From the sequence record OR228459.1: a stretch of 64,000 nucleotides of DNA; one strand, given 5' to 3'. The notes under the pieces were generated by a model. It saw only the letters and a program-made list of their open reading frames with translations, ran no database searches and was not told where the DNA came from. Positions 1-64,000 of the stretch are shown here, one piece after another. The stretch comes from Klebsiella phage fENko-Kae01. Both the position numbers and the translations under genes were made by a program. Numbering within the stretch: the first letter of the stretch is position 1; each line of letters begins with the position of its first letter.

Positions 1-60
1 CTCCCGCAATAGAGTCGAAAAAGAAACTTCAGTTAGGTGATATTAAACTATAAATAAATT

Positions 61-177
61 TAGAATCTTACAGCAAATCTTATAAAATACATTTGACGTA
101 ATTAAAAAATAGATTCTAGTAAAACGAAATCCAACAGCAATTCAATTTTTTTCGGTATAAAAACAACAATGGATTTC
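61..177 (+). repeat. paired inverted repeats upstream of tRNA cluster (TAGAATCT/AGATTCTA and GAAATCCA/TGGATTTC); TTGACG inside first stem
   Basis: 8-bp inverted repeats read directly; a second copy of the AATCCAACAGCAATT...TGGATTCTA module lies upstream of tRNA-Leu at 6753-6807. Confidence 0.5.
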
Positions 178-182
178 AGTAT

Positions 183-257
183 CAGGGTGTGGGCAAGCGG
201 TATGCCATCTGTTTTGGGAACAGAAATTCGGGAGTTCGATCCTCTCCACCTTGACCA
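183..257 (+). tRNA. tRNA-Pro (anticodon TGG)
   Basis: Hand-folded cloverleaf: acceptor CAGGGTG/CACCTTG, D stem GGC/GCC, anticodon stem TCTGT/ACAGA with loop TTTGGGA, T arm GGGAG-TTCGATC-CTCTC, encoded CCA. Confidence 0.75.
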
Positions 258-261
258 ATTT

Positions 262-338
262 GGTTCGTTAGCTCAATAGGTTAGAGCAGGAAACTTTTAA
301 TTCTCAGGCTGGTGATTCGAGTTCACCACGATGTACCA
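262..338 (+). tRNA. tRNA-like, possibly degenerate tRNA-Lys (TTT)
   Basis: Canonical TA-GCTC-AATAGGTTA-GAGC D arm and GGTGA-TTCGAGT-TCACC T arm plus CCA, but acceptor pairs only 4-5 bp and anticodon stem has an A-C mismatch. Confidence 0.35.
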
Positions 339-339
339 T

Positions 340-414
340 ACTCCATTCGTCTATCGGTTAGGACGTTGGGTTTTCAACCCAAAAAGAACAGTTCAATTCT
401 GTTATGGAGTACCA
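340..414 (+). tRNA. tRNA-Glu (anticodon TTC)
   Basis: Acceptor ACTCCAT/ATGGAGT, anticodon stem TTGGG/CCCAA with loop TTTTCAA, T arm AACAG-TTCAATT-CTGTT, CCA encoded. Confidence 0.75.
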
Positions 415-477
415 CAATGTATAGAATCAACAATCTATATATAACGATATTAGAGCGTCTAGGAGCATAATATCTGC

Positions 478-549
478 ATATATAGTGAGTGGGATTGATA
501 AGAGGTTGATCGCTCTTTGATGTGGGTTCGATTCCTACTCTATATACCA
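478..549 (+). tRNA. tRNA-like element (T arm + CCA, unusual body)
   Basis: GTGGG-TTCGATT-CCTAC T arm, acceptor ATATATA/TCTATAT with 1 mismatch, CCA; perfect AAGAG/CTCTT stem encloses an 8-nt loop; no clean D arm. Confidence 0.3.
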
Positions 550-568
550 CACCTTATACGAGGTACTT

Positions 569-1066
569 ATGAAAGAACTAATTAAACAAAAATGTATGTT
601 CGAGTTATTAAGTACTGAAATCAATTCGGCTATAGTACTTGATGAACCAGAGTTTTGGATTCGTGATTACTATGACGTTCCAATGACCGTTCCCATCGAT
701 TCATACATGGATGATTATTGTACTACAATATTTCCAGATGAAGTCCATCTATTCACAAACAATTTTCATTTTATACATTATCCAAGTACTAAAGAAATCC
801 GCATATATCTTATGTTCCATTTCAATACTAGTGAATACGGTGTTCCACCTGAATACTATAGAGACGAATTACATGACAACATGGAATCATGTATTGCAAT
901 TAACTCGAATGGGTTTTGGTTCAGCGATGAGAATTACACATACAGTACTGAAGAAGAGATATTCCAACTATCCTGTACTGAATTGGGGTTCTACATTGAT
1001 ATAGTAGAACGTACTAAAGAATTCATTTATTCGGAGATTCAACGCCGTGAATGTAGAGAAGTATAG
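569..1066 (+). CDS. hypothetical protein
   Basis: 165-aa ORF, GAGG RBS before ATG, first gene after tRNA cluster. Confidence 0.6.
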   Translation: MKELIKQKCMFELLSTEINSAIVLDEPEFWIRDYYDVPMTVPIDSYMDDYCTTIFPDEVHLFTNNFHFIHYPSTKEIRIYLMFHFNTSEYGVPPEYYRDELHDNMESCIAINSNGFWFSDENYTYSTEEEIFQLSCTELGFYIDIVERTKEFIYSEIQRRECREV

Positions 1067-1454
1067 AGATTTTATAAAATACATGACTAACGCAGAGGAC
1101 TTGAAAATTTCAGTACTCGATGGTATTATGTACATTAATGTAGGAAGTATACGCTCTAACAGTATTGAGATTAACAATAACTATCATACTATTACTATGT
1201 ATGATTTGGATTGGGTTAGAGAAGAAACGAAAGAATCTACTAACAGTTCTGCATCTATGCTAGTAGCAGCGTTGAAAAATGCATCCCCTCCCAAATTGGA
1301 ATTCTATATTCCAATATCACAGGAAGATGAGTTCCAACAAAGTACTGCACGATTGGGATATATTCTACCGTATTCTTTAGTACCTTATGTTGATGAACTA
1401 GTAAAACGTGTTCATGATATAGTTGATGATTTTTATATTAAAGGAAGAGGTTAA
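1047..1454 (+). CDS. hypothetical protein
   Basis: 135-aa ORF overlapping previous stop; co-directional packing. Confidence 0.55.
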   Translation: MNVEKYRDFIKYMTNAEDLKISVLDGIMYINVGSIRSNSIEINNNYHTITMYDLDWVREETKESTNSSASMLVAALKNASPPKLEFYIPISQEDEFQQSTARLGYILPYSLVPYVDELVKRVHDIVDDFYIKGRG

Positions 1455-1455
1455 T

Positions 1456-1716
1456 ATGAAAGATATAAACGGTATTGAAATTACAGTTGGATGTACTTTA
1501 ATGTTTGCTGAACGTGAACCAGACAAGTGGAATCCACGTGATATGGTTTTCCATAAAGTTTCTAAAATCGATCCTGCTTTTGATGGTCGTATTATTTTTG
1601 AAGATCAAAATCAAAATAGTATCGCCTACAAGCAAAACATCACAACTTTACGTGTTGTTTCAGAAGGGTTTGTTGAGGCGTGGAAAAGTGGTGCGTTGTT
1701 TACGAGGGAATTCTAA
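1456..1716 (+). CDS. hypothetical protein
   Basis: Start trimmed to internal ATG (MKDING...) preceded by GGAAGAGG RBS. Confidence 0.55.
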   Translation: MKDINGIEITVGCTLMFAEREPDKWNPRDMVFHKVSKIDPAFDGRIIFEDQNQNSIAYKQNITTLRVVSEGFVEAWKSGALFTREF

Positions 1717-1955
1717 TGAGTAAGTACTTTGTACGCTATAGCTACGATGTAACCAATAAGGTTTCGCGTGGCGATGGTCTTGGATGGGGTTATGAAACAG
1801 AAAAAGTAACAGACTGTTGTGTTTGTGAAATTCCAGAAGAACGCATTGACATTTCTGAAGTACGTGATTACATACTTTCATACGAAGTAAATTATTTGGG
1901 TGATCGTAAGCCAGATGCTTATGATATTGACATTTTGGTGCTAAACAAACTATGA
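1716..1955 (+). CDS. hypothetical protein
   Basis: ATGA start/stop overlap with upstream gene (MSKYFVRY...); translational coupling. Confidence 0.5.
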   Translation: MSKYFVRYSYDVTNKVSRGDGLGWGYETEKVTDCCVCEIPEERIDISEVRDYILSYEVNYLGDRKPDAYDIDILVLNKL

Positions 1956-2164
1956 TTAACTATATTTTTTGTGTAAAGGGTGAAGGTATCGTTCCGGGTC
2001 TAACAGTTGTTCGTGCATATACAGAAACCGATGCTCTTGAAATGTTACGTGCTTAATTCACTAATCCTGATAACATTTCAATAAAACTTATTGAATGTAG
2101 TCAAGAGATATCATTTTTAAACTAGGATATATCACGAAATATTTTTAACGAAAAATGATAAAAT

Positions 2165-2197
2165 CTTGGGACAAAAACACATTCATGTGATATAATA
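2165..2197 (+). promoter_or_regulatory. class-G promoter: TTGGGACAAA -35-like box, TGTGATATAAT extended -10
   Basis: One of four near-identical copies (2165, 6597, 12910, 23900). Confidence 0.6.
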
Positions 2198-2219
2198 ATA
2201 TAGATACAAGAGGAACGAT

Positions 2220-2435
2220 ATGAAGATTAAAGATTTACGGTCTATGCTTGAACAGCACCCTGATGCAGAAATTGTCATTCAGACCACACCTTATGATGAT
2301 TATTCATTAGGAGATTGTGGGACAGCACATTTTTATAAAGCTGGGGATTTAGTCTTTGAACGTGGTGAAAGCCTAACGGAATTCATTGATGTTGAATTGA
2401 GTACAGCCCTTGTCGATATAATCGTTCTATCATAA
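2220..2435 (+). CDS. hypothetical protein
   Basis: 71-aa ORF with AGAGGAA RBS, immediately downstream of class-G promoter. Confidence 0.55.
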   Translation: MKIKDLRSMLEQHPDAEIVIQTTPYDDYSLGDCGTAHFYKAGDLVFERGESLTEFIDVELSTALVDIIVLS

Positions 2436-2468
2436 TTGTAAAATTGCTAATTGGAGAAACCAAAGAAT

Positions 2469-3050
2469 ATGAAGCTAAGTCTACGTAAAGCACACCGTCT
2501 AGTTAAAGATCTACAGAACCACCTAAGTGTTCGTGATCAACCTCAAACCATCCACCACAGTGCTGATGAGCAAGAGATTCTAGACACCATCGCTCTTGTT
2601 GAATCACGTAATGCAGAAGCAGTATATACTGCACTACACGTGGTTGAAGCTATCAGTGCAATTCGTGCTGGCGTTCAAGTATTGAATGCGAAAGAAGTAG
2701 ACGGTGATAGCGTTGATTCTTTGTTGAATCAAAAAGTTAAAATTGAATCCAAAATGCGTGTACTAGCAGCATTTGCGGTTGCACCAAAAGATACTCAGGA
2801 GAAGCGTGTACTTGCTATTAAACGTCAAGTACAAGACGCAGCATCTAATGCAGGACAGATGTACTCCAATAGTGATGTTGTTGTTCGTGGTCAGAGTATC
2901 AGTACTCAGCAACATCTAAACGATCTTTATGTTGCACTAAAGCAGGAACAAGAAGCAGTTAGTGATAAACTAGCTTATATCAACAATCTACTACAAGTAG
3001 AGATTGATGATAGCTACGCTGACTTGTTCAAGAAACTACAAGTTCTATAA
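2469..3050 (+). CDS. hypothetical protein
   Basis: ORF start moved to ATG (MKLSLRK...) after GGAGAAA RBS; ORF-track start is TTG. Confidence 0.6.
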   Translation: MKLSLRKAHRLVKDLQNHLSVRDQPQTIHHSADEQEILDTIALVESRNAEAVYTALHVVEAISAIRAGVQVLNAKEVDGDSVDSLLNQKVKIESKMRVLAAFAVAPKDTQEKRVLAIKRQVQDAASNAGQMYSNSDVVVRGQSISTQQHLNDLYVALKQEQEAVSDKLAYINNLLQVEIDDSYADLFKKLQVL

Positions 3051-3528
3051 GGTCGCTTAACCGCTGACCTCCTTACCGATAGAGCAATCGAAAAGCTATT
3101 TTTCGATACTACATGGTATGAAATGTTACTTTGAAAAAAAAGACATTTTATAAACAAAAGAGTTTGCTCCGTAATAGATGACAGATAATTAATCTTGCTT
3201 GGTTGTGGAAACGGTATAACTCGATTGCTCAGTTGAATGGTTGAAGTGTTGCATTGTTGCTTCGCTCTATCGGTACGTATTTTGGCTACGCTTTGATGTA
3301 AATAAAGTGTAGCACTTTTAAGTAAAATAAAATATTAAAACTGTGCGGTTGTAACCAGTACTGGAATTATACTTAGGGAAGTAGTGATCCAATAGTACCA
3401 GTAGTCTTAGGACTTTCACGAGGCCAGCACGAATAGGATCACAACCCATTCGTACACGTAGAGTTGGCAGAAAACGGGTAAGTAGTCATTTACTGGTTAA
3501 GGTGGCCTTACATTCAGGAACTAAAATT

Positions 3529-3604
3529 GCGTCTATCGTATAGTGGCCTAATATCACTGGTTTCCACCCAGTAGACCGGGATTCGAATTCCCGTAGACGC
3601 TCCA
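3529..3604 (+). tRNA. tRNA-Gly (anticodon TCC)
   Basis: Acceptor GCGTCTA/TAGACGC, D stem GTAT/ATAT, anticodon stem ACTGG/CCAGT with loop TTTCCAC, T arm CGGGA-TTCGAAT-TCCCG, CCA. Confidence 0.8.
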
Positions 3605-3637
3605 CACTAAATACTCATAGAATCCTAAGAGGACAAT

Positions 3638-4330
3638 ATGATGAATCTAAAAGAATTACAAGAATCAATCTCTTCTATAATGGAAGGGAAAATCGGAACC
3701 TTCTATCATGGAAGTACTTCAAACATTAAAAGTTTTGTTGATGACTTCGTAGGTAAAGGAAACGATGAATATGGCCCCGGAATATACTTCTCGAATAGAG
3801 AATGGATTGCGAGGGGTTATGCTGAACCTAACGGCTATATATATCGCTGTGATTTAGATTTTAGGAATGAATTAAGTGCTTACACTAAGTTCAATTTAGA
3901 TCACATTAAAACATTAATTGCTAAATCACCGGATGAATACGCAGCTACTAATTGGGATGAGGACGAGGCGAAAGCACATCGTATCGCATTGCAAAATTAT
4001 CTAGATTCGTATGATCATAATATGCTGGAGATTTTTATGCAAATTTGGGCAGATTGGTACATGGACTATCCGGTTGATTTTGTTCGCAATATAGTTGCTA
4101 TGGGGTATGATGGTTCGGTACACAATCTAGGTAATCCAGATGTGGATGGTATTACGGATGACACGTTGTATATTGTTGTCTATAATCCAAAATCAATTAA
4201 ATTAATTGAATCATATCCTTACCAACGAACGGTAGAAAAACCTAAAGAACCCGAAAAGGTTCAACCACATACATTTGTGACAAACTCACATGGTAGTGAT
4301 GATATCCCTCTCCAAACTACCAAATCTTAA
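3638..4330 (+). CDS. conserved phage protein with YHGST...GxGxYxxN motif (paralog of partial gene at 63532)
   Basis: 230 aa; FYHGSTSN...GPGIYFSNREW resembles IYHGSTRF...GVGLYCTNAYLW of the 63532 ORF. Confidence 0.65.
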   Translation: MMNLKELQESISSIMEGKIGTFYHGSTSNIKSFVDDFVGKGNDEYGPGIYFSNREWIARGYAEPNGYIYRCDLDFRNELSAYTKFNLDHIKTLIAKSPDEYAATNWDEDEAKAHRIALQNYLDSYDHNMLEIFMQIWADWYMDYPVDFVRNIVAMGYDGSVHNLGNPDVDGITDDTLYIVVYNPKSIKLIESYPYQRTVEKPKEPEKVQPHTFVTNSHGSDDIPLQTTKS

Positions 4331-4352
4331 TGCATACGCATTATGTCTTTTT

Positions 4353-4388
4353 GCCGATAGTATTATCATCTACTATCGGCTTTTTTTC
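4353..4388 (+). terminator. rho-independent terminator
   Basis: GCCGATAGTA-loop-TACTATCGGC stem followed by T7. Confidence 0.7.
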
Positions 4389-4412
4389 ATCCTAATTAAT
4401 AGGAGTACAAAA

Positions 4413-4904
4413 ATGACAACTGAAAAATTTGTTCAGTACTTTTTGAATATCATCAATGTAAATAAAACATTTGATTTAGATACTTGGTTAGATACTTCTG
4501 GCTATCCAAAACTGTATGAAGGGGGTGTAATCAAAAGTACTCTACCCTTGAAAAAAGGAGTATTACCACAATCCCTGTTCATTGCTGGCAAAAGAAATTT
4601 ATTCATGGGTATTATGGATTATGATGATGCACATGATCATGATGTTGATTTAAATTATGATTTCCAAACCCAAGTACTAACAATTAATTTCACTGATATT
4701 ACAACTCATAATGATGCATATGCAGAAGATGAGAACATGAATGACTATACTCTTAATGTGAAACTATTCGATGATGACGGTGAATTCTTTCAAGAGAATA
4801 CAGTAACTGATTTACCATTTGAATTTGAAGTACAAAAGAAAATGAAAGTATTCTTTGATGCTATGTATGATGGTTTCTGCAATAAGAAGGTATTAATAAA
4901 ATGA
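4413..4904 (+). CDS. hypothetical acidic protein
   Basis: Start trimmed to ATG (MTTEKF...) after TAGGAG RBS; ORF-track start lies inside terminator. Confidence 0.6.
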   Translation: MTTEKFVQYFLNIINVNKTFDLDTWLDTSGYPKLYEGGVIKSTLPLKKGVLPQSLFIAGKRNLFMGIMDYDDAHDHDVDLNYDFQTQVLTINFTDITTHNDAYAEDENMNDYTLNVKLFDDDGEFFQENTVTDLPFEFEVQKKMKVFFDAMYDGFCNKKVLIK

Positions 4905-5383
4905 ATAATAAAATATATGTCATGCCTGATAAAGTTATTGAATTAATTTGGGAAAAGGTTGAGTACTATAAGGCATTGGAAATACTTTCATATGACCAAG
5001 TTGTTTTTAACAATCGTGGGGTGAATAATGAGATTTATACTAGCAAGAAGTTCCACGACTTAGAATGTTTTCAGAATCCAAAAACAGGTGAATATAGCAT
5101 TACAATACTAAGTAATGCACTCATGGAACTATACTTCTTTGCAAATCAACTAACAGAAGAACCTGATAATGGTTATTATCTAGAAATAGAGTATAGATAT
5201 AATACAAATTGGGTACGAATGTCTACACACATTTATGAGTCAGAAGAAGAGTACTTTATGCAAAGTACTGTAGAAAATTTACAACTAAGTATCGACCGTA
5301 ATTTTAAAGTTGCTAGCTTTATGGCACAACTTAAAGAGTTGATCAGATTGAGGGCTATTGAACATGGAAAATCAACATCGTAA
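4901..5383 (+). CDS. hypothetical protein
   Basis: 160-aa ORF, ATGA overlap with upstream gene. Confidence 0.6.
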   Translation: MNNKIYVMPDKVIELIWEKVEYYKALEILSYDQVVFNNRGVNNEIYTSKKFHDLECFQNPKTGEYSITILSNALMELYFFANQLTEEPDNGYYLEIEYRYNTNWVRMSTHIYESEEEYFMQSTVENLQLSIDRNFKVASFMAQLKELIRLRAIEHGKSTS

Positions 5384-5588
5384 AATCAAAGGTTATCGAG
5401 AGCTAACCGAAGATGAAATTAAAAACATGAATGACGTTAAAGAGCTTGCTGCACAAGTTGGTGAACTAATTGAACGGCTAGGGGATTCCCCTGATATCGA
5501 CCGCCGCTGGTTGAATATCGCTAAGACCGATTTACAGAAAGGTTTTATGAGTGCTGTACGCAGCATTGCAAAACCAGATTCATTCTAA
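5358..5588 (+). CDS. hypothetical protein
   Basis: 76-aa ORF overlapping previous gene end. Confidence 0.45.
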   Translation: MNMENQHRKIKGYRELTEDEIKNMNDVKELAAQVGELIERLGDSPDIDRRWLNIAKTDLQKGFMSAVRSIAKPDSF

Positions 5589-5596
5589 AACAACAC

Positions 5597-5640
5597 TTGA
5601 CTTACATCCTTCACTAACGTATAATTAGTGAAGGTTTTTT
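5597..5640 (+). promoter_or_regulatory. terminator hairpin with embedded promoter (TTGACT-N17-TATAAT; -10 in hairpin loop)
   Basis: CTTCACTAA-CGTATAA-TTAGTGAAG stem-loop + T6; -10 hexamer sits in the loop. Confidence 0.55.
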
Positions 5641-5664
5641 AATTGAGAAATTGATGGAGGGGAA

Positions 5665-6150
5665 ATGAAATTTGATCCAGAAAGGTTATTACTGTTATTG
5701 CAAGTTCTATCGATCCCAACAAATACAAGTATGGTTAGTTTCAATCCAGTAAAGCCAATGAATCTTAAAAATGGAGATTCTGTTAAATATCCTAGTATGT
5801 CATTTGGCATCAACAAATCTCATAACTTTACTAGTACTGATATGTATTGCATGTTGATTGTAAAAAATGATTCAACATCAGATTATTGTTGTACTTGGTG
5901 GTTTACTAATGATAAGTTCATGTTATCTCTTATTGATAATGATGACAACGAAGATCCAGAAATGACAAGAAATATTTCTGATACTGTAGCTATGGGTAAT
6001 TTCCATAAATCAGAAGAAGAACATTTCCAAAAAGACTGTTTATCAGGAACTCCTATTACTTGGGAACTTGAGGTGACAGTAAAAGAATGTCTTTCTAATC
6101 TAAAATCTTTTTATAATGCAGCATTAGCCGAATGGAATGGTGTACTATGA
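5665..6150 (+). CDS. hypothetical protein
   Basis: 161-aa ORF, GGAGGGGAAATG RBS. Confidence 0.6.
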   Translation: MKFDPERLLLLLQVLSIPTNTSMVSFNPVKPMNLKNGDSVKYPSMSFGINKSHNFTSTDMYCMLIVKNDSTSDYCCTWWFTNDKFMLSLIDNDDNEDPEMTRNISDTVAMGNFHKSEEEHFQKDCLSGTPITWELEVTVKECLSNLKSFYNAALAEWNGVL

Positions 6151-6593
6151 ACACAACATTGATAAGACCTGAAGTACTGAAACATGTAAAGGGAAGATAT
6201 AAGGGAATTTCCAAAAATGATTTAAATTCATTTCCAGAAACCGAATTACTTGATAGTGAACAATTACTTTCTTACGGGGATCAAAATCACGGTTATTACT
6301 TTGACTTAGGTATTGATATGGGTAGTAACAAGGAAATTGGTTTTGAAGGTTCAATCACTCAATTTGAATTCAAACTTGTTGAGTACACGCAAATTGACAC
6401 TAAACCAAATTCGTTTAAGATTGATTTAACTTTATTTGATGGGGCATTAACCGAAGAAGTCTTTTTTCAATTCAGTACTATAGAAGATTTTTATGGCTTG
6501 ACATTCGAACAGCTTCGGGTTATCATAGAAATACGTGATGAAATTAAAAATCGCATTCCTCATTGGGGTATTAATCCTAAAGAAAAACTTTAA
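6147..6593 (+). CDS. hypothetical protein
   Basis: Start set to ATGA-overlap ATG (MNTTLIRP...). Confidence 0.55.
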   Translation: MNTTLIRPEVLKHVKGRYKGISKNDLNSFPETELLDSEQLLSYGDQNHGYYFDLGIDMGSNKEIGFEGSITQFEFKLVEYTQIDTKPNSFKIDLTLFDGALTEEVFFQFSTIEDFYGLTFEQLRVIIEIRDEIKNRIPHWGINPKEKL

Positions 6594-6596
6594 AAA

Positions 6597-6629
6597 GTTG
6601 GGACAAACTTAGAAAAATGTGATATAATA
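6597..6629 (+). promoter_or_regulatory. class-G promoter (TTGGGACAAA ... TGTGATATAAT) driving tRNA operon
   Basis: Near-identical to the 2165 copy. Confidence 0.6.
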
Positions 6630-6664
6630 TTATTATCAGGACGGTAAGATATTCTGGTAAAATT

Positions 6665-6747
6665 TAGTTGAGTAGCTTAAGGGAGAGCAGCAGGTAATAA
6701 CGATAAGATCACCTGTCAGTGTGGATTTAAACACCACCTCAACAACA
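6665..6747 (+). tRNA. tRNA-like element with enlarged anticodon loop (pseudo-tRNA?)
   Basis: AGTTGAG/CTCAACA acceptor, TA-GCTT-AAGGGA-GAGC D arm, GCAGG/CCTGT stem around a 17-nt loop, GTGG-9nt-CCAC T-like arm, CAC instead of CCA. Confidence 0.25.
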
Positions 6748-6752
6748 CAATT

Positions 6753-6807
6753 TAGAATCCAACAGCAATTTTATTCAATCGATTATATGAAAACAAAATG
6801 GATTCTA
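6753..6807 (+). repeat. conserved pre-tRNA leader hairpin (TAGAATCCA...TGGATTCTA)
   Basis: Second copy of module seen at 61-177, directly upstream of tRNA-Leu. Confidence 0.5.
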
Positions 6808-6812
6808 GCTTT

Positions 6813-6895
6813 GCGGGTATGGGGGAACTGGTAGACCCGACGTGCTTAAAACACGTTTCGCAAGAGTGAGGATTCGAATTCCTCTACCCGCACCA
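6813..6895 (+). tRNA. tRNA-Leu (anticodon TAA), long variable arm
   Basis: Acceptor GCGGGTA/TACCCGC, anticodon stem ACGTG/CACGT with loop CTTAAAA, 13-nt variable arm, T arm GAGGA-TTCGAAT-TCCTC, CCA. Confidence 0.8.
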
Positions 6896-6947
6896 CATTT
6901 TATAAGAAACCACCACGTGGTTATTGGATGAAAAAATGATAAGTTTT

Positions 6948-6976
6948 AGGGAAGCAAATGCTTCCCTTTTCTTTTG
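6948..6976 (+). terminator. rho-independent terminator after tRNA operon
   Basis: AGGGAAGC-AAAT-GCTTCCCT + TTTTCTTTT. Confidence 0.7.
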
Positions 6977-6986
6977 AGGATGAAGT

Positions 6987-7409
6987 ATGAAATTCAGTGA
7001 AAAAGAAATTGAATTCGTTCGTAAGTTAATTAAAACAATCAACAGGAACCCCGAAAGTGAATATTCACGAGGGGGTTATCGTTATAATTTTTGGACATGT
7101 ACAGGTGAACAAACAGAGAGAAAAAATTGTCATAATATAACATTATACAGCGAAGATGATTTATGGGGAGCTAATTTCGATATATACACAGATCGGATAG
7201 AAATCATTGTAGACTATGAAGATCATAGATGGGATCACACAATATATACTACGGAATTTAGTACTGTATCAGAAGAAGAATTATTCCAACAAAGCATTAT
7301 TCAAGATTTTTCTATGTTTGATGAATATCCTGATGTATTAGAACACTTATTAAAATACTCGGTTGAAGTGAGGTCTAATCTTGAAAAAGCCAATGCAATA
7401 CTCCAGTGA
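6987..7409 (+). CDS. hypothetical protein
   Basis: 140-aa ORF, GAGGATGAAGTATG RBS. Confidence 0.6.
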   Translation: MKFSEKEIEFVRKLIKTINRNPESEYSRGGYRYNFWTCTGEQTERKNCHNITLYSEDDLWGANFDIYTDRIEIIVDYEDHRWDHTIYTTEFSTVSEEELFQQSIIQDFSMFDEYPDVLEHLLKYSVEVRSNLEKANAILQ

Positions 7410-7896
7410 ATTAGATAAGAAGCAACGTGAGGTAATACTTCGGCAGTACTTTGATAATGCAATAAAAACTGCTGAGTACATGATTAGTACTGGAACTGAT
7501 GTAATGAATAATAATGAACAAACAACTTTAGAAGAAGCAAAGTTGTGGTGTTTATTACATAAGAATCATTATGCGATAACATTTTATGATAATGACATTG
7601 GAAGTCAAGATATAAGAAAAGCTACTAACTTTGCTATTGAGTTCCCAGAAGATGAAGTATTTGAACGTAGTGCTGCTGTTATTGATGTATTTCCTGACCG
7701 TATTCTTTTATGTAACGAACTATGTGATGATGTACCATTGTCAGAAATTGACATTTCGTTCAATGAACTTGATGAAGGGTATCATTTTCAGATGGAAGCA
7801 ACGCTTGAAATATTTCCATTTACATTTGAACAATTCAAGACGTTATTTGGTATAGCAAAAAAACTAAAACAGCCATTGACAAAATTGGAATCCTAG
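7393..7896 (+). CDS. hypothetical protein
   Basis: Start moved to first ATG (MQYSSEL...); overlaps upstream gene by 17 nt. Confidence 0.55.
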   Translation: MQYSSELDKKQREVILRQYFDNAIKTAEYMISTGTDVMNNNEQTTLEEAKLWCLLHKNHYAITFYDNDIGSQDIRKATNFAIEFPEDEVFERSAAVIDVFPDRILLCNELCDDVPLSEIDISFNELDEGYHFQMEATLEIFPFTFEQFKTLFGIAKKLKQPLTKLES

Positions 7897-7938
7897 TGTA
7901 TCATGGTATAAAATGATAAACATCAATAAGGAAAACGA

Positions 7939-8268
7939 ATGTCTAAACATATTGAACCACATGAATTAGCAATGCGTCTTGTAAAATCCATTGTCAAACG
8001 TGATTTAGGTGATCCAATTCTGGATGAGTACTACGAACATGGAATTGATAAATTCACGGAAATATTAAGCCGGATGCATAATAATAAAGAAGAAGATATT
8101 CGTGCGACTTTATATGATATGGTTAAATTCAATAAATTATTTGACATGCAAGAAGAATACGAAAAAGAAAATGTAATATATTGGATGTTAGTAATTACCT
8201 TTGGTAATGGATTTGATTTGGAATATTTTGATGAAGGTATTCTATGCAATTCTCGTGCAGAGGTATAA
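7939..8268 (+). CDS. hypothetical protein
   Basis: 109-aa ORF, AAGGAAAACGAATG RBS. Confidence 0.55.
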   Translation: MSKHIEPHELAMRLVKSIVKRDLGDPILDEYYEHGIDKFTEILSRMHNNKEEDIRATLYDMVKFNKLFDMQEEYEKENVIYWMLVITFGNGFDLEYFDEGILCNSRAEV

Positions 8269-8269
8269 T

Positions 8270-9202
8270 ATGATTACTAAAGATGATTTTTATGAATTTC
8301 TGAAAGCGTTTTATAATAAGTTCAGGTCAGCGGGTGAATATTTCAATGTTCACCCATATAATGAATTTCAAAGAAAAGAAAAGGAATATCATAACTTATG
8401 TGATGAATTGGGATTTTATGCTCGTGTTAGTTATAACACCTCCCCTCATGCACACAACATATATGGAATGTACGGAATTGATTTTCGTGATTTAATAACA
8501 TTAGGGTATATTCAAAATAAAGAATATTATTTAGAAATTCGCAATGATGAAGAAAATCCAACTTACTTAACACCAGACGACAGTACTTTTGAAAAGATAG
8601 CTAAAGCATTTATTTATGGTCAAGGAAAATTCACTATTCTTCCAGATGATGTTATTACAATTGGTGATGTGTCTTTAACAGTTTTTGAAATCCATAAAGC
8701 AATTGAAGAATATTCAGTACCACATCGTCTTAAAAAAATAGCAATCGATGATTTGTATGTTTTCCCATCAAAGGGTGACGATTACTCCTTTGGGGTTGGG
8801 GAACGTTACACGGAAGAATATTGTGATATGGTAGAAGATATTGATACACGTTTATCACCTTATTTCTTTTCTGCTGATGGAATAGTGAATGCTGATATTT
8901 CTCCTGAACATCAACGGTACTCATGGGATACATTCAAAGATAAAATAGTTGACGATATTACTGATATGGATGCCGTTTGGATTTGTAAAACAAAACCAGA
9001 TGTTCAATTTAATGTTAACATTGATACTTTAAAAAACTTGATTTCTTCTTTAGTAAAATCTAAAAATCCAGTAGCAGGATTATTAATGATACGTGTATTG
9101 ACACAAAACAAAATCACTATAAATTACACTGATGTTCCAGAATTCAAAGTATTTGTGGAACAACATGGTCAAATAATGCGTGAATTGAGAACAATGCACT
9201 AA
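8270..9202 (+). CDS. hypothetical protein
   Basis: Start trimmed to ATG (MITKDDF...) 2 nt after upstream stop, GAGGT RBS. Confidence 0.6.
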   Translation: MITKDDFYEFLKAFYNKFRSAGEYFNVHPYNEFQRKEKEYHNLCDELGFYARVSYNTSPHAHNIYGMYGIDFRDLITLGYIQNKEYYLEIRNDEENPTYLTPDDSTFEKIAKAFIYGQGKFTILPDDVITIGDVSLTVFEIHKAIEEYSVPHRLKKIAIDDLYVFPSKGDDYSFGVGERYTEEYCDMVEDIDTRLSPYFFSADGIVNADISPEHQRYSWDTFKDKIVDDITDMDAVWICKTKPDVQFNVNIDTLKNLISSLVKSKNPVAGLLMIRVLTQNKITINYTDVPEFKVFVEQHGQIMRELRTMH

Positions 9203-9205
9203 TAT

Positions 9206-9236
9206 ATGGGAAGCAATGCTTCCCATTTTCTTTAAG
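9206..9236 (+). terminator. rho-independent terminator
   Basis: TGGGAAGC-AAT-GCTTCCCA + TTTTCTTT; same stem family as terminator at 6948. Confidence 0.65.
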
Positions 9237-9244
9237 AGAATTTT

Positions 9245-9655
9245 ATGAATTTAGAAAAAACATTAAAATACATTGATGATAATTTTGAAAAACTGTATTC
9301 AGAAAAAAGTAAATCAAACACTAGAATTGATATTGAAAACAGTTTTATGGGTATTATTTTTGATTGGGATTTTTCTACTAAAGATACAGTACTGAAACTT
9401 GAATGGTTTCCGCATCAATATAAGTATTCTATTATCATTGAACTTTATAGTGAGACCGAATTTATATTAAACACATGGAATTCTAGAAGTTATTTGTGGT
9501 ATGAAGATTTTATTATAGATTTTGATATTGAACGTGGTTATTTTGATTGTTTAGATACTGTATATCCTATGGCATCTAACTTCAAATTTAAGTACTTAAA
9601 AATACTGAAAAGTATTTCTGTGAAATACATGATTAAGAAGGGTATAAACAAATGA
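9245..9655 (+). CDS. hypothetical protein
   Basis: 136-aa ORF. Confidence 0.55.
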   Translation: MNLEKTLKYIDDNFEKLYSEKSKSNTRIDIENSFMGIIFDWDFSTKDTVLKLEWFPHQYKYSIIIELYSETEFILNTWNSRSYLWYEDFIIDFDIERGYFDCLDTVYPMASNFKFKYLKILKSISVKYMIKKGINK

Positions 9656-9662
9656 GGTGAAT

Positions 9663-9905
9663 ATGAAAACCGATAAAGCTATTGAAAAGATGCGTCGTAA
9701 TAAGCGTAATTGGACTATCCCTAAACTGAAAGTAATCGCCGCACGTTGTGGTATTTCGTGCGTGTCGAATGGCAGTACTCATCACGTTTTCAGGTTAGAG
9801 GGTGTTGTAGAACATTTGTCAATTCCATTCAATGGTAAGGACATTCACCCTGATTATATAACTAAATTTCTACGCCTAATAGATAAGGCAACAGGAGAGA
9901 AGTAA
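9663..9905 (+). CDS. hypothetical protein
   Basis: ATG after GAGGTGA RBS (ORF-track start is GTG). Confidence 0.5.
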   Translation: MKTDKAIEKMRRNKRNWTIPKLKVIAARCGISCVSNGSTHHVFRLEGVVEHLSIPFNGKDIHPDYITKFLRLIDKATGEK

Positions 9906-11140
9906 TGATTTCTGAATACATGGCAATGTTTTCAAAAATGATGAATGACTATCCGTGGATGATGGGTCTTTATTCATTATATGGAATGGCAGTAATAACG
10001 TATCTAACAAAATTCATTCCTAAGATTTGGAACTTTATCTACAGTCAAAGTATTACAACATTAGAATTGAATAATGCTGGTTGGTCTGGAAATGAAGCTC
10101 ACTTTTTGGCATTTATGGAATGGTACTTAAAAAGTCCATATGCTAAGTGGTCACGCTATCTTTCACTAGATGGTAAATTTCACAGATGGGAAGATGATGA
10201 ACCTACGAATAAAACTTATGTAATTGGTGCTGGTTATGGTACACACTTCTTCTTTTACAAGAAGCGTCTATTTTGGTTCTCTAAAGGAACATTACAAAGT
10301 TCGGGTTCGGAGAAAGAAAAACAAAATATTGTAATTAAAACACTAGGACGCACACAGAAACCATTAGTAGATTTAGTTGCTGATTTTGCAGTTAAACCTA
10401 AAGAAACTGATATTAGTATCTTTAACTATAAAGATGATTGGGAACAGATTTCATCAGTAACTAAACGTCCACTATCATCAGTAATTCTACGTAAAGATAT
10501 TAAAGATGAATTGGTTGGAAATCTTGAGTACTTCTATGCTAATCGTGAATGGTACGTGTCACGTGGTCTAGCATATAAACAAACTTATATCCTACACGGT
10601 TTACCCGGTACAGGTAAAAGTAGTACTATCAAAGCACTAGCATCACACTTCAAAAAGAATATCTGTATCATTGATATTACTACAATGAGTAACATGGCAT
10701 TCGAAAAAGCAATGGCATCCGTTCCTCGTGGTTCAATCGTTCTAATCGAAGATTTTGATTCGTGTCGTGCATTACATTCACGTGAAGATAGTGAAGATAA
10801 TACAAATGGGATGGCTGAATTGGTCGAAGTACTCTCACTATCTAAAGTACTAAATGTTCTTGATGGTGTAGTTAGTCTAGATGATACTGTGGTATTTTTG
10901 ACCACCAACCACCTAGAGAAGATTGACGCTGCAATGACACGTAAAGGCCGGGTTGATTATTGCATCGAGATTCCACACCTAGAAGATGCAGAAGTGAAAG
11001 AATATATTCATCTTATGTATCCAGATAAAGAAATTCCACAAAAAACATTTGACACCATCGCGGGTTGTGATATACAATCTCTTTACCTCGAACATAAAGA
11101 AGATTTCAACAGCTTCATTGGAAGTCTAAAGGAGAAATAA
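9905..11140 (+). CDS. AAA+ ATPase with N-terminal membrane anchor (BCS1-like architecture)
   Basis: Walker A GLPGTGKSS, Walker B IVLIEDFD, sensor/arginine region TTNHLEKID...RKGRVD; N-terminal hydrophobic segment. Confidence 0.8.
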   Translation: MISEYMAMFSKMMNDYPWMMGLYSLYGMAVITYLTKFIPKIWNFIYSQSITTLELNNAGWSGNEAHFLAFMEWYLKSPYAKWSRYLSLDGKFHRWEDDEPTNKTYVIGAGYGTHFFFYKKRLFWFSKGTLQSSGSEKEKQNIVIKTLGRTQKPLVDLVADFAVKPKETDISIFNYKDDWEQISSVTKRPLSSVILRKDIKDELVGNLEYFYANREWYVSRGLAYKQTYILHGLPGTGKSSTIKALASHFKKNICIIDITTMSNMAFEKAMASVPRGSIVLIEDFDSCRALHSREDSEDNTNGMAELVEVLSLSKVLNVLDGVVSLDDTVVFLTTNHLEKIDAAMTRKGRVDYCIEIPHLEDAEVKEYIHLMYPDKEIPQKTFDTIAGCDIQSLYLEHKEDFNSFIGSLKEK

Positions 11141-11550
11141 TGGCTGAACTTAAACTCAAGTTGCGTGAGCGTTGGGTTAATGTTAGCGATAATACGGTAA
11201 TTCAAAGTCTCGTCACTGAGGAAACTATTCACATTGATGATGACTTAGATTTTGAAGAAATGGCACATTATTATATGTGCCTCCGTGTTGGGTCGAGTAT
11301 TGTAGATGGTGTCCGTCATGAAGTTTCAGTTTATGACGGTTCATTGACAAAAGAAGAAATGTTTGATTTCATTCTAAACAATACAGTAACATTATCTCCT
11401 GATGGATCTACTTGGAAGAAACATAATGAAGACGGTACTGAAGAAAAAGTAGTACTGAAATATAATGTATCAATTAATGGCTGTAGTATGAGTGGTTATG
11501 ATTTAGAAGATGCTATTAATCACTACGTTAAGGAGATTCAAAATAAATGA
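11140..11550 (+). CDS. hypothetical protein
   Basis: ATGG/TAA overlap with AAA+ gene; 136 aa. Confidence 0.55.
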   Translation: MAELKLKLRERWVNVSDNTVIQSLVTEETIHIDDDLDFEEMAHYYMCLRVGSSIVDGVRHEVSVYDGSLTKEEMFDFILNNTVTLSPDGSTWKKHNEDGTEEKVVLKYNVSINGCSMSGYDLEDAINHYVKEIQNK

Positions 11551-11870
11551 TTTCAGTAATGTGTGTAATTTGTGCTACTATCGTAATTTGTACTTTTATT
11601 AAGTACCGTTGCATTTGGAAATGTCAGCAACAAGAATACAAATTATATCGTGAGAAAAACAAGAAATCACCGTTTGTTATTCGTCCACATTTATATAAGC
11701 ATCCACATGATGCATCTAAACATTATTGGGGTTATGTAGTATTCAATACTGACACTGACCACCCATATACTGGCATTGATAAAAACAATACATCTTTTAC
11801 TGTATATCGCGAAAAGGCCGATGCAGATAAGCGTCGTAAAGAATTGGATGAATTATATGAATACAATTGA
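11547..11870 (+). CDS. hypothetical protein (N-terminal TM helix)
   Basis: 107-aa ORF, ATGA overlap. Confidence 0.5.
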   Translation: MISVMCVICATIVICTFIKYRCIWKCQQQEYKLYREKNKKSPFVIRPHLYKHPHDASKHYWGYVVFNTDTDHPYTGIDKNNTSFTVYREKADADKRRKELDELYEYN

Positions 11871-12048
11871 TTATAATGATGCCATAAAATTGATGGAGAA
11901 ATTCATCAATACTTACAAAGTAAAAGGAAAATTAAAAGGGTATTCTTATTCATTCAGTTCACGTAAGATAGAATTACGAGACAATAGTACTTCCGAATCT
12001 GTTATTATATGCAACGATCGTCTGATATATGTACAATCAATAACCTGA
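11848..12048 (+). CDS. hypothetical small protein
   Basis: Start chosen at internal ATG near upstream gene end; uncertain. Confidence 0.4.
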   Translation: MNYMNTIDYNDAIKLMEKFINTYKVKGKLKGYSYSFSSRKIELRDNSTSESVIICNDRLIYVQSIT

Positions 12049-12214
12049 TTCAAAACTACATCCTTTAAACGTTACTTATGTGAAGAAGAATGTTTTCAGG
12101 ATTCTTGTATTGGTGAAGTCGGTTGCGATGAAAAGATGGAGTTGCTTATCAAAGAATGTGTTGACGTGTACTACCAAAGTGTGATAAACTCGCTTAACAT
12201 AGGTGGTTGGGTTG

Positions 12215-12613
12215 ATGAGTGAAAATGTTGTTAATCGTAATAAACTATTAGAACGAGGTTTAATGTTGATAGTTGGTGCTACTATGTCATTAGAAGATAC
12301 TGGTAGTACTGGTCAATACCTCGTGAAAATGGGTACAATGAAGTTAGTACTATCTAGAAACTTTACAGAGGTTGCTATTTCAAAACACTATGTAACTATT
12401 AGATGGATGAGTGAAAGTATTGTATTAAGTCGGGCAACATCAGAAGAAGATTATTTTCAGAAGATGTGTCTTGATGATTCGTATTGTGATGAAGAGTACG
12501 AAAAAGGTATTAAAGAATTTTTTGATTTATATATGAAATCCTTGTATCGCAATTTTGCAATAGGGGGTTTCCTAGAAGGTGCTTATGCAGAAGATATCGA
12601 AAACGATCAGTAA
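12215..12613 (+). CDS. hypothetical protein
   Basis: ATG (MSENVVN...) after AGGTGG RBS. Confidence 0.5.
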   Translation: MSENVVNRNKLLERGLMLIVGATMSLEDTGSTGQYLVKMGTMKLVLSRNFTEVAISKHYVTIRWMSESIVLSRATSEEDYFQKMCLDDSYCDEEYEKGIKEFFDLYMKSLYRNFAIGGFLEGAYAEDIENDQ

Positions 12614-12914
12614 GTATCTCGCTGGTTTGAGTAAGTTTAAACAAGGCGAAGAATACGAAAGTAACAACATAAAATATAGGATTATGTTTGATCCACAATC
12701 CTATGATCAAGTACTATTATTTTTCAGTAAAGAGAATGGGCGAGAATCAATCCAATTTGCTTGTACTGAATTTGGTATTTACATTCGTGAAGAAGATAGT
12801 GATTCACCATCTCACTATTACTATCACACCCTTATGTACACACGTGATTTTGGATTTACCCTTTACGATCTAGCCAATGTGTATCACATTTTCAAAGAAA
12901 TGAAAAAATCTTGA
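12579..12914 (+). CDS. hypothetical protein
   Basis: 111-aa ORF; start uncertain (alternative ATG at ~12684). Confidence 0.45.
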   Translation: MLMQKISKTISKYLAGLSKFKQGEEYESNNIKYRIMFDPQSYDQVLLFFSKENGRESIQFACTEFGIYIREEDSDSPSHYYYHTLMYTRDFGFTLYDLANVYHIFKEMKKS

Positions 12915-12942
12915 GACAAATCTTAGCTTTTGTGATATAATA
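12910..12942 (+). promoter_or_regulatory. class-G promoter (TTGAGACAAA ... TGTGATATAAT)
   Basis: Third copy of class-G motif. Confidence 0.55.
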
Positions 12943-12969
12943 ACGAGAGTCAATCAATGGAGATAAAAT

Positions 12970-13830
12970 ATGTTTACTAAATTTCACAATGTAAGTTTCA
13001 TCACTTCAACTGTCACTGGTCTAGAGGTCGAAGGCAATCATCTAGTGATTCACACAACTGGTAGTTCTTACGAAGTTCCTTTCAAGAGTGGGGCTGAAGC
13101 AAAATCTGGTCTAGATGAACTAACTGATATTCTAAACAATAATAATATTAATACCAATAAAAAAGAAGAAACCGCATCCAAGACCGATGATATTCTAAAT
13201 CTTGCACAGGAAGCCGTAGAATCGCTTCAAGGCGTTCTAGGAACCCTACGTAGTGCTGCTACTTCTAAAGTGGCTGACGTAGCAGTTAAAAGCGTTTTAG
13301 ACCGTATTGATGGTCGTCTATCTTCTGTACTTGATGCAAAAGATGATCTTATTGCCAAAGCTAAGAGCATCTTTGAACATGCGGAACCAGAAAATAAACC
13401 AAAAGCACAACCAAAAACTAAAGAAAAGTCAGTAGTAAAAGAACCTAAGAACAGCGATGTATCAGTAGGTGATAACATTTTTGGTGATATTCTAAATGAT
13501 ATCTTCACTGGTACTTCTTGTGTGGATGTTTCACATGAGCATGGTGCTAAGAAAATCACAGTGGACGAATTCAAACAAGTATTTGGTACTGAGTCTGAAC
13601 CACTAATCGGTGATCTAACCGATAAACAATTACGTGAGTTCATTTCTGAGTTTGTTGATGGTGCACTAGAGAATGAGCGTGTACAAGTACTATTCAATAA
13701 TATCAAAGAACAATTTGGCGTTGAAGAAGCAGAAAAAGCAATTGAAGGATATAAGAAACTAATTCATACATTCTGTAACCAAAATGTTGAGATGACACTA
13801 TCTCAAGTAATTGCTCGTTACTTCTCCTAA
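12970..13830 (+). CDS. hypothetical protein
   Basis: 286-aa ORF, GGAGATAAAATATG RBS. Confidence 0.6.
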   Translation: MFTKFHNVSFITSTVTGLEVEGNHLVIHTTGSSYEVPFKSGAEAKSGLDELTDILNNNNINTNKKEETASKTDDILNLAQEAVESLQGVLGTLRSAATSKVADVAVKSVLDRIDGRLSSVLDAKDDLIAKAKSIFEHAEPENKPKAQPKTKEKSVVKEPKNSDVSVGDNIFGDILNDIFTGTSCVDVSHEHGAKKITVDEFKQVFGTESEPLIGDLTDKQLREFISEFVDGALENERVQVLFNNIKEQFGVEEAEKAIEGYKKLIHTFCNQNVEMTLSQVIARYFS

Positions 13831-13832
13831 TA

Positions 13833-13862
13833 AAAAAGGCGACCGAAAGGCCGCCTTTTTTG
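13833..13862. terminator. bidirectional rho-independent terminator
   Basis: A6-GGCGACC-GAAA-GGCCGCC-T9 between convergent genes. Confidence 0.75.
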
Positions 13863-13864
13863 TT

Positions 13865-15007
13865 TTAGTCTTTACCAACTATTACAATTTTACCAGTTAA
13901 TTCAATATTGCTATGTAGAATTATTTCTTCATCACTTTCTAAATCTACTTCAAGCATAACTACGTTATTACCTTCGTACACAGTAAAGGAAATATTCTTC
14001 TTACCATGTTCAGACGCTGCGATGTTCATCAAGAATTTTTCACCTGATGCAGTCCACGCTAGAGGTGCTACATATGGAGTTGTTTTGAGAGTTTTACCAA
14101 TAATTACAGCACGATATGGAGTATCATCGTATTTGGTTACTGTAATATTCCCATTCACTACTGATACGTCTGCATCATAAAGTACAAAATTAGTTTGATC
14201 TAATGATTGAAGTTGGATTACAATATCATTACCACGTCCATGAACAGAAGCAGGTATGGTTGATACGAATACATTACCAGATTGTTGTTGTTCTGAACTT
14301 GGAATTGAAATTGACGTAACATAATCTGAGTCTTGGTCATCCATGATAATTGGAACTGTTACTGACTTGTCATTATAGTTTGGAGAGGTTACTTTAATAG
14401 TAACTGTACCCGGCCCTACTATTGGGGTAACAGTGTCGATAACGAATGAACCATCTGGATTTACAATACCGGTTACTTCTCTACCATCTGGTAGTGTTGC
14501 TGTTATCACCATACCATTAGTGTTTACTGTTCCACTAGGAACTGTTATCACACCGGTAATACTGGTATCACCATTTTTAATTGGATTTGCTATGATATTA
14601 GAAATATCAATGGGTGGAATTCCACATTCAGGAATGTACATATCATAAAGTACTTTTCCGTTACTTAGAATCTTTTTATTAGTTAAGAATCTGATTACAA
14701 AACCTTCAATTGTGTGTTGCGGGTTATAGCCACGAACAAAGAAAGTATTTCTTGGAATCATATTAACTAATTGCGAATCGGATAACGAATAATCTAAAAA
14801 TACGCCTGTTACGTCTACGCCTGTTAGTAATAGCTTTTGGTATACAATTTCAGTACTTGGATCAATTAAGTCAAACATTACATCTGAACGTTGTTTGTAG
14901 ATGCGAAGGTTTGTAGTCTTAGTGTGATCGTGGAAGTGTACACCGTTAGCAATATACCCACAGACACCGTAAGGATATTCATTAATTCCAGCTATCGGTC
15001 TTGCCAT
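13865..15007 (-). CDS. Ig-like (Big-type) repeat structural/decoration-like protein
   Basis: 380 aa; repeated TVTxPxGxVTxxG beta-sandwich segments; strong AAGGGGGAAAAATG RBS; lone minus-strand gene in plus block. Confidence 0.7.
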   Translation of the reverse strand: MARPIAGINEYPYGVCGYIANGVHFHDHTKTTNLRIYKQRSDVMFDLIDPSTEIVYQKLLLTGVDVTGVFLDYSLSDSQLVNMIPRNTFFVRGYNPQHTIEGFVIRFLTNKKILSNGKVLYDMYIPECGIPPIDISNIIANPIKNGDTSITGVITVPSGTVNTNGMVITATLPDGREVTGIVNPDGSFVIDTVTPIVGPGTVTIKVTSPNYNDKSVTVPIIMDDQDSDYVTSISIPSSEQQQSGNVFVSTIPASVHGRGNDIVIQLQSLDQTNFVLYDADVSVVNGNITVTKYDDTPYRAVIIGKTLKTTPYVAPLAWTASGEKFLMNIAASEHGKKNISFTVYEGNNVVMLEVDLESDEEIILHSNIELTGKIVIVGKD

Positions 15008-15061
15008 TTTTCCCCCTTAAACATGAGTGTTATATCAATATTTACCTCAAAGAATAAAAAA

Positions 15062-15090
15062 TTGACACCATACATGATTTACGGTATAAT
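15062..15090 (+). promoter_or_regulatory. sigma70-type promoter TTGACA-N17-TATAAT
   Basis: Consensus hexamers, 17-bp spacer. Confidence 0.65.
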
Positions 15091-15146
15091 GTGTTTTGTT
15101 GATTGGGAGACCGATTGATCTCAAATTTATAAATTCAGGAGTTGTT

Positions 15147-15719
15147 ATGAGTCGTTTAATTATTAAGAATAACAAGATGACAGTTCGCTTGCACAATGAT
15201 GAGGCTGATTCGTTCATGGCTAAAGCTATTGCGAAATCAGAAAAATTTGAACGCATTGCGTCAGCAGCGAAGTCACCTTATGGTTTCAATCATCCACACG
15301 CTCATTTCGTTGGGATGGTTGCAGAACACGCTTCATGGATTCTGTTTAATAGTATTGAAGAACTAACCGGGAATGACCTGAAAATTGATCCTGCATATCG
15401 CGATGAGAACCGTGAGGCTGAATGTGACCTGTACGTTAACGGATTACGTATTGAAGTTAAAGGTATTAAGTATGGGTCGTGGTTAAACTTCGGGCCATGT
15501 ATTAGCTCTCGTCAATTGAAAAAAATTGAGAAAAAAGCTGACATTGTTTTGTGGGCGTTGTATAATGAACGTCGTCAGGAATTTTCATTCGAAGGATTTA
15601 ACTACGTTAAAGATATTCGTTCTATTCCTACTGTAGTTACAGGTGCAGTGGGTCGTCCACAAATCGAAAATCATCCAGTACTGGATATTCTTAAACCACT
15701 TCAGGAGCTTGCACTATGA
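15147..15719 (+). CDS. hypothetical protein, possible PD-(D/E)xK nuclease fold
   Basis: Start trimmed to ATG after CAGGAG; ECDLY...IEVKG resembles D-x(n)-E-x-K motif (weak). Confidence 0.55.
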   Translation: MSRLIIKNNKMTVRLHNDEADSFMAKAIAKSEKFERIASAAKSPYGFNHPHAHFVGMVAEHASWILFNSIEELTGNDLKIDPAYRDENREAECDLYVNGLRIEVKGIKYGSWLNFGPCISSRQLKKIEKKADIVLWALYNERRQEFSFEGFNYVKDIRSIPTVVTGAVGRPQIENHPVLDILKPLQELAL

Positions 15720-15925
15720 AAGCATGGGTATATGTTGATGGATATGCAAAAGTAGAAGCTGATTTCCCAGAACTACCACGGGTGGGAGATGAAATCTCTA
15801 TTAAAAGCATGACCGACTCATTTGGAACTAAGTACATTGTTGATTATGTACAGCATGAAATTCGCCACGGCGATCTAACAACTAAAGTAACTATTAATAT
15901 CTACACAAAGGAGGTTCCACTATGA
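15716..15925 (+). CDS. hypothetical protein
   Basis: ATGA overlap, 69 aa. Confidence 0.5.
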   Translation: MKAWVYVDGYAKVEADFPELPRVGDEISIKSMTDSFGTKYIVDYVQHEIRHGDLTTKVTINIYTKEVPL

Positions 15926-16395
15926 TTCTCTCGTGTATTGCAATTTTAATTCTATTCTGTGTGATTCTTTCTTGGACTGATTTACATTCACACGTAGGGT
16001 ATGCTTTCTATGTAGCAAAGAATGAAGGATGGCATCTATTTCCAATTGTTTGGTTTCAATCATTCTTTCTACCTACAGCATTTTTACGTAGTGGTAAGTC
16101 TGCTTTTGATTATACTGAATTGTCCAAATTGGAACGTACACTAAGGGCGTACTTTAGTAACGAGGAAGGAATCGAAGCAGAATGGGAATCACGGCGTGGA
16201 CAGTATTTTGAAATCAGTCGTAAGGGATTTAAAGGAATTCGTTTCCATATACCAAAAGATGATAGTGTTTCAATCAATGGTTATGATCGCTTAGTTCCAC
16301 CACGCCTAGCATTTTTGATGCTAGCATGTGCTAAACAGATTGTAAACGATCATAAAAAGAAAAAAAATACGAGTGAAAAACCACTTTTCAGTTGA
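15922..16395 (+). CDS. hypothetical membrane protein
   Basis: N-terminal TM helix; ATGA overlap. Confidence 0.55.
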   Translation: MILSCIAILILFCVILSWTDLHSHVGYAFYVAKNEGWHLFPIVWFQSFFLPTAFLRSGKSAFDYTELSKLERTLRAYFSNEEGIEAEWESRRGQYFEISRKGFKGIRFHIPKDDSVSINGYDRLVPPRLAFLMLACAKQIVNDHKKKKNTSEKPLFS

Positions 16396-16420
16396 CAGAT
16401 TGGTAATACCTAGATATAAT
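16392..16420 (+). promoter_or_regulatory. sigma70-type promoter TTGACA-N17-TATAAT
   Basis: Consensus hexamers. Confidence 0.65.
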
Positions 16421-16448
16421 ACTTTCACTAACTAAGGAGATAATTTGT

Positions 16449-16931
16449 ATGAATATCGTAGCAACTAAACTCTCAAGTTCAATGAGTAAACGTCAAGGTT
16501 ATCTTTCAATCTCTGATGCAATGGAACCAAATCTAAAAAGCTATACATTCAGCCATTGCCTTAAACTCAAAAAAGATGCACTCGGATTTACAAAATGGGT
16601 TCTATATTGGGATGATACCGATTTCGTAGTAGTATTCACTGTTATTACCACTGTTCTCAGTACTGGTTATATCAAAGCAACTATAATTGATCGTGAATTG
16701 ACTGATGTGCAAACTGTTGGTGCTTACACTGGTAAAAACTCATTCACTGAAGTTCATCTTGTACAAGGAAAATATCTAAGTACTAAAGAACGTGCGAACG
16801 CTATAAGTACTGCTCTTAGTACTCATGATTTCCGTGGGAATAACACTTCAACAAAAGAAGATCCCGAAAAACTACAAGCACAGATTGACGCCATTGCTGA
16901 ATCTTGGGGAATTAAACCCAAAAAATCATAA
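16449..16931 (+). CDS. hypothetical protein
   Basis: 160 aa, AAGGAGATAATTTGTATG RBS. Confidence 0.55.
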   Translation: MNIVATKLSSSMSKRQGYLSISDAMEPNLKSYTFSHCLKLKKDALGFTKWVLYWDDTDFVVVFTVITTVLSTGYIKATIIDRELTDVQTVGAYTGKNSFTEVHLVQGKYLSTKERANAISTALSTHDFRGNNTSTKEDPEKLQAQIDAIAESWGIKPKKS

Positions 16932-16937
16932 CCAGTT

Positions 16938-16960
16938 CAGGCCACTCAGTGGCCTTCTTT
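16938..16960 (+). terminator. rho-independent terminator
   Basis: AGGCCAC-TCA-GTGGCCT + TCTTT. Confidence 0.55.
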
Positions 16961-16975
16961 AAGGAGTTGATAAAA

Positions 16976-17419
16976 ATGATTACTTCAAAATTTTTCAAAT
17001 ATTATGTAGCATTTTATTTTTGTCTTTTATATTTGTTTGTAGGGTATTATACTAATATCATTACATGGGAAACTCCGTCACATTTACGGATTCTTATGAG
17101 TATTATTCTTAGTCTTGGAACATGTTTCTTTGCTGCAATGGTATTATCTTGTATGGCAGAAGATATGATGGCTGCTAAAGAATCATTCAGTATTTTTGGA
17201 AAGAAAAAACTATTTCGCATTTGGCAATACTTAGCAGCACCAATTTTCATTTGGGAAATTTATAAATGGGAACATTTCGGAATTATTATTCCATCATTAT
17301 TGATGTACATGGGTATGAAAGCACTAATCACTAATCACAATAATCATGTTGAAGCATTCAACGAAGAAGAACTTAAACGTAAAGCACGTCAGGAACAAGC
17401 GGAACAGGTGACATTATGA
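16976..17419 (+). CDS. hypothetical multi-TM membrane protein
   Basis: ATG after AAGGAG; ORF-track start inside terminator. Confidence 0.55.
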   Translation: MITSKFFKYYVAFYFCLLYLFVGYYTNIITWETPSHLRILMSIILSLGTCFFAAMVLSCMAEDMMAAKESFSIFGKKKLFRIWQYLAAPIFIWEIYKWEHFGIIIPSLLMYMGMKALITNHNNHVEAFNEEELKRKARQEQAEQVTL

Positions 17420-17829
17420 TCAAAGGTCTTTATATTTTCTTTTCAGTACTGATCGGTATTAAAGTACTAGAAGGAATTCCATTTCTAGATGTATTATCAG
17501 GTTCGTGGCATATTGTAAGTACTGTTGCATTACGTTCTTTTATGTTTTTAGCACTTTTTCTGGTTGCTTTTAACACCGCAGCGTTTATGGAAGAAAAAGA
17601 TAACCATGACAGTTCTTTTGTGCAATTTTATCTACGCCAGTTCATAGGTCTTAAATTATTACCATTATGGCCTTTGTACTTTTGGTTTGGGGCAGCAGCA
17701 TTTCAAGTACAAGTGAATAACGTTATCGATGCAGTAGCAATTTTCATTATTACTTTACTAGCAACAAGCGTTGTTCTTGTTCAGAATGGCTTGTATAAGC
17801 GGTTCCTAATGGAAGAAGTAAAAAAGTAA
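17416..17829 (+). CDS. hypothetical multi-TM membrane protein
   Basis: ATGA overlap; hydrophobic. Confidence 0.55.
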   Translation: MIKGLYIFFSVLIGIKVLEGIPFLDVLSGSWHIVSTVALRSFMFLALFLVAFNTAAFMEEKDNHDSSFVQFYLRQFIGLKLLPLWPLYFWFGAAAFQVQVNNVIDAVAIFIITLLATSVVLVQNGLYKRFLMEEVKK

Positions 17830-17835
17830 ACATAA

Positions 17836-17870
17836 TCATTGACCGCCTAGGCGGTCATTGTTATAATATA
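17836..17870 (+). promoter_or_regulatory. hairpin-embedded promoter (TTGACC in perfect 16-bp palindrome GACCGCCTAGGCGGTC, then TATAAT)
   Basis: -35 inside stem, 18-bp spacer to TATAAT; relative of the UUCG-hairpin promoter family. Confidence 0.55.
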
Positions 17871-17897
17871 TGCATACAAACAAAAGAGGAAATAAGA

Positions 17898-18320
17898 ATG
17901 TCTTGGAAACATGTTGACCGTGCTGAACTGAACCAATTTGATATCTTTGCTTTTGTAAATCTCAAACAAAATGTAGTGATGAAAGGTCGTGTTTTCACAG
18001 GTTCCGATTTAGTTACTAAAGTGCTAGTAATGGATAGTGAAGGTGAAATTCAAGGCGTACTCGATCTCCCTGATTGGGCCTATTACAGTACTGAAGATGC
18101 CATGCTTAAAGCATTCTATGAAGAAGTTGGAGCACTTCCTGGGGGTGACTTCAAGAATAAAGTATGGAACATGACGCATAATAATTATCGCATGGAACAA
18201 CTTTCGGCAATGATTCAGCGTCTTACTGACATTGCATTTGAAACACCAGAAGCAATCATTTTAAAATACGTTCCCGATTTGACCATTACTGATTCAATGC
18301 TTGAGCAATTCAAGTTCTAA
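17898..18320 (+). CDS. hypothetical protein
   Basis: 140 aa, AAGAGGAAATAAGAATG RBS. Confidence 0.55.
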   Translation: MSWKHVDRAELNQFDIFAFVNLKQNVVMKGRVFTGSDLVTKVLVMDSEGEIQGVLDLPDWAYYSTEDAMLKAFYEEVGALPGGDFKNKVWNMTHNNYRMEQLSAMIQRLTDIAFETPEAIILKYVPDLTITDSMLEQFKF

Positions 18321-18334
18321 TAGAAAAAAAGCAG

Positions 18335-18363
18335 TTGACGTTTAATACGTTGGCTGCTATAAT
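18335..18363 (+). promoter_or_regulatory. sigma70-type promoter TTGACG-N17-TATAAT
   Basis: Consensus spacing. Confidence 0.6.
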
Positions 18364-18393
18364 TTCTATACTTAATCAAAGGAGAATAATATC

Positions 18394-18750
18394 ATGAGAC
18401 ACCGTTCCGAATTCATTCGCAACCGTACTGAATATCTAATGAATAAAGGCATAGATGTAGATACTGCTTCCAAGCAAGCAAATCTTGATTTCCGTAGTAT
18501 GACTGAGTTGGCGGCTGAATGTGTAATGACTTGTGCTGATGAAGAACTTCCCGGTAAAGGTAATACTCGTTGTAATCGTACAGCTTGTCAAAGTGATAAG
18601 CATGTGTTATTTTATAATTTCGTTATGGGAAAGAATTATTGCGTCAATTGTGCAACTGATATTCGTTTCTGTAACAATCTTAACAAATTAGATTTATACC
18701 CTGAGTACAATAAATCTTTGGATAAACTGTTAGAGGACAATGCAAAATGA
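18394..18750 (+). CDS. Cys-rich putative zinc-binding protein
   Basis: 118 aa; CVMTCAD...CNRTAC...CVNC cysteine clusters. Confidence 0.55.
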   Translation: MRHRSEFIRNRTEYLMNKGIDVDTASKQANLDFRSMTELAAECVMTCADEELPGKGNTRCNRTACQSDKHVLFYNFVMGKNYCVNCATDIRFCNNLNKLDLYPEYNKSLDKLLEDNAK

Positions 18751-18995
18751 GTCAAGCTGAAATCACCGCAGACATTATCATCACTGAACAGCAACACATT
18801 GAAGAACTCCGTATGCACATCAAAGACCTGTACCAGCAAGTTTCTGATGGTCTAATGGAAAGTGGTAATGTAGTTACTAAGGCTATTGAAAATCTGTACA
18901 AAGAGATCGATGCATCCTTTAATAAAAAAAGTAAGTACGAACAGAACGTACTAGCACTTAAACGTCAAATCTTCAAAGAATTGGGAGTACTGTAA
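18747..18995 (+). CDS. hypothetical protein
   Basis: ATGA overlap, 82 aa. Confidence 0.5.
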   Translation: MSQAEITADIIITEQQHIEELRMHIKDLYQQVSDGLMESGNVVTKAIENLYKEIDASFNKKSKYEQNVLALKRQIFKELGVL

Positions 18996-19286
18996 ATGTT
19001 CAAGAGCTTTGCCCCTTGGGATAAAAAACCAGAAGAAAATGGTGCATACATCGTTGTGGTCTATTCTCGTGATGGTGTACCAGTGATGCGTATTGCATTT
19101 TATGATGTTGAGTCAAATACGTGGACACAGCAGCATATTGAAGAATATGGGTATTCCACTACTTCCAAACTTAACGACAACATTATTTCTTATTATAAGA
19201 AAATTGATGGTGTTTCTTTTGAGGTAATCCCTGAATCCTATAAGATCAAAATGGATGGGGTTAAACTTAACGAAGATGACGAATGA
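18996..19286 (+). CDS. hypothetical protein
   Basis: TAAATG junction, 96 aa. Confidence 0.5.
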   Translation: MFKSFAPWDKKPEENGAYIVVVYSRDGVPVMRIAFYDVESNTWTQQHIEEYGYSTTSKLNDNIISYYKKIDGVSFEVIPESYKIKMDGVKLNEDDE

Positions 19287-19786
19287 CAACAATCTACGTT
19301 AACCACAAATTGGGTGTCGTAATGACCGACACCCGTACTACAACTACAGTACAAGAAACATTTCTAGGTATCCCAATAGCAACGTATGATACATTCAATG
19401 ATGATGGTGTAAAAGCTATTAATGTACATGATCGTATCTTTGTTGAAAGTGGTTCATGTGAAGAGAGTACTAAAATTCTTCAGTACTTAGCACATGGAAC
19501 ACCGATTAAACCTGCACCAAAAAAGTATAAACTTCTAAGTAATTGTTTTCTAGTGGATAAGAATTGGCTACTCCAAATTTATATCCAGAAAGGTAAGGTA
19601 CATAAGCGTTTCCACGTTGTAAAAGAAGACTCTTGGTATTGCACTGGAAGCGGTAGCAATGCGTTGTATGAAGCATTAAAGGTTTATGACTTTAAGCCAA
19701 CGTTAGAAGAAGCTATATCGGCCTTTAAGACCGTTCATTTCAGTGATCGTTTTACAAGCAATCAGGTACTGATTTACAAAATCTGA
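19283..19786 (+). CDS. hypothetical protein
   Basis: ATGA overlap, 167 aa. Confidence 0.55.
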   Translation: MTTIYVNHKLGVVMTDTRTTTTVQETFLGIPIATYDTFNDDGVKAINVHDRIFVESGSCEESTKILQYLAHGTPIKPAPKKYKLLSNCFLVDKNWLLQIYIQKGKVHKRFHVVKEDSWYCTGSGSNALYEALKVYDFKPTLEEAISAFKTVHFSDRFTSNQVLIYKI

Positions 19787-19845
19787 TTGACACAAATTTT
19801 AAATATTAGTATTATAGATGCCAGCAACAAAGCTGGCATTTTTTT
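19787..19845 (+). promoter_or_regulatory. promoter (TTGACA-N17-TATTAT) immediately followed by GC hairpin + U7 (terminator/attenuator-like leader)
   Basis: GCCAGC-AACAAA-GCTGGC + T7 located at predicted +1..+25 of the transcript feeding the sigma-factor gene. Confidence 0.5.
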
Positions 19846-19864
19846 ATCAAATTAGGAGTTATGC

Positions 19865-20833
19865 GTGAAAAAACTAAATCTAGAATCTATCCACGATGAA
19901 GTACTAGACGAATGTTTCCACAATGAGAACAATACTGTAAAAAGTTTGCTTCAAAGTTCGGCTGATGATATTGATGATGAAAGCACCGCAGTTGTAAGCA
20001 GTGAAGCATACAATACAAAAGAACGTTTGCCAGCAGGTTTGACCAACGAAATTCTTATTGACCGCATTAACAGCGGTATTGATGTGGCTAAAAACATGGA
20101 CATGCTAGTACGTTGCAACAGTGGTTTAGTTTATGCAATTGCTCGTAAATGTACTTGTAACATTCAATTCCAAGATAAAGTACAATATGGTTTCGAAGGA
20201 TTGATACATGCAATCCGCAAATTCGATACTTCTAAAAAAACCAGCTTTAGTACTTATGCTACTACTGCAATCAGGCAGACTATGTATAACTACGGTAACG
20301 AAGAGTCTCGTATGGTAGCACTACCCAAGTATCAATCAGTTAACAACGTAACGATTCAGAACTTCATTGAGCGTTTCATTGCAAACAACGGTCGTAACCC
20401 AACGCATGAGCAGATTTCAGAAGGTACTGGTATTGACCTAACTTCAGTATCTCGTGTAATGAAATACACAAGCAATGCAATCAGTCTTGATACACCAGTT
20501 AATGAAGATGGGTCTGTAATGCTTCAGGACGTGATTAAAGGTGAAAGCGAAGACTTCCATTTAGATCCGGGTCTAATCACCGATGAGAGCATTATGAACG
20601 AACTTTTGGAAGTAATTTTTCATGACCTATCGCCAGATGATCGTGCATTAGTTGAAGCAGTACACGGCTTGAATCACGAAGATGAAAAATCTTTTTGGAC
20701 TCTAGCATCGGAAGGTTTTGTTTACACTGATAGTAAAGGGCGTCAATATTCTTCACGTACCTCTTTACATCGCTGCTACAATGATGTAGTATCACGTATT
20801 CGTCGTCATATGAATGAGCGTGGTATCAAATGA
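19865..20833 (+). CDS. sigma-70 family RNA polymerase sigma factor
   Basis: Region 2 FEGLIHAIRKFDTSKKTSFSTYATTAIRQTM matches sigma70 2.2-2.4; region 3/4-like C-terminus; GTG start after AGGAG. Confidence 0.8.
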   Translation: MKKLNLESIHDEVLDECFHNENNTVKSLLQSSADDIDDESTAVVSSEAYNTKERLPAGLTNEILIDRINSGIDVAKNMDMLVRCNSGLVYAIARKCTCNIQFQDKVQYGFEGLIHAIRKFDTSKKTSFSTYATTAIRQTMYNYGNEESRMVALPKYQSVNNVTIQNFIERFIANNGRNPTHEQISEGTGIDLTSVSRVMKYTSNAISLDTPVNEDGSVMLQDVIKGESEDFHLDPGLITDESIMNELLEVIFHDLSPDDRALVEAVHGLNHEDEKSFWTLASEGFVYTDSKGRQYSSRTSLHRCYNDVVSRIRRHMNERGIK

Positions 20834-21159
20834 AAATAGATGCGTTGGGTGTTGGTATTGTGTTAGCAGTGGTAGGAATACTTTCCATGCCATTCTGGAA
20901 GCCACCACTTGATAAGATTGTGTTGAATGCACTTGATAATCCATATAAGTGCAATATGATTGTTGCGAAAACCGATGGTGAAGTAGTTAGTTCTCATGAA
21001 ATCATAAAACGTTCGACATTGGTTGAATATAAATCCAAAAAGAGTGTATTAGATGGTGTGAATCTATATCCTTATTTGGAATTTAATGACACATTTAGTA
21101 CTAATGCAGTACCGAATGCGTCTATTCAATCAGCGTTGGTATTGTGTTCAAAGGTTTAA
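20830..21159 (+). CDS. hypothetical protein with N-terminal TM helix
   Basis: ATGA overlap. Confidence 0.5.
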   Translation: MKIDALGVGIVLAVVGILSMPFWKPPLDKIVLNALDNPYKCNMIVAKTDGEVVSSHEIIKRSTLVEYKSKKSVLDGVNLYPYLEFNDTFSTNAVPNASIQSALVLCSKV

Positions 21160-21163
21160 AAAT

Positions 21164-21200
21164 AAAGGGTTGACTTCGGTCAGCCCTTTTGTTATTATAT
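21164..21200 (+). promoter_or_regulatory. UUCG-tetraloop hairpin terminator fused to promoter (TTGACT inside stem, 17 bp, TATTAT)
   Basis: AAAGGGTTGAC-TTCG-GTCAGCCC-TTTT-G-TTATTATAT; family of 9 copies. Confidence 0.65.
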
Positions 21201-21229
21201 GTCTACACCAACTGATGAGGATTAATTAA

Positions 21230-21556
21230 ATGAAACATTCGACTTTTGACAAACAAGAAATTATGTCTCTTTTGTTCAACAATGAACAAGTCTATATCGA
21301 GCTACCATTCAATGACCATAGTGGTATGATGATCTCACGTACCATCTCTCACTTCCACGGATATAAGAAGCAACCAAATATTGAAGTTCGTTTTTATGAA
21401 AAAGACGGGAATTATATGTCATATGCAACAGAATACTTCAATGTATATAATATTGAAAACGCCACTGATGCAGTTCTTTCTCGCTATTACAGTGAAGATC
21501 CATTAGTGTATTCAAAATATAGTACTGATTTCGAATCAACCTTTGTGAAAGAATAA
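21230..21556 (+). CDS. hypothetical protein
   Basis: 108 aa. Confidence 0.55.
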   Translation: MKHSTFDKQEIMSLLFNNEQVYIELPFNDHSGMMISRTISHFHGYKKQPNIEVRFYEKDGNYMSYATEYFNVYNIENATDAVLSRYYSEDPLVYSKYSTDFESTFVKE

Positions 21557-21576
21557 CACGACAAGGAATCATAATA

Positions 21577-21852
21577 ATGCAAGTAATAAAAATTGAATAT
21601 GAAGTAACTGACCATAAACTTGGTGGCAATTATCATTTCACTGAAATTGCAGCGAATGTTGATGCGGCGGTCACATACTTAGAAAAGAACTTCACTGGAC
21701 TAGTAGATGTTACTACTAATATGGTAGATTATAGTGATAATCCACCAGTAAGAGTATACCATCATACAAAAGAACGTGTAGATGAAGACGGTGATTGGGA
21801 TTACCCACGCGAAACAAAAATCGAATTATACTTTGAAGAGGTTATCGAATAA
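21577..21852 (+). CDS. hypothetical protein
   Basis: 91 aa, AAGGAATCATAATAATG RBS. Confidence 0.5.
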   Translation: MQVIKIEYEVTDHKLGGNYHFTEIAANVDAAVTYLEKNFTGLVDVTTNMVDYSDNPPVRVYHHTKERVDEDGDWDYPRETKIELYFEEVIE

Positions 21853-22139
21853 TGAAAGGTATCAAAGAAGATGACCAATTACGTTCAGTACTAGAAAAAG
21901 ATTATAATGATATTGTAAACTTTAAGTACTGTGGTGATGAGTACAAAAAGAATACAAAAATACGTGATTTCTTGAATAATATCTTTACAGCTAATATCAA
22001 AGCGGTGTATACTGTCAATTCCAAGACTAACATTGATAATGGATGGGATTGGAGCGGGGAAATCGTTATCATAGTTAATGGTAAAGGTAAAGTAATTATC
22101 ATGTCTAATTCTGAATGGTCTTCTATCCGCTTACTTTAA
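21852..22139 (+). CDS. hypothetical protein
   Basis: TAATG overlap. Confidence 0.5.
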   Translation: MKGIKEDDQLRSVLEKDYNDIVNFKYCGDEYKKNTKIRDFLNNIFTANIKAVYTVNSKTNIDNGWDWSGEIVIIVNGKGKVIIMSNSEWSSIRLL

Positions 22140-22148
22140 GGAATTAAA

Positions 22149-22460
22149 ATGAAAGGTACTACAATCATAATCAGCATTTTATTTGTATTATTCGGAATTG
22201 GTGTTAAAACTGTTGTACAGAAAGCAATGGTTCAAGATTTAAATTGTGAAGTGCGTGTAATCTACGATGATTATCGTATTAATGTAAACACCGGAACATT
22301 CCAGTCAGATGAACTTGATAAAATTGTTGAATATGGTGGTGCTATGCTCGGTGAACACATCAATGATTTGAAGAAAGTCAATAAAGGTTTGTATGCTGGA
22401 TCAGGTAAGAAACATGATGATGTATTGGCATCGGTCGTAACATGTAAAAAAGTAGAATAA
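22149..22460 (+). CDS. hypothetical protein (signal/TM N-terminus)
   Basis: 103 aa. Confidence 0.5.
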   Translation: MKGTTIIISILFVLFGIGVKTVVQKAMVQDLNCEVRVIYDDYRINVNTGTFQSDELDKIVEYGGAMLGEHINDLKKVNKGLYAGSGKKHDDVLASVVTCKKVE

Positions 22461-22467
22461 ATTAAAG

Positions 22468-22506
22468 CAAAGGGTTGACTTCGGTCAGCCCTTTTGTTAT
22501 TATATC
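22468..22506 (+). promoter_or_regulatory. UUCG-hairpin terminator/promoter element (copy 2)
   Basis: Identical core AAAGGGTTGACTTCGGTCAGCCCTTTTGTTATTATAT. Confidence 0.65.
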
Positions 22507-22535
22507 TACAACGAAACGAATATTAAGAGGAAATC

Positions 22536-22961
22536 ATGTCAGCCCTTAAAACTAAAGATGGCATTGCACCCGGTAAAATTATGTACCACGTATACGGTAC
22601 AGTACTTGCAAAAAGAAGACATAAACTTACTGAAGATAATATCGACGTTCACATTGAACGTTGTATTATTACGTCTTTCCCGAAATATTATCATTACAGC
22701 TTAAGTACTCGTACTGATAGTTTGTTCGTTGATTGTATTATGTTTGGGACGATGGGAGAGTTTCGGAGTGGGTTTAGTCTTAAAGATTGTGGTATTGGTA
22801 ATAAAAAGAATTACAACCTAAATCGGCTGTTCACTTCAATTGGTGATGCACGTGAATTCATTGGTGAAATCATGGAGGGAAAGTTCTTTGACGTTGAAGA
22901 ACAAATGTTGTATAATGAAGAAAAATACTATTATGACATTTGTAATAGCATTACACTTTAA
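22536..22961 (+). CDS. hypothetical protein
   Basis: 141 aa, AAGAGGAAATCATG RBS. Confidence 0.55.
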   Translation: MSALKTKDGIAPGKIMYHVYGTVLAKRRHKLTEDNIDVHIERCIITSFPKYYHYSLSTRTDSLFVDCIMFGTMGEFRSGFSLKDCGIGNKKNYNLNRLFTSIGDAREFIGEIMEGKFFDVEEQMLYNEEKYYYDICNSITL

Positions 22962-22970
22962 GGAGAAATT

Positions 22971-23264
22971 ATGAAATATGATGTTATCATTCGTACTGAA
23001 CAGACTATCCCATCTTTGAAGTACATCCATAAAGATGACCAATTTGATGAAGAACGTAGTCAAGAATTAGAACGCAGTATTCTACGTATTTTCAATAAGG
23101 CATATCGCCCACATGGTATCGAATTAGTACCACATGAGGTTGAGTACTTGCACTTTACTATTCGTACTCTAAACTATGATGGTGAATGTAAGACGGATGA
23201 ACTACGTATAGCGTATCATTTCTTCACTGGTATCTGTGAAGCCTTAGAACTTAAAGTTGCATAA
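22971..23264 (+). CDS. hypothetical protein
   Basis: 97 aa, AAGGAGAAATTATG RBS. Confidence 0.5.
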   Translation: MKYDVIIRTEQTIPSLKYIHKDDQFDEERSQELERSILRIFNKAYRPHGIELVPHEVEYLHFTIRTLNYDGECKTDELRIAYHFFTGICEALELKVA

Positions 23265-23286
23265 ACCAGATAAATGAGGATTTAAT

Positions 23287-23616
23287 ATGCCTATTCCATT
23301 ATTCCATGAAACAAATACATTCACCGTATATAAAAAGAATGAAGAACTAAAGAGAATCAACTTCACTGGTCACAAAGTTGGTTTGTATTATAAATTATAT
23401 TCAGTACTAAAAAAGAAGCATGACTACCATTTACAAACATCAACAGTGCGTGATATTACCGGACGTGTATTAATGAATGGTAATTTCATAGATATCTTAA
23501 TGCGGTTGATTGAAGAACTTAAGAAAAAATATAAGTACTCAATCATTAGTTACAAAGGGAAGGTATTGAAGTCTATCATTGGTATGATGACGAAGAAGGT
23601 GTTGCCTCACAACTAA
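23287..23616 (+). CDS. hypothetical protein
   Basis: 109 aa, GAGGATTTAATATG RBS. Confidence 0.5.
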   Translation: MPIPLFHETNTFTVYKKNEELKRINFTGHKVGLYYKLYSVLKKKHDYHLQTSTVRDITGRVLMNGNFIDILMRLIEELKKKYKYSIISYKGKVLKSIIGMMTKKVLPHN

Positions 23617-23900
23617 TGAATTTAAAAGAGAAGTATACTAAAAGTGGTGATCCACGTTTATTCCGCAAAGTACAAGTACTTGACAACGAATCCCAACGTA
23701 GTACGTATGAAAGTCTTGATGATCTAATTGATATGTTCCGAACTACCAAAGATGCTAAAGAACCAGAATTTGGTGTATACCTTAGCTTTGAAGAAGTACT
23801 AGAAGATATGCGTCCATTTATTGTTAATGGTTCAGACAAAGAAAAGATTGAAGCTAAAGCAATCTTGGCTTATGTTGCTGCTAAACTAGCGGAGAAATAG
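23616..23900 (+). CDS. hypothetical protein
   Basis: ATGA overlap, 94 aa. Confidence 0.5.
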   Translation: MNLKEKYTKSGDPRLFRKVQVLDNESQRSTYESLDDLIDMFRTTKDAKEPEFGVYLSFEEVLEDMRPFIVNGSDKEKIEAKAILAYVAAKLAEK

Positions 23901-23932
23901 TTGGGACAAACATGAATTAATGTCCTATAATA
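23900..23932 (+). promoter_or_regulatory. class-G promoter (TTGGGACAAA ... TGTCCTATAAT)
   Basis: Fourth copy; drives GC-rich island transcript. Confidence 0.55.
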
Positions 23933-24033
23933 AGATATAAACCGATTACGGGGAGTCCAATGGACTCCCTGATGTTGTTATTCCTGATCCACTTGAAAAT
24001 GTAAAGGGCAGATGAGTTGATAATCGCAACGAA

Positions 24034-24327
24034 GTGCAGATGAAACCCGCTCGGCGGCAATGCGGCACTATAAACGAGAACGTAAGGCACGTAACCTCGC
24101 TAGATAGACATATGAGAGTACTCACCAGATTGCTAAGGGAGTTTATTAAAGGGTTAGTCACACCCATAATAAACACATTCTATCGTGGACTGTATCGCGT
24201 TAGAATGAGTGTAGTAGGACTACGACCGTTGCATAGAACAGAGATAGGGAGAAACAGGGCAACTCGCTTCCGTGTCATTGACAATTCTCTATACAGTAAA
24301 GCCGATGCCACCAGCGTCAAGTTTTAA
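24034..24327 (+). CDS. possible Arg-rich small basic protein (or non-coding structured RNA region)
   Basis: 97-aa ORF in ~50% GC island, no good RBS, 100-nt structured leader. Confidence 0.3.
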   Translation: MQMKPARRQCGTINENVRHVTSLDRHMRVLTRLLREFIKGLVTPIINTFYRGLYRVRMSVVGLRPLHRTEIGRNRATRFRVIDNSLYSKADATSVKF

Positions 24328-24475
24328 TTCTTCCTCCCCAGCGGGGGGATGAAATTGCCTCTACAAACCTCGTCAATATAAAAGGTTGACATAATCAAAT
24401 AAATGAATTACACTGAACGAAGTGAAGAGTAATTCCGTTGCTATCGAAGATAGTAACGTTTGATAGGAGTTCAAA

Positions 24476-25342
24476 ATGATCCACCTAAAATTATCAATTC
24501 CAGATATGGATTATGCCAATCTCAATCCTGATTTTTATCCATACATTGACTGGAATAAATTGCGAGATACAGAAATCTCATTAATGCCGAAAGATGTAAT
24601 TCTATATGCACCAATTCGTAAAATCATTTCCCATTTAGGTACACAAGAAAAATCAGGTACAAGTGATATCCAAGTACTAGAAGTAATCGCACGTTGCTTT
24701 AATGAATTGAATGAAAAAAAACATTTATTTTCACGCGATGTAGATTTGTTCAACTTCATTAATGAATTTTGTAGTTTTGAATTTCGTAAGAAATATCATA
24801 GACAATTACTTGCTAAACGCCACCCAGAACATACATATCAGTTTGTCTGTACATTGGTCGCAGATTATATTGTTGGTTTGGAGTTTTTAGATAAACTACC
24901 TTACCATAAAATGACAATTGATGTATTCAACAAACTAAAACTGGAAGATATGAGAAAATTAATCTTCAATACTAATTACATTCAAAATACATTAACATAT
25001 CAAGTACCGATGGATGAAGCCGCTTTTGCATTACCATCGTCTGATTTAGAAAAATTAAAAATGCCAGTTCCCCGAAATGTTATGTTTACAAAAACACTAC
25101 AGAAATTATGCACGAGTGAACAGTTTTCGGTAGTTGTAAAACAACAAGAAGAAATTAATTGGGATGAAATGGTTAACTTATACCATAAATGTGAAATAGT
25201 ATACAGTGACTTATTTCTAGTTTGGAAAAAGTTTATTGAAGAAAGTAATGAGGATTATATTCGCGATTCTGAAGAATTTGTAAGAGAATCTTTCAACAAC
25301 AACTTTGATAGAAGTTACTTTAATATTAAGGATTACTTATGA
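24476..25342 (+). CDS. hypothetical protein
   Basis: 288 aa, TAGGAGTTCAAAATG RBS. Confidence 0.6.
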   Translation: MIHLKLSIPDMDYANLNPDFYPYIDWNKLRDTEISLMPKDVILYAPIRKIISHLGTQEKSGTSDIQVLEVIARCFNELNEKKHLFSRDVDLFNFINEFCSFEFRKKYHRQLLAKRHPEHTYQFVCTLVADYIVGLEFLDKLPYHKMTIDVFNKLKLEDMRKLIFNTNYIQNTLTYQVPMDEAAFALPSSDLEKLKMPVPRNVMFTKTLQKLCTSEQFSVVVKQQEEINWDEMVNLYHKCEIVYSDLFLVWKKFIEESNEDYIRDSEEFVRESFNNNFDRSYFNIKDYL

Positions 25343-25635
25343 TTCTAAACATTTTTGTACTAATGATTGTTTTCATCCCTTTTTGGACTTCACTAGTCTA
25401 TAAACACTCAACTTGGATTACTAAAGTAATGGTGTTCATTTGGTGTTCGTTGGTTGCATTTGTATTGTTCATGGTACGGGATGCTTCTATATCACTTGAA
25501 CAGTACGGATATCCAATTGATTGGTTCCCAATAACGTTAATATGTTCTTGGTTTATATTTGGACAATTTATTGGTTTAAAGGCAGTATTATCTGAATTAC
25601 CCCGGTACAATTCTCTAAATAGTACTAATGATTAA
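25339..25635 (+). CDS. hypothetical multi-TM membrane protein
   Basis: ATGA overlap; hydrophobic. Confidence 0.5.
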   Translation: MILNIFVLMIVFIPFWTSLVYKHSTWITKVMVFIWCSLVAFVLFMVRDASISLEQYGYPIDWFPITLICSWFIFGQFIGLKAVLSELPRYNSLNSTND

Positions 25636-25655
25636 ATCTTTTTAGGAGAATTTAT

Positions 25656-26036
25656 ATGGCACACGACCAATGGGATCGCAAAGATCCGTCACATGATGTA
25701 GATGCATCGAAACTAGACGACAAACACAAAACCAAGTACTTTGATGAATTGGGGCTATTGAAGCCAGATCAATCTCTTTCGCATGATCGTCCTTCACGTG
25801 AGAAGTCTTTCAGTCTAGAATCATTAGGCCATGAGCTACGTGAAGTTTTCAGTAATCACCCAATCTATGTGCGTGACATTATTGAAAAACTCAAGGTAAC
25901 ACCAAAAGAACACTTTAAAGCCACAGTACACGCCGCTTTCAAAGCACTACACGAAGCACGTGGCAGTGAGCGTAAGATCCATGCTGCAATCATTGACGCG
26001 ATTGAGTCAGTGAAGCACAAATTTAGTAAGAAATAA
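25656..26036 (+). CDS. hypothetical protein
   Basis: 126 aa, TAGGAGAATTTATATG RBS. Confidence 0.55.
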   Translation: MAHDQWDRKDPSHDVDASKLDDKHKTKYFDELGLLKPDQSLSHDRPSREKSFSLESLGHELREVFSNHPIYVRDIIEKLKVTPKEHFKATVHAAFKALHEARGSERKIHAAIIDAIESVKHKFSKK

Positions 26037-26040
26037 CACA

Positions 26041-26078
26041 AAAGGGTTGACGAGAGTCAGCCCTTTTTCGTATAATAA
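26041..26078 (+). promoter_or_regulatory. GNRA-type hairpin terminator/promoter element (AAAGGGTTGAC-GAGA-GTCAGCCC-T5 ... TATAAT)
   Basis: Same stem as UUCG family with different tetraloop. Confidence 0.6.
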
Positions 26079-26111
26079 GAGTATCGAAACAAAACTATTA
26101 AGGAAATCATA

Positions 26112-27071
26112 ATGCCACATTTCACTTTTGCAGAACCAACACAAACCAGTACTAAAAAGACAAAGGTTAAAACCGACAATGCTGCTGGTTTAATCTACAC
26201 TGCAATGAAGAAATCCAAGGTTCGTAATCCTAAATTTAAACCAGCATTTGTTGCTAGTTTACCACGTCAGCACAACTACTCTAAAACAGTACTTGTACTG
26301 TTGAATATGTATAAATCATCGGGTTCTTTGAAATGTTCCTGCTGTAATTCATCTGAAGCATACTTTGTAATACATGTCGAATGTGGTCGTGCAACATTTC
26401 GTGCTATGGTAGATACTAATAGTGGTCGTCAAGTCCTGACCGTTGACCATGATGTACTGAAATCGTTAGGCGGTAAAGATGAAGAACAAAACTACAATCC
26501 GTTGTGCTATAAATGCAATCAGATTCGTGGTTCTCGTTTCGCTGGATTTAAAGAATTCAAAGAATGGTATGATTCACAAGAAGTAATTGATACCATCAGT
26601 GGTTTACCATCAGCAAACTTCTGTCATATAGATTTTAAAAGTAATCTTAACAATAATATCCATTGTGAAACCATTAATGGTGCAACTGCGTTGCCACCAA
26701 ATATGATGAATGAACTTAAGAAAGAAATGCGTCGTGACCAATATGACATTTTCTCTAAACTATCGATAAAGATTTGGTTGAAGATGGATCGTGATAGTGC
26801 TAATACTATCTTAAATGAATTAGTACTCGAACGTATACAAAAACGTCACAACAAGAAACATATTAAATTACAAAATCATAACTTTTTTAACTACCAGAAG
26901 AATATTACTGATCATCGTAAAATAAAGATGCATATCGAAGAACAATTACGTGCACAGGTTCGCAAGTTACGTAATACACCAGTACATGTCAGTACTGAAG
27001 AAGTTAAAAAAGTCAATACTGCATTTAGTTTTAAAAATATTTGGTCAGCCTTGAAAAATATCTTTGCCTAA
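26112..27071 (+). CDS. HNH endonuclease-domain protein
   Basis: VDHDVLKSLGG...NYNPLCYKCNQIRG HNH motif; Cys-rich N-terminal region. Confidence 0.65.
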   Translation: MPHFTFAEPTQTSTKKTKVKTDNAAGLIYTAMKKSKVRNPKFKPAFVASLPRQHNYSKTVLVLLNMYKSSGSLKCSCCNSSEAYFVIHVECGRATFRAMVDTNSGRQVLTVDHDVLKSLGGKDEEQNYNPLCYKCNQIRGSRFAGFKEFKEWYDSQEVIDTISGLPSANFCHIDFKSNLNNNIHCETINGATALPPNMMNELKKEMRRDQYDIFSKLSIKIWLKMDRDSANTILNELVLERIQKRHNKKHIKLQNHNFFNYQKNITDHRKIKMHIEEQLRAQVRKLRNTPVHVSTEEVKKVNTAFSFKNIWSALKNIFA

Positions 27072-27074
27072 GTA

Positions 27075-27108
27075 TTGACACGATCAGGGAGTATGTTATA
27101 ATACTCCC
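27075..27108 (+). promoter_or_regulatory. promoter TTGACA-N16-TGTTATAAT with -10 in loop of GGGAGTAT/ATACTCCC hairpin
   Basis: Near-identical copy at 28381. Confidence 0.6.
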
Positions 27109-27131
27109 ATAGAAAATAAAGAGGACATATC

Positions 27132-27458
27132 ATGAATTATCAACTAGTACTTGCTGCATTAAATGAACTTAAATCTGGTCATATTGAAGACACCAGTAAA
27201 GGTATTTGTTTCAATCTAGCATGGAAACTTGATATGGATCGTAACAATCCATTGAACATGAGTACTCATTTCATTGAGGAAGCATTTACTTCAATTTTTG
27301 GTTCAGTACTGACTTCTCCAGTTGAAGGTGATATTATTTCGTATTTGAACAACAAAAATAAATGGGATAAAGAAACAGAAATGGGCTTGCGTCGTTTTGA
27401 TTTACTTGATAAAATGATTGCATACGCTGAAGAACAACTCAACAAAGAGGAAGCATAA
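27132..27458 (+). CDS. hypothetical protein
   Basis: 108 aa, AAGAGGACATATCATG RBS. Confidence 0.55.
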   Translation: MNYQLVLAALNELKSGHIEDTSKGICFNLAWKLDMDRNNPLNMSTHFIEEAFTSIFGSVLTSPVEGDIISYLNNKNKWDKETEMGLRRFDLLDKMIAYAEEQLNKEEA

Positions 27459-27459
27459 G

Positions 27460-27624
27460 ATGAAATACTTAATCGCATTTGCACTGATTATTGGTTTGGC
27501 TGGTGGTTTCTGGATTGGTAAAGCAACTTATCAGGTCAAACTCACTGCTGGTTCTTGTCTCGATGCAACTACTCAAAGCATTGGAGAAAGTATCGATAAC
27601 TTTATTAGCAACATTAAGGGGTAA
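27460..27624 (+). CDS. small single-TM protein
   Basis: ATG (MKYLIAFALIIG...) after AGAGGAAG RBS. Confidence 0.45.
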   Translation: MKYLIAFALIIGLAGGFWIGKATYQVKLTAGSCLDATTQSIGESIDNFISNIKG

Positions 27625-27627
27625 CAT

Positions 27628-27915
27628 ATGATTCAATACTTCCAAACTCGTCGTATTTCTGACATGACTGAAGGCTGTGGTCACATGGTTAATGACCGTG
27701 CTTTTACGGAATGGCAATATGCAGCAGATTATATTAACTCCCAACCGGGCGTAATGGGTCGTCGTGTGAAATGGACAGAAGAAAAATATGCTGGTGATTG
27801 GGATATCCAAACCATTAATGTATATGATTCTCCATTTGATCCAGAAGCAGAAGCACGTGCAAACGCACTTGCTAAACTAACACCACAAGAACGCAAACTA
27901 TTGGGGCTTGAATAA
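27628..27915 (+). CDS. hypothetical protein
   Basis: 95 aa, AAGGGGTAACATATG RBS. Confidence 0.55.
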   Translation: MIQYFQTRRISDMTEGCGHMVNDRAFTEWQYAADYINSQPGVMGRRVKWTEEKYAGDWDIQTINVYDSPFDPEAEARANALAKLTPQERKLLGLE

Positions 27916-28127
27916 TGAGTGTAGAACTTACTACCTTCAATGAAGGTAATAAAACTTACTTAGCTGTCGGTTTCATTGAAGATCGTGGTTTTGATGATTC
28001 TAATGTATGTCAGTACCGTTGTGTTGATGCTCAAGGTTATGAGTTTTACACTGATGATCACGGTGAAGCAATGGAATTTATCAGTAATGGTCTAACACAG
28101 CCTAAGAACACATGGACGCTTCCATGA
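27915..28127 (+). CDS. hypothetical protein
   Basis: TAATG overlap. Confidence 0.5.
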   Translation: MSVELTTFNEGNKTYLAVGFIEDRGFDDSNVCQYRCVDAQGYEFYTDDHGEAMEFISNGLTQPKNTWTLP

Positions 28128-28384
28128 AGTACATAATGATTGTACTGGCTATGCTTTTCCTAAGTGCATGTGATGATGAACCAGTGATCGATGCCAAGTA
28201 TTTGGCTATGCATGAGTGCGTCTACACTGGTAAATCATTTCAAACTGATGAAAAGACGTGGATTTCTAACGGGCGTGGTGGTTCATGGAAAGATGTAACT
28301 AATCGTTACTATGTCTATGATTGTCCACCGGGAAAGCAAAAAACTTTATCAACTGTTAGGCTTGTTATTGATACTGAGCATTGA
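28112..28384 (+). CDS. putative lipoprotein
   Basis: Signal peptide with lipobox LSAC (MKYIMIVLAMLFLSACDD). Confidence 0.55.
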   Translation: MDASMKYIMIVLAMLFLSACDDEPVIDAKYLAMHECVYTGKSFQTDEKTWISNGRGGSWKDVTNRYYVYDCPPGKQKTLSTVRLVIDTEH

Positions 28385-28414
28385 CAACATTCGGGAGTAT
28401 GTTATAATACTCCC
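28381..28414 (+). promoter_or_regulatory. promoter TTGACA-N16-TGTTATAAT with -10 in hairpin loop (copy 2)
   Basis: GGGAGTATGTTATAATACTCCC identical to the 27087 copy. Confidence 0.6.
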
Positions 28415-28437
28415 ATATTAAGAAAACAGGAGCTACA

Positions 28438-28596
28438 ATGGAAAATATTTACGTTAATGCATTTAATGGTTTAGTTCGTAAGTTCGTTGGTGGTAAAGGT
28501 TTCAATTTGCAAGATGATGGAACATGGGTTAAAACCGGCATATCTGAGAAATTGATTAAAAATCTTCCTTACTATAAGTTACAGGAAAACAAATAA
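28438..28596 (+). CDS. small hypothetical protein (52 aa)
   Basis: ATG after AACAGGAG RBS directly downstream of promoter; below ORF-track cutoff. Confidence 0.4.
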   Translation: MENIYVNAFNGLVRKFVGGKGFNLQDDGTWVKTGISEKLIKNLPYYKLQENK

Positions 28597-28886
28597 TGAA
28601 AGTAGATATCCATTATACTAGTTTTAATATGCGTAAAGATACTGAAAGTATTGTGGCTACTTCTGGTGCAATTGCATTTTTTAATGATCACGACATTCCT
28701 TATGTTCTTGAAGAACATGATAGGTTCGGCGGCGGTAAGAAAGAAATGATAACTTGGCATGAAAGTGCAACACCAATCGAACTTGTTGATTTCTCTATTG
28801 ATGTTATGCATGAATACGCTCAACGCTATAATCTCATTTTCCAGATTGGTAAAGAAACCGTAGTTATTAAATTCGATGAAAAATAA
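28596..28886 (+). CDS. hypothetical protein
   Basis: TAATG overlap, 96 aa. Confidence 0.5.
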   Translation: MKVDIHYTSFNMRKDTESIVATSGAIAFFNDHDIPYVLEEHDRFGGGKKEMITWHESATPIELVDFSIDVMHEYAQRYNLIFQIGKETVVIKFDEK

Positions 28887-28895
28887 GGAATTCTT

Positions 28896-29543
28896 ATGTT
28901 AAAAGATCCTAACTTTGAACCAATGGATTTATTTTTTAAGAATAAAGATCACGGTTTGTATTTCTCTTACATTATGGTTAAGAGTCCTATTGATGGACGT
29001 ATTATCCCTGCCATGAGTGGATACACTGATCCTTCTCATGAACGCTGGGAAGGTGAAAAGAAATCTATTAAGGTATTTTTAACAGCACGTCATGCACCGG
29101 GAATCTATTTGGGTTTTCCAATGGAAGACATGCTCGCATTGAGTCCCACCCGCCATATTGAAAGTGTTGGAAATTTCGACTTGAGTACTGGTATGTACTA
29201 TACATATGAAGAAATGAAAGAACAATTCAATCGTGGTTATCATTTACAGAATGAACCATTAAGTACTGGAAAACCAGCAGCACATATGAATTCAATAGCC
29301 AATCCATATGGGTTAGCTGATAACATCTCTCAAGTACTAAAATATTACCGGAAGGTTGTGACTAATCCCAATGTTAATGTCGTCCTGCATGTACAGCAGC
29401 ACGATAAGACTAAAAATACAGTGGGGATGCGTTGGCATAAATCCGGTAAGTATATCGGTAATCATAATCCAAAGCATGAATATATTAATGATGAAGAAGG
29501 GTTTGATCGCTTTATTTCTTACCATTTCTATGTTATAGAGTAG
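28896..29543 (+). CDS. hypothetical protein
   Basis: 215 aa, AAGGAATTCTTATG RBS. Confidence 0.6.
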   Translation: MLKDPNFEPMDLFFKNKDHGLYFSYIMVKSPIDGRIIPAMSGYTDPSHERWEGEKKSIKVFLTARHAPGIYLGFPMEDMLALSPTRHIESVGNFDLSTGMYYTYEEMKEQFNRGYHLQNEPLSTGKPAAHMNSIANPYGLADNISQVLKYYRKVVTNPNVNVVLHVQQHDKTKNTVGMRWHKSGKYIGNHNPKHEYINDEEGFDRFISYHFYVIE

Positions 29544-29549
29544 GTGTGT

Positions 29550-29753
29550 ATGGGTAAATTTCTAGTAATTGGATTTGTAATAGGATTTCTAGTAATATTA
29601 GGTATTTTTGGGGCTGTCTTTATGATTACATATTGGGATTCATTGTATCCTGAATGGGATCGCATTGGAACAGATGAAATCGCGAACACCTGTTTAATAT
29701 CATCATTTGGTGGACTAATAGGTATGTTTATAACTCTTTGGATAATTGATTAA
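29550..29753 (+). CDS. small membrane protein
   Basis: ATG after GAGTAGGTG; two TM segments. Confidence 0.45.
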   Translation: MGKFLVIGFVIGFLVILGIFGAVFMITYWDSLYPEWDRIGTDEIANTCLISSFGGLIGMFITLWIID

Positions 29754-30133
29754 TGCATAAAATAATTATTGTAGTACTTCTAATGTTTGGTGTATCATAT
29801 TCTGCATTAGCTGAAAAGATTCTTTGTGTTGATGTGAAGCATAAAGCTCACGTTATTGAATTTGTCACCGATAGTATTGACTTTGTGTATCTAGATGGTG
29901 TAGAATATCAACGTCAACCACATATGGCAAAAATAAGTACTGAGTACTTTACAAGTGATAAGAAAATGTTAACATTTTTCTTTGATCCAAATCCAGAAAA
30001 ACGTGATTGGTTTAATATTTTGTTAACATCAATCCCAAAGAAAAATGAAAAAGTACTTGAAGATTTCTTCGCATTGTGCGATAATGTAAACCTTCTCGAA
30101 GAAGAACAACAACCTCAACTCGTTAAACAATAA
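29753..30133 (+). CDS. secreted/periplasmic protein
   Basis: Signal peptide MHKIIIVVLLMFGVSYSALA. Confidence 0.55.
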   Translation: MHKIIIVVLLMFGVSYSALAEKILCVDVKHKAHVIEFVTDSIDFVYLDGVEYQRQPHMAKISTEYFTSDKKMLTFFFDPNPEKRDWFNILLTSIPKKNEKVLEDFFALCDNVNLLEEEQQPQLVKQ

Positions 30134-30142
30134 GGAAACTAC

Positions 30143-30475
30143 ATGTTTATTCTATCTCTAGGTTATATTATTTTTGTCGCTACTATGATTATTTCTATCT
30201 TCCGTGTTCACGTTAATAAAGAAGATTTTGATGTAATTGGCTCTTATTTCAATAATACCCCAGAACACAGTAATTTCGCAAAATATGTATATTACTGTCT
30301 TTATGCTTGGGTGATTGCTTGGGGACTATCTCTTATTCTACCAGTACTTGCTATCGTATGTATGGTAATTAATCTAGTACTTTACATTGCAGCTTGGATT
30401 TGGATTTACGAATGTTATAAAGATGGTCACATGGTACGTTGGTTCAACGACATTAAAGCTAAATTAAATCCATAA
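30143..30475 (+). CDS. multi-TM membrane protein
   Basis: Hydrophobic 110 aa. Confidence 0.5.
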   Translation: MFILSLGYIIFVATMIISIFRVHVNKEDFDVIGSYFNNTPEHSNFAKYVYYCLYAWVIAWGLSLILPVLAIVCMVINLVLYIAAWIWIYECYKDGHMVRWFNDIKAKLNP

Positions 30476-30482
30476 GATGAAA

Positions 30483-30522
30483 AAAAGGGTTGACGAAAGT
30501 CAGCCCTTTTTGTTATAATAAT
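30483..30522 (+). promoter_or_regulatory. GAAA-tetraloop hairpin terminator/promoter element
   Basis: AAAAAAGGGTTGAC-GAAA-GTCAGCCC-T5-G-TTATAAT. Confidence 0.6.
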
Positions 30523-30545
30523 TTCATCAACTAAAGGAGAACTAT

Positions 30546-30968
30546 ATGCCTCGTGCTTCATTTAAAGTAACTGATTGTGATGTAAATCTTATTAGGCGTG
30601 ATATGTTTGAAACAAAAAAATCCTATGAATATTTTCTCATTGGTTTCCACGCAGCACGTGAATTGCAGATGTTGAAAGATTCTGGAAATATTATCATGGA
30701 TTCTGGAACCCCACTTGAATCTAATTGTGATTTTTATATTGCATTTGACCAGTGGAAAGATGAACTATCAATGCCTCGGCTTGGGCCATCGGTAGATGGT
30801 AAGAGTATGACTATGTGGTTTGGTGCAACAATGGGTAACATTCCAAATACCACTTTTGTATATAAACGCGAATTGAAAGATGCGTTTGGTAAGATCACAT
30901 ATGTAGTACCAACAAATCAAAAAAAATTTGAAATAAAAGAGTTGACTGACTACAATTCTATGGTATAA
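30546..30968 (+). CDS. hypothetical protein
   Basis: 140 aa, AAAGGAGAACTATATG RBS. Confidence 0.55.
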   Translation: MPRASFKVTDCDVNLIRRDMFETKKSYEYFLIGFHAARELQMLKDSGNIIMDSGTPLESNCDFYIAFDQWKDELSMPRLGPSVDGKSMTMWFGATMGNIPNTTFVYKRELKDAFGKITYVVPTNQKKFEIKELTDYNSMV

Positions 30969-30998
30969 TAGTAGTACTTAATTGGAGAGAACTCTAAA

Positions 30999-31229
30999 AT
31001 GTTCGATGAAGATATGTCGGAATTACCACCAGTACTAGAAGAAACGCTTGAAGAAATTAACAAAATGGGTAAGAAAGATCTACGTGAGTTTGCCTGTAGT
31101 ATTCTTTTAAACTTAGTAGATCTTCAAGAAAAGCATTTAGAACTTCAACGTCGTTACAATCGTAATCGTGCAGACTATCTTTCACGTTGCACCAGTTCGG
31201 GTGGGATTACTATCCCTCCACGTTTTTAA
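30999..31229 (+). CDS. hypothetical protein
   Basis: 76 aa, GGAGAGAACTCTAAAATG RBS. Confidence 0.5.
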   Translation: MFDEDMSELPPVLEETLEEINKMGKKDLREFACSILLNLVDLQEKHLELQRRYNRNRADYLSRCTSSGGITIPPRF

Positions 31230-31239
31230 GGAGTTGTAT

Positions 31240-31569
31240 ATGGTTATTGTACTTAATTCTATTTCTCAAATACTTTGGTTTTTTGTCTCGGTATTCGGAT
31301 TAGTTTCTTTGATCCTTATGTTCTTTAAAAAGAAATCATGGCTAAGACGTATTAATATGGACGAATGGGATTCTCCTTTTTTGGCGTGGGTTTCATTTAT
31401 TGGGGGTATGTTCATTTTTGGTATGCATTTAGTGATGGATGAAAGTGGTGTTTCATTGAATGGTTTTAGTGTCGGTTTTATGATTTCAATAATGCTTATT
31501 GGGTTTTGTTTAGTAGAGTTTTTATTTTCATTAATCTCAGATTGGCGTAAAAATATACCGGAGTCCTAA
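31240..31569 (+). CDS. multi-TM membrane protein
   Basis: ATG after AGGAG; hydrophobic. Confidence 0.5.
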   Translation: MVIVLNSISQILWFFVSVFGLVSLILMFFKKKSWLRRINMDEWDSPFLAWVSFIGGMFIFGMHLVMDESGVSLNGFSVGFMISIMLIGFCLVEFLFSLISDWRKNIPES

Positions 31570-31902
31570 ATGAAACTAGCATTGCAAAATATTTTACTAC
31601 TAATCATCACTGTAAGTATTGCATTTGGCTTTTATTATGTGTATAATAATGCTATGCAAAAACGTTTGGAAAAGCCATACCATTGTTATCTGATTGTTAA
31701 ACCGAAAAATGATTATGGAATAACTGAACGTTTCAATACAACCAGAAAAGAATTGAGTACTCTCTCTGTTGGACAGGTATATCATGGTTACACCGTATCA
31801 AGTATCAATTCAACAATGAGTAAAAGTGTGTACACAATTCGCTACAATCCTGATAATAATTCTGAACTAATTGAAGGTTCAGTGTCATGTTTTGAAGATT
31901 AG
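31570..31902 (+). CDS. protein with N-terminal TM anchor
   Basis: TAAATG junction. Confidence 0.5.
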   Translation: MKLALQNILLLIITVSIAFGFYYVYNNAMQKRLEKPYHCYLIVKPKNDYGITERFNTTRKELSTLSVGQVYHGYTVSSINSTMSKSVYTIRYNPDNNSELIEGSVSCFED

Positions 31903-31910
31903 AGGTTTAA

Positions 31911-32228
31911 ATGAATTTCAGTACTACAACGAAGTCGGGTATGATTCAATACGCTAAAATCGACCCAACTAAAAACATCAACGTCTTAGAAGTCGAGCAG
32001 AATATTATTGAAAAATTTAATAAGAAATGGAAAAATAAAAATATTGAAGTTCAAAAATATTCTGAACATTTACCATTTGCTTTTGTAATTTCTGCTACAA
32101 CAACATATAGTACTGTAACTGGTGTTAAAGAACAACATCCAGAATATAGTGAGTTTGTTCTATGTGCTGGTTATCTCGATGGTTGTGCAGACAATTTTGG
32201 GTTGAAGTGTACACGTTCTGGATTGTAA
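31911..32228 (+). CDS. hypothetical protein
   Basis: 105 aa. Confidence 0.5.
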   Translation: MNFSTTTKSGMIQYAKIDPTKNINVLEVEQNIIEKFNKKWKNKNIEVQKYSEHLPFAFVISATTTYSTVTGVKEQHPEYSEFVLCAGYLDGCADNFGLKCTRSGL

Positions 32229-32232
32229 TGAA

Positions 32233-32272
32233 AAAAGGGATTGACTTCGGTCATCCCTTTTAATATAATAAA
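32233..32272 (+). promoter_or_regulatory. UUCG-hairpin terminator/promoter element (variant GGGATTGAC-TTCG-GTCATCCC, TATAAT)
   Basis: Compensatory T/A change keeps stem paired. Confidence 0.6.
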
Positions 32273-32281
32273 GGAAATAAT

Positions 32282-32464
32282 ATGAGAACTTGTCTAACAT
32301 TTCTTATTATTTTTGTATTAAGTTGCACCTTTATGTATGGCATACCTATATATAAAGAATGGAATGAACTTGGTAAGTATGTTGATAGTTTGGACACACT
32401 AAACAAGTTTGCTCCTGTATTAATTTCTGCATGTATTGCAACTTTTTTTTACATTAATGAATGA
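32282..32464 (+). CDS. small TM protein
   Basis: 60 aa, AAGGAAATAATATG RBS. Confidence 0.4.
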   Translation: MRTCLTFLIIFVLSCTFMYGIPIYKEWNELGKYVDSLDTLNKFAPVLISACIATFFYINE

Positions 32465-32485
32465 AATCTTTTTGGAGATTAATTA

Positions 32486-32809
32486 ATGACTATGAATAAA
32501 TTAATATTTCTTGTAATTCTTACTATTGTTGTAGTTGGCTTATCCTCCCAATCACATGCTGATGAATTGGACGAACCAATCTGTAAAGTACGGGTATGTA
32601 ATAAGATTGAACGCTTCTCTTTAGACTTGTTTGCTCATGTGAAAGATTCAATGGGTGAAGTATGTGACACTATTATTATTCCACAATCACAATTAGGTCA
32701 AGGTGTAGGTCAAGTACTGAACTCCGAATCAAGATGGTATCAAGGTTCTAGTATTAACCCTACTAAGAAATCAGTTACTCGTATTCAAGAAATTATTCGT
32801 TGCAAATAG
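32486..32809 (+). CDS. secreted protein
   Basis: Signal peptide MTMNKLIFLVILTIVVVGLSSQSHA. Confidence 0.5.
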   Translation: MTMNKLIFLVILTIVVVGLSSQSHADELDEPICKVRVCNKIERFSLDLFAHVKDSMGEVCDTIIIPQSQLGQGVGQVLNSESRWYQGSSINPTKKSVTRIQEIIRCK

Positions 32810-32823
32810 TATGTGAGGAAAGT

Positions 32824-33030
32824 ATGATTAAAGAATTTCCAGATGGTGTAAGTGTTCGTGTTCTAAAAGAACTAATCAAAGATTGGCCTGAAGTAAGAGA
32901 AAATGGCGAAGATACGATGGTATACTTGGGTGATGGAAATGGCTACAGTAACCAAGCAATTGAGGTTAGTACTATTGATCAAGATGAACATGGAGTAAGT
33001 GATTTATTCATTGCTCATAATTCCAAATAA
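32824..33030 (+). CDS. hypothetical protein
   Basis: ATG after GAGGAAAG. Confidence 0.45.
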   Translation: MIKEFPDGVSVRVLKELIKDWPEVRENGEDTMVYLGDGNGYSNQAIEVSTIDQDEHGVSDLFIAHNSK

Positions 33031-33047
33031 AACAATTGGAGGAAGAA

Positions 33048-33242
33048 GTGACCAGTACTATTCATTCTACTTTAACGTTTATTGTGTCACAAATAATCCT
33101 TGTGTGTTTGATGCTGTTAGGGTATAATGTATATCAAAGTACAGGAAAGTTCTGGCACTTCTTAGCATTAGGAATGGTAGCCGTCTGTACTGCATTATTG
33201 TTTATTGAGTTGATGAACAGATACATCAAGGTGAAGCAATGA
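33048..33242 (+). CDS. small TM protein (GTG start)
   Basis: GTG 4 nt after GGAGGAAG; ORF-track start is TTG. Confidence 0.4.
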   Translation: MTSTIHSTLTFIVSQIILVCLMLLGYNVYQSTGKFWHFLALGMVAVCTALLFIELMNRYIKVKQ

Positions 33243-33880
33243 CTAAACAAGAAATCTTTAAGCACATTATTACGATCCTACGTCCCGAAACCCTCCGTCG
33301 CCAAATGGAGTTTGATATTGTTCAAGCAGAACGTATCATCAAAGAGAAAGTACAAGAAGTTGGCCTGACCTTTATTGGTATTGGGATGTATGCTGTCGTA
33401 GTCGAACATCCTGACTATCCTGAACGTGTATTCAAAGTAACTACTTCTCGCTGGGATGGTTATCGTGAATATGTAAAGTACTGTATAGCTAACAAGGGTA
33501 AAAAGTTTCTACCTGTTATCCATAGTGCTAATGAGAAAGGAAACTTCGGATGGTATGAACTTGATAAGTACTACCCCATCCTAGACCCAAACGGTGGCTA
33601 TGAGGCGTTCGTTAGTATCTATGTAGAGGATATGTATGCCTATGCTCATGCGGGGCAGTACAGTGATTCTGTTAAGGATTTAGAGGGTAGACCAGAAGCT
33701 ATTGAGATTTATAAACGTGCAAAAGAGATTGCTGATTTATACAAAAATAGCTTTACATTGGATATTCACACTGGTAATATAATGCTTAGTAAAGATGGTG
33801 AAGTAATTATTACTGATCCACTAGCGGCTGATGTACGCAGGGAAATCCCTGTATCAGAAGCTGATCCCGAATTCGATTAG
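33239..33880 (+). CDS. protein-kinase-fold protein (eukaryotic-like Ser/Thr kinase signature)
   Basis: Gly-loop IGIGMYAVVV, VFKV lysine, catalytic loop LDIHTGNIML (D-x4-N), IITDP metal-binding Asp. Confidence 0.6.
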   Translation: MTKQEIFKHIITILRPETLRRQMEFDIVQAERIIKEKVQEVGLTFIGIGMYAVVVEHPDYPERVFKVTTSRWDGYREYVKYCIANKGKKFLPVIHSANEKGNFGWYELDKYYPILDPNGGYEAFVSIYVEDMYAYAHAGQYSDSVKDLEGRPEAIEIYKRAKEIADLYKNSFTLDIHTGNIMLSKDGEVIITDPLAADVRREIPVSEADPEFD

Positions 33881-33888
33881 GAGCTATT

Positions 33889-34059
33889 ATGAACTCAAAT
33901 AACCTCATTCTGAAAGAAGCAATTCATACTCTGTGTGTTCTTCGTTGTCAAAATCTTCAGATGATTTATGAAGGAAACGATAACACTTCAAAAGAAAAAG
34001 AAATCGAAGCACAGGAGAAATTCATCAAAGAGTTAATTGATGAACATGTGCCTAACTAA
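33889..34059 (+). CDS. small hypothetical protein (56 aa)
   Basis: ATG after TAGGAGCTATT; below ORF-track cutoff. Confidence 0.35.
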   Translation: MNSNNLILKEAIHTLCVLRCQNLQMIYEGNDNTSKEKEIEAQEKFIKELIDEHVPN

Positions 34060-34069
34060 TGGTGAATGT

Positions 34070-34648
34070 ATGAGAAAAATAGTTCTTGCACTTGCATTAA
34101 CACTATTCAGTACTACAGCTTTTAGTACTCAATACCAATGCAGTGTATCAAGAAGTACAGGACAATTCACAAAAGGTATCATCACTGAACGTGGTGATGC
34201 CGTATCCTTTACGACCTTTGACAATAAAGAAACTTATACGTCTGGTTCCTTATTTGAACTACAGACGAATAACATCATGCTAAAGCATAAAGCAAAGGAT
34301 AACGTAGCTTTCTGTACTAACGTCATGACTACTGCTACTGAAGATAACTTTGGTAATAAGTCTTTCAAGTTCAAAAATACTGGTAGTGGTGAAAGTTTAA
34401 CCTTCTATGATTGTGAAGAGTTTCAGCAACCAGAAGGGGAAGAAGCATGTGATATACCCCTCCCAGAACCATCTGTATGCCACGCTACTGAGCCTAAAAA
34501 ACTAGCTGATAAGCTAGATGGTAATGGTGACAAACCCCCTGAGAAGAAGTCTGGTAAGCCACATAAACCTAAGAATCCATTCAACAAAGCTAACAAACCG
34601 AAGCCAAAATCGAAGATGCCAACACCAGATAATATGTGTCCTACTTAA
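34070..34648 (+). CDS. secreted Pro/Lys-rich protein
   Basis: Signal peptide MRKIVLALALTLFSTTAFS; C-terminal PEKKSGKPHKPKNPFNKANKPKPKSK. Confidence 0.55.
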   Translation: MRKIVLALALTLFSTTAFSTQYQCSVSRSTGQFTKGIITERGDAVSFTTFDNKETYTSGSLFELQTNNIMLKHKAKDNVAFCTNVMTTATEDNFGNKSFKFKNTGSGESLTFYDCEEFQQPEGEEACDIPLPEPSVCHATEPKKLADKLDGNGDKPPEKKSGKPHKPKNPFNKANKPKPKSKMPTPDNMCPT

Positions 34649-34663
34649 AAATAAAGGGTTGAC

Positions 34664-34702
34664 TTTGGTCATCCCTTTTGATATTATATATGCATACCAA
34701 CA
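34664..34702 (+). promoter_or_regulatory. hairpin terminator/promoter element (GGGTTGAC-TTTG-GTCATCCC, TATTAT)
   Basis: Family member. Confidence 0.6.
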
Positions 34703-34716
34703 AAGGGGATTACGTG

Positions 34717-34887
34717 ATGAAAATCGAACTAACTACTCATGATAAAAAACCAGCATTCAAAATCCTTACTGGTTATCGTGCTGGTAACTACATTGAAAGT
34801 AAAGAAGGTTGTGTTCAACACTTTCAAAGTACTGAATCAGCTATCAAATGGGCTGAAGAAATTGGTTATAAAATAATTATTAAGTGA
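34717..34887 (+). CDS. hypothetical protein
   Basis: ATG after AAAGGGGA. Confidence 0.5.
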   Translation: MKIELTTHDKKPAFKILTGYRAGNYIESKEGCVQHFQSTESAIKWAEEIGYKIIIK

Positions 34888-34894
34888 GGATAAT

Positions 34895-35122
34895 ATGAAA
34901 ATTGCATACGTAGGTAGCCATAAATTTATTACACGTAATGAACGTCTGTACTTTATTTGTGAGCGTACAAAAGACGCTGCTGTACAGGCTGAATGGGCTG
35001 ATGATGTATTGAAACGTGCTAACGTACAATTTGATAATGGTCGTTGGTCACATGAAGCTGCTGGTGAAATACTAGAGAAAGCGGAAGATGTACTTTCTAA
35101 CTATCTTGTTGTTACTGCTTAA
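34895..35122 (+). CDS. hypothetical protein
   Basis: 75 aa, GAGGATAATATG RBS. Confidence 0.5.
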   Translation: MKIAYVGSHKFITRNERLYFICERTKDAAVQAEWADDVLKRANVQFDNGRWSHEAAGEILEKAEDVLSNYLVVTA

Positions 35123-35133
35123 GAGGAAATATT

Positions 35134-35328
35134 ATGAAACTTAAACGTTATGAACGCAATCGTATTATGGATGCACTGTACCGTGAAGAAACTTCAATCA
35201 AAGCGGTGAAACAACATTTTGTTTTGGGATTCCGTATGCCAGCACGTAAAGCAAAGCAGACCGCAGTTGACCTTTTGAATGAAGGAATTGAGTACTGGAA
35301 CTCTGATGTGATGGATGACATTTACTGA
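35134..35328 (+). CDS. hypothetical protein
   Basis: 64 aa, AGAGGAAATATTATG RBS. Confidence 0.5.
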   Translation: MKLKRYERNRIMDALYREETSIKAVKQHFVLGFRMPARKAKQTAVDLLNEGIEYWNSDVMDDIY

Positions 35329-35483
35329 TGAGTGGATTTATATTCACGGTAGTAGTAACATGCATTGTTTGTGCAATATCTTACTATTATCTTCATATAC
35401 ATCCAGAAGGTGCATTTTCTAAAAAGAAATCGCCATCAAAACCAGTCGTGGATGAAGATTATGTAAATAATTTTTGGAAGTAG
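35328..35483 (+). CDS. small TM protein (51 aa)
   Basis: ATGA overlap; below ORF-track cutoff. Confidence 0.35.
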   Translation: MSGFIFTVVVTCIVCAISYYYLHIHPEGAFSKKKSPSKPVVDEDYVNNFWK

Positions 35484-35497
35484 ACATTTATCTGTAT

Positions 35498-35536
35498 AAA
35501 AGGGTTGACTTAGGTCAGCCTTTTTTGCTATTATAT
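35498..35536 (+). promoter_or_regulatory. hairpin terminator/promoter element (GGGTTGAC-TTAG-GTCAGCC, TATTAT)
   Basis: Family member. Confidence 0.6.
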
Positions 35537-35564
35537 ATGCATACCAACGAAGGAGATTAAGTAA

Positions 35565-36332
35565 ATGACCCGCGAAGAGAAAGCAATCCAAATTGAGAAA
35601 AACTTCAATAGCATGATGGATGCATTGGAATGTCTTCTGTCTCCTGAGAGCACCGTAAACAGCATGATCGTTAGCGGTAAAGGCGGCGTCGGGAAAACAT
35701 ATAACATTGAGCAACGCCTTATGCAAGCTGACAGTAACCTTGAATGCACATACAAAAGCATTTCTGGTAAAATCACTACTATGGGTCTGTTCAAAGCTCT
35801 CTACGAATCACGTCACAGTACTGATGTGCTTCTGCTTGACGATGTTGATGTATTCGCAAATGAAACAACTATCGATTTATTGAAAGCAGTACTTGACACT
35901 ACTGATGTTCGTACTGTATCATACATCACAAGCTCAAAAGCACTAGCTGAATCTGGCATCCCACAGCAATTTGATTTCCGTGGCAAAGTAATCTTTATCA
36001 CTAACAAAAATTTAGCTCGTATGGCTAAAGCTGAGAATGCCTTGTCACCACACGTTGATGCATTGCTTACTCGTAGTATCTTTATTGATCTTCAACTCTT
36101 CACAAACGAAGAAGTGATGATCCACATAGAAAACCTTATGCGTAAGCATAACATGCTTGTTAAGCATGGTATTAACAAACAAGGTTCTGATATGATCCTG
36201 AATTGGATGCTTAAACATGAATCTAAACTTCGTTCACCTTCATTGCGTATGCCAGTACTAATCGCTGGTATGTACAATAAATTCCCATTTGATTGGGAAG
36301 AAAAATGTGAAAACATGTTCCTTGAAAAATAA
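35565..36332 (+). CDS. P-loop NTPase with ParA/MinD-like deviant Walker A
   Basis: IVSGKGGVGKTYN Walker A, VLLLDDVDVF Walker B-like. Confidence 0.65.
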   Translation: MTREEKAIQIEKNFNSMMDALECLLSPESTVNSMIVSGKGGVGKTYNIEQRLMQADSNLECTYKSISGKITTMGLFKALYESRHSTDVLLLDDVDVFANETTIDLLKAVLDTTDVRTVSYITSSKALAESGIPQQFDFRGKVIFITNKNLARMAKAENALSPHVDALLTRSIFIDLQLFTNEEVMIHIENLMRKHNMLVKHGINKQGSDMILNWMLKHESKLRSPSLRMPVLIAGMYNKFPFDWEEKCENMFLEK

Positions 36333-36342
36333 TGGAGAATCC

Positions 36343-36660
36343 ATGATTACTTTAAACGTCATTCTAGCTCTACTCGGTGCAGTATTTCTTGTTGTTGGTT
36401 GGTATTCAATTTGGAAAGAAACAGTATTCACTGACTTCTTTGAATTCTATATTGAAAAAAATAACATTTGGGCTGTTGTTCTACAATCATTCAACCACTC
36501 TCTAATTCTAATTGGTTATGCTTGTGGTATTCTACGCGAAACAACAGGAGAAACATTACTGCTACTAGCATATCTAGTACTATCACTTGTATTAATGCTA
36601 GGTACAGCATTTTTCTTTGCACCCGGTCGTTTCAAGAAGTTAAAAGGTAAACAGAAATGA
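36343..36660 (+). CDS. small multi-TM membrane protein
   Basis: ATG after ATGGAGAATCC; first of four tandem ~110-aa TM proteins. Confidence 0.5.
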   Translation: MITLNVILALLGAVFLVVGWYSIWKETVFTDFFEFYIEKNNIWAVVLQSFNHSLILIGYACGILRETTGETLLLLAYLVLSLVLMLGTAFFFAPGRFKKLKGKQK

Positions 36661-37016
36661 ATTGGCACAACGTTAATATTGTGGTAAGCATTTACACTAT
36701 ACTAGTAGTGATGTTATCATTGCTAGCGTTAGGTAAGTTCTTTTGTGTAAAAGTACTGTACGATTTATATGACCGAATTAATAATTATATTGACGAAACA
36801 CTTCCCGGTATATTTTGTATAGGTCTAGTCGTTGAAATAGCAACATTAATATGTTATCATTATGAGTGGAAACCGGGATTGATGTTATTATTATTTGCTA
36901 TTTCGATTATAACACTCATCGGTATTGTATTTTTAGTACTTGGGTTATTTTTCATTACATCAAAGTTTTTATCTGATTATCATCGTAAACTTAAAGAACG
37001 TAAAAACATTTACTAG
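36657..37016 (+). CDS. small multi-TM membrane protein
   Basis: ATGA overlap. Confidence 0.5.
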   Translation: MNWHNVNIVVSIYTILVVMLSLLALGKFFCVKVLYDLYDRINNYIDETLPGIFCIGLVVEIATLICYHYEWKPGLMLLLFAISIITLIGIVFLVLGLFFITSKFLSDYHRKLKERKNIY

Positions 37017-37025
37017 GAGATTATT

Positions 37026-37355
37026 ATGTTTCTACAATATTATGGCATGATTGGTTTTGCTATTGGTATTATAATCTGCTTAGTTTTTCTTTACCAATGG
37101 TATTTCAATGTAAAAGAATTTAAAGAACTAAAATACTTTGGTTCTTTCTTTTGTGTAATTGGTACTATTATGTCAGTGGTTGGTTATGTAGTATTGGTTA
37201 TTTTTGATGTTGGTGGTGATAATCCCGAACAGATGTTGCGTTTCTGGAACAGATGTGGTATTATATATTCAACAATTACGATATTATTCGTGATTGAGAT
37301 GCTATTACATTATCGTTCCAAGTATATTATTGGAGATAAGAACAATGAAACCTGA
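37026..37355 (+). CDS. small multi-TM membrane protein
   Basis: TAGGAGATTATTATG RBS. Confidence 0.5.
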   Translation: MFLQYYGMIGFAIGIIICLVFLYQWYFNVKEFKELKYFGSFFCVIGTIMSVVGYVVLVIFDVGGDNPEQMLRFWNRCGIIYSTITILFVIEMLLHYRSKYIIGDKNNET

Positions 37356-37473
37356 TTCATGGGTTATTGAAGATATTCGCAGAATGCGGCAAACAAAAAC
37401 CCGTACACAAATCGAAGAATCATATTTAGAACTTCTATTGTGGTATGTGAAAGTACTTAATTCTAAGGAGTAA
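37345..37473 (+). CDS. small basic protein (42 aa)
   Basis: ATG after GGAGATAAG; overlaps neighbours; speculative. Confidence 0.3.
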   Translation: MKPDSWVIEDIRRMRQTKTRTQIEESYLELLLWYVKVLNSKE

Positions 37474-37476
37474 TAT

Positions 37477-37815
37477 ATGTTCGGAACTACTAGTGATTTT
37501 ATTGTTATTATCAGCCTAACATTAATGGTTATGTTATTCCTTGATTATGTCTTCGGTGCTGACAAACTTGAATTTGCCCGGACATTACTTGTAAAGAATC
37601 AGGAATGGATTTTTGCACTAGGTTGGATTGGTGTTGGAACTATATTCAAATGTATTGGAATCTTCACTGATAGTGAAACACTATATGGTTTAGGAACTTT
37701 TTATGTTTGGATTATTATTGGTGCTTTCGGTATATATTATGGTTCCTTATATGTGGTAAAATTTATTTTAAATCTACGTTCTGCTAATATTGCAAAACGC
37801 AAAAAGCCCCGCTAA
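37477..37815 (+). CDS. small multi-TM membrane protein
   Basis: AAGGAGTAATATATG RBS. Confidence 0.5.
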   Translation: MFGTTSDFIVIISLTLMVMLFLDYVFGADKLEFARTLLVKNQEWIFALGWIGVGTIFKCIGIFTDSETLYGLGTFYVWIIIGAFGIYYGSLYVVKFILNLRSANIAKRKKPR

Positions 37816-37827
37816 GGGGCTTTTTTA
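37805..37827. terminator. bidirectional terminator between plus block and minus fibre array
   Basis: A5-GCCCC-GCTAA-GGGGC-T6 overlapping both stop codons. Confidence 0.75.
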
Positions 37828-38472
37828 TTCAAATGGATATGTTGGTGGAGTTATGGATGATTCTGTATACAACGCAGAATTGCTTATTCTGATTTGGTCA
37901 TAGTAAGCATTAGCAGAAGTTTCATACCCACCAATTCGTAATGGTGTGTTATAAACACCCCATCGATCACCATTAAGAATCATTTTCAAAGAACCACTGA
38001 TATATAAACGAACATCGGTTCCGCTCTGTACTAATGCTACATGTGTCCATACATTAAGTGGTATATTACTTGAAATTAGGCTAGTACCTTTCGTTCTACC
38101 CTGTAAGTACAAATTACTTGTATAGATTTTTACACCACCAGTAACACCAGTACCATTACTGATATACCAGTTATTGGTATTTCTACCAACAGCATACATG
38201 TAAAATTCAATAGTATAATCACCTTCTTGTTTAGATACGTTAAGATCTTTCATTTGATCCACAGCTAAACTGATAAAACCAGAAGTGAATCTAAATGATT
38301 TCTCTTGTTCGGGTAATACTATAGTACTGTCTATAGAAGGAGTACTGTTTAATGTAATAACCCTTCCCGGATTCCAAACATCTTTGAATCCATCTTTAGC
38401 TCTCATGAGCATACCATATTTTTTATCTGGTGCTGTATTAGCATATGTTAATAATCTTGAAAATGGTATCAT
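37825..38472 (-). CDS. MIPF-family fibre-like paralog 1 (short; lectin/ConA-like C-terminal domain)
   Basis: N-terminus MIPFSRLLTYAN shared with 12 downstream paralogs; 215 aa. Confidence 0.8.
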   Translation of the reverse strand: MIPFSRLLTYANTAPDKKYGMLMRAKDGFKDVWNPGRVITLNSTPSIDSTIVLPEQEKSFRFTSGFISLAVDQMKDLNVSKQEGDYTIEFYMYAVGRNTNNWYISNGTGVTGGVKIYTSNLYLQGRTKGTSLISSNIPLNVWTHVALVQSGTDVRLYISGSLKMILNGDRWGVYNTPLRIGGYETSANAYYDQIRISNSALYTESSITPPTYPFE

Positions 38473-38545
38473 TTTATTTTCCTTAATTTTGCAGACATAT
38501 ATTTAATTAGAAAAATCCCCTAACTTTGACAGTACATGGATACAT

Positions 38546-39676
38546 TTAAAAAGGTAAATCCGTCTGTTCAGAAATAATATAACTCAATGGTGTTTGGCAT
38601 ATCGAATAATTTTTACCAGCCATACTACTAGGTGGATATCCACTCATCCAAATTTTATTACCTGACCAGAAATAATTAATATACGTTCCACCACTATATG
38701 ACATATTCGTATTATAAGAACTGAAATCTACTTCTTTCCATGATTCAAAATATGGTAAATTATTGCTGGACTGACTATTAATAGGACTATACCCTGTACT
38801 AACAAGTTTATTTGTATCAGAATTGTGTAGATATAATCTACTAGGAGATGGAGATATATTGTCATTATAAAATTTACTCATGTCACCTATATTGAATCCA
38901 ACATTAATACTTTTTTGACTTAAACCTGAAACCCCTGTATTTGATGTACCGGTAACATGGATAATATTATCAGTACTTATAACAATTATACCATTATTAT
39001 AATAAATGGTATTAGGTGTGAAAGATATATCTTTAAGTACTTCGGTAAACGTAACTTTATCTCCCGGTTGGTCATTTATTTGCAGGGAGTTATTATTTCC
39101 AGCACCCCAAATAGTATTATCATTTTTTACAATAAAACATGTGTCTCCGCCAGCATCACCAAAAACACTTTTAACATTTTCAGACATTAATACCCAATCA
39201 CTAACAAATGTTTTAGTTCCATTTCCAATAGAACCATTGCGATTATATCCTCTACCATAAAGTTTACCATCATTTAACAAAACAAAGACAGTGTATCCAG
39301 CGATAATATTTTTAATATTAGATATATCGAAAGCTGAAAAGTACTGACTTACATCTGTAAATCCCTGCTGGATTGTATTCGCATTATGAAAGCAATATAA
39401 TGATCCAGTAGCATACATTTTACCATCAGTCTTATGAGCAAAAGTAACATACCCTGTCCAGAAGTTTACAACATCTTGTGCAGACAAGACAATATCTCCT
39501 GTTATATTCAAAGCTGTACTTCCACCCCATAGGTAATCATTATCAACACCATGTGCATATAAATCCCCGTTTTCTAAGAGGATCAGACCACGGGTGTTAT
39601 ATGACAAAATTTTTTTAATACTTGGTAATCCGGGTGCTATATTAGCATAATTTAATATACGAGTGAATGGTATCAT
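38546..39676 (-). CDS. MIPF-family fibre-like paralog 2 (RCC1-like repeats)
   Basis: Start set to MIPFTRILNYAN; GRGYNRNGSIGNG / GAGNNNSLQIND repeats. Confidence 0.8.
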   Translation of the reverse strand: MIPFTRILNYANIAPGLPSIKKILSYNTRGLILLENGDLYAHGVDNDYLWGGSTALNITGDIVLSAQDVVNFWTGYVTFAHKTDGKMYATGSLYCFHNANTIQQGFTDVSQYFSAFDISNIKNIIAGYTVFVLLNDGKLYGRGYNRNGSIGNGTKTFVSDWVLMSENVKSVFGDAGGDTCFIVKNDNTIWGAGNNNSLQINDQPGDKVTFTEVLKDISFTPNTIYYNNGIIVISTDNIIHVTGTSNTGVSGLSQKSINVGFNIGDMSKFYNDNISPSPSRLYLHNSDTNKLVSTGYSPINSQSSNNLPYFESWKEVDFSSYNTNMSYSGGTYINYFWSGNKIWMSGYPPSSMAGKNYSICQTPLSYIISEQTDLPF

Positions 39677-39687
39677 TTTATTTCTCC

Positions 39688-40866
39688 TTACGTGTTCCAC
39701 GGTAATTTTATTGGTGTGAATTTTGGATACAAAATAGTTGCTTCTAAACCGGGTAAGTACTTACCTTGTCCAGCACCATAAACATTCCCATTAACATCAC
39801 ACAGTATTGTTGAATAATTTCCACATGCAGTTATTGTTTTTATTTCTGAACCTTTTACTTGTACATCCCCTCCACCAAAAATAGTTGGTAGGTAATTAAC
39901 AATAGTTGCCACAGTAGAACCAGTACCAGATGAATACGAACTCGCATTATTATATCCATTAACCATCAATCTATCATAACCATCAACAATATATGTAAGA
40001 ACATTAAATGTAGTGAATGATGATTTTGCAGGTAATGACAATGTATTAGTAACTAATGTTGGTTTTTGAACCGGGGCAGGTGAAGCAGTACTTCCCGGTG
40101 TTGCAGTACTATAATAATTTGTACCCCATGAATATACATTACCATCAATTGTGATACATTTATAGGATAATGCATCGCTTGATAACGATTTACACTTTTG
40201 ATTATTTGGTAACACCAATCTTGTAAATGATAAAAGTGTAACCCCGTTATTGGCAATGCCAGAATTATTATCATTTCCACATCGGTATAGTTCTCCGGTT
40301 TTAGTAAGGAGCCATGTTGCAATATTTCCATTAACATCAAGTACTTCCTCTACTGGCCCACCAGTATGCTGTAACATAGTCCATGTTAATGGTGCGGTAC
40401 TTAATCCAAATGATGGATAATTAGTTGGACTAATTACTTTTACAACCCCAGAACTATCAATTTTATATAATCCATGTCTAGTAGTAAATAACTTATGAAT
40501 ATCATTGCCATCTGATAGCATTAGATCAGTGAAATCAGTAAATGTATTTGTATTCGATGCATTTGGTATAACAGACGCAATCCAACCCGTATAAAACCAT
40601 TTTCCATCTACTGTTTTGATTATACATCCCGGAGTCATATCTTCTATCCAAAAGTCTTCTACGTCATCGCGAAGAATATGCCATCCATCTAAAAAATTAT
40701 TAATGTCTTGACCATTGCCAAATTCACCATTACTACTTTCACCGAATGCATATAATATATTATTATTATCTAACAGATAAAGTGCTTTTTGCCATCCTGC
40801 TATTTTCTTTACAAATTTGTTTTGTACGGTATTTCCATACGTTAATATCCTTGCGAATGGTATCAT
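39688..40866 (-). CDS. MIPF-family fibre-like paralog 3 (RCC1-like beta-propeller repeats)
   Basis: MIPFARILTYGN; GESSNGEFGNGQD repeat. Confidence 0.85.
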   Translation of the reverse strand: MIPFARILTYGNTVQNKFVKKIAGWQKALYLLDNNNILYAFGESSNGEFGNGQDINNFLDGWHILRDDVEDFWIEDMTPGCIIKTVDGKWFYTGWIASVIPNASNTNTFTDFTDLMLSDGNDIHKLFTTRHGLYKIDSSGVVKVISPTNYPSFGLSTAPLTWTMLQHTGGPVEEVLDVNGNIATWLLTKTGELYRCGNDNNSGIANNGVTLLSFTRLVLPNNQKCKSLSSDALSYKCITIDGNVYSWGTNYYSTATPGSTASPAPVQKPTLVTNTLSLPAKSSFTTFNVLTYIVDGYDRLMVNGYNNASSYSSGTGSTVATIVNYLPTIFGGGDVQVKGSEIKTITACGNYSTILCDVNGNVYGAGQGKYLPGLEATILYPKFTPIKLPWNT

Positions 40867-42059
40867 TTTATATCTCCTTGATTTACATTCAATCCATGTT
40901 TCATTGATTCTTTCGTTAAATCTTTTGGGAATTTACCAAATTTGTCTGATATATTAGTATAAGTATCATATGTAATTATTTCTGTTTTAGTATTAAATCT
41001 ACCACACATATATATTGAACCATCTTTCAAGTATACATAAGTTGCTGAGTTACCTAAATCAAGATACACAATATCATTAGTATTAAATGGAACTTGAACT
41101 TTTACTGGAGATACTCTAACGGTTCCATCATTTAATCCTCTAAATGAAGTATTTCCGGTAACATACATACCTTCATTTGTGTAATACATAGTTGTATTAC
41201 AGTTTGAAAATGAATTATCAGCAAGACCTATAATACTGGTTCTCATAGGCCATGAATTACTTATTATAGTGGTTGACGTTAGATTATTAGTAGAACCATT
41301 ACCAAATACACCATTAAAACCAAATCCTCTTCCATACCACGTTTTATCAACATAAGAAGGAAAAATTATTGCATATTGATGATCCTGTAGTGATTTACCA
41401 TATATCTCATCAGTACTAGCATTTCCAATTAATACTGGATATGAATAAAAAGTACTTTCAGGGGCTGATGAAAATATACTAGCTATATTTTGACCACCAC
41501 CATGTACTTGACCCGATGTATTAATTGTCCACCAGTTTGTACCACTATTACCTATAGCTATAATATTTGTACTTACTAAATTCCAATTTGTATATGGCAC
41601 TGTACTAGAGTTTAAACCCCTTTGTGAACCAATCACTCTGAAAAAATTATTATTATCTATGAAACCAATACTAGGGGAACCTGTATTAAATGAAACTGTA
41701 TCAATAATAATAGAGCCTGAAGAAAAGAAAATATCTTCTTTGAAAGTTGTTTCCATTGTATTGTCATTACTAGTACGATAAACTCTAGAACCCGTATAAT
41801 AGACTTTATTATTAGTTTCTTGAAGCATCAAAGAGTTCCCAAATTGATCCATCCAGAAATTTTTTACGTTATTTCTTATAAGTGTCCAATCTTCATGCCA
41901 TACTTTTGCTTGACCATCACCAAAAGCACCATTGCCTCTACCATGCAATTCCCCATTACTTAATAAAATCATCCAAGATGCTGTACTGAATTGTATTTTA
42001 ACAATCTTAGAATCTTCCGCTATATTGCCATAATTTAACATTCTTGTGAACGGTATCAT
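40863..42059 (-). CDS. MIPF-family fibre-like paralog 4
   Basis: MIPFTRMLNYGN; GRGNGAFGDGQ repeat; ATGA-coupled to paralog 3. Confidence 0.85.
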   Translation of the reverse strand: MIPFTRMLNYGNIAEDSKIVKIQFSTASWMILLSNGELHGRGNGAFGDGQAKVWHEDWTLIRNNVKNFWMDQFGNSLMLQETNNKVYYTGSRVYRTSNDNTMETTFKEDIFFSSGSIIIDTVSFNTGSPSIGFIDNNNFFRVIGSQRGLNSSTVPYTNWNLVSTNIIAIGNSGTNWWTINTSGQVHGGGQNIASIFSSAPESTFYSYPVLIGNASTDEIYGKSLQDHQYAIIFPSYVDKTWYGRGFGFNGVFGNGSTNNLTSTTIISNSWPMRTSIIGLADNSFSNCNTTMYYTNEGMYVTGNTSFRGLNDGTVRVSPVKVQVPFNTNDIVYLDLGNSATYVYLKDGSIYMCGRFNTKTEIITYDTYTNISDKFGKFPKDLTKESMKHGLNVNQGDIK

Positions 42060-42069
42060 CCCCTTCTCC

Positions 42070-43236
42070 TTATATTATTCTTGGTTGCATTGGAACTTTA
42101 TTCCATTTGGTAAAATCTTCAGTTGACCCCGGTATCCATCTTGAATTACCCACTGCATATACCGTATTTTCATGCCAATAATACACGTAATAACCACCTT
42201 GAACAACATGTGTTGGATCGAAGATAATATCTTGAAGAAAACCATTTTGCACTAAGGTTGAATATATTATTGTTGATGTATTACCTATTCCAAATCTACC
42301 ATAGTAATCAGAACCAGAACTATATATAGATTCTGAAGTACAAAGATAAATTGCTCCTTCACTGCAAAAACTATTTGTGTACTGAACAAATTTACTGGCT
42401 AATTCAGAATCAATTAATGTATTTTTTGTTAGTGTCGTGTAATAAGAAGATGCAGTAGTCCCATCAGCACATAAACCATTACCACGAAACCCGCTCATAT
42501 ATACATCATTGCTTTCTGTAATAATCAAGACATTATTAGCACTTAAAATAATGGTTTTTATTGGCAATGTAAACGGTACTTTATAGAATATAGGTTGCTC
42601 ACTTGAAAATCCTAGACCTAAAGTTCCATATAAATTTCTTCCAGTACCGAAAAGTTCACCTGATGTACTAATATAAAATGAGGCATCACTTGATGAACTT
42701 AATGAACTATAAATTTCTTTCACTCCACTAGCTACACGTTTAAATGATGCTGAAGGTGTAGTACCTAAACCAATATTACCGTACTGATTATTTGATGCAT
42801 ATGTTCCTTGACCAATAGCATAAAGCTGTTCATCTTGTAATAAAAATAATCCTCTACTTCCAAACATTAATTTGGCTTTGTTTAAATCAAAGTTATTGAA
42901 AGTTGATGTTATTTCAGTAAATGTATTTAAATATCCAGATGATGCTCCCAATGATGCTCGATAACCAGTAAAAAACACTTTATTATTTTCAGTAATAATT
43001 AAAGTACAGTCAACACCAACATATATATCTTTTATATTTTCGATTGGACATTTTACCCATGTATTTTTGTTTACTAATGTTCCATCACCTAATTGACCAC
43101 TTGTATTATCACCAGTACCAAATGCTTGACCATCATCAAATAGTACAAAAATAAATCCATAATACGAAACAACTTTTTTAATTTTAGTTTTTGGTAAAAT
43201 ATTACCATATGATATAATTCTTGCAAATGGAATCAT
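42070..43236 (-). CDS. MIPF-family fibre-like paralog 5
   Basis: MIPFARIISYGN; GDNTSGQLGDGTLVN RCC1 signature. Confidence 0.85.
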   Translation of the reverse strand: MIPFARIISYGNILPKTKIKKVVSYYGFIFVLFDDGQAFGTGDNTSGQLGDGTLVNKNTWVKCPIENIKDIYVGVDCTLIITENNKVFFTGYRASLGASSGYLNTFTEITSTFNNFDLNKAKLMFGSRGLFLLQDEQLYAIGQGTYASNNQYGNIGLGTTPSASFKRVASGVKEIYSSLSSSSDASFYISTSGELFGTGRNLYGTLGLGFSSEQPIFYKVPFTLPIKTIILSANNVLIITESNDVYMSGFRGNGLCADGTTASSYYTTLTKNTLIDSELASKFVQYTNSFCSEGAIYLCTSESIYSSGSDYYGRFGIGNTSTIIYSTLVQNGFLQDIIFDPTHVVQGGYYVYYWHENTVYAVGNSRWIPGSTEDFTKWNKVPMQPRII

Positions 43237-43312
43237 AATCCCCTCATAATTCTTGTAATTATATTATATTTAATTAAAAAAGGTCAGTACTGGTATTGTA
43301 CTGACCTTTTTA
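43237..43312 (-). promoter_or_regulatory. intra-array terminator + late-type promoter cassette
   Basis: Hairpin GGTCAGTAC-TGGTATT-GTACTGACC + T-run, then TTAATTAAATATAATATAATTACAAGAATTATGAGGGGATT-ATG (minus strand). Confidence 0.6.
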
Positions 43313-44434
43313 TTATTTCCAAGGCATTTTTTCATCGGCAAGTCGAGTAAGCCTATTAAAAAATGAAATTCCATTTATTGGTGTATTACCACATACAAAC
43401 ATATCATCGTTATTATCAATAACCATTGAAAATAAATTATCACCACCAAATGAAACAATATTAGATACTGTACCGAATATCATTGGTGTTAGTGTAGCTT
43501 GTGCTGATGAAGATGCACCATTACCACATTGTCCATAGCTATTAAATCCACAACGCCATATTTGATTGTTAATCCATATCATCGGTGACATACCCAAACT
43601 GTTTGTTAAAGAACCAATTACTCTTAATGGTACAGAAGGATCAAATTGAGTACTGATCTGTACTGAATTAAGTACTGGATTTGTATTACCAACCGAACCT
43701 TGACCTTGTGTGTTAATTGATGCAGTTCGTATAGAACCATCTTTCATAAAATAATATGTTGTATAAAACGTATTAGCAGTGTACAATACATCATCCAATG
43801 TTTTCGTAAATGTAGGTACTGAGGTTGGTGTAGTACCAGATAACATCATCATTCCTGCATAATAACAACTTCCATCACTTAATATTAAACAGGTTGTATT
43901 GAATGAACAGGACATGTACTGAACGTTTTCGATTGAACTATATGTGAATTTAGTAACACTAGCAGAACTACCAGTACCGAAACACCCAGCACTATTGCTT
44001 CCATAAAAGAACCATTTTCCATTATTCAATAATACTCTAATACCTTCAGCAATGTAAACACTTTTTATATCATCTGGCGATACCCCAAAATCTGAAAAGT
44101 ACTTCGTTACATTAACAAAGGATCTTGTATTTTGTGCTATTGGCATACCATATGTACTTCCAGTGTACCACATTATATTATCTTCATCTATAGCCAGTGT
44201 TCCATGTACACCACCGAAATATCTTTTCACTCTGGTTAATACCTTAGTCCACGATGATAGGTTCGTTGTATCACCAGTTCCTAATTGACCCAAGTTATTC
44301 TGTCCAATTGCATATAGATCACCATTACGGTGTAAATACCATGCTGCACTGTAATTTACCTGAACTCGTTCACCCAATATAGTCGGTGCTTTAACTTCAT
44401 TGCCATAACTTAATATTCTTGTAAATGGTATCAT
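43313..44434 (-). CDS. MIPF-family fibre-like paralog 6
   Basis: MIPFTRILSYGN; GQNNLGQLGTGDTTN. Confidence 0.85.
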   Translation of the reverse strand: MIPFTRILSYGNEVKAPTILGERVQVNYSAAWYLHRNGDLYAIGQNNLGQLGTGDTTNLSSWTKVLTRVKRYFGGVHGTLAIDEDNIMWYTGSTYGMPIAQNTRSFVNVTKYFSDFGVSPDDIKSVYIAEGIRVLLNNGKWFFYGSNSAGCFGTGSSASVTKFTYSSIENVQYMSCSFNTTCLILSDGSCYYAGMMMLSGTTPTSVPTFTKTLDDVLYTANTFYTTYYFMKDGSIRTASINTQGQGSVGNTNPVLNSVQISTQFDPSVPLRVIGSLTNSLGMSPMIWINNQIWRCGFNSYGQCGNGASSSAQATLTPMIFGTVSNIVSFGGDNLFSMVIDNNDDMFVCGNTPINGISFFNRLTRLADEKMPWK

Positions 44435-44456
44435 TATTATTCCTCGATTATTTTAA

Positions 44457-45626
44457 TTACATTGGCAATACCAACGGAAGTACTGAACCAATACCATATG
44501 TTGGAACATTACTTTGTATTGTTGGTGCTGTATTTTTTGGTGAAGATGTGGCTATATTAGGAAAAGATGAAGATGGATTAAACAATACTATATTACCAGA
44601 ACCACTCATAAGCATCAACCCATCGTATTTCTCATTTTGTGCACATTTCTCGAATGTTCCAATGTCAACTGTAGAATTCACATAGTTTTTACTTCTATGT
44701 CCACAACCATATATTTCATTATCAACTGTCATGTAATATGATACGCTTCCTGAACTCGTATTAATAAATTTAAAATAGCTACGGAAATTAGCTGGTAGAA
44801 TTGGTAATGTTCCTGATACGAATCCATAAAACCCACTATTAGTATTACCATTACCCAACGAACCATATGATCCCCATCCAGTTCCGTAATATGTCCCATC
44901 AGATAAAAAAATTATACAATTGTTATTGCACATTTTAATTTGATTGATTTTTTGAACATCCACACCCGGAAATGATTCAGTAAATGTTAATACATTAGAA
45001 ACACTACTTGCATTACATTGGTTTTGTGTATTACGTCCAGATGATAGTACTGTGCCATCTTCTAAGATAATTCTTGCTGCTCCAGTACCAGACATACATG
45101 CTACCGCATTTGATGAATTAAACAATTTCTTTAACGAAAAAAAACCAACATTGGCTTTCCCTTGACCTGACCAACCTTCTGTATCAGTACCAATACCCCA
45201 CACCGAACCATCATTATGAATAAGCATAAGACCATTTCTATCAATATTAATGTATTTTATCTCATTAATATCTATTCCGACAAAACTAGATGTAACGTCA
45301 ATCCATGTATTCGAAACTGTTACAGAACTTTTCAATACGTTGTGACCCGTTAACATAACTTTACCAGTACTTGTAATATATATTGTTTGTGAAAAACCAG
45401 TACTACATAACCTAACTTCATCAACTTCGGGAACCATAATCCACTCATTAAATGAATTTGTGTTATTTCCAGTACCCAATTGACCATTGGCATTACTACC
45501 AGACAAATATAACTTTTCATTGTAAATCAATGAATACGTTTCACTATATTCTGAAGTACTCAATAAAATTGATTTTGGTATTGGTGGTGTATTTCCATAT
45601 AACATGATTCTAGCAAATGGTATCAT
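44457..45626 (-). CDS. MIPF-family fibre-like paralog 7
   Basis: Start set to MIPFARIMLYGN; GSNANGQLGTGNNTN. Confidence 0.85.
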   Translation of the reverse strand: MIPFARIMLYGNTPPIPKSILLSTSEYSETYSLIYNEKLYLSGSNANGQLGTGNNTNSFNEWIMVPEVDEVRLCSTGFSQTIYITSTGKVMLTGHNVLKSSVTVSNTWIDVTSSFVGIDINEIKYINIDRNGLMLIHNDGSVWGIGTDTEGWSGQGKANVGFFSLKKLFNSSNAVACMSGTGAARIILEDGTVLSSGRNTQNQCNASSVSNVLTFTESFPGVDVQKINQIKMCNNNCIIFLSDGTYYGTGWGSYGSLGNGNTNSGFYGFVSGTLPILPANFRSYFKFINTSSGSVSYYMTVDNEIYGCGHRSKNYVNSTVDIGTFEKCAQNEKYDGLMLMSGSGNIVLFNPSSSFPNIATSSPKNTAPTIQSNVPTYGIGSVLPLVLPM

Positions 45627-46325
45627 ATTTGAACCTCCCACATCTTAACATATTGTATCCTACCTTTGAATAAAACTGGATTAGCATTATTATCTCCAGC
45701 AACATATGAGCCAAATAAACTAAAATACTGATTATCTGGTGATAATATTTGATACCAAGGAAATGTTTGTGTTTCATTAAAAAGTTCAGAATGTACAGTA
45801 ACAGAAATACCTTTTCTAAACTCCATTTTTATAGTATCCCATGCATTGGGGTTAGACCATGTTGGAAGTATTCGGGCAAAATTATTTCCCCAATCTATGA
45901 ATACTTGATTATATGTAGCACTATATTGGTTGAATGCATTAACAAATCCCGATATTCTTCTGCTATTATAATTACCAGTTTCAAATAACGTTTGCCCCCC
46001 CAAGTGGTGAACATTTCATTCTATATTCTATGGCAAATGCATTATACAGACTGAAGTCTAATTTGATTCCTTTTACTGGATTTATAGTTCTAAAATAAAC
46101 ACTACTATTTGTACAATCCAATACATTAGACCCTATTTCATCATCATATACCACAGTTCCGGCGATGGGATTAGTTATACCTATTTGTGAACGTTGTAAA
46201 AATGCATTACCTGCTCTATCAGGAATACCAGTACTACCAATTTTTTGAGTACTGTAATCTACATCAAGTATCATTTTTTCGGGTGCAATATTCCCGTATT
46301 TTAATATCATTGAAAATGGTATCAT
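45623..46325 (-). pseudogene. MIPF-family paralog 8 (lectin-like), split by frameshift at G7 homopolymer; phase-variable or slippage-dependent
   Basis: ORF 45981-46325 (MIPFSMILKYGN...) and ORF 45623-46003 overlap at CTTGGGGGGGCAAAC; deleting one G fuses frames into ~238-aa protein. Confidence 0.6.
45995..46001 (-). repeat. poly-G(7)/poly-C(7) homopolymeric tract at frameshift site
   Basis: Read directly: TTTGCCCCCCCAAGTGG on plus strand. Confidence 0.9.
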
Positions 46326-46412
46326 AATCCCCTCATAATTCTTGTAATTATATTATATTTAACCAAAAAAAGCCAGTACACCATTTTTAGTACTACACGA
46401 AATTTAAGTTTA
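46326..46412 (-). promoter_or_regulatory. intra-array promoter cassette (copy 2)
   Basis: Conserved ATAATTCTTGTAATTATATTATATTTAA sequence upstream of paralog 8. Confidence 0.55.
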
Positions 46413-47597
46413 CTATAATTTCCACGGTAATTGCATTAGAGATTGAAAATATCCATTGAAAATATCATTTGTTAAACAAGTTGGGTTCGTGTTTTTCCCG
46501 CAGCCCAAAATAATATTTTCATCCCTGCATATATATCCATTATAATAATTACATATAATAATATCATGTTCTTTGCAAATTATATCAGGAACTATAGTAT
46601 ATGTACCTATATATTGGGGTGATGTTCCTAAACCCAACGCATAATTATAATTATTTCCAGTACTATATAATCTATTATTAATATCAACATACATGGAAAC
46701 GCCACTATGCATTGTATATACTTTACCAAAATAATTATAATCATTACATGAATTCGGTAATTCCACGGTGATCATATTACCTGATGTATTTTGATTCGTA
46801 TTCGTTGTATTTCCATCACCGAATGCCCCGGCTGAATTCGTACCAATACAATATGCTGTTGACTTAGTATACGCAATCGTATTGTTAGTAGACATCCTAA
46901 CCTGAAGTATAGGTTCACTTACAGTACTAAACATTCGATGAAAACGAACAATATTCTCATTATTAATGCCACCCTCAGTACTGGTTTTTATACAATATGA
47001 TGCATTCCTACCAGCACCCCACACTGTCCCGTCTTTTTTAATATATACACTATTTTGTGAAGTAATAGAACAATCTTCAACATCAGTATCTATCAATGTC
47101 AATGGGAAATATCCAGTACTACCAACACCTAATTCACCATAACGATTAAGTCCAATACCATAAAGTTCACCATTGTTTAATAATACAAATGTATTATTCT
47201 CAGGAACTATTTTTTTAATATCTGATATATTAATAGAACTAAACAAGTTAGAGATATCAGTAAATGTCGTATACCCTGATGCTGTACCACTGTTATTCTG
47301 AATTGCTCGATCGCCTGATAAAAATATTTTATCATCATGCGAAATATATATAGTACTTCCAATCCCATTAGTACATAACTTAATATCCGATTCTGGTATT
47401 TTAAATAAAGATCTAGGTCTATCTGATTTATGACCCAACCCCAATTGACCATATGCGTTATACCCACCAACATAGGCATCGCCGGTGCTTAATAAAATAC
47501 TATAAGAAACATTAGAACTAAAACTTAAATTCATTTGTTTGATATATGGTATTTCTCTTATATTACCGTATGTCAATATCCTAGCAAATGGTATCAT
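46413..47597 (-). CDS. MIPF-family fibre-like paralog 9
   Basis: MIPFARILTYGN; GYNAYGQLGLGHKSD. Confidence 0.85.
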   Translation of the reverse strand: MIPFARILTYGNIREIPYIKQMNLSFSSNVSYSILLSTGDAYVGGYNAYGQLGLGHKSDRPRSLFKIPESDIKLCTNGIGSTIYISHDDKIFLSGDRAIQNNSGTASGYTTFTDISNLFSSINISDIKKIVPENNTFVLLNNGELYGIGLNRYGELGVGSTGYFPLTLIDTDVEDCSITSQNSVYIKKDGTVWGAGRNASYCIKTSTEGGINNENIVRFHRMFSTVSEPILQVRMSTNNTIAYTKSTAYCIGTNSAGAFGDGNTTNTNQNTSGNMITVELPNSCNDYNYFGKVYTMHSGVSMYVDINNRLYSTGNNYNYALGLGTSPQYIGTYTIVPDIICKEHDIIICNYYNGYICRDENIILGCGKNTNPTCLTNDIFNGYFQSLMQLPWKL

Positions 47598-47674
47598 ACA
47601 TTCTCCTTATTTGTACAATTATATTATATTTAATTAAAAATGACAGTACTTATGTAGTACTGTCATTTTTCTTA
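47598..47674 (-). promoter_or_regulatory. intra-array terminator + promoter cassette (copy 3)
   Basis: AATGACAGTAC-TTATGTA-GTACTGTCATT hairpin + T-run; conserved promoter block. Confidence 0.6.
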
Positions 47675-48478
47675 TTATGTAGTTGGGCCTACATTACTTG
47701 TGGGAAATCTACGACCACCTCCCCAAATAATACGCACACCACCCAATCCTTCATCAGTACTTGTATTACCAGCACCACGATATATGGTTGTACCCGGAAC
47801 CGCACTACCTGAACTACCACGATAATGTGCAGCAGAACCACTTCCAGATTCACCCATACCAAATAAACCAACTGCACCACCTGAAGCAGCTATACCGCCC
47901 CCTCCGCCAGCACCACCAGCACCAGAACTGCCAGATGAACTACTTGCACCATTACCACCATTACCTTCATAGCCACCAGCACCACCTGAGCCGCCTCTTT
48001 CATATCGATAAGTACCAGAAGTCGGCCCACTACCACCTCTACCACCATCGCCGCCGCCATCGTTTATTTGACTGGCATTCTTTCCACCAACACCTCCTGA
48101 CCCTCCGGCACCACTAGACATTGTAGTACCATAACTGCCCATTTTTCCACCACCAGCAATGCAAGCATTTGAGTTATTTTGTAATACATAAGAATTTCCA
48201 CCATCAGAATTGGCTGTATAACCATTTACACCAACTGTAACTGATAGTACTTCACCGGGAGTTACCACTACATCATTCCTATAACTTAAACCACCGCCAC
48301 CGCCACCACCACCAGTACTTCCAGTGCCAACCCTACCACCACCGCCAACACATAATATACATATAGATTCAACATCATCTGGTACTATAAACTCAAATGT
48401 TCCAGATTGAACCCAGACCATTTCCCCTTTTGGTGGTAATTTATTTCCGTATGTTAGCATTTTTGTAAATGGTATCAC
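47675..48478 (-). CDS. MIPF-family paralog 10 with glycine-rich C-terminal domain
   Basis: MIPFTKMLTYGN then FEFIVPDDVESICILCVGGGG and long GGxGG tracts. Confidence 0.8.
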   Translation of the reverse strand: MIPFTKMLTYGNKLPPKGEMVWVQSGTFEFIVPDDVESICILCVGGGGRVGTGSTGGGGGGGGLSYRNDVVVTPGEVLSVTVGVNGYTANSDGGNSYVLQNNSNACIAGGGKMGSYGTTMSSGAGGSGGVGGKNASQINDGGGDGGRGGSGPTSGTYRYERGGSGGAGGYEGNGGNGASSSSGSSGAGGAGGGGGIAASGGAVGLFGMGESGSGSAAHYRGSSGSAVPGTTIYRGAGNTSTDEGLGGVRIIWGGGRRFPTSNVGPTT

Positions 48479-48488
48479 GATTGTCTCC

Positions 48489-49622
48489 TTAATTAATTCT
48501 TATTTTAGTAAAAATATTATTTTCTGAACCATCAGATTTTTTTCCCGGTAAAACACTAATACTTCCAACTCCCCAAATATCATTTCCATCAAATATTAAA
48601 GAATAAAAAGTTCCACCCAAAATCTGTACTTTTTTGTTATCTTGTACTGTTGTAAATTTAGGAATTTCTTTAAAAATAGAGGATGCCTGTGGTAAGCCAC
48701 TATATTCAACTAGACCCGTTGCATAAAATGTACCGTTAGTACCTAAAAATATATTTCTGTTTGGTGTACCCTTTAACTTTCCTCCAATAACCATTTGGGA
48801 TGGCATGTTTATTTTGGTTGACCAAGATTTAAGCTGAGTATTTGAATTTACACCGTCACCTAATATCCCATTAATTTGCCAACCAGAACCTGCTATTGTC
48901 GTTGGTGTCCAATATGATAATGTACTAGCACGTGTTGCCATAAAGGATGATGTGCCACCATTAAGTATTATCCCCCACGTATACTTATTTTCTGAATTAC
49001 CAGAACCAAATTGACCATAAGGCTGTTGTCCCGCTCCATACAAATATACGGAAGTGGGTGAAATTCCACGAGCTATCATAGAATAGTCTCCAACATATAA
49101 TTCTTGATGGTAAGTAGTACCAACTCGCGTAAATGAACTTATCCGATTTGTAGATCCTAGACCACACGCCCCATTACTATTCCAACCTCTTGAATATAAT
49201 TGATTGTCGATATCAATATATCCCATAGTGTATAAACCAATATCTAATTCTTTCACCGAATCATAAGATGGCATAGTATTAGTTATATCATCACCTTCTA
49301 TTGGAGATAATCCACCAGTAGTATTCTTGGTTCCTAATACATCATAGTTTCCATTAAAAATCCATTTTCCATCCTTAGTATATATTAATGTACTCTTAGA
49401 ACCACACCAAACATCTTCTGCATTTCTATCCAGTACTACAAACTCGTAGTACTGATATGTTGCTGTGCAATCCTTTAACTGATTAGAATTGTTATAACCA
49501 ATACCATATAGTAATCCACTTTCCATTAATACCACATAATGTGTATCACCACATGATATTTTCTTTATATTACTTGGTACAACTACATTACCATATCCCA
49601 ATATCCTCGCAAATGGTATCAT
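48489..49622 (-). CDS. MIPF-family fibre-like paralog 11
   Basis: Start set to MIPFARILGYGN; GWNSNGACGLGSTNR. Confidence 0.85.
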   Translation of the reverse strand: MIPFARILGYGNVVVPSNIKKISCGDTHYVVLMESGLLYGIGYNNSNQLKDCTATYQYYEFVVLDRNAEDVWCGSKSTLIYTKDGKWIFNGNYDVLGTKNTTGGLSPIEGDDITNTMPSYDSVKELDIGLYTMGYIDIDNQLYSRGWNSNGACGLGSTNRISSFTRVGTTYHQELYVGDYSMIARGISPTSVYLYGAGQQPYGQFGSGNSENKYTWGIILNGGTSSFMATRASTLSYWTPTTIAGSGWQINGILGDGVNSNTQLKSWSTKINMPSQMVIGGKLKGTPNRNIFLGTNGTFYATGLVEYSGLPQASSIFKEIPKFTTVQDNKKVQILGGTFYSLIFDGNDIWGVGSISVLPGKKSDGSENNIFTKIRIN

Positions 49623-49640
49623 ATATCCCCCATAATTCAT

Positions 49641-49696
49641 GTAATTATACTATATTTAATTAAAAAAGGCTAGTACGCACTTGTACTAGCCATCTC
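49641..49696 (-). promoter_or_regulatory. intra-array terminator + promoter cassette (copy 4)
   Basis: GGCTAGTAC-GCACTT-GTACTAGCC hairpin; conserved promoter block. Confidence 0.6.
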
Positions 49697-50842
49697 TCAA
49701 TTAATAGATTTAATATCAACTTCTGCACCCAATGACAATTTAGTAAAGGTAGTTGTATCTTGACTTAAGGAAGGAAAAGAAGAACCACTATACCAAATTG
49801 TATTTCTAGTTATTATCATAGTATTAGTTGAATTAGCACATATTCCAATTATATCATTAAGTACTAACTCATCTGGCAAATTAATAATTGTCTTATTTTG
49901 GGGCGTAACCTTATTACCTAAACCCAATTGTCCACTTGTATTATTTCCAGTACAATATAAATCATTATTCACACTAAAAAATGTACCATAACGTGTTAAT
50001 ATAGAATATGGATGATTGAAAAACTTATTAGCACCAACCATACTATACAAACCCGTAATACCAATTTGGGCTGTACTTCCATTACCCATACAATAATAAG
50101 TACCTAATCCCGCTCCATATATCCAACTTTGATTAATAGACATAACCGCCGATGGCATTAAACTCCATGAAATGTTAGAAGTTCTAGGAGCAGAAGCAAC
50201 TTGTACTTCATTCGGCGTAGGTGATGTTCCAAGCATCGATGGTGCATTACCAAAACCACAGATAACATCATATGCACTGAACCATTTTCGATAAGCCGTT
50301 ATGCCATTATAAAGCTGTACATCTTTAACCCTAGAAACCATTAAAGTAGGTACTGATAACATTCCATTTAAGGCAACCTTATTACTTAAACTATAAGTAC
50401 TATTCCTACCAACCATATATAAATCACCATATGTGCGATCAGTCGAATTCGGTATTAAATAAGCCATGTTGTTTAAAGTAGCTGTAATGTTATAAGCATC
50501 ACTAGGAATAGTAAAGGGAAGTTTGGTAAAACTATATACATTACTATTAAGCCCTAAACATGTGCGGTTGCCAGATATATAGTACTGACCATCATTTCCT
50601 TGAATGATCACACTCATATCAGTAGCACATACCACTTTTTTAATATTACCTGCAATCAATCTCCATTCAGATAATGGTGCAGAATCACCAGTACCCAATT
50701 GACCCTGACTATTATCCCCTAATGCAAATAAATTACCAATAGAATCTATATATAATGCAAAATAATTCAATCCACAGAATTGAACTATTTTTGCATCCGG
50801 TAATGTGTTCCCATAATCCAATATCCTAGCAAACGGTATCAT
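49697..50842 (-). CDS. MIPF-family fibre-like paralog 12
   Basis: MIPFARILDYGN; GDNSQGQLGTGDSAP. Confidence 0.85.
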   Translation of the reverse strand: MIPFARILDYGNTLPDAKIVQFCGLNYFALYIDSIGNLFALGDNSQGQLGTGDSAPLSEWRLIAGNIKKVVCATDMSVIIQGNDGQYYISGNRTCLGLNSNVYSFTKLPFTIPSDAYNITATLNNMAYLIPNSTDRTYGDLYMVGRNSTYSLSNKVALNGMLSVPTLMVSRVKDVQLYNGITAYRKWFSAYDVICGFGNAPSMLGTSPTPNEVQVASAPRTSNISWSLMPSAVMSINQSWIYGAGLGTYYCMGNGSTAQIGITGLYSMVGANKFFNHPYSILTRYGTFFSVNNDLYCTGNNTSGQLGLGNKVTPQNKTIINLPDELVLNDIIGICANSTNTMIITRNTIWYSGSSFPSLSQDTTTFTKLSLGAEVDIKSIN

Positions 50843-52038
50843 ATATTATCCTCTCTTAAATTAAAATCTGTTATTAATGTAAAATTCTCAGATAATGGTG
50901 TACTTAATGGCGTAAATCCAACACCAGCACTTGTTGTTAACCCCGAACCCTTTGCATATAGTAACGGGGCCATATTCAATGCACAAAGAGCAAACATCCT
51001 CGTATTTGTATAAGCCCTATATGTGTTCCCATTGCCCTGTACTGTATATCTTGGCGTGAATGTGAGAAGACGATCTCCACCACCTCCATCCATATAACCC
51101 GCAAAATATAGTACACCATTAGTATCAGATAGGATATTCGTCCAATACGTCTGGATGGATGTCCCAAATAGTGATAATAAATTACCCGGCTTAAATGCTA
51201 ATTGTGCAGTATATAACCGAACATTCGCATCTACACTAATATTACCTATCCCCCACGCACCAGCATAATTTCTTCCTGAACAATAATATTTTCCGTCCGT
51301 CCTAAAAAGCATAAAATGTGTTTGACTTATACGAAATGCATTATATTCATAATCTACCTCAGATGTAGCCTCAGAAAATAATTGTGTCCATGTAGTATAT
51401 ACAGTACTTTGAGATGTAGTCTGCATCTGTTGATAAGTGTTATCTCCAGTACCCCAAAATGTTCCATCCAAATCCTGATATACTCCATTAATATTCGTTA
51501 TCCAACAATCCTGTACTGACGATTTTAATAGTACTGGCGTGAAACTAGGAGTTTTATTAGCACTACCAAAGTAACCATAATCGTTTTTTCCATGTGCATA
51601 TAATGAACCATCATTCAACAAAATATAAACTGTGTTGTAATTCATTGTTATTTTCTTAATCTTTAATATATCAAAATACGTAGAATAAAATGAAGTCTTA
51701 TCAACCCATGTGGCTGTATTACTAGTACCATCATATATCGTCTGACGACCTGTATAAAATAATTTATCATCATTCGATAATACAAACGTTCCATATGTAC
51801 TACCCCATGCAGTCTTTACATCCCTCTTAACTAAATGCATCTCACCATAGTAATTTACACCAACTGGAAAACCCAAAACATATCCATAATTCTTATCACA
51901 GGTTCCCCATAACTCTCCATTATTCAAATGCATCCACATCGTCGCGGCGGTATTATCCGAATCCAAAAAGAAGTCAATCACTTTTGCGGGTGCTGCTACC
52001 TTATTCCCATACTCTAATATCCTAGTAAATGGTATCAT
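50839..52038 (-). CDS. MIPF-family fibre-like paralog 13 (first gene of array)
   Basis: MIPFTRILEYGN; GKNDYGYFGSANKTP, GRNYAGAWGIGN. Confidence 0.85.
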   Translation of the reverse strand: MIPFTRILEYGNKVAAPAKVIDFFLDSDNTAATMWMHLNNGELWGTCDKNYGYVLGFPVGVNYYGEMHLVKRDVKTAWGSTYGTFVLSNDDKLFYTGRQTIYDGTSNTATWVDKTSFYSTYFDILKIKKITMNYNTVYILLNDGSLYAHGKNDYGYFGSANKTPSFTPVLLKSSVQDCWITNINGVYQDLDGTFWGTGDNTYQQMQTTSQSTVYTTWTQLFSEATSEVDYEYNAFRISQTHFMLFRTDGKYYCSGRNYAGAWGIGNISVDANVRLYTAQLAFKPGNLLSLFGTSIQTYWTNILSDTNGVLYFAGYMDGGGGDRLLTFTPRYTVQGNGNTYRAYTNTRMFALCALNMAPLLYAKGSGLTTSAGVGFTPLSTPLSENFTLITDFNLREDNI

Positions 52039-52181
52039 ATTATCCCCCTATAATTATCATTATATCATATTTACCCATATATATACCCTTTTTAATATAT
52101 TAGAAAACTCTATAGTACTACCATATATACACCATATAAACGCATAGAAAGCCATAAGAGAAGACTTCTCCAATATTATAC

Positions 52182-52242
52182 ACAGGTGTAGCTCCTGTAG
52201 ATAGCGGCTCTTAGACGCTTATCGAAAGGATTCAACACCTGT
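52182..52242. repeat. large inverted repeat ACAGGTGT...ACACCTGT enclosing 45 nt
   Basis: 8-bp perfect arms read directly in non-coding control region. Confidence 0.5.
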
Positions 52243-52394
52243 AAAAATACCCAATTGTTAATATGTACAGTACTTTTACTTTTAAAATTATTCAGGAAAT
52301 AGTTACACATTGAACTATATTAGTAAGTACTAATGGAAGCTACTATTCAGTACTTACCCCCTTCCGCTATATCTTCTCTGTATAAGAAGATAGA

Positions 52395-52580
52395 AAAGTA
52401 CTAAAAAGTACTACACACCTTTTTTACAAAGTACCATTCAACCTTTTTCCCGAAAGTACTCCATCCTAAATCCCAATCCTAGAAATTTTGGAGTACCCTC
52501 CAACCTCCAGCTAAAATCTCAAAAGTACTCCATCCTAAATCTGAATCAACAAAATGCTGGACAACCATTCAGTACTAAAT
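52395..52580. repeat. iteron-like AGTACT-containing direct repeats (two exact copies of AAAGTACTCCATCCTAAATC 69 bp apart)
   Basis: 52453-52472 and 52522-52541 identical; additional AAAGTACT/GAGTACC units at ~25-35 bp spacing. Confidence 0.6.
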
Positions 52581-52699
52581 TATAATGTTATTAGTGGGAA
52601 TCTACCCTCGTATATATGATGCTGTATATAATATCAGTACTGAACGAATTAACAGTATTAGTAGATATACCAGTACTGAAAATATTTTGAAAATAGTTG

Positions 52700-52728
52700 T
52701 TGACACCGTGGGAATATTTTGACATAAT
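52700..52728 (+). promoter_or_regulatory. promoter TTGACA-N17-CATAAT in control region
   Basis: Consensus spacing; only a 22-codon ORF downstream. Confidence 0.45.
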
Positions 52729-53064
52729 ACACGGCATGGAAGATGTGGTGAGTTATCATCCTGACTTCTGTCTTGTTTATGAAAATAGATTGAAACAGTA
52801 CTAACACGTTTATAACAACGTAACAGTACTGATATGAAGTGAAAAGTATTACCCACCAGCTTAAGCTGGTGGATGTGGTTAGAATAATAAGAAGGGGAAT
52901 CCCCAATCATACGATGAACTATATTCAATTCTACCAGTACTGCGAATAGTTACTCCACAAGAATGAGAAGACTGTTGTAGTACTGAACTTTTTATGACGA
53001 GAAAATTTGAATAGATTTTGGGTGTACTTATCCTGTACTCTGGACGGATTAAGGGCGTGTTTGA

Positions 53065-53150
53065 TTCTCATTCGCATATAAGAATGATAAACTTTCTCAA
53101 CATGAGAATGGTTCTCAGTTGCAAATAAGAATAGTTCTCAAATGAGAATA
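53065..53150. promoter_or_regulatory. four operator-like TTCTCA...(G/A)AGAAT inverted-repeat sites at ~25-bp spacing
   Basis: TTCTCAacaTGAGAA and TTCTCAaaTGAGAA palindromes plus two longer-spacer versions. Confidence 0.5.
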
Positions 53151-53314
53151 ATAATGATTATCGTTTTCAGTACTAGACTAATTTTTCCATTGGCTAGCCT
53201 ACCGCGACGGAATATAATATTCCGGCAGTATCACGAATCAGCTTGTTTTAAATCTGCCGTTATTATCTCAATATCTGGGTAGAATGTCAAGCTAATATTT
53301 TAAAAAATAAATGC

Positions 53315-53343
53315 TTGACACGTTGGCAGTACTTTGCTATTAT
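53315..53343 (+). promoter_or_regulatory. promoter TTGACA-N17-TATTAT driving non-coding IR-element transcript
   Basis: Perfect -35; no protein-size ORF before next promoter. Confidence 0.6.
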
Positions 53344-53370
53344 ATACACATAGCAAGAACAATGCTCAAG

Positions 53371-53458
53371 CCCACAGGGTGCGGAGGTGTATTCGTTAAA
53401 AGCTAAATGCGAATGATTATCATTTCGCTCATATGATACATTTCCGCACCCTCTAGGG
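53371..53458 (+). ncRNA. IR-element (CCCACAGGGTGCGG ... AATGATTATCATT ... CCGCACCCTCTAGGG), putative structured sRNA
   Basis: Homologous copy in inverted orientation at 59647-59726; flanked by convergent promoters. Confidence 0.45.
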
Positions 53459-53485
53459 TCTCCGCTTTCTCGCGTCTATATAGTA

Positions 53486-53514
53486 ATTATACGGTAATGC
53501 GGTTTATGCGTCAA
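53486..53514 (-). promoter_or_regulatory. minus-strand promoter (AAAAGTACTTGACG-N17-TATAAT) converging on IR element
   Basis: Reverse complement of 53486-53526 gives consensus promoter. Confidence 0.55.
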
Positions 53515-53591
53515 GTACTTTTTTAAAGAAAATCGAAAATAATTTAGTACTATATGTATATAAGGAAGGAAAAAGAATTTTCAAAAAGTAC

Positions 53592-53620
53592 TTGCATTCT
53601 AATTTAACCTATTGCATAAT
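53592..53620 (+). promoter_or_regulatory. early promoter AAAAAGTACTTGCAT-N17-CATAAT
   Basis: First of ~22 early promoters sharing AAAAGTACTTG(A/C)(C/A)(A/T) upstream box. Confidence 0.6.
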
Positions 53621-53664
53621 AGCTACATCGAAACGAGATACACAAACACATTAAGGAAAACGAT

Positions 53665-53898
53665 ATGATTCGCATTGTTCGCATTAATTACTCTACCGGT
53701 GAAGCTGATAAAGTAGCGGTTATTGTATCAGAAAAGAATGATGATCATCTACACAATACGCTGATGCGTTTTGTTAGTGCGGTTGACCGTTGGGCTAGTA
53801 TTGAGTACTTAGAAACGTTTAAAGTCCCTGCCGTCCAGCTTAACGGGCATGATATTAAAGCAATTTGGAATGCTGACGAAATGATCGCGAACATGTAA
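53665..53898 (+). CDS. hypothetical early protein
   Basis: 77 aa, TTAAGGAAAACGATATG leader. Confidence 0.55.
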   Translation: MIRIVRINYSTGEADKVAVIVSEKNDDHLHNTLMRFVSAVDRWASIEYLETFKVPAVQLNGHDIKAIWNADEMIANM

Positions 53899-53924
53899 TT
53901 ATTTCAAGTACTATCAAAATTTAC

Positions 53925-53952
53925 TTGACTTACTTTGATAGTACTTTATAAT
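53925..53952 (+). promoter_or_regulatory. early promoter, class B UTR (ACTTACATACAAACGAAGTACTATTAAGGAAA)
   Basis: TTGACT-N16-TATAAT. Confidence 0.6.
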
Positions 53953-53989
53953 ACTTACATACAAACGAAGTACTATTAAGGAAAGCATT

Positions 53990-54121
53990 ATGATCACTAT
54001 CGAGAAAATCCGTTTAGCAGTAGAAGAACTGATCGCGGCTGGCTGGATTGTCGCAGAAAGTGAAGAAGAAATTAACATTGTAGTAAATGGTATGTATTCA
54101 GTTATGACAAACGTGGAGTAA
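53990..54121 (+). CDS. small hypothetical early protein (43 aa)
   Basis: ATG after conserved TTAAGGAAAGCATT leader; below ORF-track cutoff. Confidence 0.4.
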   Translation: MITIEKIRLAVEELIAAGWIVAESEEEINIVVNGMYSVMTNVE

Positions 54122-54138
54122 GTTAGTATTAAAAGTAC

Positions 54139-54167
54139 TTGCATTTACTTAGCGAGTACTTTATAAT
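54139..54167 (+). promoter_or_regulatory. early promoter, class B UTR
   Basis: TTGCAT-N17-TATAAT. Confidence 0.6.
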
Positions 54168-54203
54168 ACTTACATACAAACGAAACACTATTAAGGAAAT
54201 ATC

Positions 54204-54821
54204 ATGGAAAACATTATCGACGTTATCAAGTCTGTTTCTTATGCTGATCTGAATGAAGCACAAAAAGAAAAAGCTATTGAGATCATGCGAGAGTTAGAGA
54301 ATCAAGAAATGACTCCGTTTTGGTCTGTAGATATTACTGATCAATGGAAAGAAACTTTAGACACTGAATACGGCATTACTGATGCAGTGATTTATTGGTC
54401 TGGTTTTTGTTCACAAGGTGACGGTGCATCGATTAGTACTGAATACTATATTGATATTGAGAAGTTTTTACGTAAATGTAAAGCGTGGTCAAAATTCCGT
54501 GTACTGCACAAAATTATTGACCGTGAAGAAATTCATGCTAAGATTGATCGTAGCTCAAGCCGTTACAATCATGAAAACACTGTAAGCGGTAGCGTAGAGC
54601 TTGATTATAACATTGATTGGACGGCGAAGCAGGAAAGCGAAGCTGAACGCTTAGAAGAATTTTTGACCGAAACTATTCGCGAACTTTCTTGTAAGCTGTA
54701 TAAAGAACTTGATAATGAGAATGATTATCAAAACAGCGATGATGCCCTTTGGTCTACCATTGAAGCAAATGAATATGATTTTGCTGTAAACTCAAACGGC
54801 GACGTTTTGCGTATCGCCTAA
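54204..54821 (+). CDS. acidic early protein
   Basis: 205 aa, very D/E-rich. Confidence 0.6.
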   Translation: MENIIDVIKSVSYADLNEAQKEKAIEIMRELENQEMTPFWSVDITDQWKETLDTEYGITDAVIYWSGFCSQGDGASISTEYYIDIEKFLRKCKAWSKFRVLHKIIDREEIHAKIDRSSSRYNHENTVSGSVELDYNIDWTAKQESEAERLEEFLTETIRELSCKLYKELDNENDYQNSDDALWSTIEANEYDFAVNSNGDVLRIA

Positions 54822-54837
54822 AGTACTGACATACTGT

Positions 54838-54869
54838 AAAACGCTCTATAACGCATTGTAGGGCGTTTT
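54838..54869 (+). terminator. rho-independent terminator
   Basis: AAAACGC...GGGCGTTTT. Confidence 0.5.
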
Positions 54870-54926
54870 AAGGAATAGCAGTATCATTTATCATCTTAAT
54901 TAATTAAACGGCGTAGACGGCGATTT

Positions 54927-55097
54927 ATGAGCAAACAAGATATATTGAAAGGGGATGTTTTATACTGGTTAGATCCTGATGATGGGATCTGTTCTGGATG
55001 GGTAACAGTATTAGACGTTAATACTACAGTACTGGTAAAAGGTGCAACGGCAGAATTTGAAGTGCTACCCGAAGAACTTTATTCGCATGAAGTTTAA
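54927..55097 (+). CDS. small hypothetical protein (56 aa)
   Basis: ATG ORF between terminator and next promoter; weak RBS. Confidence 0.4.
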   Translation: MSKQDILKGDVLYWLDPDDGICSGWVTVLDVNTTVLVKGATAEFEVLPEELYSHEV

Positions 55098-55104
55098 AAA
55101 GTAC

Positions 55105-55162
55105 TTGCAAAGTAAATCTAAAAGCGTATAATGATTTGCATAGGGGGAAACATCTTCCCCCC
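55105..55162 (+). promoter_or_regulatory. early promoter + class A 5'UTR hairpin (GGGGGAA-ACATC-TTCCCCC)
   Basis: TTGCAA-N16-TATAAT; hairpin starts ~+10, followed by ACTATTAAGAGAAACGATT-ATG. Confidence 0.65.
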
Positions 55163-55181
55163 ACTATTAAGAGAAACGATT

Positions 55182-55622
55182 ATGACTATCTACTATCTGA
55201 CTTATAAAACCGCCGACAATGTAACTGATGCTAATGTGACCGCAAACACGGTACAGGAAGCAATGGAAGTACTGAAAGCGGAACTACCTGATATTCAGAT
55301 CGTTTGTGTAGTTGATACCGAAACGAATCTTAAAACTATTATTGACCACTATGATTATTTCCGTGGGCGTAAGTTACAGGACTGGTATCATATCGAAATA
55401 GAAACACGTGAACTACCAGAAGAACAACAGCACTTTGAGCAGGGTACTAGCATTTGGGTTACTACCGATAAACGCATATATTTCTGTTCACGCATACACG
55501 TTAACAAGCGTGTTAAAATTGGGGCAGATTCATATAGTGGACTGTTTACAAATAGTAACCTACTAAATGACAAGTACATAAAAGTTTATGAGCGTTTTGG
55601 AACTGATATTTACGCTTCATAA
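55182..55622 (+). CDS. hypothetical early protein
   Basis: Start set to ATG after class A leader (MTIYYLTYK...). Confidence 0.6.
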   Translation: MTIYYLTYKTADNVTDANVTANTVQEAMEVLKAELPDIQIVCVVDTETNLKTIIDHYDYFRGRKLQDWYHIEIETRELPEEQQHFEQGTSIWVTTDKRIYFCSRIHVNKRVKIGADSYSGLFTNSNLLNDKYIKVYERFGTDIYAS

Positions 55623-55630
55623 TATCACAA

Positions 55631-55660
55631 AGGGGAAGCAATTGCTTCCCTGTTTATTTG
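55631..55660. terminator. bidirectional terminator
   Basis: AGGGGAAGC-AATT-GCTTCCCCT + TTTATTT. Confidence 0.7.
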
Positions 55661-55703
55661 TACAGTACTATAATCTATAGATACAATACCGCACCCCGTG
55701 GGC

Positions 55704-55754
55704 TAATGTGTTTTCATGGGTATTATTATGCCAGTACTACAAACATTTGTCAAT
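55704..55754 (-). ncRNA. leaderless mini-ORF (MKTH*) small transcription unit with own promoter
   Basis: Minus strand: TTGACA-N18-ATAATA, TSS at ATG, ATGAAAACACATTAG, then CCCACGGGGTGCGG arm and the bidirectional terminator. Confidence 0.45.
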
Positions 55755-55931
55755 CATTATTTTCAATTAATTTAAACGCACTGTAACACTGTATAAGGCG
55801 TTTTGTTATTAAGGTAAGCAAACGTATTGAGTACTATCTAAAAGGCCGTTGTGGGCTTGCTGGTGGCGTTGTGTTGTAGTATTGAAATATAAGGAAAATA
55901 TAAAAAAGGCTGTCAATGATTAAAAAAGTAC

Positions 55932-55960
55932 TTGACGGATTGATTTAGTACTGTCATAAT
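55932..55960 (+). promoter_or_regulatory. early promoter without downstream ORF (possible sRNA promoter)
   Basis: AAAAAAGTACTTGACG-N17-CATAAT; next promoter 140 bp downstream. Confidence 0.5.
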
Positions 55961-56072
55961 GTATCACATAGAGCGGCGGGATGGATAAACATTCCTAAGT
56001 AGACAGCCAGTAAGTCATACGAAAGACTGGTGCCGAACTGAAAGAAAGATTGAAAAGAGTTTTAAAAAGTAC

Positions 56073-56101
56073 TTGACAAGCTGGTGGGAAATTGAGATAA
56101 T
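56073..56101 (+). promoter_or_regulatory. early promoter
   Basis: AAAAAGTACTTGACA-N17-GATAAT. Confidence 0.6.
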
Positions 56102-56151
56102 GACCCCGTAGACAGCAAACAACCTAATTAAACTTTAAGAGGAAATATACA

Positions 56152-56739
56152 ATGACTACTACTACTGAAAATGCACGTGTTACCCTGAAATCTGCACTGG
56201 AAGCTGGCGACGTTAAAACCCTTGCTGTTATCCTTGCGAAAGTTGGTCATGATAAAGACGGCGTATCTAAATTGGGCTTGACTTTCTCACTGGCGGTTAA
56301 GGAAGCGAAGGAAGTACTTAAAGAGCAAGCCAAAGCAGCAGAAGAAGCTGCACGTCAGGCAGCAGAACGCCGCGAAGCTAAAAAGGCTGCACGTCAAGCC
56401 GAAGAAGAAAAGCGTCAGGCTGAGATCAAGGCAGAAAAAGAAAATATGCTCAAGTTCCTCATGGATACGGTTAACGGTATGGGCTTAGACCTTGAGGCGG
56501 CAGAAGCGGCAGCAGAAGCGGCAATTGTTAAAAAGTACGGCGATGTTAACAAAGTACCTAAGTATACTTTTAACCGTGTAGCGGTGATTGTAGACGGTAA
56601 AGAATACAACATGCCAACTTCTGGGAACATGGTAGAAGTACTTAAAAATGCACTTGAAGCAAGCGGTAAATCGCGTAAAGAGTTTATCATCGAACACGCG
56701 AAAGACAAGGCAGAAGCGGAAGCGGCATTCGCTGAATAA
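56152..56739 (+). CDS. Ala/Glu/Lys-rich coiled-coil early protein
   Basis: 195 aa; AKAAEEAARQAAERREAKKAARQAEEEKRQAEIKAEKE. Confidence 0.6.
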   Translation: MTTTTENARVTLKSALEAGDVKTLAVILAKVGHDKDGVSKLGLTFSLAVKEAKEVLKEQAKAAEEAARQAAERREAKKAARQAEEEKRQAEIKAEKENMLKFLMDTVNGMGLDLEAAEAAAEAAIVKKYGDVNKVPKYTFNRVAVIVDGKEYNMPTSGNMVEVLKNALEASGKSRKEFIIEHAKDKAEAEAAFAE

Positions 56740-56757
56740 TAACAGTACTAAACTATA

Positions 56758-56784
56758 GGCGGCCTAAGTGGTCGCCTTTTTTTA
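56758..56784 (+). terminator. rho-independent terminator
   Basis: GGCGGCC-TAAGT-GGTCGCC + T7. Confidence 0.65.
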
Positions 56785-56797
56785 ATTGGGGGATTAT

Positions 56798-57058
56798 ATG
56801 GCTGTAGGATTCGCGAAAGACGGGGCAGAACAAGACGAGATTTTAGCGGTCATAAACGCCGCTGTAAGCCACGCAAGGAATCAGATAGGGGATAGTACTA
56901 TTACAAGTAGAACGCACTGCCTAGACTGTTCTAGGACTATTCCTGAGCGTAGACGGGAAGTAGTAAAGGGTGTTAAGTACTGCGTAGAGTGTCAGGCTGA
57001 TCATGATAGTATATTTAAAAGAGATCCGCGTAATTGTTGGCACAGATCTATGAGATAG
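56798..57058 (+). CDS. TraR/DksA-family C4 zinc-finger protein
   Basis: CLDCSRTIPERRREVVKGVKYCVECQ matches TraR/DksA C4 finger; start set at ATG after GGGGGA. Confidence 0.7.
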   Translation: MAVGFAKDGAEQDEILAVINAAVSHARNQIGDSTITSRTHCLDCSRTIPERRREVVKGVKYCVECQADHDSIFKRDPRNCWHRSMR

Positions 57059-57061
57059 TAC

Positions 57062-57118
57062 TTGACATACTTTCTGATTAAAGTATAATGATTTGCATAG
57101 AGGGAAACATCTTCCTTC
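57062..57118 (+). promoter_or_regulatory. early promoter + class A UTR hairpin (variant GAGGGAAACATCTTCCTTC)
   Basis: TTGACA-N16-TATAAT. Confidence 0.65.
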
Positions 57119-57139
57119 ACTAATTAAGGAAATAGAATC

Positions 57140-57412
57140 ATGCGTACACCAATGACCCGCGAAGAAATACACACAGTACTGACAACTAACATTCAGGACT
57201 GGAAGAAATACGCAGATATTAACGAAGCTCAAGACTTGAACAATGAGCTAGATGGTGAAGATCTGGACGTAATTTGTTCCCCTGAGTTTTATGATGATAT
57301 TCATTCCGATGATGATGTTTGGAATGTACTGGAAAAGCATTTCCTCGATACTGATTTAAGTATCTACTCGCGTGATACTTTTATTTTAATTCACAACATT
57401 TATAACAAATAA
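57140..57412 (+). CDS. acidic early protein
   Basis: 90 aa, D/E-rich. Confidence 0.55.
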   Translation: MRTPMTREEIHTVLTTNIQDWKKYADINEAQDLNNELDGEDLDVICSPEFYDDIHSDDDVWNVLEKHFLDTDLSIYSRDTFILIHNIYNK

Positions 57413-57415
57413 TTG

Positions 57416-57472
57416 TTGACTTACTTATATAGTACTGTATAATGGTTTGCATAGGGGGAAACATCTTCCCCC
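57416..57472 (+). promoter_or_regulatory. early promoter + class A UTR hairpin
   Basis: TTGACT-N16-TATAAT; GGGGGAAACATCTTCCCCC. Confidence 0.65.
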
Positions 57473-57491
57473 ATCAATTAAGGAAAAGAAA

Positions 57492-57701
57492 ATGACTCGA
57501 TACACTGTAGAAGTACGTACTACTAAAAACATTGCTACTGATGTGATTCGTTATTATAAGATGGTTTGTGGTGTTGCTCGCCGTATTAGTAAAGCGGATT
57601 ATGACAAGCTGGATCGCGAAGCTGATGGTATGGATTGTTTTTATACAGTAAACACAAAAACGCATACAAAGCAATTTAAAACATTGTCTTATTACATGTA
57701 A
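57492..57701 (+). CDS. hypothetical early protein
   Basis: ATG after AAGGAAAAGAAA leader. Confidence 0.55.
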   Translation: MTRYTVEVRTTKNIATDVIRYYKMVCGVARRISKADYDKLDREADGMDCFYTVNTKTHTKQFKTLSYYM

Positions 57702-57719
57702 AAAGTTTTACTCCAGTAC

Positions 57720-57748
57720 TTGACAATAGATGCGAGTACTGGCATAAT
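57720..57748 (+). promoter_or_regulatory. early promoter, class B UTR
   Basis: TTGACA-N17-CATAAT. Confidence 0.6.
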
Positions 57749-57784
57749 AACTTTATTGAAACGAAATACTATTAAGGAAATATC

Positions 57785-57832
57785 ATGGCTAATCTCATTG
57801 TTCGATTGTATGAAGATTGTTTCTACTTTTAG
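57785..57832 (+). CDS. 15-codon mini-ORF (MANLIVRLYEDCFYF) at consensus early start site
   Basis: Occupies position of a normal early gene start after ATTAAGGAAATATC; shares MAN start with gene at 58259. Confidence 0.3.
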   Translation: MANLIVRLYEDCFYF

Positions 57833-57862
57833 TATTGTGGGAAACCTATATCCGTTAAAGAG

Positions 57863-58174
57863 ATGATCGCATCGGGCTATATGTTATCTAAGCATGATCA
57901 CACTGGATTCATGGCTGAAATGGTTGCGGCTAGTTATAAGTTTGGTGAAGAATGGGAAGCACAATATTTTCCGGCTGTCAATGCAATGATTAAGCGGTTG
58001 GCAGAACACACTGAGTTTATGGAATTTTGGACTGTTTTAAAAATGGTTGACGTGAATCAGAATGGGGAAACGTGTCAGCCATACGCACATTTTGACGCTG
58101 GGGAAGATATTAGCACAATTTGGAAATGGTTGGAAGATAAATTTACAACAATTAAAATTGCAGATTACTTGTAA
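57863..58174 (+). CDS. hypothetical early protein
   Basis: 103 aa, AAAGAG RBS. Confidence 0.5.
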   Translation: MIASGYMLSKHDHTGFMAEMVAASYKFGEEWEAQYFPAVNAMIKRLAEHTEFMEFWTVLKMVDVNQNGETCQPYAHFDAGEDISTIWKWLEDKFTTIKIADYL

Positions 58175-58180
58175 AAGTAC

Positions 58181-58239
58181 TTGCATTACTATCTGAAAAG
58201 CGTATAATGGTTTGCATAGGGGGAAACATCTTCCCCCAC
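58181..58239 (+). promoter_or_regulatory. early promoter + class A UTR hairpin
   Basis: TTGCAT-N16-TATAAT; GGGGGAAACATCTTCCCCC. Confidence 0.65.
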
Positions 58240-58258
58240 TAACTAAGAGAAGAATATC

Positions 58259-58639
58259 ATGGCTAATCAAATCACTCCAGCACAGACCTTCAATAAATTC
58301 AGTACTGAAATCGTATTGAAAGAGTATGTGCCAGATTATGGTTGGACTGATGCATGTGTATGCACTGATGTAGCAGATGCAAAGCAACGCATTAAAGATT
58401 ATCGTGCGGAGGGTTTACAGGTTAAAACTGCCCGTCGCCGTGTACTTAACAAAGATGCTTTCTTATGTCAAGCTCTTTTAAACTTCTGCCGTGACTACTA
58501 TCGCCGTACTGGTGGATTATGGCCTAATGAGGTTGAAGTACTGAAATCTAACGGTAAAGTAAAATTTACCTTGACTTTAAAAGAAATTGAGGAAGTACTT
58601 GGTGATGATTGTTTTTTAGTAACTTCACAGCCAGCATAA
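58259..58639 (+). CDS. hypothetical early protein
   Basis: 126 aa. Confidence 0.6.
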   Translation: MANQITPAQTFNKFSTEIVLKEYVPDYGWTDACVCTDVADAKQRIKDYRAEGLQVKTARRRVLNKDAFLCQALLNFCRDYYRRTGGLWPNEVEVLKSNGKVKFTLTLKEIEEVLGDDCFLVTSQPA

Positions 58640-58647
58640 AAAAGTAC

Positions 58648-58681
58648 TTGACACATAACGGGGATATGATACAATATCCCC
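58648..58681 (+). promoter_or_regulatory. early promoter with -10 (TACAAT) in loop of GGGGATAT/ATATCCCC hairpin
   Basis: TTGACA-N16-TACAAT; 8-bp perfect stem. Confidence 0.55.
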
Positions 58682-58708
58682 ATATTGAAAAGTAATGGAA
58701 GTACTGAA

Positions 58709-58900
58709 ATGAATTATCAAAAGGTTAGCAAGCGAGTAGTTGAACTCTCTAAGAAAGCACGTAAAGAGTATACCTTAGAACGTTCAATTAACAACTATCA
58801 TTTAAAGCAAGGTGATAAGTTTATTGTTATTGACGAACCTTTGGAAATCGTGTATATTGTAGTTAATGCGATGATTCGTGATAAAACGAGGATTAAGTAA
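58709..58900 (+). CDS. hypothetical early protein
   Basis: Start set to ATG (MNYQKVSK...); ORF-track start is TTG. Confidence 0.5.
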   Translation: MNYQKVSKRVVELSKKARKEYTLERSINNYHLKQGDKFIVIDEPLEIVYIVVNAMIRDKTRIK

Positions 58901-59155
58901 ATGCGTACATTAGACCAACTTATTGACCCTAATACGTCAGCACGTCGATCAATGGTTACTATCGGCGGTAATGGTAAACAACACTGGAGTGGTTACATTT
59001 GCTTTATTGTTGGTGGAAAAATGTATGAGCGGGTAGTATATCACAAAGAGATTAATTATATACTATTCCGTAAAGAAGTCATAGCAGTCGATCCTACCGC
59101 CCTAAAACCGATTGCAGGGGCATGGAACAAAGAATCGCTGTACCTTACAGCTTAA
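58901..59155 (+). CDS. hypothetical protein
   Basis: TAAATG junction, 84 aa. Confidence 0.5.
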   Translation: MRTLDQLIDPNTSARRSMVTIGGNGKQHWSGYICFIVGGKMYERVVYHKEINYILFRKEVIAVDPTALKPIAGAWNKESLYLTA

Positions 59156-59204
59156 CCAATAAAAGGCCGCTACGTGCGGCCTATCGCGTTCTAGAGGGTA
59201 TATT

Positions 59205-59393
59205 ATGAATACTGTACAAGTACTAGATGAGATTGAAAAAATTGTTGACAGTACTAACAAACGTGATATACTGTTATCAAGAAATAAGGCTAACCAGTAC
59301 GAAAAGAATTGCGTACAATCTGCACTAGGGGGTAACTTTGAATCGCTACACTCAACCATACTTCAAGGGAATAACAACCGCCCACCAGCGTAA
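59205..59393 (+). CDS. hypothetical protein
   Basis: 62 aa, GAGGGTATATTATG RBS. Confidence 0.4.
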   Translation: MNTVQVLDEIEKIVDSTNKRDILLSRNKANQYEKNCVQSALGGNFESLHSTILQGNNNRPPA

Positions 59394-59595
59394 AAAGAAA
59401 CTACACATAGTACAGAAACGAAAGCGTAAAGTACTTAAACTTAAACCAACATATAGTTGGGGATTGTCGTGGGATGAAATCAATCACGGACTATCATGGA
59501 ATCAATTATATGTTATTGGCTCAAGTGTTGGACGCTTTCATTTTAGTACTATATCACGACAAGAAACACGTGTAAACCCATATAAAAGTACTTGA
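59338..59595 (+). CDS. very basic small protein, +1-frame overlap with upstream ORF
   Basis: 85 aa, K/R-rich; 56-nt overlap around CTAGGGGGTAAC. Confidence 0.3.
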   Translation: MNRYTQPYFKGITTAHQRKKKLHIVQKRKRKVLKLKPTYSWGLSWDEINHGLSWNQLYVIGSSVGRFHFSTISRQETRVNPYKST

Positions 59596-59633
59596 CATAT
59601 ATCCGGCTTAGTGAGATAATACTTACAAGCCGG
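59592..59633 (+). promoter_or_regulatory. early promoter with -10 (GATAAT) in loop of CCGGCTT/AAGCCGG hairpin
   Basis: TTGACA-N17-GATAAT; no ORF downstream. Confidence 0.55.
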
Positions 59634-59646
59634 AGAAACGGCGTGA

Positions 59647-59726
59647 CCCATAGGGTGCGAAGAAGTAATCAGTACTTGAGAATGATAATCATTTACAACA
59701 CTAGACAGATTTATGCACCCGATGGG
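59647..59726 (-). ncRNA. IR-element (minus orientation): CCCATCGGGTGCA ... AATGATTATCATT ... CGCACCCTATGGG
   Basis: Homolog of 53371-53458; downstream of leaderless mini-ORF on minus strand. Confidence 0.45.
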
Positions 59727-59776
59727 TTAGATTGTTTTCATGCATATATAATATCAAAGTACTGTTATAGTGTCAA
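59727..59776 (-). ncRNA. leaderless mini-ORF (MKTI*) unit with own promoter
   Basis: Minus strand TTGACA-N17-TATTAT, TSS at ATG, ATGAAAACAATCTAA. Confidence 0.45.
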
Positions 59777-59810
59777 GCATTTTTATTTGATAATTATTTT
59801 AAAAAAAGTC

Positions 59811-59838
59811 TTGCATTACTTTCTGAATAACGTATAAT
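59811..59838 (+). promoter_or_regulatory. early promoter, class B UTR
   Basis: TTGCAT-N16-TATAAT. Confidence 0.6.
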
Positions 59839-59869
59839 ACTTACATCAACCACTGAGAGGAAAGAAACA

Positions 59870-60241
59870 ATGTCTATTAAGCGTATTGTATTTGGTCGCG
59901 GTGCAAGTGAAGAAGTAGTACCTGTTGAACTGATCGCGATGTTAAATGAAATGATTCGCCGTGGTGATATTAATTTTAGTCCTGATGTAATGCCTTATGC
60001 GATTTCGTATGAGGTGCGTAAAAGTCCTAAGTACTGGAAGATTGACCGTGTAGAATTGGACAAAGAAACCGGAGAGATTCGCGAGTTTGGGCGTAGTTCT
60101 GTTGGTGCTGTAGATTTTGAAGGGAACGTGTTTAAATCTGCCAGCTATAAAGCCGTTGCTAAGGGTATCCGTGGAAACATCTTTGTTAACAATGGTTTTA
60201 GTGCAATTACTGGTGACGGATATATTCGTTATTTAAATTAA
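59870..60241 (+). CDS. hypothetical early protein
   Basis: 123 aa. Confidence 0.6.
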   Translation: MSIKRIVFGRGASEEVVPVELIAMLNEMIRRGDINFSPDVMPYAISYEVRKSPKYWKIDRVELDKETGEIREFGRSSVGAVDFEGNVFKSASYKAVAKGIRGNIFVNNGFSAITGDGYIRYLN

Positions 60242-60247
60242 AAAGTA

Positions 60248-60308
60248 CTTGCAAAGTAATCTGATTAGCGTATAATGTTTTACATAGAGAGGGGAAATAG
60301 TTTCCCCT
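60248..60308 (+). promoter_or_regulatory. early promoter + class A UTR hairpin (covariant GAGGGGAAA-TAG-TTTCCCCTC)
   Basis: TTGCAA-N16-TATAAT; compensatory base changes preserve stem. Confidence 0.65.
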
Positions 60309-60328
60309 CCATATTAAGGAAAAGTATC

Positions 60329-60565
60329 ATGGCACAGAAAATCACTCGCGATAACGTAGAATTTTACATTGATATCCTGAATACTAAACTTGAAAAGATG
60401 GGTGCTCCACTACGTTACAAAATGATCCCTGTTGCTGGTGGTTATGAGTTGCAAAAGTACAAGGGTGATATTCAGGTTGATTATTGTGTATCTGGTCAAA
60501 AACTCCGTGAAGTTTATGAGATTGTACGTTTTGCAGCTAACATGATTTCGGATAACGTGAAGTAA
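60329..60565 (+). CDS. hypothetical early protein
   Basis: Start set to ATG after leader (MAQKITRDNV...). Confidence 0.55.
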   Translation: MAQKITRDNVEFYIDILNTKLEKMGAPLRYKMIPVAGGYELQKYKGDIQVDYCVSGQKLREVYEIVRFAANMISDNVK

Positions 60566-60584
60566 TTATTATCAAAAAGTACTA

Positions 60585-60613
60585 TTGACAGAAACATGAT
60601 AGTACTTTATAAT
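60585..60613 (+). promoter_or_regulatory. early promoter, class B UTR
   Basis: TTGACA-N17-TATAAT. Confidence 0.6.
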
Positions 60614-60645
60614 ACTTACATCAATTAAGCAAAGAGGAAAACAAA

Positions 60646-60951
60646 ATGCAAATGTCTAACCTGTATGTAGCTCACATCACTATGCGTCATGGTGAATATG
60701 AAACACTGGTTAAACGTCTGATTATTGCTAAGAGTTTAGCAGAGGCAGAATTATACGCCTATGAAGAAGGGATGGCAACATTTGACGGTAGCGAATTAGA
60801 AGATAAATCCAGCTATCAAGAAGCGGATCAACCTCATACGTGGTATTTCTCAGGCGGGGATTGGTGCGTTACTCTTAATGCAGTTACATGGATTGAGGAT
60901 CGCGAAACAGCTAAAGTAATTGCTAAATCTGATTTACTGTCTTATCTGTAA
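60646..60951 (+). CDS. hypothetical early protein
   Basis: 101 aa. Confidence 0.55.
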   Translation: MQMSNLYVAHITMRHGEYETLVKRLIIAKSLAEAELYAYEEGMATFDGSELEDKSSYQEADQPHTWYFSGGDWCVTLNAVTWIEDRETAKVIAKSDLLSYL

Positions 60952-60957
60952 AAGTAC

Positions 60958-60990
60958 TTGACAACCTTTCGGGGGTAGGATATACTATCC
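60958..60990 (+). promoter_or_regulatory. early promoter with -10 (TATACT) inside GGATA/TATCC hairpin
   Basis: TTGACA-N17-TATACT. Confidence 0.55.
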
Positions 60991-61018
60991 CCATCAATTA
61001 AGCAAAGAGAGAAACAAA

Positions 61019-61429
61019 ATGTTTAAAATTACTAGCGTAGAAAAAAGCGGCGATTCCATGATTGTAAGTGCTTTCTGGAATGATGCTTGTCAAGTATCTA
61101 TTAGCTTTAATCAAATGGGCGTAGTACAATCCTGTACTTTCGCAGAGGATACCAAAGAGCGAGCACAATTAGAAGATCATGCACGTTCGGTAATTAAATT
61201 CAATATTCCTATTGAAATGGAACCTAATATCATTTATACTGATGATCAGGTCGAGCAAATGAAACGTTGGTATGAATCTTTGATTAAAGCGGAAAAGGTC
61301 ATTGCAGAAATGGATCAATGTATCGTTGAAGCTGATTGGTTATCTGATATGTTCGGGCAAACATCCGGTAGCATTATTGATGCCCTGTTTAATGTTCGTG
61401 CGGCGTTAGATCCTCGCATCAATCAATAA
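61019..61429 (+). CDS. hypothetical early protein
   Basis: 136 aa. Confidence 0.6.
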   Translation: MFKITSVEKSGDSMIVSAFWNDACQVSISFNQMGVVQSCTFAEDTKERAQLEDHARSVIKFNIPIEMEPNIIYTDDQVEQMKRWYESLIKAEKVIAEMDQCIVEADWLSDMFGQTSGSIIDALFNVRAALDPRINQ

Positions 61430-61432
61430 AGA

Positions 61433-61472
61433 AAAAAGGGGTTGACTTCGGTCGCCCCTTTTGTTATTATAT
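61433..61472 (+). promoter_or_regulatory. UUCG-hairpin terminator/promoter element (GGGGTTGAC-TTCG-GTCGCCCC, TATTAT)
   Basis: Only copy in the early region; stem has compensatory changes. Confidence 0.6.
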
Positions 61473-61548
61473 AGTCATTGGCAGATAAGCTACTAACCCA
61501 TAGGGTGCAATAGTCTGTCTGTAGTATTTTAGTACTGAAAAATAGTTC

Positions 61549-61576
61549 TTGCTTTTATGTGCTGGTGGTGTATAAT
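61549..61576 (+). promoter_or_regulatory. promoter with weak -35 (TTGCTT) and TATAAT
   Basis: UTR ACTTGTATTGAAAC... shared with promoter at 63471. Confidence 0.45.
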
Positions 61577-61606
61577 ACTTGTATTGAAACAAACGAGGGT
61601 TCAATT

Positions 61607-61768
61607 ATGGAACATGATTTTGATTCATCGGATTTTGAGTTGGCTAGTGATTATGCATGGCATCTTATGCAAAAAGAAGGTAAATCCGAAACTGATGCAT
61701 TAATGCAGGCGGCTAACCAATATAATATTAATTACGTATCATTACAAGGATATTGGGATCAAGCATAA
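61607..61768 (+). CDS. small hypothetical protein
   Basis: Start set to ATG after GAGGGTTCAATT. Confidence 0.5.
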   Translation: MEHDFDSSDFELASDYAWHLMQKEGKSETDALMQAANQYNINYVSLQGYWDQA

Positions 61769-61775
61769 AAAGTAC

Positions 61776-61832
61776 TTGCATTACATATTCAGTACTGTAT
61801 AATGGTTTGCATAGGGAAAAACAACTTCCCCC
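61776..61832 (+). promoter_or_regulatory. early promoter + class A UTR hairpin (variant GGGAAAAACAACTTCCC)
   Basis: TTGCAT-N16-TATAAT. Confidence 0.65.
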
Positions 61833-61852
61833 ACTAATTAAGGAAATGAATT

Positions 61853-62317
61853 ATGAATAGCATCCAGTTCGTAGAAGCCATTGAAAAAGAATTCCTGTCA
61901 GTATTTCCTAACGGTTTCTTTATTGCCCGACCTTTACCGTTGGGCGGTGATGTAGGGATCACTATGGGACTGACTCGCGAACAGGCCGATTGTCCTCATA
62001 ATATCCGTGATAATGATCGTATGCGTATGACCTTCGCGATCCACGGTATGAAGTTTGGGGATAGTGAAGATTATAACGACAAGTTAATTATGGAACCGTA
62101 CTATTCAGCGATTAGCACGATTCCACGCAAGCCATACTACGCTATGGGACACGATAAGATCAAGACACGCAAAACCACTAACACGCCGGAAAAATTGATT
62201 GTAACGCTTTCTAAGTACATTAAAACCGCAGGGCAGCAAGTAAAAGAGCTAGCAGAAGTAAACGAGATTTATCAGCAGGAACAGATTAAACCTCAGTACT
62301 TAGAAATTAACGTGTAA
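61853..62317 (+). CDS. hypothetical early protein
   Basis: 154 aa. Confidence 0.6.
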   Translation: MNSIQFVEAIEKEFLSVFPNGFFIARPLPLGGDVGITMGLTREQADCPHNIRDNDRMRMTFAIHGMKFGDSEDYNDKLIMEPYYSAISTIPRKPYYAMGHDKIKTRKTTNTPEKLIVTLSKYIKTAGQQVKELAEVNEIYQQEQIKPQYLEINV

Positions 62318-62333
62318 TTATTATCAAAAGTAC

Positions 62334-62362
62334 TTTACAAATACAGTAGAGTACTTTATAAT
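62334..62362 (+). promoter_or_regulatory. early promoter, class B UTR
   Basis: TTTACA-N17-TATAAT. Confidence 0.55.
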
Positions 62363-62394
62363 ACTTACATCAATTAAGCAAAGAGGGTTACAAA

Positions 62395-62619
62395 ATGGCG
62401 GCTAAAACTTTTGAACAGTTAAAATGGGTTGCTGGTCAAATCACTGATGATCTGATGTATTCCCGAATGAATGAAGCAGTACTAAAAACCGTTTTCAATC
62501 GCCGGACTAAATCTACTGAAATGGCTACCTTATGCGGCCTTGTATGTGCTAGTGCAATGGAACGTAAAATTAATACAGAAGTAATTGAGCGTTATTTACG
62601 CAACGTACATACTGAGTAA
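62395..62619 (+). CDS. hypothetical early protein
   Basis: 74 aa. Confidence 0.55.
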   Translation: MAAKTFEQLKWVAGQITDDLMYSRMNEAVLKTVFNRRTKSTEMATLCGLVCASAMERKINTEVIERYLRNVHTE

Positions 62620-62635
62620 TTATTATCAAAAGTAC

Positions 62636-62664
62636 TTTACAAATATAGTAGAGTACTTTATAAT
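62636..62664 (+). promoter_or_regulatory. early promoter, class B UTR
   Basis: TTTACA-N17-TATAAT; whole 62320-62395 block duplicated at 62620-62697. Confidence 0.55.
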
Positions 62665-62696
62665 ACTTACATCAATTAAGCAACGGGATTTATACT

Positions 62697-62927
62697 ATGG
62701 ATAATCGTGAAATCATTGCTCAAGTACTGACACGTATTTTAATGTCAACTCGACTTTCACAGGTACGCAACATCACAGCCGCACATGAAAATACATGGCG
62801 TGAAGCCTTAAATGGTAGTAATGCAAGTCAGCTAGCGGCGGATAATAAGCTGAAAGAAGTTATCAAGTCTGCTATGGCAGAATTGAATGATGATGCAGTA
62901 AATTATGTTTTAAATTCTTTCAAATAG
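62697..62927 (+). CDS. hypothetical early protein
   Basis: 76 aa. Confidence 0.55.
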   Translation: MDNREIIAQVLTRILMSTRLSQVRNITAAHENTWREALNGSNASQLAADNKLKEVIKSAMAELNDDAVNYVLNSFK

Positions 62928-62930
62928 TAA

Positions 62931-62987
62931 TTGCATTACTTCTGAAATAACGTATAATGGTTTGCATAGGGGGAAACAACTTCCCCC
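62931..62987 (+). promoter_or_regulatory. early promoter + class A UTR hairpin
   Basis: TTGCAT-N16-TATAAT; GGGGGAAACAACTTCCCCC. Confidence 0.65.
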
Positions 62988-63007
62988 ACTAATTAAGGAA
63001 ATATAAT

Positions 63008-63316
63008 ATGATTGCTAACGTTCAAGCCAACTTTGAAAACCAATTCATCAATGAAATATTGCGACTGGATGATGGGGTCGCACGTATTAACTACGGTTTT
63101 AACTCCGGTGGTTATGAAAGTAACGTGTACTTTTATACTGCTGACGGTGGTACACTGGCAATCGATACGGTAATTGTTGAAATACAAAAAGTAAACTTCA
63201 ATGATGAAAATGATCCACAGTGGTATATCATCGGCTATGACGTGAACTATGAAGATCAAGATCTTTATGACTCACATACAGGCCAGCAAATCATTCCCGC
63301 TTATGGGGATGAATAA
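63008..63316 (+). CDS. hypothetical early protein
   Basis: 102 aa. Confidence 0.55.
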   Translation: MIANVQANFENQFINEILRLDDGVARINYGFNSGGYESNVYFYTADGGTLAIDTVIVEIQKVNFNDENDPQWYIIGYDVNYEDQDLYDSHTGQQIIPAYGDE

Positions 63317-63323
63317 TAACACA

Positions 63324-63353
63324 AAGGGGAGCTAACACTCCCCTGTTTATTTG
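63324..63353. terminator. bidirectional terminator
   Basis: GGGGAG-CTAACA-CTCCCC + TGTTTATTT. Confidence 0.65.
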
Positions 63354-63395
63354 TACAGTACTAAATCATATAGATACAATTCCGCACCCTGTGGG

Positions 63396-63446
63396 TTAGA
63401 TTGTTTTCATGACAATAATTATACTTAAAATCGGGTGACGTGTCAA
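63396..63446 (-). ncRNA. leaderless mini-ORF (MKTI*) unit with own promoter
   Basis: Minus strand TTGACA-N17-TATAAT, ATGAAAACAATCTAA at TSS, CCCACAGGGTGCGG arm, ends at bidirectional terminator. Confidence 0.45.
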
Positions 63447-63470
63447 GCATTTATTTTATTAAAAACGTAC

Positions 63471-63498
63471 TTGCAATTTTTCAGTACTGTAGTATAAT
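63471..63498 (+). promoter_or_regulatory. early promoter
   Basis: TTGCAA-N16-TATAAT; back-to-back with minus promoter at 63441. Confidence 0.6.
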
Positions 63499-63531
63499 AC
63501 TTGTATTGAAACGAGATAAGGGAAACACAAA

Positions 63532-64000
63532 ATGATTACACAAATCTATCACGGCAGCACCCGTTTTGATACTGCTGGTGGATATAAAGGCGGCAAGCCT
63601 AACAGCTTTCAATATGGTGTAGGTCTGTATTGTACTAATGCTTACTTGTGGGCTGAGAAGTACGGTCGAAGTGTTTATGTATTAGATGTGGAACTCAAAC
63701 CAGAACACCACGCCGACAATGTAGAAATTACAATTGAAAACTTGCAATATTGGGTTAACTGCTATTGCTCGCAAAAAGTAGCAAAGATCTTTAAAAAGGA
63801 ATTCAGCCAGCGTAAAACTATGACTGCAAATCGCTTTGAATTGTGGTTGTACTGGAATGTAAGACGCTTTAAACCAATCGCCGTACAATTAGCTGCTTTC
63901 TTTGCTGCACAAGGTGTAACCCATAATAGCGAGGTTGGCAATTATGGTGGTAAACTCATTCGTATCTATGACTTTGATATTATCAAAGGTTACACAAAGG
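63532..64000 (+). CDS. YHGST-motif protein, partial (paralog of 3638-4330), runs off window
   Basis: MITQIYHGSTRFDTAGGYKGG...GVGLYCTNAYLWAEKYG; no stop before 64000. Confidence 0.6.
   Translation, partial: MITQIYHGSTRFDTAGGYKGGKPNSFQYGVGLYCTNAYLWAEKYGRSVYVLDVELKPEHHADNVEITIENLQYWVNCYCSQKVAKIFKKEFSQRKTMTANRFELWLYWNVRRFKPIAVQLAAFFAAQGVTHNSEVGNYGGKLIRIYDFDIIKGYTK

Follow-up and report, generated by a model that had tools for sequence, protein, structure and literature searches.

A promoter that adjoins a conserved terminator upstream of a sigma factor gene in a Munch-like jumbo phage

A short segment at 19.8 kb in the window (the whole stretch of 64,000 nucleotides analysed here, from Klebsiella phage fENko-Kae01, OR228459.1) is best explained as the boundary between two early transcription units, followed by the gene for an RpoD-like sigma factor of the phage. 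We favour, at a probability of about 0.55, the reading that the terminator at this boundary stops the upstream unit and that the promoter adjoining it restarts transcription beyond, the arrangement serving to insulate the sigma gene rather than to gate its expression.

In this scheme, the hairpin and its run of seven Ts (19816-19845) would stop host RNA polymerase arriving from a four-gene unit whose promoter lies at 18335. The adjoining promoter (19787-19815) would direct a start falling in the 5' arm of the same hairpin, and 7 of the arm's 10 nucleotides would be missing from the resulting transcripts. Deprived of these nucleotides, the terminator could not fold, and polymerase would run past the T-tract into the sigma gene. 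Such transcripts would extend over the sigma gene and the small ORF that follows, and would end at the terminator-promoter module at 21164. Expression of the sigma factor would be uncoupled from transcription upstream, with a level set by its own promoter, GTG start codon and AGGAG sequence, and no antiterminator would be needed. The protein presumably associates with the core polymerase of the host and steers it to a different class of phage promoters. Some transcripts may be lost at the U7 stretch, which would lie at +17 to +23, even without the hairpin, and starts at C19821 or G19820 could yield some termination.

The window is 97% identical at the nucleotide level to the Salmonella phages 7t3, SE_PL, PHA46 and Munch; its source, judged by sequence, is a Munch/7t3-like jumbo phage of 350 kb. 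It holds roughly 150 ORFs. In GenBank entry MK268344 the ORF at 19865-20833 is already labelled a sigma factor, and the hairpin a terminator; the annotation of phage Munch includes the sigma factor, a terminator at 19816-19841, a ribosome-binding site and the terminator at 21164. Searched against Rfam at gathering thresholds, the entire window gave four tRNAs only, with no match at 19.8 kb. Most likely, the sigma gene is an ordinary early gene, annotated previously, whose layout is unusually compact. Since the sigma factor is a known and annotated hallmark of this group of jumbo phages, the gene itself adds little. The layout is mildly useful, a stop and a restart being packed into some 60 bp with the restart beginning inside the stop signal. 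If start mapping bore this out, the module would represent a compact, portable insulator design and a natural test of how much of its 5' arm a terminator needs; it has no bearing on any long-standing open question.

Promoter, terminator and predicted start site

The coordinates of the locus are collected in Table 1. Every gene in the region around the sigma gene is on the + strand, and synteny between the sigma gene and the gene that ends the upstream unit holds in every relative examined.

Table 1. Features of the sigma factor locus and its flanks, in window coordinates
Feature	Position	Strand	Remarks
Promoter of the upstream unit, TTGACG-N17-TATAAT	18335-18363	+	11/12 match; four small ORFs under its control, 18394-19786
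Last gene of the upstream unit (167 aa)	19283-19786	+	phrog_24804, function unknown; TGA stop at 19784-19786
-35 hexamer TTGACA	19787-19792	+	begins one base past the upstream TGA
-10 hexamer TATTAT	19810-19815	+	17-nt spacer to the -35; promoter match 11/12
Hairpin, 5' arm AGATGCCAGC	19816-19825	+	10 pairs, 5 of them G-C
Hairpin, loop AACAAA	19826-19831	+	
Hairpin, 3' arm GCTGGCATTT	19832-19841	+	
Predicted start window, CCAG	19821-19824	+	likeliest +1 A19823: C at -1, G at +2, 8 nt past the -10
T7 tract	19839-19845	+	5-7 T among relatives
Shine-Dalgarno sequence AGGAG	19854-19858	+	6 nt before the GTG; kept in 14/14 relatives
Sigma-70-family gene (322 aa)	19865-20833	+	GTG start at 19865, stop at 20831-20833
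Sigma domain 2 (aa 78-148)	20096-20308	+	includes FSTYATTAIRQ
Sigma domain 3 (aa 155-227)	20327-20545	+	
Sigma domain 4 (aa 241-319)	20585-20821	+	four helices; beta-hairpin (aa ~287-295) between the helix-turn-helix helices
Downstream ORF (109 aa)	20830-21159	+	hydrophobic N-terminus; ATGA overlap of its start with the sigma stop
Fused terminator-promoter, AAAGGGTTGACTTCGGTCAGCCCTTT + TGT + TATTAT	21164-21198	+	closes the sigma unit, opens the next

A preliminary description of this DNA had reported a TTGACA-N17-TATTAT promoter ahead of the sigma gene. The promoter is indeed there, exactly where it had been placed, and it is conserved in the 14 relatives, with sigma factors 77-99% identical, that make up our conservation set. 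All 14 keep the TTG of the -35, 16-18 nt from the -10, which reads TATTAT in 13 of them and TAATAT in one. Although the spacer varies and a 9-nt indel lies just upstream, the -35 stands at the correct spacing in both subgroups of relatives. An orthologous promoter is found at the same stop codon in phages EJP2 and Hallingskeid and in a further relative, L025; the match is 12/12 in EJP2 and L025. Promoter matches scoring 11/12 or better occur 35 times on the + strand of the window and 6 times on the - strand, against a prediction of 2.4 +/- 1.7 from first-order Markov simulations, an enrichment of about 15-fold with a bias towards the + strand. The 19 nt between the T-tract and the GTG are too few to accommodate a further promoter. 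These data support the assignment of the element as a conserved, putative early promoter of the host sigma-70 type. An inverted repeat, AATCAG...CTGATT (19758-19788), spans the upstream stop codon and the -35; it occurs in the subgroup whose -35 directly follows the stop codon, is missing where there is the 9-nt insertion, and is inconsistent in EJP2.

The complete hairpin has a folding energy of -15.5 kcal/mol. Its stem is kept in 14/14 relatives, with a core that is unchanged except for the replacement of an A-U pair by a G-U wobble in one of them (L024); the loop is free to vary, ranging from 6 to 11 nt with differing sequence. The top pair of the stem covaries, being C-G in 5 relatives and U-A in 9. 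This pair was counted by hand: pairing by MAFFT columns split the partner bases, so that the automatic count found no covariation. Terminator-like sites are abundant in this part of the genome, 22 being observed between 12 and 30 kb against 7.5 +/- 3.0 in shuffled sequences. The hairpin and the T7 tract are thus supported as a predicted intrinsic (Rho-independent) terminator, conserved and directly upstream of the sigma gene. The preliminary description had seen this element as GCCAGC-AACAAA-GCTGGC-U7, within about 8 nt of the promoter. The sequence is present, as the core of the 10-pair stem, but the distance was put too large: the full stem begins 1 nt past the -10 hexamer and the GCCAGC core 4 nt past it. 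Among the relatives, the stem likewise begins 1 nt past the -10 in 13/14, and immediately past it in the remaining one.

This proximity determines where the transcript would begin relative to the hairpin. Holoenzymes of the E. coli type start most often 7 bp past the -10, and favour a purine start preceded by a pyrimidine (-1) and followed by a G (+2) (PMC5730371). In agreement with these rules, the 46 strong promoters of the window have a C at position 6 past the -10 in 24 cases and an A at position 7 in 33. In the promoter of the sigma gene, CAG occupies positions 7-9, which puts +1 at about A19823, within the 5' arm of the hairpin. In 13/14 relatives the CA lies at position 8, in the other at position 7, and the CCAG context is unchanged in all 14. 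A19823 is thus the most likely start, as predicted from the E. coli rules and the promoter statistics of the window. RNAs beginning at 19822, 19823 and 19824 would retain only 4, 3 and 2 pairs of the stem (-5.0, -1.8 and -0.7 kcal/mol, respectively, versus -15.5 for the full hairpin), whereas 5-6 pairs (-7.4 and -12.1 kcal/mol) would remain in those beginning at position 6 (C19821) or 5 (G19820). In RNA beginning at 19822-19824, the residual stem would also be detached from the U-tract.

Sigma factor and its relatives

The 322-aa product had been described as a phage-encoded factor of the sigma-70 family, and on this Pfam models of regions 2 and 3, full-length profiles, hhalign and Foldseek agree. 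Region 2 contains the reported sequence FSTYATTAIRQTM and matches Sigma70_r2 (PF04542) over aa 81-143 with E=3.1e-14 and 52.9 bits (cutoff 24); Sigma70_r3 (PF04539) matches aa 164-227 with E=1.5e-9 and 38.3 bits (cutoff 25.3). Alignment with E. coli sigma-70 by hhalign covers residues 372-576 only, with a probability of 99.5, and Foldseek ranks sigma-S and sigma-A from initiation complexes as the top matches to the sigma model. TIGR02937 (sigma-70 superfamily) is the only model above its cutoff (56.6 vs 42.9), and the RpoD and RpoS equivalog scores fall far under theirs (for instance, 106.6 vs 354), which leaves the protein outside group 1 (RpoD). These results support a sigma-70-family factor with domains 2, 3 and 4 and without region 1.1. 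The start codon is GTG or TTG in the relatives.

To call region 4 unmistakable, as the same description did, was an overstatement. The Pfam region-4 models (PF04545, PF08281) give no match at E<=1, and a precomputed PF04545 match exists for 0/61 close family members. The lack of a region-4 profile match had been named as a finding that would count against the assignment; taken literally, this is what Pfam returns, but the full-length profiles and a structure model overturn it. The full-length RpoS and RpoD models align as far as residues 298-320, the RpoS model reaching aa 320, and RpoD_Cterm matches with E=1.5e-30. The model of the C-terminal 87 aa (pLDDT 85.5, pTM 0.74) has, as its top 50 Foldseek matches in the PDB, sigma region-4 domains exclusively, at TM 0.5-0.72 and an rmsd mostly of 1.6-3.2 A; those at TM 0.6-0.72 have an rmsd of 1.7-2.2 A. 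On the strength of this model, the C-terminal domain can confidently be assigned a sigma region-4 fold with an inserted beta-hairpin.

Domains 2, 3 and 4 of the phage protein align with those of bacterial group 1 and group 2 sigma factors (E. coli sigma-70 and sigma-S, Thermus and Mycobacterium SigA), and the core-binding pattern of region 2.2 and the FSTYAT..IRQ motif are common to both. Unlike the bacterial proteins, the phage sigma has neither region 1.1 nor the non-conserved region, and it carries a 60-aa N-terminal extension with the family-specific motif LNLxxIxDEVLDECF. Residues W433/W434 of E. coli sigma-70 are T/A in the phage protein, T440 and R441 are also replaced, a beta-hairpin lies within the helix-turn-helix of region 4.2, and the Pfam region-4 model finds no match. 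The closest known proteins are the RpoD-like sigma factors of the 'group 2' jumbo myophages (PMC5259590, PMC7824862, PMC11895373), whose members CPT_Munch_487, CBB_513, GAP32_490, 121Q gp167 and Sharanji RpoD are orthologues. The phage protein is 99% identical to that of Munch and 36-46% identical to the other group 2 orthologues over the full length; the early-region position and regions 2, 3 and 4 are as here, and as a protein family we see no difference. Our literature search found no biochemical characterisation of a group 2 jumbo myophage sigma factor.

It is plausible that the sigma factor redirects host polymerase to other promoter classes. A TGAAACG motif proposed for phage CBB was considered as its target and set aside: the window has 8 matches against 8.1 expected, that is, no enrichment. 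The 109-aa ORF downstream is probably co-transcribed with the sigma gene. It was also considered as a conserved partner or anti-sigma factor, and this was rejected, as an ORF about 30% identical is found in two relatives only (L008 and L015) and is absent from the others; the ORF has no match among PHROG families.

Alternative readings of the locus

According to the preliminary description, the transcript begins with the terminator hairpin and mostly stops there. The sigma gene would then be under a timing gate: most transcripts from the promoter would terminate after about 25 nt, and the factor would appear with a delay, through an antiterminator or rare read-through. Such a locus would resemble the pR'-tR' region of phage lambda, in which a constitutive promoter is followed, about 190 nt downstream, by an intrinsic terminator fully within the transcript, and the Q protein, with a binding site embedded in the promoter, is required as antiterminator. 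Common to both is a promoter with an intrinsic terminator shortly after it and a key regulatory function beyond; the lambda hairpin, in contrast, lies wholly downstream of the start, whereas the hairpin here overlaps the predicted start. The adjacency and conservation of promoter and terminator are compatible with a gate, and so are the 42 terminators located in 5' UTRs past promoters in Pseudomonas phages (PMC10914365). However, formation of the full stem requires a start at or before 19816, and that of the six-pair GCCAGC core a start at or before 19820 (position 5), while the modal start is at position 7 and the window's own promoters place CA at positions 6-7. Starts at positions 7-9 retain 2-4 pairs, and in 0/14 relatives does the hairpin lie at least 7 nt past the -10. 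Because the stem begins 1 nt past the -10 and the predicted start, inside the 5' arm, leaves 3 of the 10 pairs, the timing gate is not supported, and we consider it improbable. A start downstream of the hairpin had been named as evidence against it; in the sense that the start is not upstream of the hairpin, this is what is found, by prediction only. More distant phages offer the gate some comfort, and bear equally on the proposal that leaky read-through from the upstream unit is the main source of sigma, the promoter being minor and the terminator keeping the factor low. Between the orthologous promoter and the sigma gene, EJP2 and Hallingskeid have a 49-aa ORF and, after it, a terminator. 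In GAP32, CBB and fHe-Yen9-04, a terminator stands directly upstream of the sigma gene with no good sigma-70 promoter after it, and the hairpins share a GCCAG/CTGGC core with that of the window. Thus, in five other lineages a terminator separates the sigma gene from the nearest promoter upstream, with no sigma-70 promoter downstream of it; the small ORF of GAP32 and EJP2 is absent from the window by tblastn. The family therefore tolerates, and perhaps requires, expression by read-through, apparently the principal route in EJP2 and relatives of the Hallingskeid type; a degree of attenuation may be an ancestral trait. The non-ATG start codon also suggests that low expression is wanted. For the window, the retention of TTG-N19/20-TATTAT in 14 relatives with the -35 correctly spaced despite the 9-nt indel, the 12/12 orthologous promoters in EJP2 and L025, and the marked excess of promoters of this kind on the coding strand argue against a minor promoter. 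We hold read-through as the main source here to be no likelier than the gate, and regard it as a possible minor route.

An alternative to insulation is a partial, start-dependent attenuation, in which transcripts from C19821 or C19822 would be partly terminated or structured while those from A19823 or G19824 would not, so that nucleotide pools would tune the amount of sigma. In E. coli pyrC and pyrD, the start nucleotide decides whether a 5' hairpin forms, and the pyrC hairpin hides the ribosome-binding site. The sigma locus is similar in that several possible starts fall within the 5' arm of a hairpin, whose formation would hence depend on the position of the start; it differs in that the hairpin would act as a terminator, whereas that of pyrC covers the ribosome-binding site. 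By this analogy, nucleotide pools or a start-shifting factor might set the amount of phage sigma through a pyrC-like switch acting on a terminator, an idea we rate as unlikely. The stem energy does drop stepwise across the plausible starts (-7.4, -5.0, -1.8 and -0.7 kcal/mol), CCAG is invariant in 14/14 relatives, and the dependence of start-site choice on NTPs is established (PMC5730371). Yet, judged by the usual rules, a stem of 4-5 pairs with 2-3 nt between it and the U-tract makes a poor terminator, and the role of CCAG in the terminator stem explains its invariance equally well, which leaves attenuation of this kind slightly less credible than either the gate or read-through as the main source. 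Least probable by far is a minus-strand promoter, ATGCCA-N17-TATAAT, which would use GTATTATA + ATGCCA and send an antisense RNA into the upstream gene. Its match at 19839-19811 is 10/12, with a perfect TATAAT, but the spacer holds the hairpin loop, which is 6-11 nt long in relatives, so that the spacing would range over about 17-22 nt; since it shifts with the length of the loop, this promoter is not the conserved element. The hexamer is TATATT in L012, and all genes of the region are on the + strand.

Terminator-promoter modules elsewhere in the window

The order of elements at the sigma locus sets it apart. Among about 20 terminators in the window, it is the sole case in which a whole promoter precedes the terminator and only the predicted start falls within the hairpin. 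For this overlap we found no precedent in the literature, the nearest being the Pseudomonas phage terminators that lie within 5' UTRs just past promoters (42 cases; PMC10914365). The window also has eight modules of the form AAGGGTTGAC...GTCAGCCCTTTT + TATTAT, in which, as at the sigma locus, one short element would end a unit and begin the next. There the terminator stands ahead, with the -35 inside its stem, whereas at the sigma locus the whole promoter is upstream and only the predicted start falls in the hairpin. In the eight modules transcription would start past the 5' arm of the hairpin, leaving the new transcripts likewise free of the terminator; overlaps of terminator and promoter with this geometry are routine in the phage. 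At 5597-5640, the -10 is located within the terminator loop.

A promoter pressed against a terminator

The promoter, the hairpin, the T-run and the sigma-factor ORF (322 aa) named in the preliminary description are all present in the sequence where it had placed them, with the hairpin nearer the -10 than had been described: its core begins 4 nt after this hexamer and the full stem only 1 nt after. These promoter and terminator features exceed chance. Promoters with at least 11 of 12 matches number 35 on the + strand of the window and 6 on the - strand, against 2.4 +/- 1.7 expected from composition-matched simulations; terminator-like sites occur at about three times the shuffled expectation, and the full hairpin folds at -15.5 kcal/mol.

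Features of the sigma module, of other elements in the window and of distant relatives (last four rows, coordinates of the relatives' own loci)
Feature	Position	Strand	Basis or remark
TGA stop, upstream 167-aa ORF	19784-19786	+	sequence
-35 TTGACA	19787-19792	+	17-nt spacer after
-10 TATTAT	19810-19815	+	sequence
Stem-loop AGATGCCAGC / AACAAA / GCTGGCATTT	19816-19841	+	sequence
T7 tract	19839-19845	+	sequence
AGGAG	19854-19858	+	sequence
Sigma GTG start; stop codon	19865; 20831-20833	+	sequence
Fused terminator-promoter modules	21165, 22470, 26042, 30485, 32236, 34654, 35500, 61437	+	
Promoters with -10 inside inverted repeat	~27085-27108, ~28391-28414, ~58658-58681, ~60968-60992		
Motif CCCAYNGGGTGC	53371, 59647, 61497	+	
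Motif CCCAYNGGGTGC	55691, 59715, 63384	-	
Promoter/small ORF, EJP2 (L005)	1227-1490		
Promoter/small ORF, Hallingskeid (L002)	1232-1485		
Promoter/small ORF, L025	1270-1500		
Promoter/small ORF, GAP32 (L004)	1248-1491		

Over 1.9 kb, the sigma locus is 97% identical to the Salmonella jumbo myophages 7t3, SE_PL, PHA46 and Munch, whose genomes measure about 340-350 kb. Munch's record already labels its orthologue of this ORF (CPT_Munch_487) as 'RNA polymerase sigma factor', the hairpin before it as 'terminator', and AGGAG as its ribosome-binding site. Sigma is surrounded by small + strand genes in series, among which sigma-70-like promoters and hairpin terminators are numerous, a pattern typical of an early region. 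Elsewhere in the window are five phage tRNA genes (Pro, Lys, Glu, Gly, Leu; 183-414, 3529-3604, 6813-6895) and a minus-strand series (38546-52038) of ten ORFs of 373-399 aa, possibly paralogues, plus one of 267 aa. Between these minus-strand ORFs lie bidirectional terminators of the form A5-hairpin-T5, with GTAC in their stems (43277-43311 and 47636-47670).

Two smaller features touch the module itself. An inverted repeat, AATCAG...CTGATT (19758-19788), runs from the 3' end of the upstream ORF across the stop codon and into the opening bases of the -35; a paired synonymous change (CAA/ATT to CAG/ATC) preserves the pairing in some relatives. A 12-codon ORF (19861-19899) begins at an out-of-frame ATG just 2 nt 3' of AGGAG and overlaps the sigma GTG; this ORF is probably non-functional, since it occurs only in the window, Munch and the relatives' loci L008 and L015.

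Transcription start and the fate of the hairpin

According to the preliminary description, the sigma transcript opens with the terminator hairpin, which would act as a timing gate. The geometry speaks against this. Transcription starts most often 7 bp downstream of the -10, at a purine preceded by a pyrimidine and followed by G (PMC5730371), and the window's 46 strong promoters agree with this rule: 24 have C at position 6 after the -10 and 33 have A at position 7. The sigma promoter carries CAG at positions 7-9 (6-8 in one relative with 1-nt-shorter spacing), so that the predicted start is A19823, inside the 5' arm. RNA reading through from upstream would form the hairpin to the U-tract at -15.5 kcal/mol; this falls to -12.1, -7.4, -5.0, -1.8 and -0.7 kcal/mol for starts at 19820, 19821, 19822, 19823 and 19824, respectively, and the leftover short stems sit 2-4 nt from the U-tract.

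The reading that we favour, at a probability of roughly 0.55, is that the terminator closes the upstream unit and that the sigma promoter, from its predicted start in the 5' arm, escapes it. The terminator would stop polymerases that set out from a promoter at 18335 and cross four small ORFs. Pressed against it, the sigma promoter would initiate within the 5' arm, so its RNA would be unable to form the terminator and would go on to span sigma and a 109-aa ORF of poor conservation, ending at the next fused terminator-promoter module (21164-21198).

It is unlikely that sigma-promoter transcripts carry a working terminator. Such transcripts would need a start no later than 19816-19820, 1-5 nt past the -10, against both the modal distance and the window's own pattern; starts at 19822-19824 leave the hairpin at only -5.0 to -0.7 kcal/mol, and in none of 14 relatives is the hairpin far enough 3' to be fully transcribed from the sigma promoter. 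Just as doubtful is a weak or inactive promoter, with sigma made by read-through only. A partial attenuator of the pyrC kind, dependent on the start site, appears slightly less probable again. A minus-strand promoter, ATGCCA-N17-TATAAT, is very improbable: its spacer would change with the length of the hairpin loop, which argues that this look-alike is not the conserved element.

The layout favoured here, with the terminator escaped by the sigma promoter, fits a habit of this phage, namely terminator/promoter overlaps with the new start beyond the 5' arm. Eight fused modules consist of AAGGGTTGAC-loop-GTCAGCCCTTTT, then TGT, then TATTAT or TATAAT, the -35 TTGAC lying within the 5' arm of the terminator stem; their motif has 16 matches over both strands together, versus 0 expected. 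At 5597-5640, a promoter (TTGACT-N17-TATAAT) has its -10 in a hairpin loop, that of the terminator CCTTCACTA / TAGTGAAGG + T6, and its predicted start in the 3' arm. The promoter-first order is confined to the sigma module in the window, and a literature search for promoter-before-terminator overlap found no described precedent. The sigma gene and terminator are already annotated and the family described. The overlap is an unusual arrangement of ordinary parts and, until the start site is mapped, a modest curiosity.

Other promoters show further peculiarities. Some perfect-consensus promoters have the -10 inside a G+C-rich inverted repeat without a T-run (e.g. GGGAGTATGTTATAATACTCCC), which could be an operator or a processing site. 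The motif CCCAYNGGGTGC occurs 6 times versus 0.32 expected, every copy some 30-40 nt downstream of a strong promoter's -10; in most of these promoters, the -35 has AAAAGTAC or AAAATGC immediately 5' of it, and several are in divergent arrangement.

Conservation of the module

Fourteen distinct versions of the module were compared: the window's, Munch's and others taken from metagenomic and viral contigs. The sigma proteins encoded beside them share 77-99% identity with that of the window, and synteny is constant (166-168-aa ORF, intergenic module, sigma). The -35 keeps TTG in 14/14 (TTGACA, TTGACC, TTGACG, TTGAGC, TTGCTA, TTGATA), the spacer is 16-18 nt of variable sequence, and the -10 is TATTAT in 13 and TAATAT in one. 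The gap from the -10 to the core stem ATGCCAG is 2 nt in 13 versions and 1 nt in one. The core stem is ATGCCAG/CTGGCAT in 13; in L024, GTGCCAG makes the outer pair a G-U wobble. The top stem pair is C-G (5/14) or U-A (9/14), the loop is freely variable (6-11 nt), the T-run is 5-7, AGGAG is retained and the start codon is GTG or TTG. A 9-nt indel just 5' of the -35 splits the versions into two subgroups, with the -35 distance right in both. From this comparison, selection appears to act on both promoter and terminator. The 19758-19788 inverted repeat is missing in the subgroup with the insertion.

In EJP2, L025 and Hallingskeid, whose sigma is 42-49% identical, this promoter again sits where that upstream gene ends, at its stop codon, with 12/12 matches (TTGACA-N17-TATAAT) in EJP2 and L025. 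In distant relatives, it drives a conserved 49-50-aa ORF (MKEYIVEYF...), behind which most have a terminator and, after it, sigma, as in EJP2 and Hallingskeid. In these two, no more than about 13-15 nt part the small-ORF stop codon from the terminator stem, so close that translation might conceivably govern read-through. The order in GAP32, CBB and fHe-Yen9-04 is HTH gene, small ORF, terminator, about 45 nt, sigma; their terminator stem and the window's have the GCCAG/CTGGC core in common, and those 45 nt hold no good sigma-70 promoter. At the sigma locus of 121Q there is neither promoter nor terminator. The layouts of EJP2, Hallingskeid, GAP32, CBB and fHe-Yen9-04 indicate that a terminator just 5' of sigma is widespread, and sigma probably depends on read-through in several lineages. 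Part of the idea first proposed for the window thus stays viable for the family. The small ORF is missing from the window's clade, in which promoter and terminator adjoin.

A divergent sigma factor

The sigma gene belongs to a family conserved throughout the Rak2/121Q/GAP32/CBB group and described in the literature, where we found no biochemical characterisation. Regions 2 and 4 had both been read from the sequence. Region 2 is confirmed by Pfam (E=3.1e-14), which also matches region 3 (E=1.5e-9). No region-4 Pfam model matched, even at E<=1, nor is there any precomputed region-4 hit among 61 close homologues, so that by this profile the preliminary assignment of region 4 is not upheld. Full-length NCBIfam models do extend into it (RpoD_Cterm to aa 298, E=1.5e-30; RpoS to aa 320), all with scores far under the equivalog cutoffs, and the family profile aligns with E. 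coli sigma-70 residues 372-576 (probability 99.5). The whole-protein AlphaFold model (pLDDT 74.6) matches chains of sigma-S and sigma-A in initiation complexes; a separate model confined to the final 87 residues (pLDDT 85.5, pTM 0.74) matches sigma region-4 domains only (TM up to 0.72, rmsd about 1.7-2.2 A). Despite the Pfam result, these alignments and models argue that region 4 is present, yet divergent.

Compared with host sigma-70, the phage protein lacks region 1.1, has a family-specific N-terminal motif, carries T/A in place of the tryptophan pair W433/W434 (20270-20290, aa 136-142) and has T440 and R441 replaced; W433 is retained in one homologue only. These departures suggest a different promoter specificity. 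A beta-hairpin is predicted at aa ~287-295 (20720-20760), between the two helix-turn-helix helices of region 4, and together with the loss of W433/W434 it suggests unusual promoter melting or -35 recognition.

Follow-up and report, generated by a model that had tools for sequence, protein, structure and literature searches.

Eight copies of a short composite element were found in the window (the whole 64,000-nucleotide stretch of Klebsiella phage fENko-Kae01, OR228459.1, analysed here). Each copy is, with a probability of about 0.8, a PeSL-type early cassette, a terminator joined to a promoter, in a RaK2-like jumbo phage. The basis for this reading was observed directly in the anatomy of the copies, their predicted fold stability, a phage-specific coupling between hairpin and -10 hexamer, conservation of position and homology breakpoints at the copies. 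From lacZ tests on the PeSLs of RB49 and phi1 we infer that the copies would actually terminate and initiate transcription; most likely, the element would end one early transcript and start the next within about 40 bp. It is not novel in kind, as PeSLs have already been described in T4-like phages (Arbiol 2010; Comeau 2014), and represents a known design in a new host lineage.

A search of the + strand with GGGNTTGACNNNNGTCANCCC, allowing up to two mismatches, gave eight matches, at 21166, 22471, 26043, 30486, 32237, 34655, 35501 and 61438, against 0.01 expected from shuffled sequence. Their core is AAAGGG-TTGAC-N4-GTCAGCCC-T4-6, with a -10 hexamer downstream. The recurrent element described in the sequence-only reading, with TATTAT or TATAAT at 17-18 bp, is thus real. 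Nine copies had been claimed, of which eight belong to this sequence family; the listed sites were found, except that the copy placed at 34664 starts at 34653. From 5′ to 3′ the order is stop codon, A-run, hairpin (its 5′ arm containing TTGAC), a run of 4-6 T, -10, RBS and ATG. At every copy the upstream ORF ends with its stop codon 9-21 nt 5′ of the -35, and the stem is directly preceded by an A-run of 3-7. All eight have a -35 of TTGAC(T/G), a spacer of 17-18 bp and a -10 of TATTAT or TATAAT, and six carry the extended -10 TGn. Six of the eight have an RBS and ATG 26-35 nt past the -10, the exceptions being E5 and E8 (copies are numbered E1-E8 from 5′ to 3′). Seven copies lie within a 14-kb run of same-strand small ORFs, 38/40 of which are labelled 'hypothetical' in Salmonella phage SE_PL.

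E1 (21164-21198; all copies on the + strand) reads AAAGGGTTGAC-TTCG-GTCAGCCC-TTTT-G-T-TATTAT, with the hairpin at 21164-21189, the -35 at 21170-21175, the -10 at 21193-21198 and a minimum free energy (MFE) of -16.6 kcal/mol (z -5.3). E2 (22469-22503) has the same core and TTCG loop, with the -35 at 22475, a spacer of 17, the -10 at 22498-22503 and an MFE of -18.5 kcal/mol; its orthologous junction is kept in L060 and L055. E3 (26040-26076) has a GAGA loop, -35 TTGACG at 26047, a spacer of 18, TATAAT at 26071-26076 and -18.2 kcal/mol. The sites orthologous to E1, E2 and E3 are annotated as terminators in phage Munch. E4 (30480-30519), with a GAAA loop, the -35 at 30490, a spacer of 18 and TATAAT at 30514-30519, folds at -19.4 kcal/mol, and its junction is kept in L021. 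E5 (32231-32269) is a variant, GGGATTGAC-TTCG-GTCATCCC, with one bulged U, TATAAT at 32264-32269 lacking TGn, -14.6 kcal/mol and no terminator annotation in Munch. Its ATG is only 12 nt past the -10, so that an mRNA started there would have almost no leader, and it is the weakest promoter case of the eight. E6 (34653-34687) has a TTTG loop, GTCATCCC, an internal U-U mismatch, TATTAT at 34682-34687 and -12.7 kcal/mol; the corresponding site in Munch and PHA46 combines GTCAGCCC with a TTAG loop. E7 (35498-35534), 5′ of a P-loop NTPase gene, has a TTAG loop, GTCAGCCT, a spacer of 18, TATTAT and -16.8 kcal/mol. E8 (61432-61470) reads GGGGTTGAC-TTCG-GTCGCCCC with a bulged U, TATTAT at 61465-61470 and -16.3 kcal/mol. 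A 136-nt non-coding leader follows it and no ORF is directly driven; a conserved part of this leader (61478-61545, + strand), with CTAA-CCCATAGGGTGC at 61497-61508, is predicted to be transcribed from E8.

The predicted RNA folds of the eight copies have MFEs between -12.7 and -19.4 kcal/mol (z between -3.2 and -7.1), and folds as stable were obtained in at most 1/200 shuffles. Loops described earlier as UUCG/GNRA tetraloops are so in 6/8 copies (TTCG in four, GAGA and GAAA in one each), TTTG and TTAG forming the other two. In the four copies folded on both strands the antisense fold is 1-5 kcal/mol weaker, and 4-5 kcal/mol weaker in the standard form, because the U·G wobble of the sense strand becomes C·A. 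A GC-rich hairpin with a directly adjoining U-tract, 3′ of a gene, has the features of an intrinsic terminator. Others have predicted terminators at such sites (TransTerm-style features in Munch; ARNold terminators in Table S8 of CBB). The U-tract is short (4-6 U, then interrupted by G or A) and the upstream A-run is able to pair with it, which explains why a simple terminator scan flagged only 2/7 copies in its range; for these reasons termination efficiency may be partial.

The -35 lies inside a strong hairpin in 10/29 near-consensus + strand promoters of the window, with three unrelated stem sequences. A palindrome at 17836-17867 (+), previously listed as related, follows the same plan with a different hairpin (TGACCGCC/GGCGGTCA) and is not a family member; it reads TTGACCGCC-TA-GGCGGTCA, then TTG-T-TATAAT with a spacer of 17 (-15.0 kcal/mol). 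A third design, missed by the sequence-only reading, lies at 18330-18363 (+), where GCAGTTGACGT-TTAAT-ACGTTGGCTGC runs directly into TATAAT (-16.2 kcal/mol; stem GCAGTTGACGT/ACGTTGGCTGC). Hairpins between the boxes or over the -10, the commonest positions in RB49, are also present (27075, 28381, 58648, 60958). What had been taken for compensatory stem changes within the window are bulge-compensated variants (E5, E8) and an uncompensated G-to-U (E6), and are weak evidence for structural selection. The better evidence comes from the three independent TTGAC hairpin designs and from outer stems AGG/CCT (9), TGG/CCA and TAC/GTA in other phages, which preserve pairing. The window also holds a conserved promoter-proximal RNA motif in seven copies, and Fur-box-like palindromes.

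The hairpin was then followed across phages and bacteria with GGGTTGAC-N4-GTCAGCCCTTTT as search sequence, IMG/VR phage contigs being compared with bacterial genomes. TAnnnT at a spacer of 16-18 bp accompanies 80/82 distinct phage copies and 7/38 bacterial ones (Fisher p = 1e-19). UNCG or GNRA loops form 61/96 against about 5% expected, and this preference costs the consensus A at position 6 of the -35. Bacterial intrinsic terminators with UUCG/GNRA tetraloops share the GC-rich 8-12 bp stem, stable tetraloop and U-run, and the same 24-mer was found 39 times in bacterial genomes and MAGs; however, 31/38 lack a correctly spaced -10 and their T-runs are longer. It is the promoter half that sets the phage element apart. 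At orthologous junctions the core is identical while the flanking proteins are only 26-88% identical. The window is 99% identical to SE_PL, which with its relatives 7t3, Munch and PHA46 (337-350 kb) is classed only as Caudoviricetes; the host lineage of the element here is that of the RaK2-like jumbo phages of about 350 kb (SE_PL, 7t3, Munch).

The proposal that one sequence serves as terminator and promoter, with the -35 in the 5′ arm, is consistent with every computational test applied here, and agrees with reporter results published for elements of this class. In RB49 and phi1, PeSLs combine a strong sigma70-like early promoter with a stem-loop terminator and fall into five subclasses, including those with the stem-loop over the -35 or -10; lacZ fusions demonstrated promoter activity (about 13,000 Miller units) and terminator activity, the RB49 stem-loop being roughly equal to rrnB T1 in its reduction of expression, and copies were also shown to recombine with one another (Arbiol et al. 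2010, PMC2839356). Those assayed elements differ in sequence from the copies here: their stems are poly-G/poly-C and variably placed, in RB49 mostly between the boxes or over the -10, whereas the present copies are of the -35 class. The PeSLs of the Schizo-T-even vibriophages nt-1 and KVP40 are intergenic, are followed by SD and ATG, and cluster among small ORFans; their consensus, A3-4 G3-loop-C3 T3-4 with TTGYVH-N17-TAWWAT (Comeau, Arbiol & Krisch 2014, PMC4122927), is the same sequence as the element here. The differences are that the host is RaK2-like and not one of the Straboviridae, and that the -35 is always inside the 5′ arm. Features of PeSLs found here are sigma70-type boxes, a stable stem-loop at the promoter, an AT-rich tract by the stop codon and a region rich in small ORFs, with SD and start codon at the 3′ end in normal geometry in 6/8 copies. 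PeSLs as originally defined belong to T4-like myoviruses, which this phage is not, a limit of the original description that is taxonomic rather than mechanistic. Within the same clade, the RpoD-like early promoters and terminators predicted in CBB and GAP32 (PMC5259590; GAP32 as cited there) have the same sequences. GGGTTGACTTCGGTCAGCCC is listed three times among CBB terminators (Table S8) and composite sites such as AAAAAGGAGTTGACAACAGTTGGCTCCTTTGCTATACT appear in the promoter table; promoters and terminators are given in separate tables, and in the text searched on CBB no statement was found of one element doing both jobs (PMC5259590).

Several copies coincide with changes in gene content. 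In three distant relatives (L021, L033, L061) homology begins precisely at E7, and the DNA 5′ of the element does not align. In L040 the two genes flanking E4 are about 2 kb apart with two copies in between, and both L021 and L040 have additional gene cassettes, with a copy on each side, between orthologous flanks; L022 has a different gene downstream. The loop-to-spacer cores of E6 and E7 appear exchanged between the window and 7t3 on one side and Munch and PHA46 on the other. Another promoter-hairpin repeat, in two copies, flanks a gene of 555 bp that the window lacks. These observations, with the PeSL mini-circles documented in RB49 (PMC2839356), would fit recombination as the primary selected role, the copies being linkers or parts of mobile mini-circles that shuffle ORFan genes, with regulation secondary. 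We consider this quite unlikely, since recombination needs homology alone and leaves the tetraloop bias, the exact -35/-10 spacing and the T-run unexplained. Moreover, among four close relatives no indel was seen at any GGGTTGAC-type copy, and the one indel present has another promoter-hairpin repeat at its borders; the apparent association, unlike that at nt-1/KVP40 PeSLs, is seen against distant relatives only. A recombinational role more plausibly follows from, or adds to, the regulatory one.

A palindrome over the -35 is also the classic layout of a repressor site. Early promoters need silencing later in infection, and the phage's own sigma factor is encoded nearby, so that the inverted repeat could be mainly a double-stranded operator on which a dimeric phage or host regulator, bound to TTGAC..GTCA, silences early promoters, the RNA hairpin being a by-product. 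The asymmetry of the stem makes this very unlikely: T·G occurs in about 100 copies and T-A in about 12, a pattern tolerated by RNA and not by DNA symmetry. The enrichment of RNA tetraloops, the T-run that always follows the stem and the three hairpins with different half-sites in one genome also speak against it. An operator role and a terminator/promoter role are not mutually exclusive.

That the copies are ordinary intrinsic terminators only, with TTGAC and the downstream TAnnAT incidental and no initiation, accords with the Munch and CBB annotations, which name terminators alone, and with the plain bacterial terminators that have the same hairpin and T-run, but is highly improbable given the phage-specific -10, TGn in 6/8 copies with RBS and ATG 26-35 nt later, the three unrelated hairpins all built on TTGAC, and the composite sites (e.g. 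Porf_41) in the CBB MEME promoter table.

For the composite cassette, the following sequence of events is proposed. RNA arriving from the upstream early gene would form GGGUUGAC-tetraloop-GUCAGCCC followed by UUUU(G)UU, an intrinsic terminator, and would be released about 7-9 nt beyond the stem, inside the -10 region. As double-stranded DNA, the same bases would constitute a strong host sigma70-type promoter: a UP-like stretch rich in A precedes the -35 TTGACN of the 5′ arm, and after a spacer of 17-18 bp, in which the T-run closes with the TG of the extended -10, comes TATTAT/TATAAT. The new transcript would start about 7 nt 3′ of the -10 and hence would lack the hairpin and not be terminated by it. 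Early transcription would be divided into a series of short units, each insulated and strong in its own right. As the same 40-55 bp or so recurs between genes, the copies would also serve as patches of homology for gain, loss and swap of cassettes.

Similar elements occur further afield. The KVP40-like phage ValKK3 has an identical core, GGGTTGACTTCGGTCAGCCCTTTT...TATTAT, after rIIB; VH7D has six exact copies, and the same 35-mer is present in Brochothrix phage A9 (Klumppvirus, Herelleviridae). A near-identical cassette of 35-37 nt, AAGGGTTGACTTCGGTCAGCCCTTTTGTTATTATA, was found in 30/50,697 phage records, from RaK2-like jumbo phages (of enterobacteria and Xanthomonas), KVP40-like Straboviridae (Vibrio) and Klumppvirus A9 (Gram-positive Brochothrix). 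Horizontal spread, rather than convergence, among these three unrelated lineages is a doubtful possibility; if true, gene cassettes would move between phage families by means of a portable 'universal linker' that brings insulation and expression ready-made.

Current understanding is unchanged, as papers of 2010 and 2014 had already set out the principle; what is extended is the PeSL concept, beyond the T4-like phages. Sites that carry just a 'terminator' label in these genomes are predicted to be promoters as well, and a natural terminator-plus-promoter part of about 40 bp may be of use in engineering. The presence of copies at homology breakpoints and around inserted cassettes bears on the shuffling of ORFan genes. 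The composite cassette would account for how the early region of a jumbo phage of about 350 kb is split into short, strongly expressed and mutually insulated units.

A degenerate search for GGGNTTGACNNNNGTCANCCC in the window identified eight + strand matches, at 21166, 22471, 26043, 30486, 32237, 34655, 35501 and 61438 (copies E1 to E8 respectively), against 0.01 expected by chance in dinucleotide shuffles. The recurrent element described in the sequence-only reading is thus real, with eight copies of this sequence family instead of nine, and the copy placed at 34664 starts at 34653. The palindrome at 17836, listed there as related, does follow the same plan, but its hairpin differs from those of the eight copies. 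A third hairpin design, absent from that list, is present at 18330.

In all eight copies, the stop codon of the same-strand upstream ORF lies 9–21 nt 5′ of the −35 box. The stop codon is followed by an A-run, the hairpin GGGTTGAC-N4-GTCAGCCC and 4–6 T. The −10 hexamer is TATTAT or TATAAT at a spacing of 17 or 18 bp from TTGACN, directly preceded in 6/8 copies by TGn (extended −10). A ribosome binding site and ATG are located 26–35 nt 3′ of the −10 in six of the eight, and 136 nt of non-coding sequence follow E8 (61438). At E5 (32237; 32264–32284) the −10 ends just 12 nt 5′ of the annotated ATG; its transcripts would therefore be nearly leaderless and without a Shine-Dalgarno sequence, or else this copy would serve mainly as a terminator.

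The window shares 99% identity with Salmonella phage SE_PL and ~97–99% with three jumbo phages (337–350 kb) of the RaK2/GAP32/CBB group, namely 7t3, PHA46 and Munch. The megablast coverage of these three, 51%, hinted at large indels beginning at E1; such indels were rejected, as blastn gave a collinear alignment (~97.5%) with a single 560-bp indel. Exact cores number 6–12 per related genome, and the copies are almost invariant among the four close relatives. In distant RaK2-like contigs the core is identical at orthologous junctions (E1 in L060; E2 in L060 and L055; E4 in L021; E7 in L021, L033 and L061; E8 in L003), and the flanking proteins share 26–88% identity.

Rearrangements were also observed at copies. 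The alignment 5′ of E7 breaks down exactly at AAAGGGTTGAC, the downstream NTPase gene being aligned throughout. Between the E6 flanks, contig L021 has an additional ~720-bp gene bounded by two copies; between the E4 flanks, L040 has ~2 kb carrying two copies; in L022, a different gene comes after the E3 upstream gene and element. E6 (34653–34687) and E7 (35498–35534) have ~55 nt in common, and their loop, 3′ arm and spacer cores appear exchanged between window/7t3 and Munch/PHA46 (3 vs 6 substitutions needed). The pattern is suggestive of gene conversion, or of excision and re-insertion, between the two. Junctions of this kind could be read as the work of an element whose primary role is that of a recombination linker. 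Such a role leaves the regulatory fine structure unexplained, and recombination is better seen as a consequence.

A second promoter-hairpin class, in which the stem-loop covers both the −10 and the site of initiation (TTGACA-N6-GGGAGTATGTTATAATACTCCC or GGGGATATGATACAATATCCCC), occurs at 27075–27108, 28381–28414, 58648–58680 and 60958–60992. A 555-bp gene between two TTGACA-N6-GGGAGTATGTTATAATACTCCC repeats is carried by relatives and missing from the window, where the locus has one repeat copy and no gene. The two repeats flank the gene in PHA46 and, by an identical locus layout, in 7t3; the Munch annotation of the gene at this locus is Munch_505. In SE_PL the matching stretch exceeds the query by ~600 bp, which fits the same insertion there. 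The difference at this locus is a clean repeat-mediated indel.

As RNA, the + strand copies are predicted to fold with −12.7 to −19.4 kcal/mol (z −3.2 to −7.1), energies matched by at most 1 in 200 shuffles. The antisense strand was 1–5 kcal/mol weaker in the four copies folded on both strands. For the standard form the deficit is 4–5 kcal/mol, because the conserved U·G pair (first T of TTGAC with G of GTCAG) turns into C·A. Across contigs L003–L061 and the window, ~100 copies have G (wobble) opposite this T and ~12 have A. With a Watson-Crick A, the hairpin would be symmetric and the other strand would also read TTGAC; the wobble thus makes hairpin and −35 alike specific to one strand.

Compensatory stem changes within the window had been taken as a sign of selection on the structure. 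At E5 and E8 stability is indeed kept, through a bulged U together with one more base pair; E6 carries an uncompensated U-U mismatch, the site being G in Munch and PHA46. These variants are therefore weak evidence, and as covariation they were rejected because the events are too few. As the close relatives (~97.5%) are too alike for covariation, distant contigs were used. Three unrelated stems were found around TTGAC (GGGTTGAC/GTCAGCCC, TTGACCGCC/GGCGGTCA and GCAGTTGACGT/ACGTTGGCTGC), and the outer-stem variants in other phages are AGG/CCT (9), GGG/CCT (4), TGG/CCA and TAC/GTA. Of the 29 near-consensus + strand promoters in the window, 10 have TTGAC within a strong hairpin, as part of its 5′ arm, and these ten use the three stems just named. 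The unrelated stems and the paired outer-stem variants suggest structural selection more strongly than the in-window changes do. Changing the 3′ arm from GTCAGCCC to GTCACGGG would destroy the hairpin and leave the −35 and −10 intact.

IMG/VR was scanned with GGGTTGAC-N4-GTCAGCCCTTTT, a query in which nothing 3′ of the T-run is specified, and 96 matches (82 distinct) were obtained. UNCG or GNRA loops were present in 61/96, compared to ~5% expected, with TTCG alone in 40. These loops displace the consensus A at position 6 of the −35, and the bias is a visible trade-off favouring RNA stability over −35 consensus. An operator acting as double-stranded DNA is disfavoured by this tetraloop bias, by the wobble asymmetry and by the T-run.

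TAnnnT at a spacer of 16–18 bp was found in 80 of the 82 distinct phage copies. Bacterial and archaeal genomes (~596 Gb), scanned with the same query, yielded 38 distinct copies, mostly with long T-runs like plain terminators, and only 7 of them had TAnnnT at this spacing (Fisher p = 1e-19). The −10 is therefore not brought along by the hairpin alone; its coupling to the hairpin belongs to the phage element, and this contrast contradicts hairpins that serve only as terminators.

A combined terminator and promoter is the best-supported reading of the element. Its anatomy, energetics, coupling and conservation follow from the sequence comparisons above; termination and initiation at the copies are inferred, by analogy with published PeSL reporter assays. 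Polymerase arriving from upstream would encounter the tetraloop hairpin and U-tract and release its RNA inside the −10 region. Host σ70 holoenzyme would read the A-tract, −35, T-rich spacer, TG and −10 and start ~7 nt further on, so the hairpin would be missing from the new transcripts. Termination efficiency may be partial. A simple terminator scan flagged two of seven copies, because the U-tract is short and able to pair with the A-run. In the GenBank record of Munch, a 'terminator' is annotated at 6/7 clustered sites. At 19787–19841, a consensus promoter (TTGACA-17-TATTAT) runs at ~+1 directly into a hairpin that resembles a terminator and has 7 T (AGATGCCAGC...GCTGGCATTTTTTT); Munch annotates it as a 'terminator'. 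This hairpin precedes the phage sigma-factor gene (19865–20833) and may be an attenuator.

A leader RNA motif, …CTAA-CCCAYAGGGTGC-GGA…, is found in seven promoter-proximal copies in 53–64 kb (first C at 53371, 59647 and 61497 on the + strand; 63395, 59726, 55702 and 53458 on the − strand), one of them right behind E8. Its longer form, ...CTAA-CCC-AYA-GGGTGC-GGAnnTGTATCTATAG..., is non-coding and conserved. The motif lies ~20–30 nt 3′ of the −10 of consensus σ70 promoters, whether or not these have the −35 hairpin. The sequences compared contain 47 copies, 7 of them in the window; contigs with the motif include L003, L004, L010, L020, L022, L028, L030, L036, L038 and L041. RNAalifold on all 35 leader-motif copies gave the invariant CCC/GGG as the sole stem. 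Only within a subfamily does a 4-bp hairpin showing covariation lie just 5′ of the motif; its hexaloop is purine-rich (GCGAAA, AGAACA or GAGAAA). A GGGGAG...CTCCCC-T terminator lies 3′ of two copies. Rfam searches (gathering thresholds for the whole window, E-value thresholds for 53–64 kb) returned tRNAs and chance matches only, with none for the motif, and no description of it was found in the literature searched. The left end of the window encodes five tRNAs (Pro-TGG, Lys-TTT, Glu-TTC, Gly-TCC, Leu-TAA; 183–414, 3529–3604, 6813–6895). We speculate that the motif is a small RNA or leader element, possibly with a nut/put-like antitermination role, which would suit a genome so rich in terminators.

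The leader-motif copies include two face-to-face pairs with overlapping transcription starts and a Fur-box-like palindrome in the overlap (53315+/53514− and ~59590+/59776−), a layout also seen in L003. Such palindromes, e.g. GAGAATGATAATCATTTAC, lie at 53144–53168, ~53410–53430, 54711–54729 and 59678–59696; five matches with ≤3 mismatches to GATAATGATAATCATTATC were found vs 0.11 expected. In a second promoter-like class, CTTGC(T/A)T replaces TTGACA 16–17 bp 5′ of TATAAT (61530–61565 and 61773–61803, among many promoters in 53–61 kb), and the palindrome AGTACT is repeated just 5′ of or within many promoters (...AGTACTTGACA..., ...AGTACTGTATAAT). The pattern may mark a class of middle promoters or a site for a regulator.

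The element is the promoter-early stem-loop (PeSL) of T4-like phages (Arbiol et al. 2010, PMC2839356; Comeau et al. 2014, PMC4122927), and the principle is already known. In a PeSL, a strong σ70-like early promoter with an AT-rich tract upstream of it is joined to a terminator stem-loop and to SD/ATG; PeSLs are located among ORFans and serve as recombination points (PMC2839356, PMC4122927). A stem-loop over the −35 is among their five subclasses, an RB49 stem-loop caused a lacZ drop comparable to rrnB T1, and one PeSL promoter reached ~13,000 Miller units (PMC2839356). The nt-1/KVP40 consensus (A3-4 G3-loop-C3 T3-4; TTGYVH-N17-TAWWAT) matches the window element (PMC4122927), and ValKK3 has an identical core 3′ of rIIB. 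For the RaK2-like clade, these sequences have been tabulated separately, as terminators and as promoters; no composite statement was found in the literature searched. The RaK2 paper mentions neither promoters nor terminators, no statement on overlapping terminator/promoters was found in the PA5oct RNA-seq or Pseudomonas cappable-seq papers, and full-text searches with motif strings returned nothing relevant.

The 37-mer occurs in just 30 of 50,697 phage records, from three unrelated lineages: RaK2-like jumbo phages (of Klebsiella, Salmonella, Cronobacter, Erwinia and Xanthomonas), KVP40-like vibriophages and Brochothrix A9-like Herelleviridae. In Brochothrix phage A9 (NC_015253), a member of the Herelleviridae with a Gram-positive host, positions 1501–1535, between the DNA polymerase gene and gp142, are identical to E1 at 35/35 bases (AAGGGTTGACTTCGGTCAGCCCTTTTGTTATTATA); loci L037 and L046 are entered beside A9 (L102) for this stretch. 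Convergence is possible because almost every base is functionally constrained; horizontal spread seems unlikely. The seven clustered copies sit among small + strand ORFs, nearly all hypothetical. This run also encodes a protein kinase, a P-loop NTPase and the phage sigma factor, and therefore looks like an early, host-takeover region.

Follow-up and report, generated by a model that had tools for sequence, protein, structure and literature searches.

One short N-terminal peptide on at least four unrelated cargo families in a 13-gene array of a jumbo myovirus

Introduction

Clusters in which many genes encode host-binding proteins of the virion are known from RaK2 (gp526-534), K64-1, PhiKp24 and CBA120 (tailspikes 1-4). 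In these clusters, divergent binding parts follow common N-terminal sequences, and the clusters vary among relatives. Similar to the array analyzed here, the RaK2 cluster has minus-strand genes and is located close to one end of the genome, and it includes two shared N-terminal families. The receptor-binding proteins (RBPs) of the Rak2-like phages and the Ackermannviridae are fibre or tailspike proteins of 570–1113 amino acid residues, whose shared N-terminal sequences span at least ~25–60 residues; these proteins are trimeric depolymerases. Different from these clusters, however, the array analyzed here combines an anchor of 12–17 residues with a single globular cargo, in proteins of 215–399 residues without shaft or enzyme domain.

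Short N-terminal peptides on unrelated proteins are also known from T4, whose internal proteins are unrelated to each other, are encoded at a hypervariable locus and have a common N-terminal signal of ~10 residues. The array is like this locus in its short peptide on unrelated proteins, in its variability and in having particle-borne products. Compared with the T4 internal proteins, however, the array proteins have no conserved protease site, are 4–10 times larger and are not basic. Moreover, they give low peptide counts in relatives and have lectin and propeller folds.

The protein encoded by gene 10 of the array resembles gp24 of Pam3 in its glycine-rich lattice domain, which is the receptor-binding tip in gp24. 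The Pam3 authors liken gp24 to gp38 of S16. Similar to the detachable gp38-type adhesins of T2 and S16, the gene 10 product is a small separate protein that would attach by its N-terminus to a fibre or the baseplate. However, gp38 and gp24 possess folded N-terminal helical domains and require chaperones, and gp24 is trimeric, whereas in the array the N-terminal part is just a short peptide, no chaperone gene is adjacent, and the tag also occurs on twelve further cargos of different folds.

Finally, the RCC1-like arrays of 121Q, PBECO4, phAPEC6 and GAP32 are of the same kind as the array analyzed here and consist of genes of the same family. Published RCC1 copies number 13 in 121Q and eleven in phAPEC6, several of which were detected in virions. 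The literature on these arrays treats RCC1 members only, which are read as DNA condensation proteins or inner-body candidates. In the papers searched, no mention was found of a common N-terminal peptide, of such a tag on LamG, Kelch or glycine-rich neighbours, or of cassette exchange. A sequence-only reading of this DNA had proposed the array as its best candidate for an undescribed system. The array is not wholly undescribed, as multi-copy RCC1 arrays of 121Q, PBECO4 and phAPEC6 are already in print; no description was found of the single tag on mixed cargo.

Results

The array was identified in a stretch of 64,000 nucleotides (the window) from a Munch/7t3-like jumbo myovirus of the Rak2-like/Asteriusvirus-related group. 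Between positions 37825 and 52038, 13 genes are arranged back to back on the minus strand, every one of which is headed by a common N-terminal peptide, the tag. The genes are numbered from the 37825 end, so that gene 13 at the 52038 end is the first gene of the array. All 13 genes fit the tag pattern M/V-I-P-F-[ATS]-[RKM]-[ILM]-[LIM]-x-Y-[GA]-N, with the consensus M-I-P-F-x-R-I-L-x-Y-G-N-(x-A-P) of 12–17 residues. Within the window, a degenerate DNA pattern for the tag gave 13 matches, each of them at the start of an array gene, and none in 100 shuffled controls, which bears out the earlier proposal of 13 genes with a common N-terminus. No other ORF of the window was found to carry the tag, nor was it found in the other 290 kb of SE_PL, a near-identical sister genome (~350 kb in total).

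The mean identity of the tag was 76%, vs. 26% for the propeller bodies, and the unrelated cargo types were similar in the tag alone. Its codons varied synonymously, with four codons for Gly11 and three each for Arg6 and Leu8; therefore, selection acts on the peptide and not on the DNA. In both AlphaFold models (genes 9 and 10), tag residues 1–10 had pLDDT values of 55–56, while most of the domain behind them exceeded 90; in the gene 9 model, the tag region forms a short helix at residues 4–11. In these models, the tag is thus placed outside the folded domain as a short helix of low confidence, for propeller and glycine-rich cargo alike. Every array gene of Munch carries the same tag, as does every array gene of phAPEC6, where the propellers were only 24–29% identical to that of gene 5. 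More broadly, the tag is conserved across genera of jumbo phages whose propellers are as little as ~25% identical. Erwinia phage Hallingskeid also has the tag, including on a Kelch propeller, and the cargo of 64 tagged metagenomic ORFs included RCC1, Kelch, RCC1+Kelch, several LamG families, glycine-rich and unassigned domains. The tags of one genome have lineage-specific variants in common, such as MLPFVRMFDYGN in L029/L047.

Pfam assigned RCC1-like domains to 10 of the 13 genes, as the sequence-only reading had predicted. Based on ORFs and Pfam, the tag is followed by an RCC1-like propeller in gene 2 (38546–39676; 376 residues), gene 3 (39688–40866; 392 residues), gene 6 (43313–44434; 373 residues), gene 7 (44457–45626; 389 residues), gene 11 (48489–49622; 377 residues), gene 12 (49697–50842; 381 residues) and gene 13 (50839–52038; 399 residues). 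The lengths for genes 2, 7 and 11 are counted from the MIPF start: their mechanically called ORFs were longer, but ribosome-binding sites precede the MIPF codon. Gene 4 (40863–42059; 398 residues), which overlaps gene 3 by 4 nt, encodes a divergent RCC1-like propeller (WD40_RLD, E = 5e-5). Gene 5 (42070–43236; 388 residues), which heads the unit 5-4-3-2, was the strongest RCC1 match within the array (WD40_RLD, 135 bits), and its sequence matches in the PDB were UVR8, RPGR, HERC2 and RCC1. The AlphaFold model of gene 9 (46413–47597; 394 residues) had a pLDDT of 91.2, a pTM of 0.90 and ~28 strands, corresponding to seven four-stranded blades, and in Foldseek it matched viral RCC1 propellers. A protein 100% identical to that of gene 9 is encoded on a 352,720-bp contig labelled 'Salmonella enterica'.

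The remaining three genes carry other cargo. In gene 1 (37825–38472; 215 residues), the tag MIPFSRLLTYAN precedes a LamG/ConA-like lectin domain (Laminin_G_3, 36.8 bits, E = 5e-9; Pfam cut-off, 27.6 bits). Its homologs include a GAP32 protein (41% identity), Dickeya AD1_091, annotated as 'putative structural protein', and 'structural proteins' of Vequintavirinae and cyanophages. Gene 10 (47675–48478; 267 residues, GTG start) encodes the tag and a glycine-rich domain, as proposed before (Gly_rich_2, 28.1 bits; cut-off, 24.3 bits). Its AlphaFold model (pLDDT 86; tag 55) comprises a beta-sandwich and a polyglycine lattice, and Foldseek matched it to the Bxb1 tail tip, Pam3 fibre gp24 and the ALK glycine-rich domain with TM-scores of only 0.3–0.4. 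In gene 8 (45623–46325), the tag MIPFSMILKYGN precedes a domain of the phrog_6011 'virion structural protein' family. Alignment with Munch_540, the intact ortholog of 233 residues in phage Munch (phrog_6011, E = 1e-36), showed that a G7 homopolymer (45989–46004) carries a +1 frameshift, which splits the gene into ORFs of 114 and 126 residues (45981–46325 and 45623–46003). No Pfam family matched gene 8 and its likeness to gene 1 was confined to the first 17 residues; of the two ConA-like lectins claimed earlier, only gene 1 was therefore confirmed.

The cargo of the array thus belongs to at least four unrelated families instead of the three C-terminal types recognized earlier, and, contrary to the earlier reading, only some of the 13 genes are paralogous to each other: the unrelated members have only the tag in common. 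Nor are the proteins fibres or fibre-like: they have neither shaft nor coiled coil, and the tag of ~12–17 residues is directly followed by one globular domain. For 12 of the 13 proteins, the pI is 5.3–7.5, in the acidic to neutral range.

On the minus strand, the region upstream of gene 5 (43255–43311) contains a terminator hairpin and, behind it, the promoter-like box TTAAATATAATATAATTAC. A hairpin with an identical box was located upstream of gene 8 (46344–46398), and further hairpins with promoter-like boxes upstream of gene 9 (47615–47670) and gene 11 (49641–49691). Promoter-like boxes were also located upstream of gene 13 (GGGTAAATATGATATAATGA, 52057–52076) and gene 1 (TAATTAAATATATG, 38491–38509). 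The boxes have a TAAATA core and resemble, yet are not identical to, the late ATAAATA boxes of structural genes; as they also contain TATAAT, the promoter class suggested by their sequences is ambiguous. A GC-rich, strand-neutral hairpin at the array end (AAAAGCCCCTTAGCGGGGCTTTTT, 37801–37824) is common to the array and the plus-strand genes that converge on it; the Munch annotation gives this hairpin as a terminator.

The array has 13 genes here and 17 in Munch. Breakpoints between the window and Munch were located at gene starts and promoters, and the 5′ end of gene 12 (50808–50853) was the junction of a three-gene difference. Whole cassettes may have been gained, lost and relocated via recombination, with the conserved sequences of tag and promoter as the sites of exchange.

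Array-type proteins were detected in the published virion proteomes of five related phages, roughly at portal or tail-fibre levels; virion proteomics was a check that the sequence-only reading had suggested. GAP32 virions contained gp001, and phAPEC6 virions contained eight members (gp003, 005, 006, 007, 009, 010, 549 and 551), whose identities were checked. Virions of three Eneladusvirus phages contained four RCC1 members and the glycine-rich member, the gene 10 ortholog annotated as 'PE-PGRS'. Peptide identifications were 3–25 for each RCC1 protein and 1–13 for the glycine-rich protein, compared with 5–30 for the portal and 834–1337 for the major capsid protein. These proteomes of relatives support a virion association of the array proteins.

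Discussion

A common short peptide heads divergent, non-enzymatic binding domains. We consider the chances about even that the tag serves to attach interchangeable adhesin modules to a single site of the virion, with cassettes gained and lost at the tag and promoter sequences. Each cassette would encode one small, single-domain binding module behind the tag, which would serve as a virion-incorporation peptide and plug all cargo into one socket of a structural protein. A particle might carry a mixed set of modules, at roughly 10–30 copies per module by a crude estimate from the peptide counts of relatives. The modules would most likely be external, on tail, neck, whiskers or capsid, where as lectin-like adhesins they may broaden the range of host or environmental surroundings to which the particle attaches, or hedge its attachment. 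Of the earlier proposal of interchangeable RBPs on a common site, the short peptide on divergent binding domains was upheld and the fibre character was not.

Several precedents connect the cargo with phage tails. The Pam3 fibre gp24 has a glycine-rich receptor-binding head, the CR9 RCC1 gene gp033 directly follows a tail-fibre gene, one RCC1 homolog has a Phage_fiber_C domain, and in L049 a tagged glycine-rich gene follows a gene for a collagen/fibritin-like fibre of 1146 residues. Phage CBB has tail whiskers and no RCC1 homolog; the array proteins are therefore not whisker shafts. Against docking, an anchor of 12 residues is far below the size of known RBP anchor domains.

The main rival reading, a capsid-targeting role of the tag as in T4, is unlikely but deserves weighing. 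With the tag as its guide, diverse cargo would enter the core of the prohead, and the resulting internal proteins would reside in the head, perhaps as an inner body, and be ejected into the cell, where they might, for example, block host defences. Besides the T4 precedent of a short signal on unrelated internal proteins, a T4-type prohead protease, scaffold and gp23-like capsid protein occur in this phage group, and array copy number differs among near-identical phages, as in an arms race. Moreover, propellers of the RCC1 superfamily can inhibit proteins, such as the beta-lactamase inhibitor protein II. The heads of 121Q and phAPEC6 contain an inner body, for which the phAPEC6 authors proposed the RCC1 proteins, and array proteins could in principle form such a body. 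However, a [LIV]-x-E protease site at a constant position behind the tag was not found in the 13 proteins, five of which lacked this motif within their first 60 residues; for the capsid protein, residues 41–43 (LRE) are a plausible site. The array proteins are also acidic to neutral and not basic, and their peptide counts are portal- or tail-fibre-like, unlike the hundreds of copies expected of bulk core proteins. Furthermore, solved relatives of the glycine-rich cargo are tail-fibre parts, and the RCC1, LamG and glycine-rich relatives of other phages are in tail-fibre modules or of lectin type.

It is improbable that the tag, instead of docking, is recognized by a factor for assembly or turnover, such as a phage chaperone or chaperonin that propellers and lectins would need for folding, or the phage-encoded Clp protease/adaptor system. 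SE_PL has annotations for a chaperonin, a GroES-like co-chaperone, ClpP, an ATP-dependent Clp protease and a 'protease adaptor protein', and tail-fibre adhesins often require dedicated chaperones, such as Pam3 gp25. However, array-type proteins end up in the virions of relatives, one signal on at least four unrelated folds would be unusual for a folding chaperone, and the array has no dedicated chaperone gene.

Still less probable is that the common 5′ end acts at the level of DNA or RNA, for example as a tract of recombination or gene conversion or as a context for translation initiation, with a functionless peptide. The cassette breakpoints in tag and promoter sequences are consistent with it, and the lineage-specific variants of L029/L047 would fit gene conversion, but the residues are invariant despite abundant synonymous variation and are conserved across genera whose DNA is unalignable.

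Eukaryotic RCC1, from which the family name derives, is an exchange factor for Ran, and to our knowledge Ran is absent from bacteria. The annotated role as regulators of chromosome or DNA condensation acting on phage or host DNA, which has the Pfam/PHROG family name and the suggestion of the phAPEC6 paper as its backing, is hardly credible given this origin of the name, the acidic to neutral proteins, the LamG, Kelch and glycine-rich members with no DNA link in the same tag/array group and the virion presence in relatives. The database label 'DNA condensation proteins' for array members is a mislabel.

N-terminal tag of the array genes

The interval 37825-52038 is filled by 13 consecutive minus-strand genes, numbered from the low-coordinate end (gene 1, 37825..38472) to the gene transcribed first (gene 13, 50839..52038). 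All of them begin with a common peptide of 12-17 residues, M-I-P-F-x-R-I-L-x-Y-G-N-(x-A-P), in agreement with the sequence-only reading, which had described such a row of genes with one N-terminus. In this tag, I2-P3-F4, Y10 and N12 were invariant in all 13 proteins, and R6, I7, L8 and G11 were nearly so. A degenerate DNA pattern for the tag gave 13 matches in the window, every one at the start of an array gene, and 0 matches in 100 shuffles. The tag was found neither among the other ORFs of the window nor in the remaining 290 kb of SE_PL, a near-identical Salmonella jumbo phage that serves as the sister genome. The mean pairwise identity was 76% for residues 1-12 against 26% for the propeller bodies. 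Several synonymous codons were used at the conserved tag positions (four for Gly11 and three each for Arg6 and Leu8), which disfavors a purely DNA-level explanation and leaves a nucleotide-level origin of the common 5' end as a minor alternative. In both AlphaFold models (genes 9 and 10), residues 1-10 formed a short isolated helix with a pLDDT of 55-56, and the domain behind it was confident. As modeled, the tag is a peptide-level feature that lies outside the fold. The possibility that it forms the closing N-terminal strand of the propeller was ruled out, because the model places it outside the fold and non-propellers carry it too.

The array consists of six transcription-unit-like blocks (genes 13-12, 11-10, 9, 8-7-6, 5-4-3-2, and 1), with 4-nt overlaps or gaps of 10-22 nt within blocks and spacers of 73-87 nt between them. 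In four inter-block spacers, a hairpin terminator precedes a box, TTAAATATAATATAATTAC, that is nearly identical among them. ATAAATA, which was described as the late-promoter motif of a related phage, CBB, occurs at similar distances before structural genes elsewhere in the genome, including those for capsid, scaffold, protease, sheath, fibers, and baseplate. The array boxes and these late boxes have the TAAATA core in common, but their sequences are not identical. Judged from these boxes, late expression of the array is likely.

Domains behind the tag

The sequence-only reading took the 13 genes for fiber-like paralogs with three types of C-terminal domain. Our results showed instead at least four unrelated domain families that have the N-terminal peptide alone in common, and nothing fibrous: each protein consists of 12-17 residues followed by one globular domain. 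The ten predicted RCC1-like propeller genes (genes 2-7, 9, and 11-13) were borne out by the Pfam models of this family (PF00415/PF13540/PF25390), as all ten matched WD40_RLD and nine also matched RCC1 or RCC1_2. Single-repeat models were above the cut-off in most of the ten, and none reached the whole-domain cut-off of 150 bits. PDB sequence matches of RCC1-like array proteins included UVR8, RPGR, HERC2, and RCC1. The proposed seven-bladed β-propeller was recovered in the one modeled member, gene 9, with a pLDDT of 91, a pTM of 0.90 and about 28 strands in seven groups. Foldseek matched this model with a probability of 1.0 to viral RCC1 proteins of phages GAP32, PBECO4, CR9, and PVP-SE1.

Genes 1 and 8 had both been described as lectin/ConA-like. 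This description was borne out for gene 1, which matched the LamG model PF13385 with 36.8 bits (gathering threshold, 27.6), but not for gene 8, which had no Pfam match. Munch_540, its intact ortholog in the closely related phage Munch, had no Pfam match even at E ≤ 10, and its ortholog in Erwinia phage Hallingskeid matched Laminin_G_3 only at E = 0.29. The likeness of gene 8 to gene 1 is confined to the first 17 residues. The 233-aa Munch ortholog was assigned to phrog_6011 ("virion structural protein"). Relative to this ortholog, the window copy of gene 8 has a +1 frameshift at a G7 run (45989-46004, minus strand) that interrupts it, for which a sequencing error, a pseudogene and slippage-prone phase variation are all possible. 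Gene 10 is glycine-rich, as had been noticed, and matched Pfam Gly_rich_2 with 28.1 bits (cut-off, 24.3). The GGGAGGYxGxGG core of its domain was conserved in 39 homologs, and a distant Gly-rich homolog on a 273-kb contig had no array in its gene context. Neither gene 1 nor gene 10 had a significant match in PDB sequence searches.

Presence in virions of related phages

Evidence for the virion comes from three independent studies, all on relatives of this phage. By mass spectrometry, the RCC1 protein gp001 of GAP32 is a structural protein. Virions of the E. coli phage phAPEC6 contain gp003, 005, 006, 007, 009, 010, 549, and 551, and inspection of these eight GenBank genes showed that they are tagged array members of matching size. 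In three Eneladusvirus phages, virions contained four "DNA condensation" proteins with 3-25 peptide identifications each and a "PE-PGRS" protein with 1-13, the latter being the gene 10 ortholog. The corresponding counts were 5-30 for the portal, 5-40 for the neck, 13-29 for one tail fiber, and 834-1337 for the capsid protein. This crude comparison of peptide counts in relatives suggests tens rather than hundreds of copies of each protein per particle. For the check by virion proteomics proposed earlier, these relatives (GAP32, phAPEC6, Eneladusvirus) show array members, RCC1 and Gly-rich ones among them, in their virions.

The tagged design in relatives and exchange of cassettes

The same design was found in other phages. 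In Munch, the tag is on 17 of 17 array genes. In phAPEC6, every array gene starts with MLPF[AG]RM[VI]KYGN, including unannotated ORFs and one for a 244-aa Gly-rich protein, and the identities between its propellers and gene 5 were only 24-29%. In Hallingskeid, ten tagged genes follow one another; eight encode RCC1 propellers, one a Kelch propeller, and one a "virion structural protein" of 223 aa. Moreover, a metagenome scan for the tag identified 27 stretches with 64 tagged ORFs, and several of the contigs were 308-366 kb long. Their cargo consisted of RCC1 and Kelch domains, fusions of the two (667-690 aa), Gly-rich domains, LamG domains of at least three divergent families, and unknown families. 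When IMG/VR was scanned for the exact tag, a pattern too narrow to be informative, only one contig matched. From their sequences, all recognizable tagged cargos are predicted to be non-enzymatic binding scaffolds.

Compared with Munch, to which it is 98-99% identical in the common parts, the array is four genes short (Munch_539 and 547-549 are missing). Its counterpart of Munch_540 is at another position in the window than in Munch and is only 91.6% identical. The junctions between window and Munch fall at gene starts and promoter boxes; for instance, 50808-50853 matches two Munch gene starts. Judged from these differences, the array changes one whole cassette or more at a time, and the repeated tag and promoter sequences are the probable sites of recombination.

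Location of the proteins and role of the tag

We consider it probable that the tag serves for incorporation into the virion and that, through it, all cargos reach one and the same socket. The best single model for their location is external display as adhesins, which we hold to be about an even chance. The closest solved relatives of the Gly-rich domain of gene 10 are the tail tip of mycobacteriophage Bxb1 and the fiber protein gp24 of cyanophage Pam3 (Foldseek E = 1.5e-5 to 1.3e-4, with TM-scores of only 0.30-0.36), and the Pam3 authors compare gp24 with an adhesin of phage S16, gp38. A tail-fiber gene directly precedes the RCC1 gene of Cronobacter phage CR9, one RCC1 homolog has a prophage tail-fiber C-terminal domain, and a collagen/fibritin-like fiber gene precedes a tagged Gly-rich gene in a 175-kb phage that is uncultured. 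In addition, LamG homologs of Vequintavirinae, of Dickeya phage AD1 and of cyanophages are labeled structural proteins, and the pI was 5.3-7.5 in 12 of the 13 array proteins, also consistent with an external location.

The main rival, which we regard as unlikely, is that the tag is a capsid-targeting signal and the proteins are inside the head. In T4, a short capsid-targeting peptide is carried by diverse internal proteins, and by analogy the tag could act likewise. This phage group encodes a T4-type prohead protease, and 121Q and phAPEC6 have an inner body that proteins of this kind might make up. However, a T4-type signal should directly precede an [LIV]-x-E cleavage site, as in the T4 internal proteins; behind the tag there was no positionally conserved site, and 5 of 13 tagged proteins had no [LIV]-x-E at all in 60 residues. 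In the capsid protein, residues 41-43 (LRE) are a plausible site of this type, in agreement with the maturation from 42 to 37 kDa reported for 121Q.

Clusters of receptor-binding-protein genes with common N-terminal anchors are already well known, including in the related phage RaK2. Similar to the branched multi-receptor-binding-protein systems of RaK2, K64-1 and CBA120, the array is a cluster of binding-protein genes, 13 in this case, with presence in the virion taken from relatives. Those systems consist of long fiber or spike proteins, often depolymerases, with long common anchors, whereas here a tag of 12-17 residues precedes a single globular domain. RaK2-type fiber and tailspike proteins are trimeric. 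The RaK2 tailspikes were ruled out as carriers of the tag, since inspection of their N-termini showed different and longer shared sequences of tens of residues. Gene 10 resembles Pam3 gp24 and the S16/T2 gp38 adhesin heads in its glycine-rich lattice domain. Those proteins, however, attach by a folded helical domain at the N-terminus and have a chaperone of their own, and gene 10 has only the tag of about 12-17 residues before its β-sandwich. No chaperone-like gene was found within the array, and recognition of the tag by a chaperone or Clp is regarded as a minor alternative.

A role as tail whiskers or whisker shafts was ruled out, because CBB has whiskers but no RCC1 homolog and the array proteins have no fibrous part; the proteins could still decorate whiskers. 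Pfam searches of the giant 3342-aa protein and the fiber proteins of SE_PL revealed no candidate socket. This giant protein, gp165 (20354-30382 of genome segment L018), is encoded among the tail and baseplate genes and matched no Pfam family. It is a candidate for a scaffold on which whiskers are built or docking takes place; a 381-kDa protein was detected in Eneladusvirus virions.

A literal role in DNA condensation is only a minor alternative, as indirect evidence speaks against RCC1 proper, with its Ran exchange or chromatin/DNA binding: the acidic to neutral pI, the presence of the relatives' proteins in virions, and the absence of a known Ran from bacteria.

A second tag in Vequintavirinae

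Homologous LamG and RCC1 proteins of Vequintavirinae carry another short N-terminal motif, M-x-E-x-[LM]-L-x-G-G. Carriers include GAP31_094, 106 and 108 and CR9 gp033 and gp037, some of which are labeled virion structural proteins. Their genes are at 69-719, 1275-1886, and 6004-6657 of the GAP31 segment (L013) and at 5953-7119 and 9100-9744 of the CR9 segment (L015), and there were carriers among proteins P0123-P0166. This motif was also on about 14 of 94 metagenomic Gly-rich homologs, and its carriers include proteins of uncultured phages. The motif resembles a double-glycine leader and can be loosely aligned with the MIPF tag (x-I-L-T-x-G-x-x-A-P). These sequences hint that short N-terminal tags on small binding modules may be a general device of large myoviruses. 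More tentatively, large myoviruses might use short lineage-specific "zip-code" peptides (MIPFxRILxYGN in Rak2-like phages and the possibly related M-x-E-x-L-L-x-G-G in Vequintavirinae and uncultured phages) as universal plugs that mount unrelated monomeric lectins or propellers on one socket of the particle. If so, this would be a plug-and-play display of adhesins, reshuffled by cassette exchange and usable to decorate phages with arbitrary binders.

Annotation and implications

In sister records, array genes are named "DNA condensation protein," "regulator of chromosome condensation," "X-linked retinitis pigmentosa GTPase regulator," "PE-PGRS family protein," or "hypothetical protein," and PHROGs places the RCC1 family under nucleotide metabolism. 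Papers up to 2026 still name the genes chromosome condensation regulators. According to the CBB paper, 121Q has 13 RCC1 genes and PBECO4 has six; the eleven of phAPEC6 were taken as evidence for tandem duplication in the paper on that phage. Thus, the array is not an undescribed system in the full sense proposed earlier, as RCC1 arrays of 121Q, PBECO4, and phAPEC6 have been published; the common peptide, the non-RCC1 carriers and the cassette behavior were not described in any of the papers searched, which run up to 2026. Nothing on the mechanism of these proteins was found in the Sharanji paper, the fEgEco12 paper or a jumbo-phage comparative review, and the RBPseg paper on Vequintavirinae fibers did not resolve the small tagged proteins. 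A link of RCC1 to a viral hypervariable region in one paper proved false, the "RCC1xxx" names being culture-collection strain numbers.

There is a clear case for re-annotation. The present reading, if true, corrects a widespread error, as "DNA condensation protein" and "regulator of chromosome condensation" stand on dozens of jumbo-phage genomes, and accounts for the retention of 10-17 propeller genes in these phages. It would also provide a very small transferable signal for virion incorporation, in which a 12-residue tag loads any small domain on a 350-kb therapeutic-candidate phage, useful for phage engineering. As a model of how broad-host-range jumbo phages hedge their host range, a particle with mixed lectin-like modules can be tested. 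Moreover, the reading bears on two questions about 121Q and phAPEC6, namely the decoration of capsid, neck, and tail and the make-up of the inner body.

Surroundings of the array

The region 37825-52038 was 98.5-98.7% identical to Munch, 7t3, PHA46, and SE_PL, four Salmonella jumbo phages of 337-350 kb. Around the array, the window has many small plus-strand genes, five tRNA genes and about 35% GC, which fits a T4-related jumbo myovirus, and T4-type head, tail, and replication genes are present in SE_PL. The tRNA genes (Pro, Lys, Glu, Gly, and Leu) are at 183-414, 3529-3604, and 6813-6895, among the small plus-strand genes. Four consecutive plus-strand genes for small (109-123 aa) multi-pass membrane proteins (36289-37815) converge on the end of the array, and both share a GC-rich hairpin terminator at 37801-37824. 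Upstream of the array, 52039-53600 is nearly without ORFs and has four σ70 promoter matches (11/12) on both strands; the linear Munch record ends in this region, at window position 52369. The GC skew is -0.15 to -0.29 over 38000-52000 and positive on either side, mirroring the inverted transcription of the array. Outside the window, at 250.4-264.7 kb of SE_PL (375-14696 of segment L021), about 25 genes for proteins of 135-215 aa stand in a row and form a second tandem array. Finally, a protein identical to that of gene 9 (46413-47597; P0001) is on record under the name "hypothetical protein [Salmonella enterica]" from a contig of 352,720 bp, which indicates that a complete lytic jumbo-phage genome was filed as a bacterial contig.
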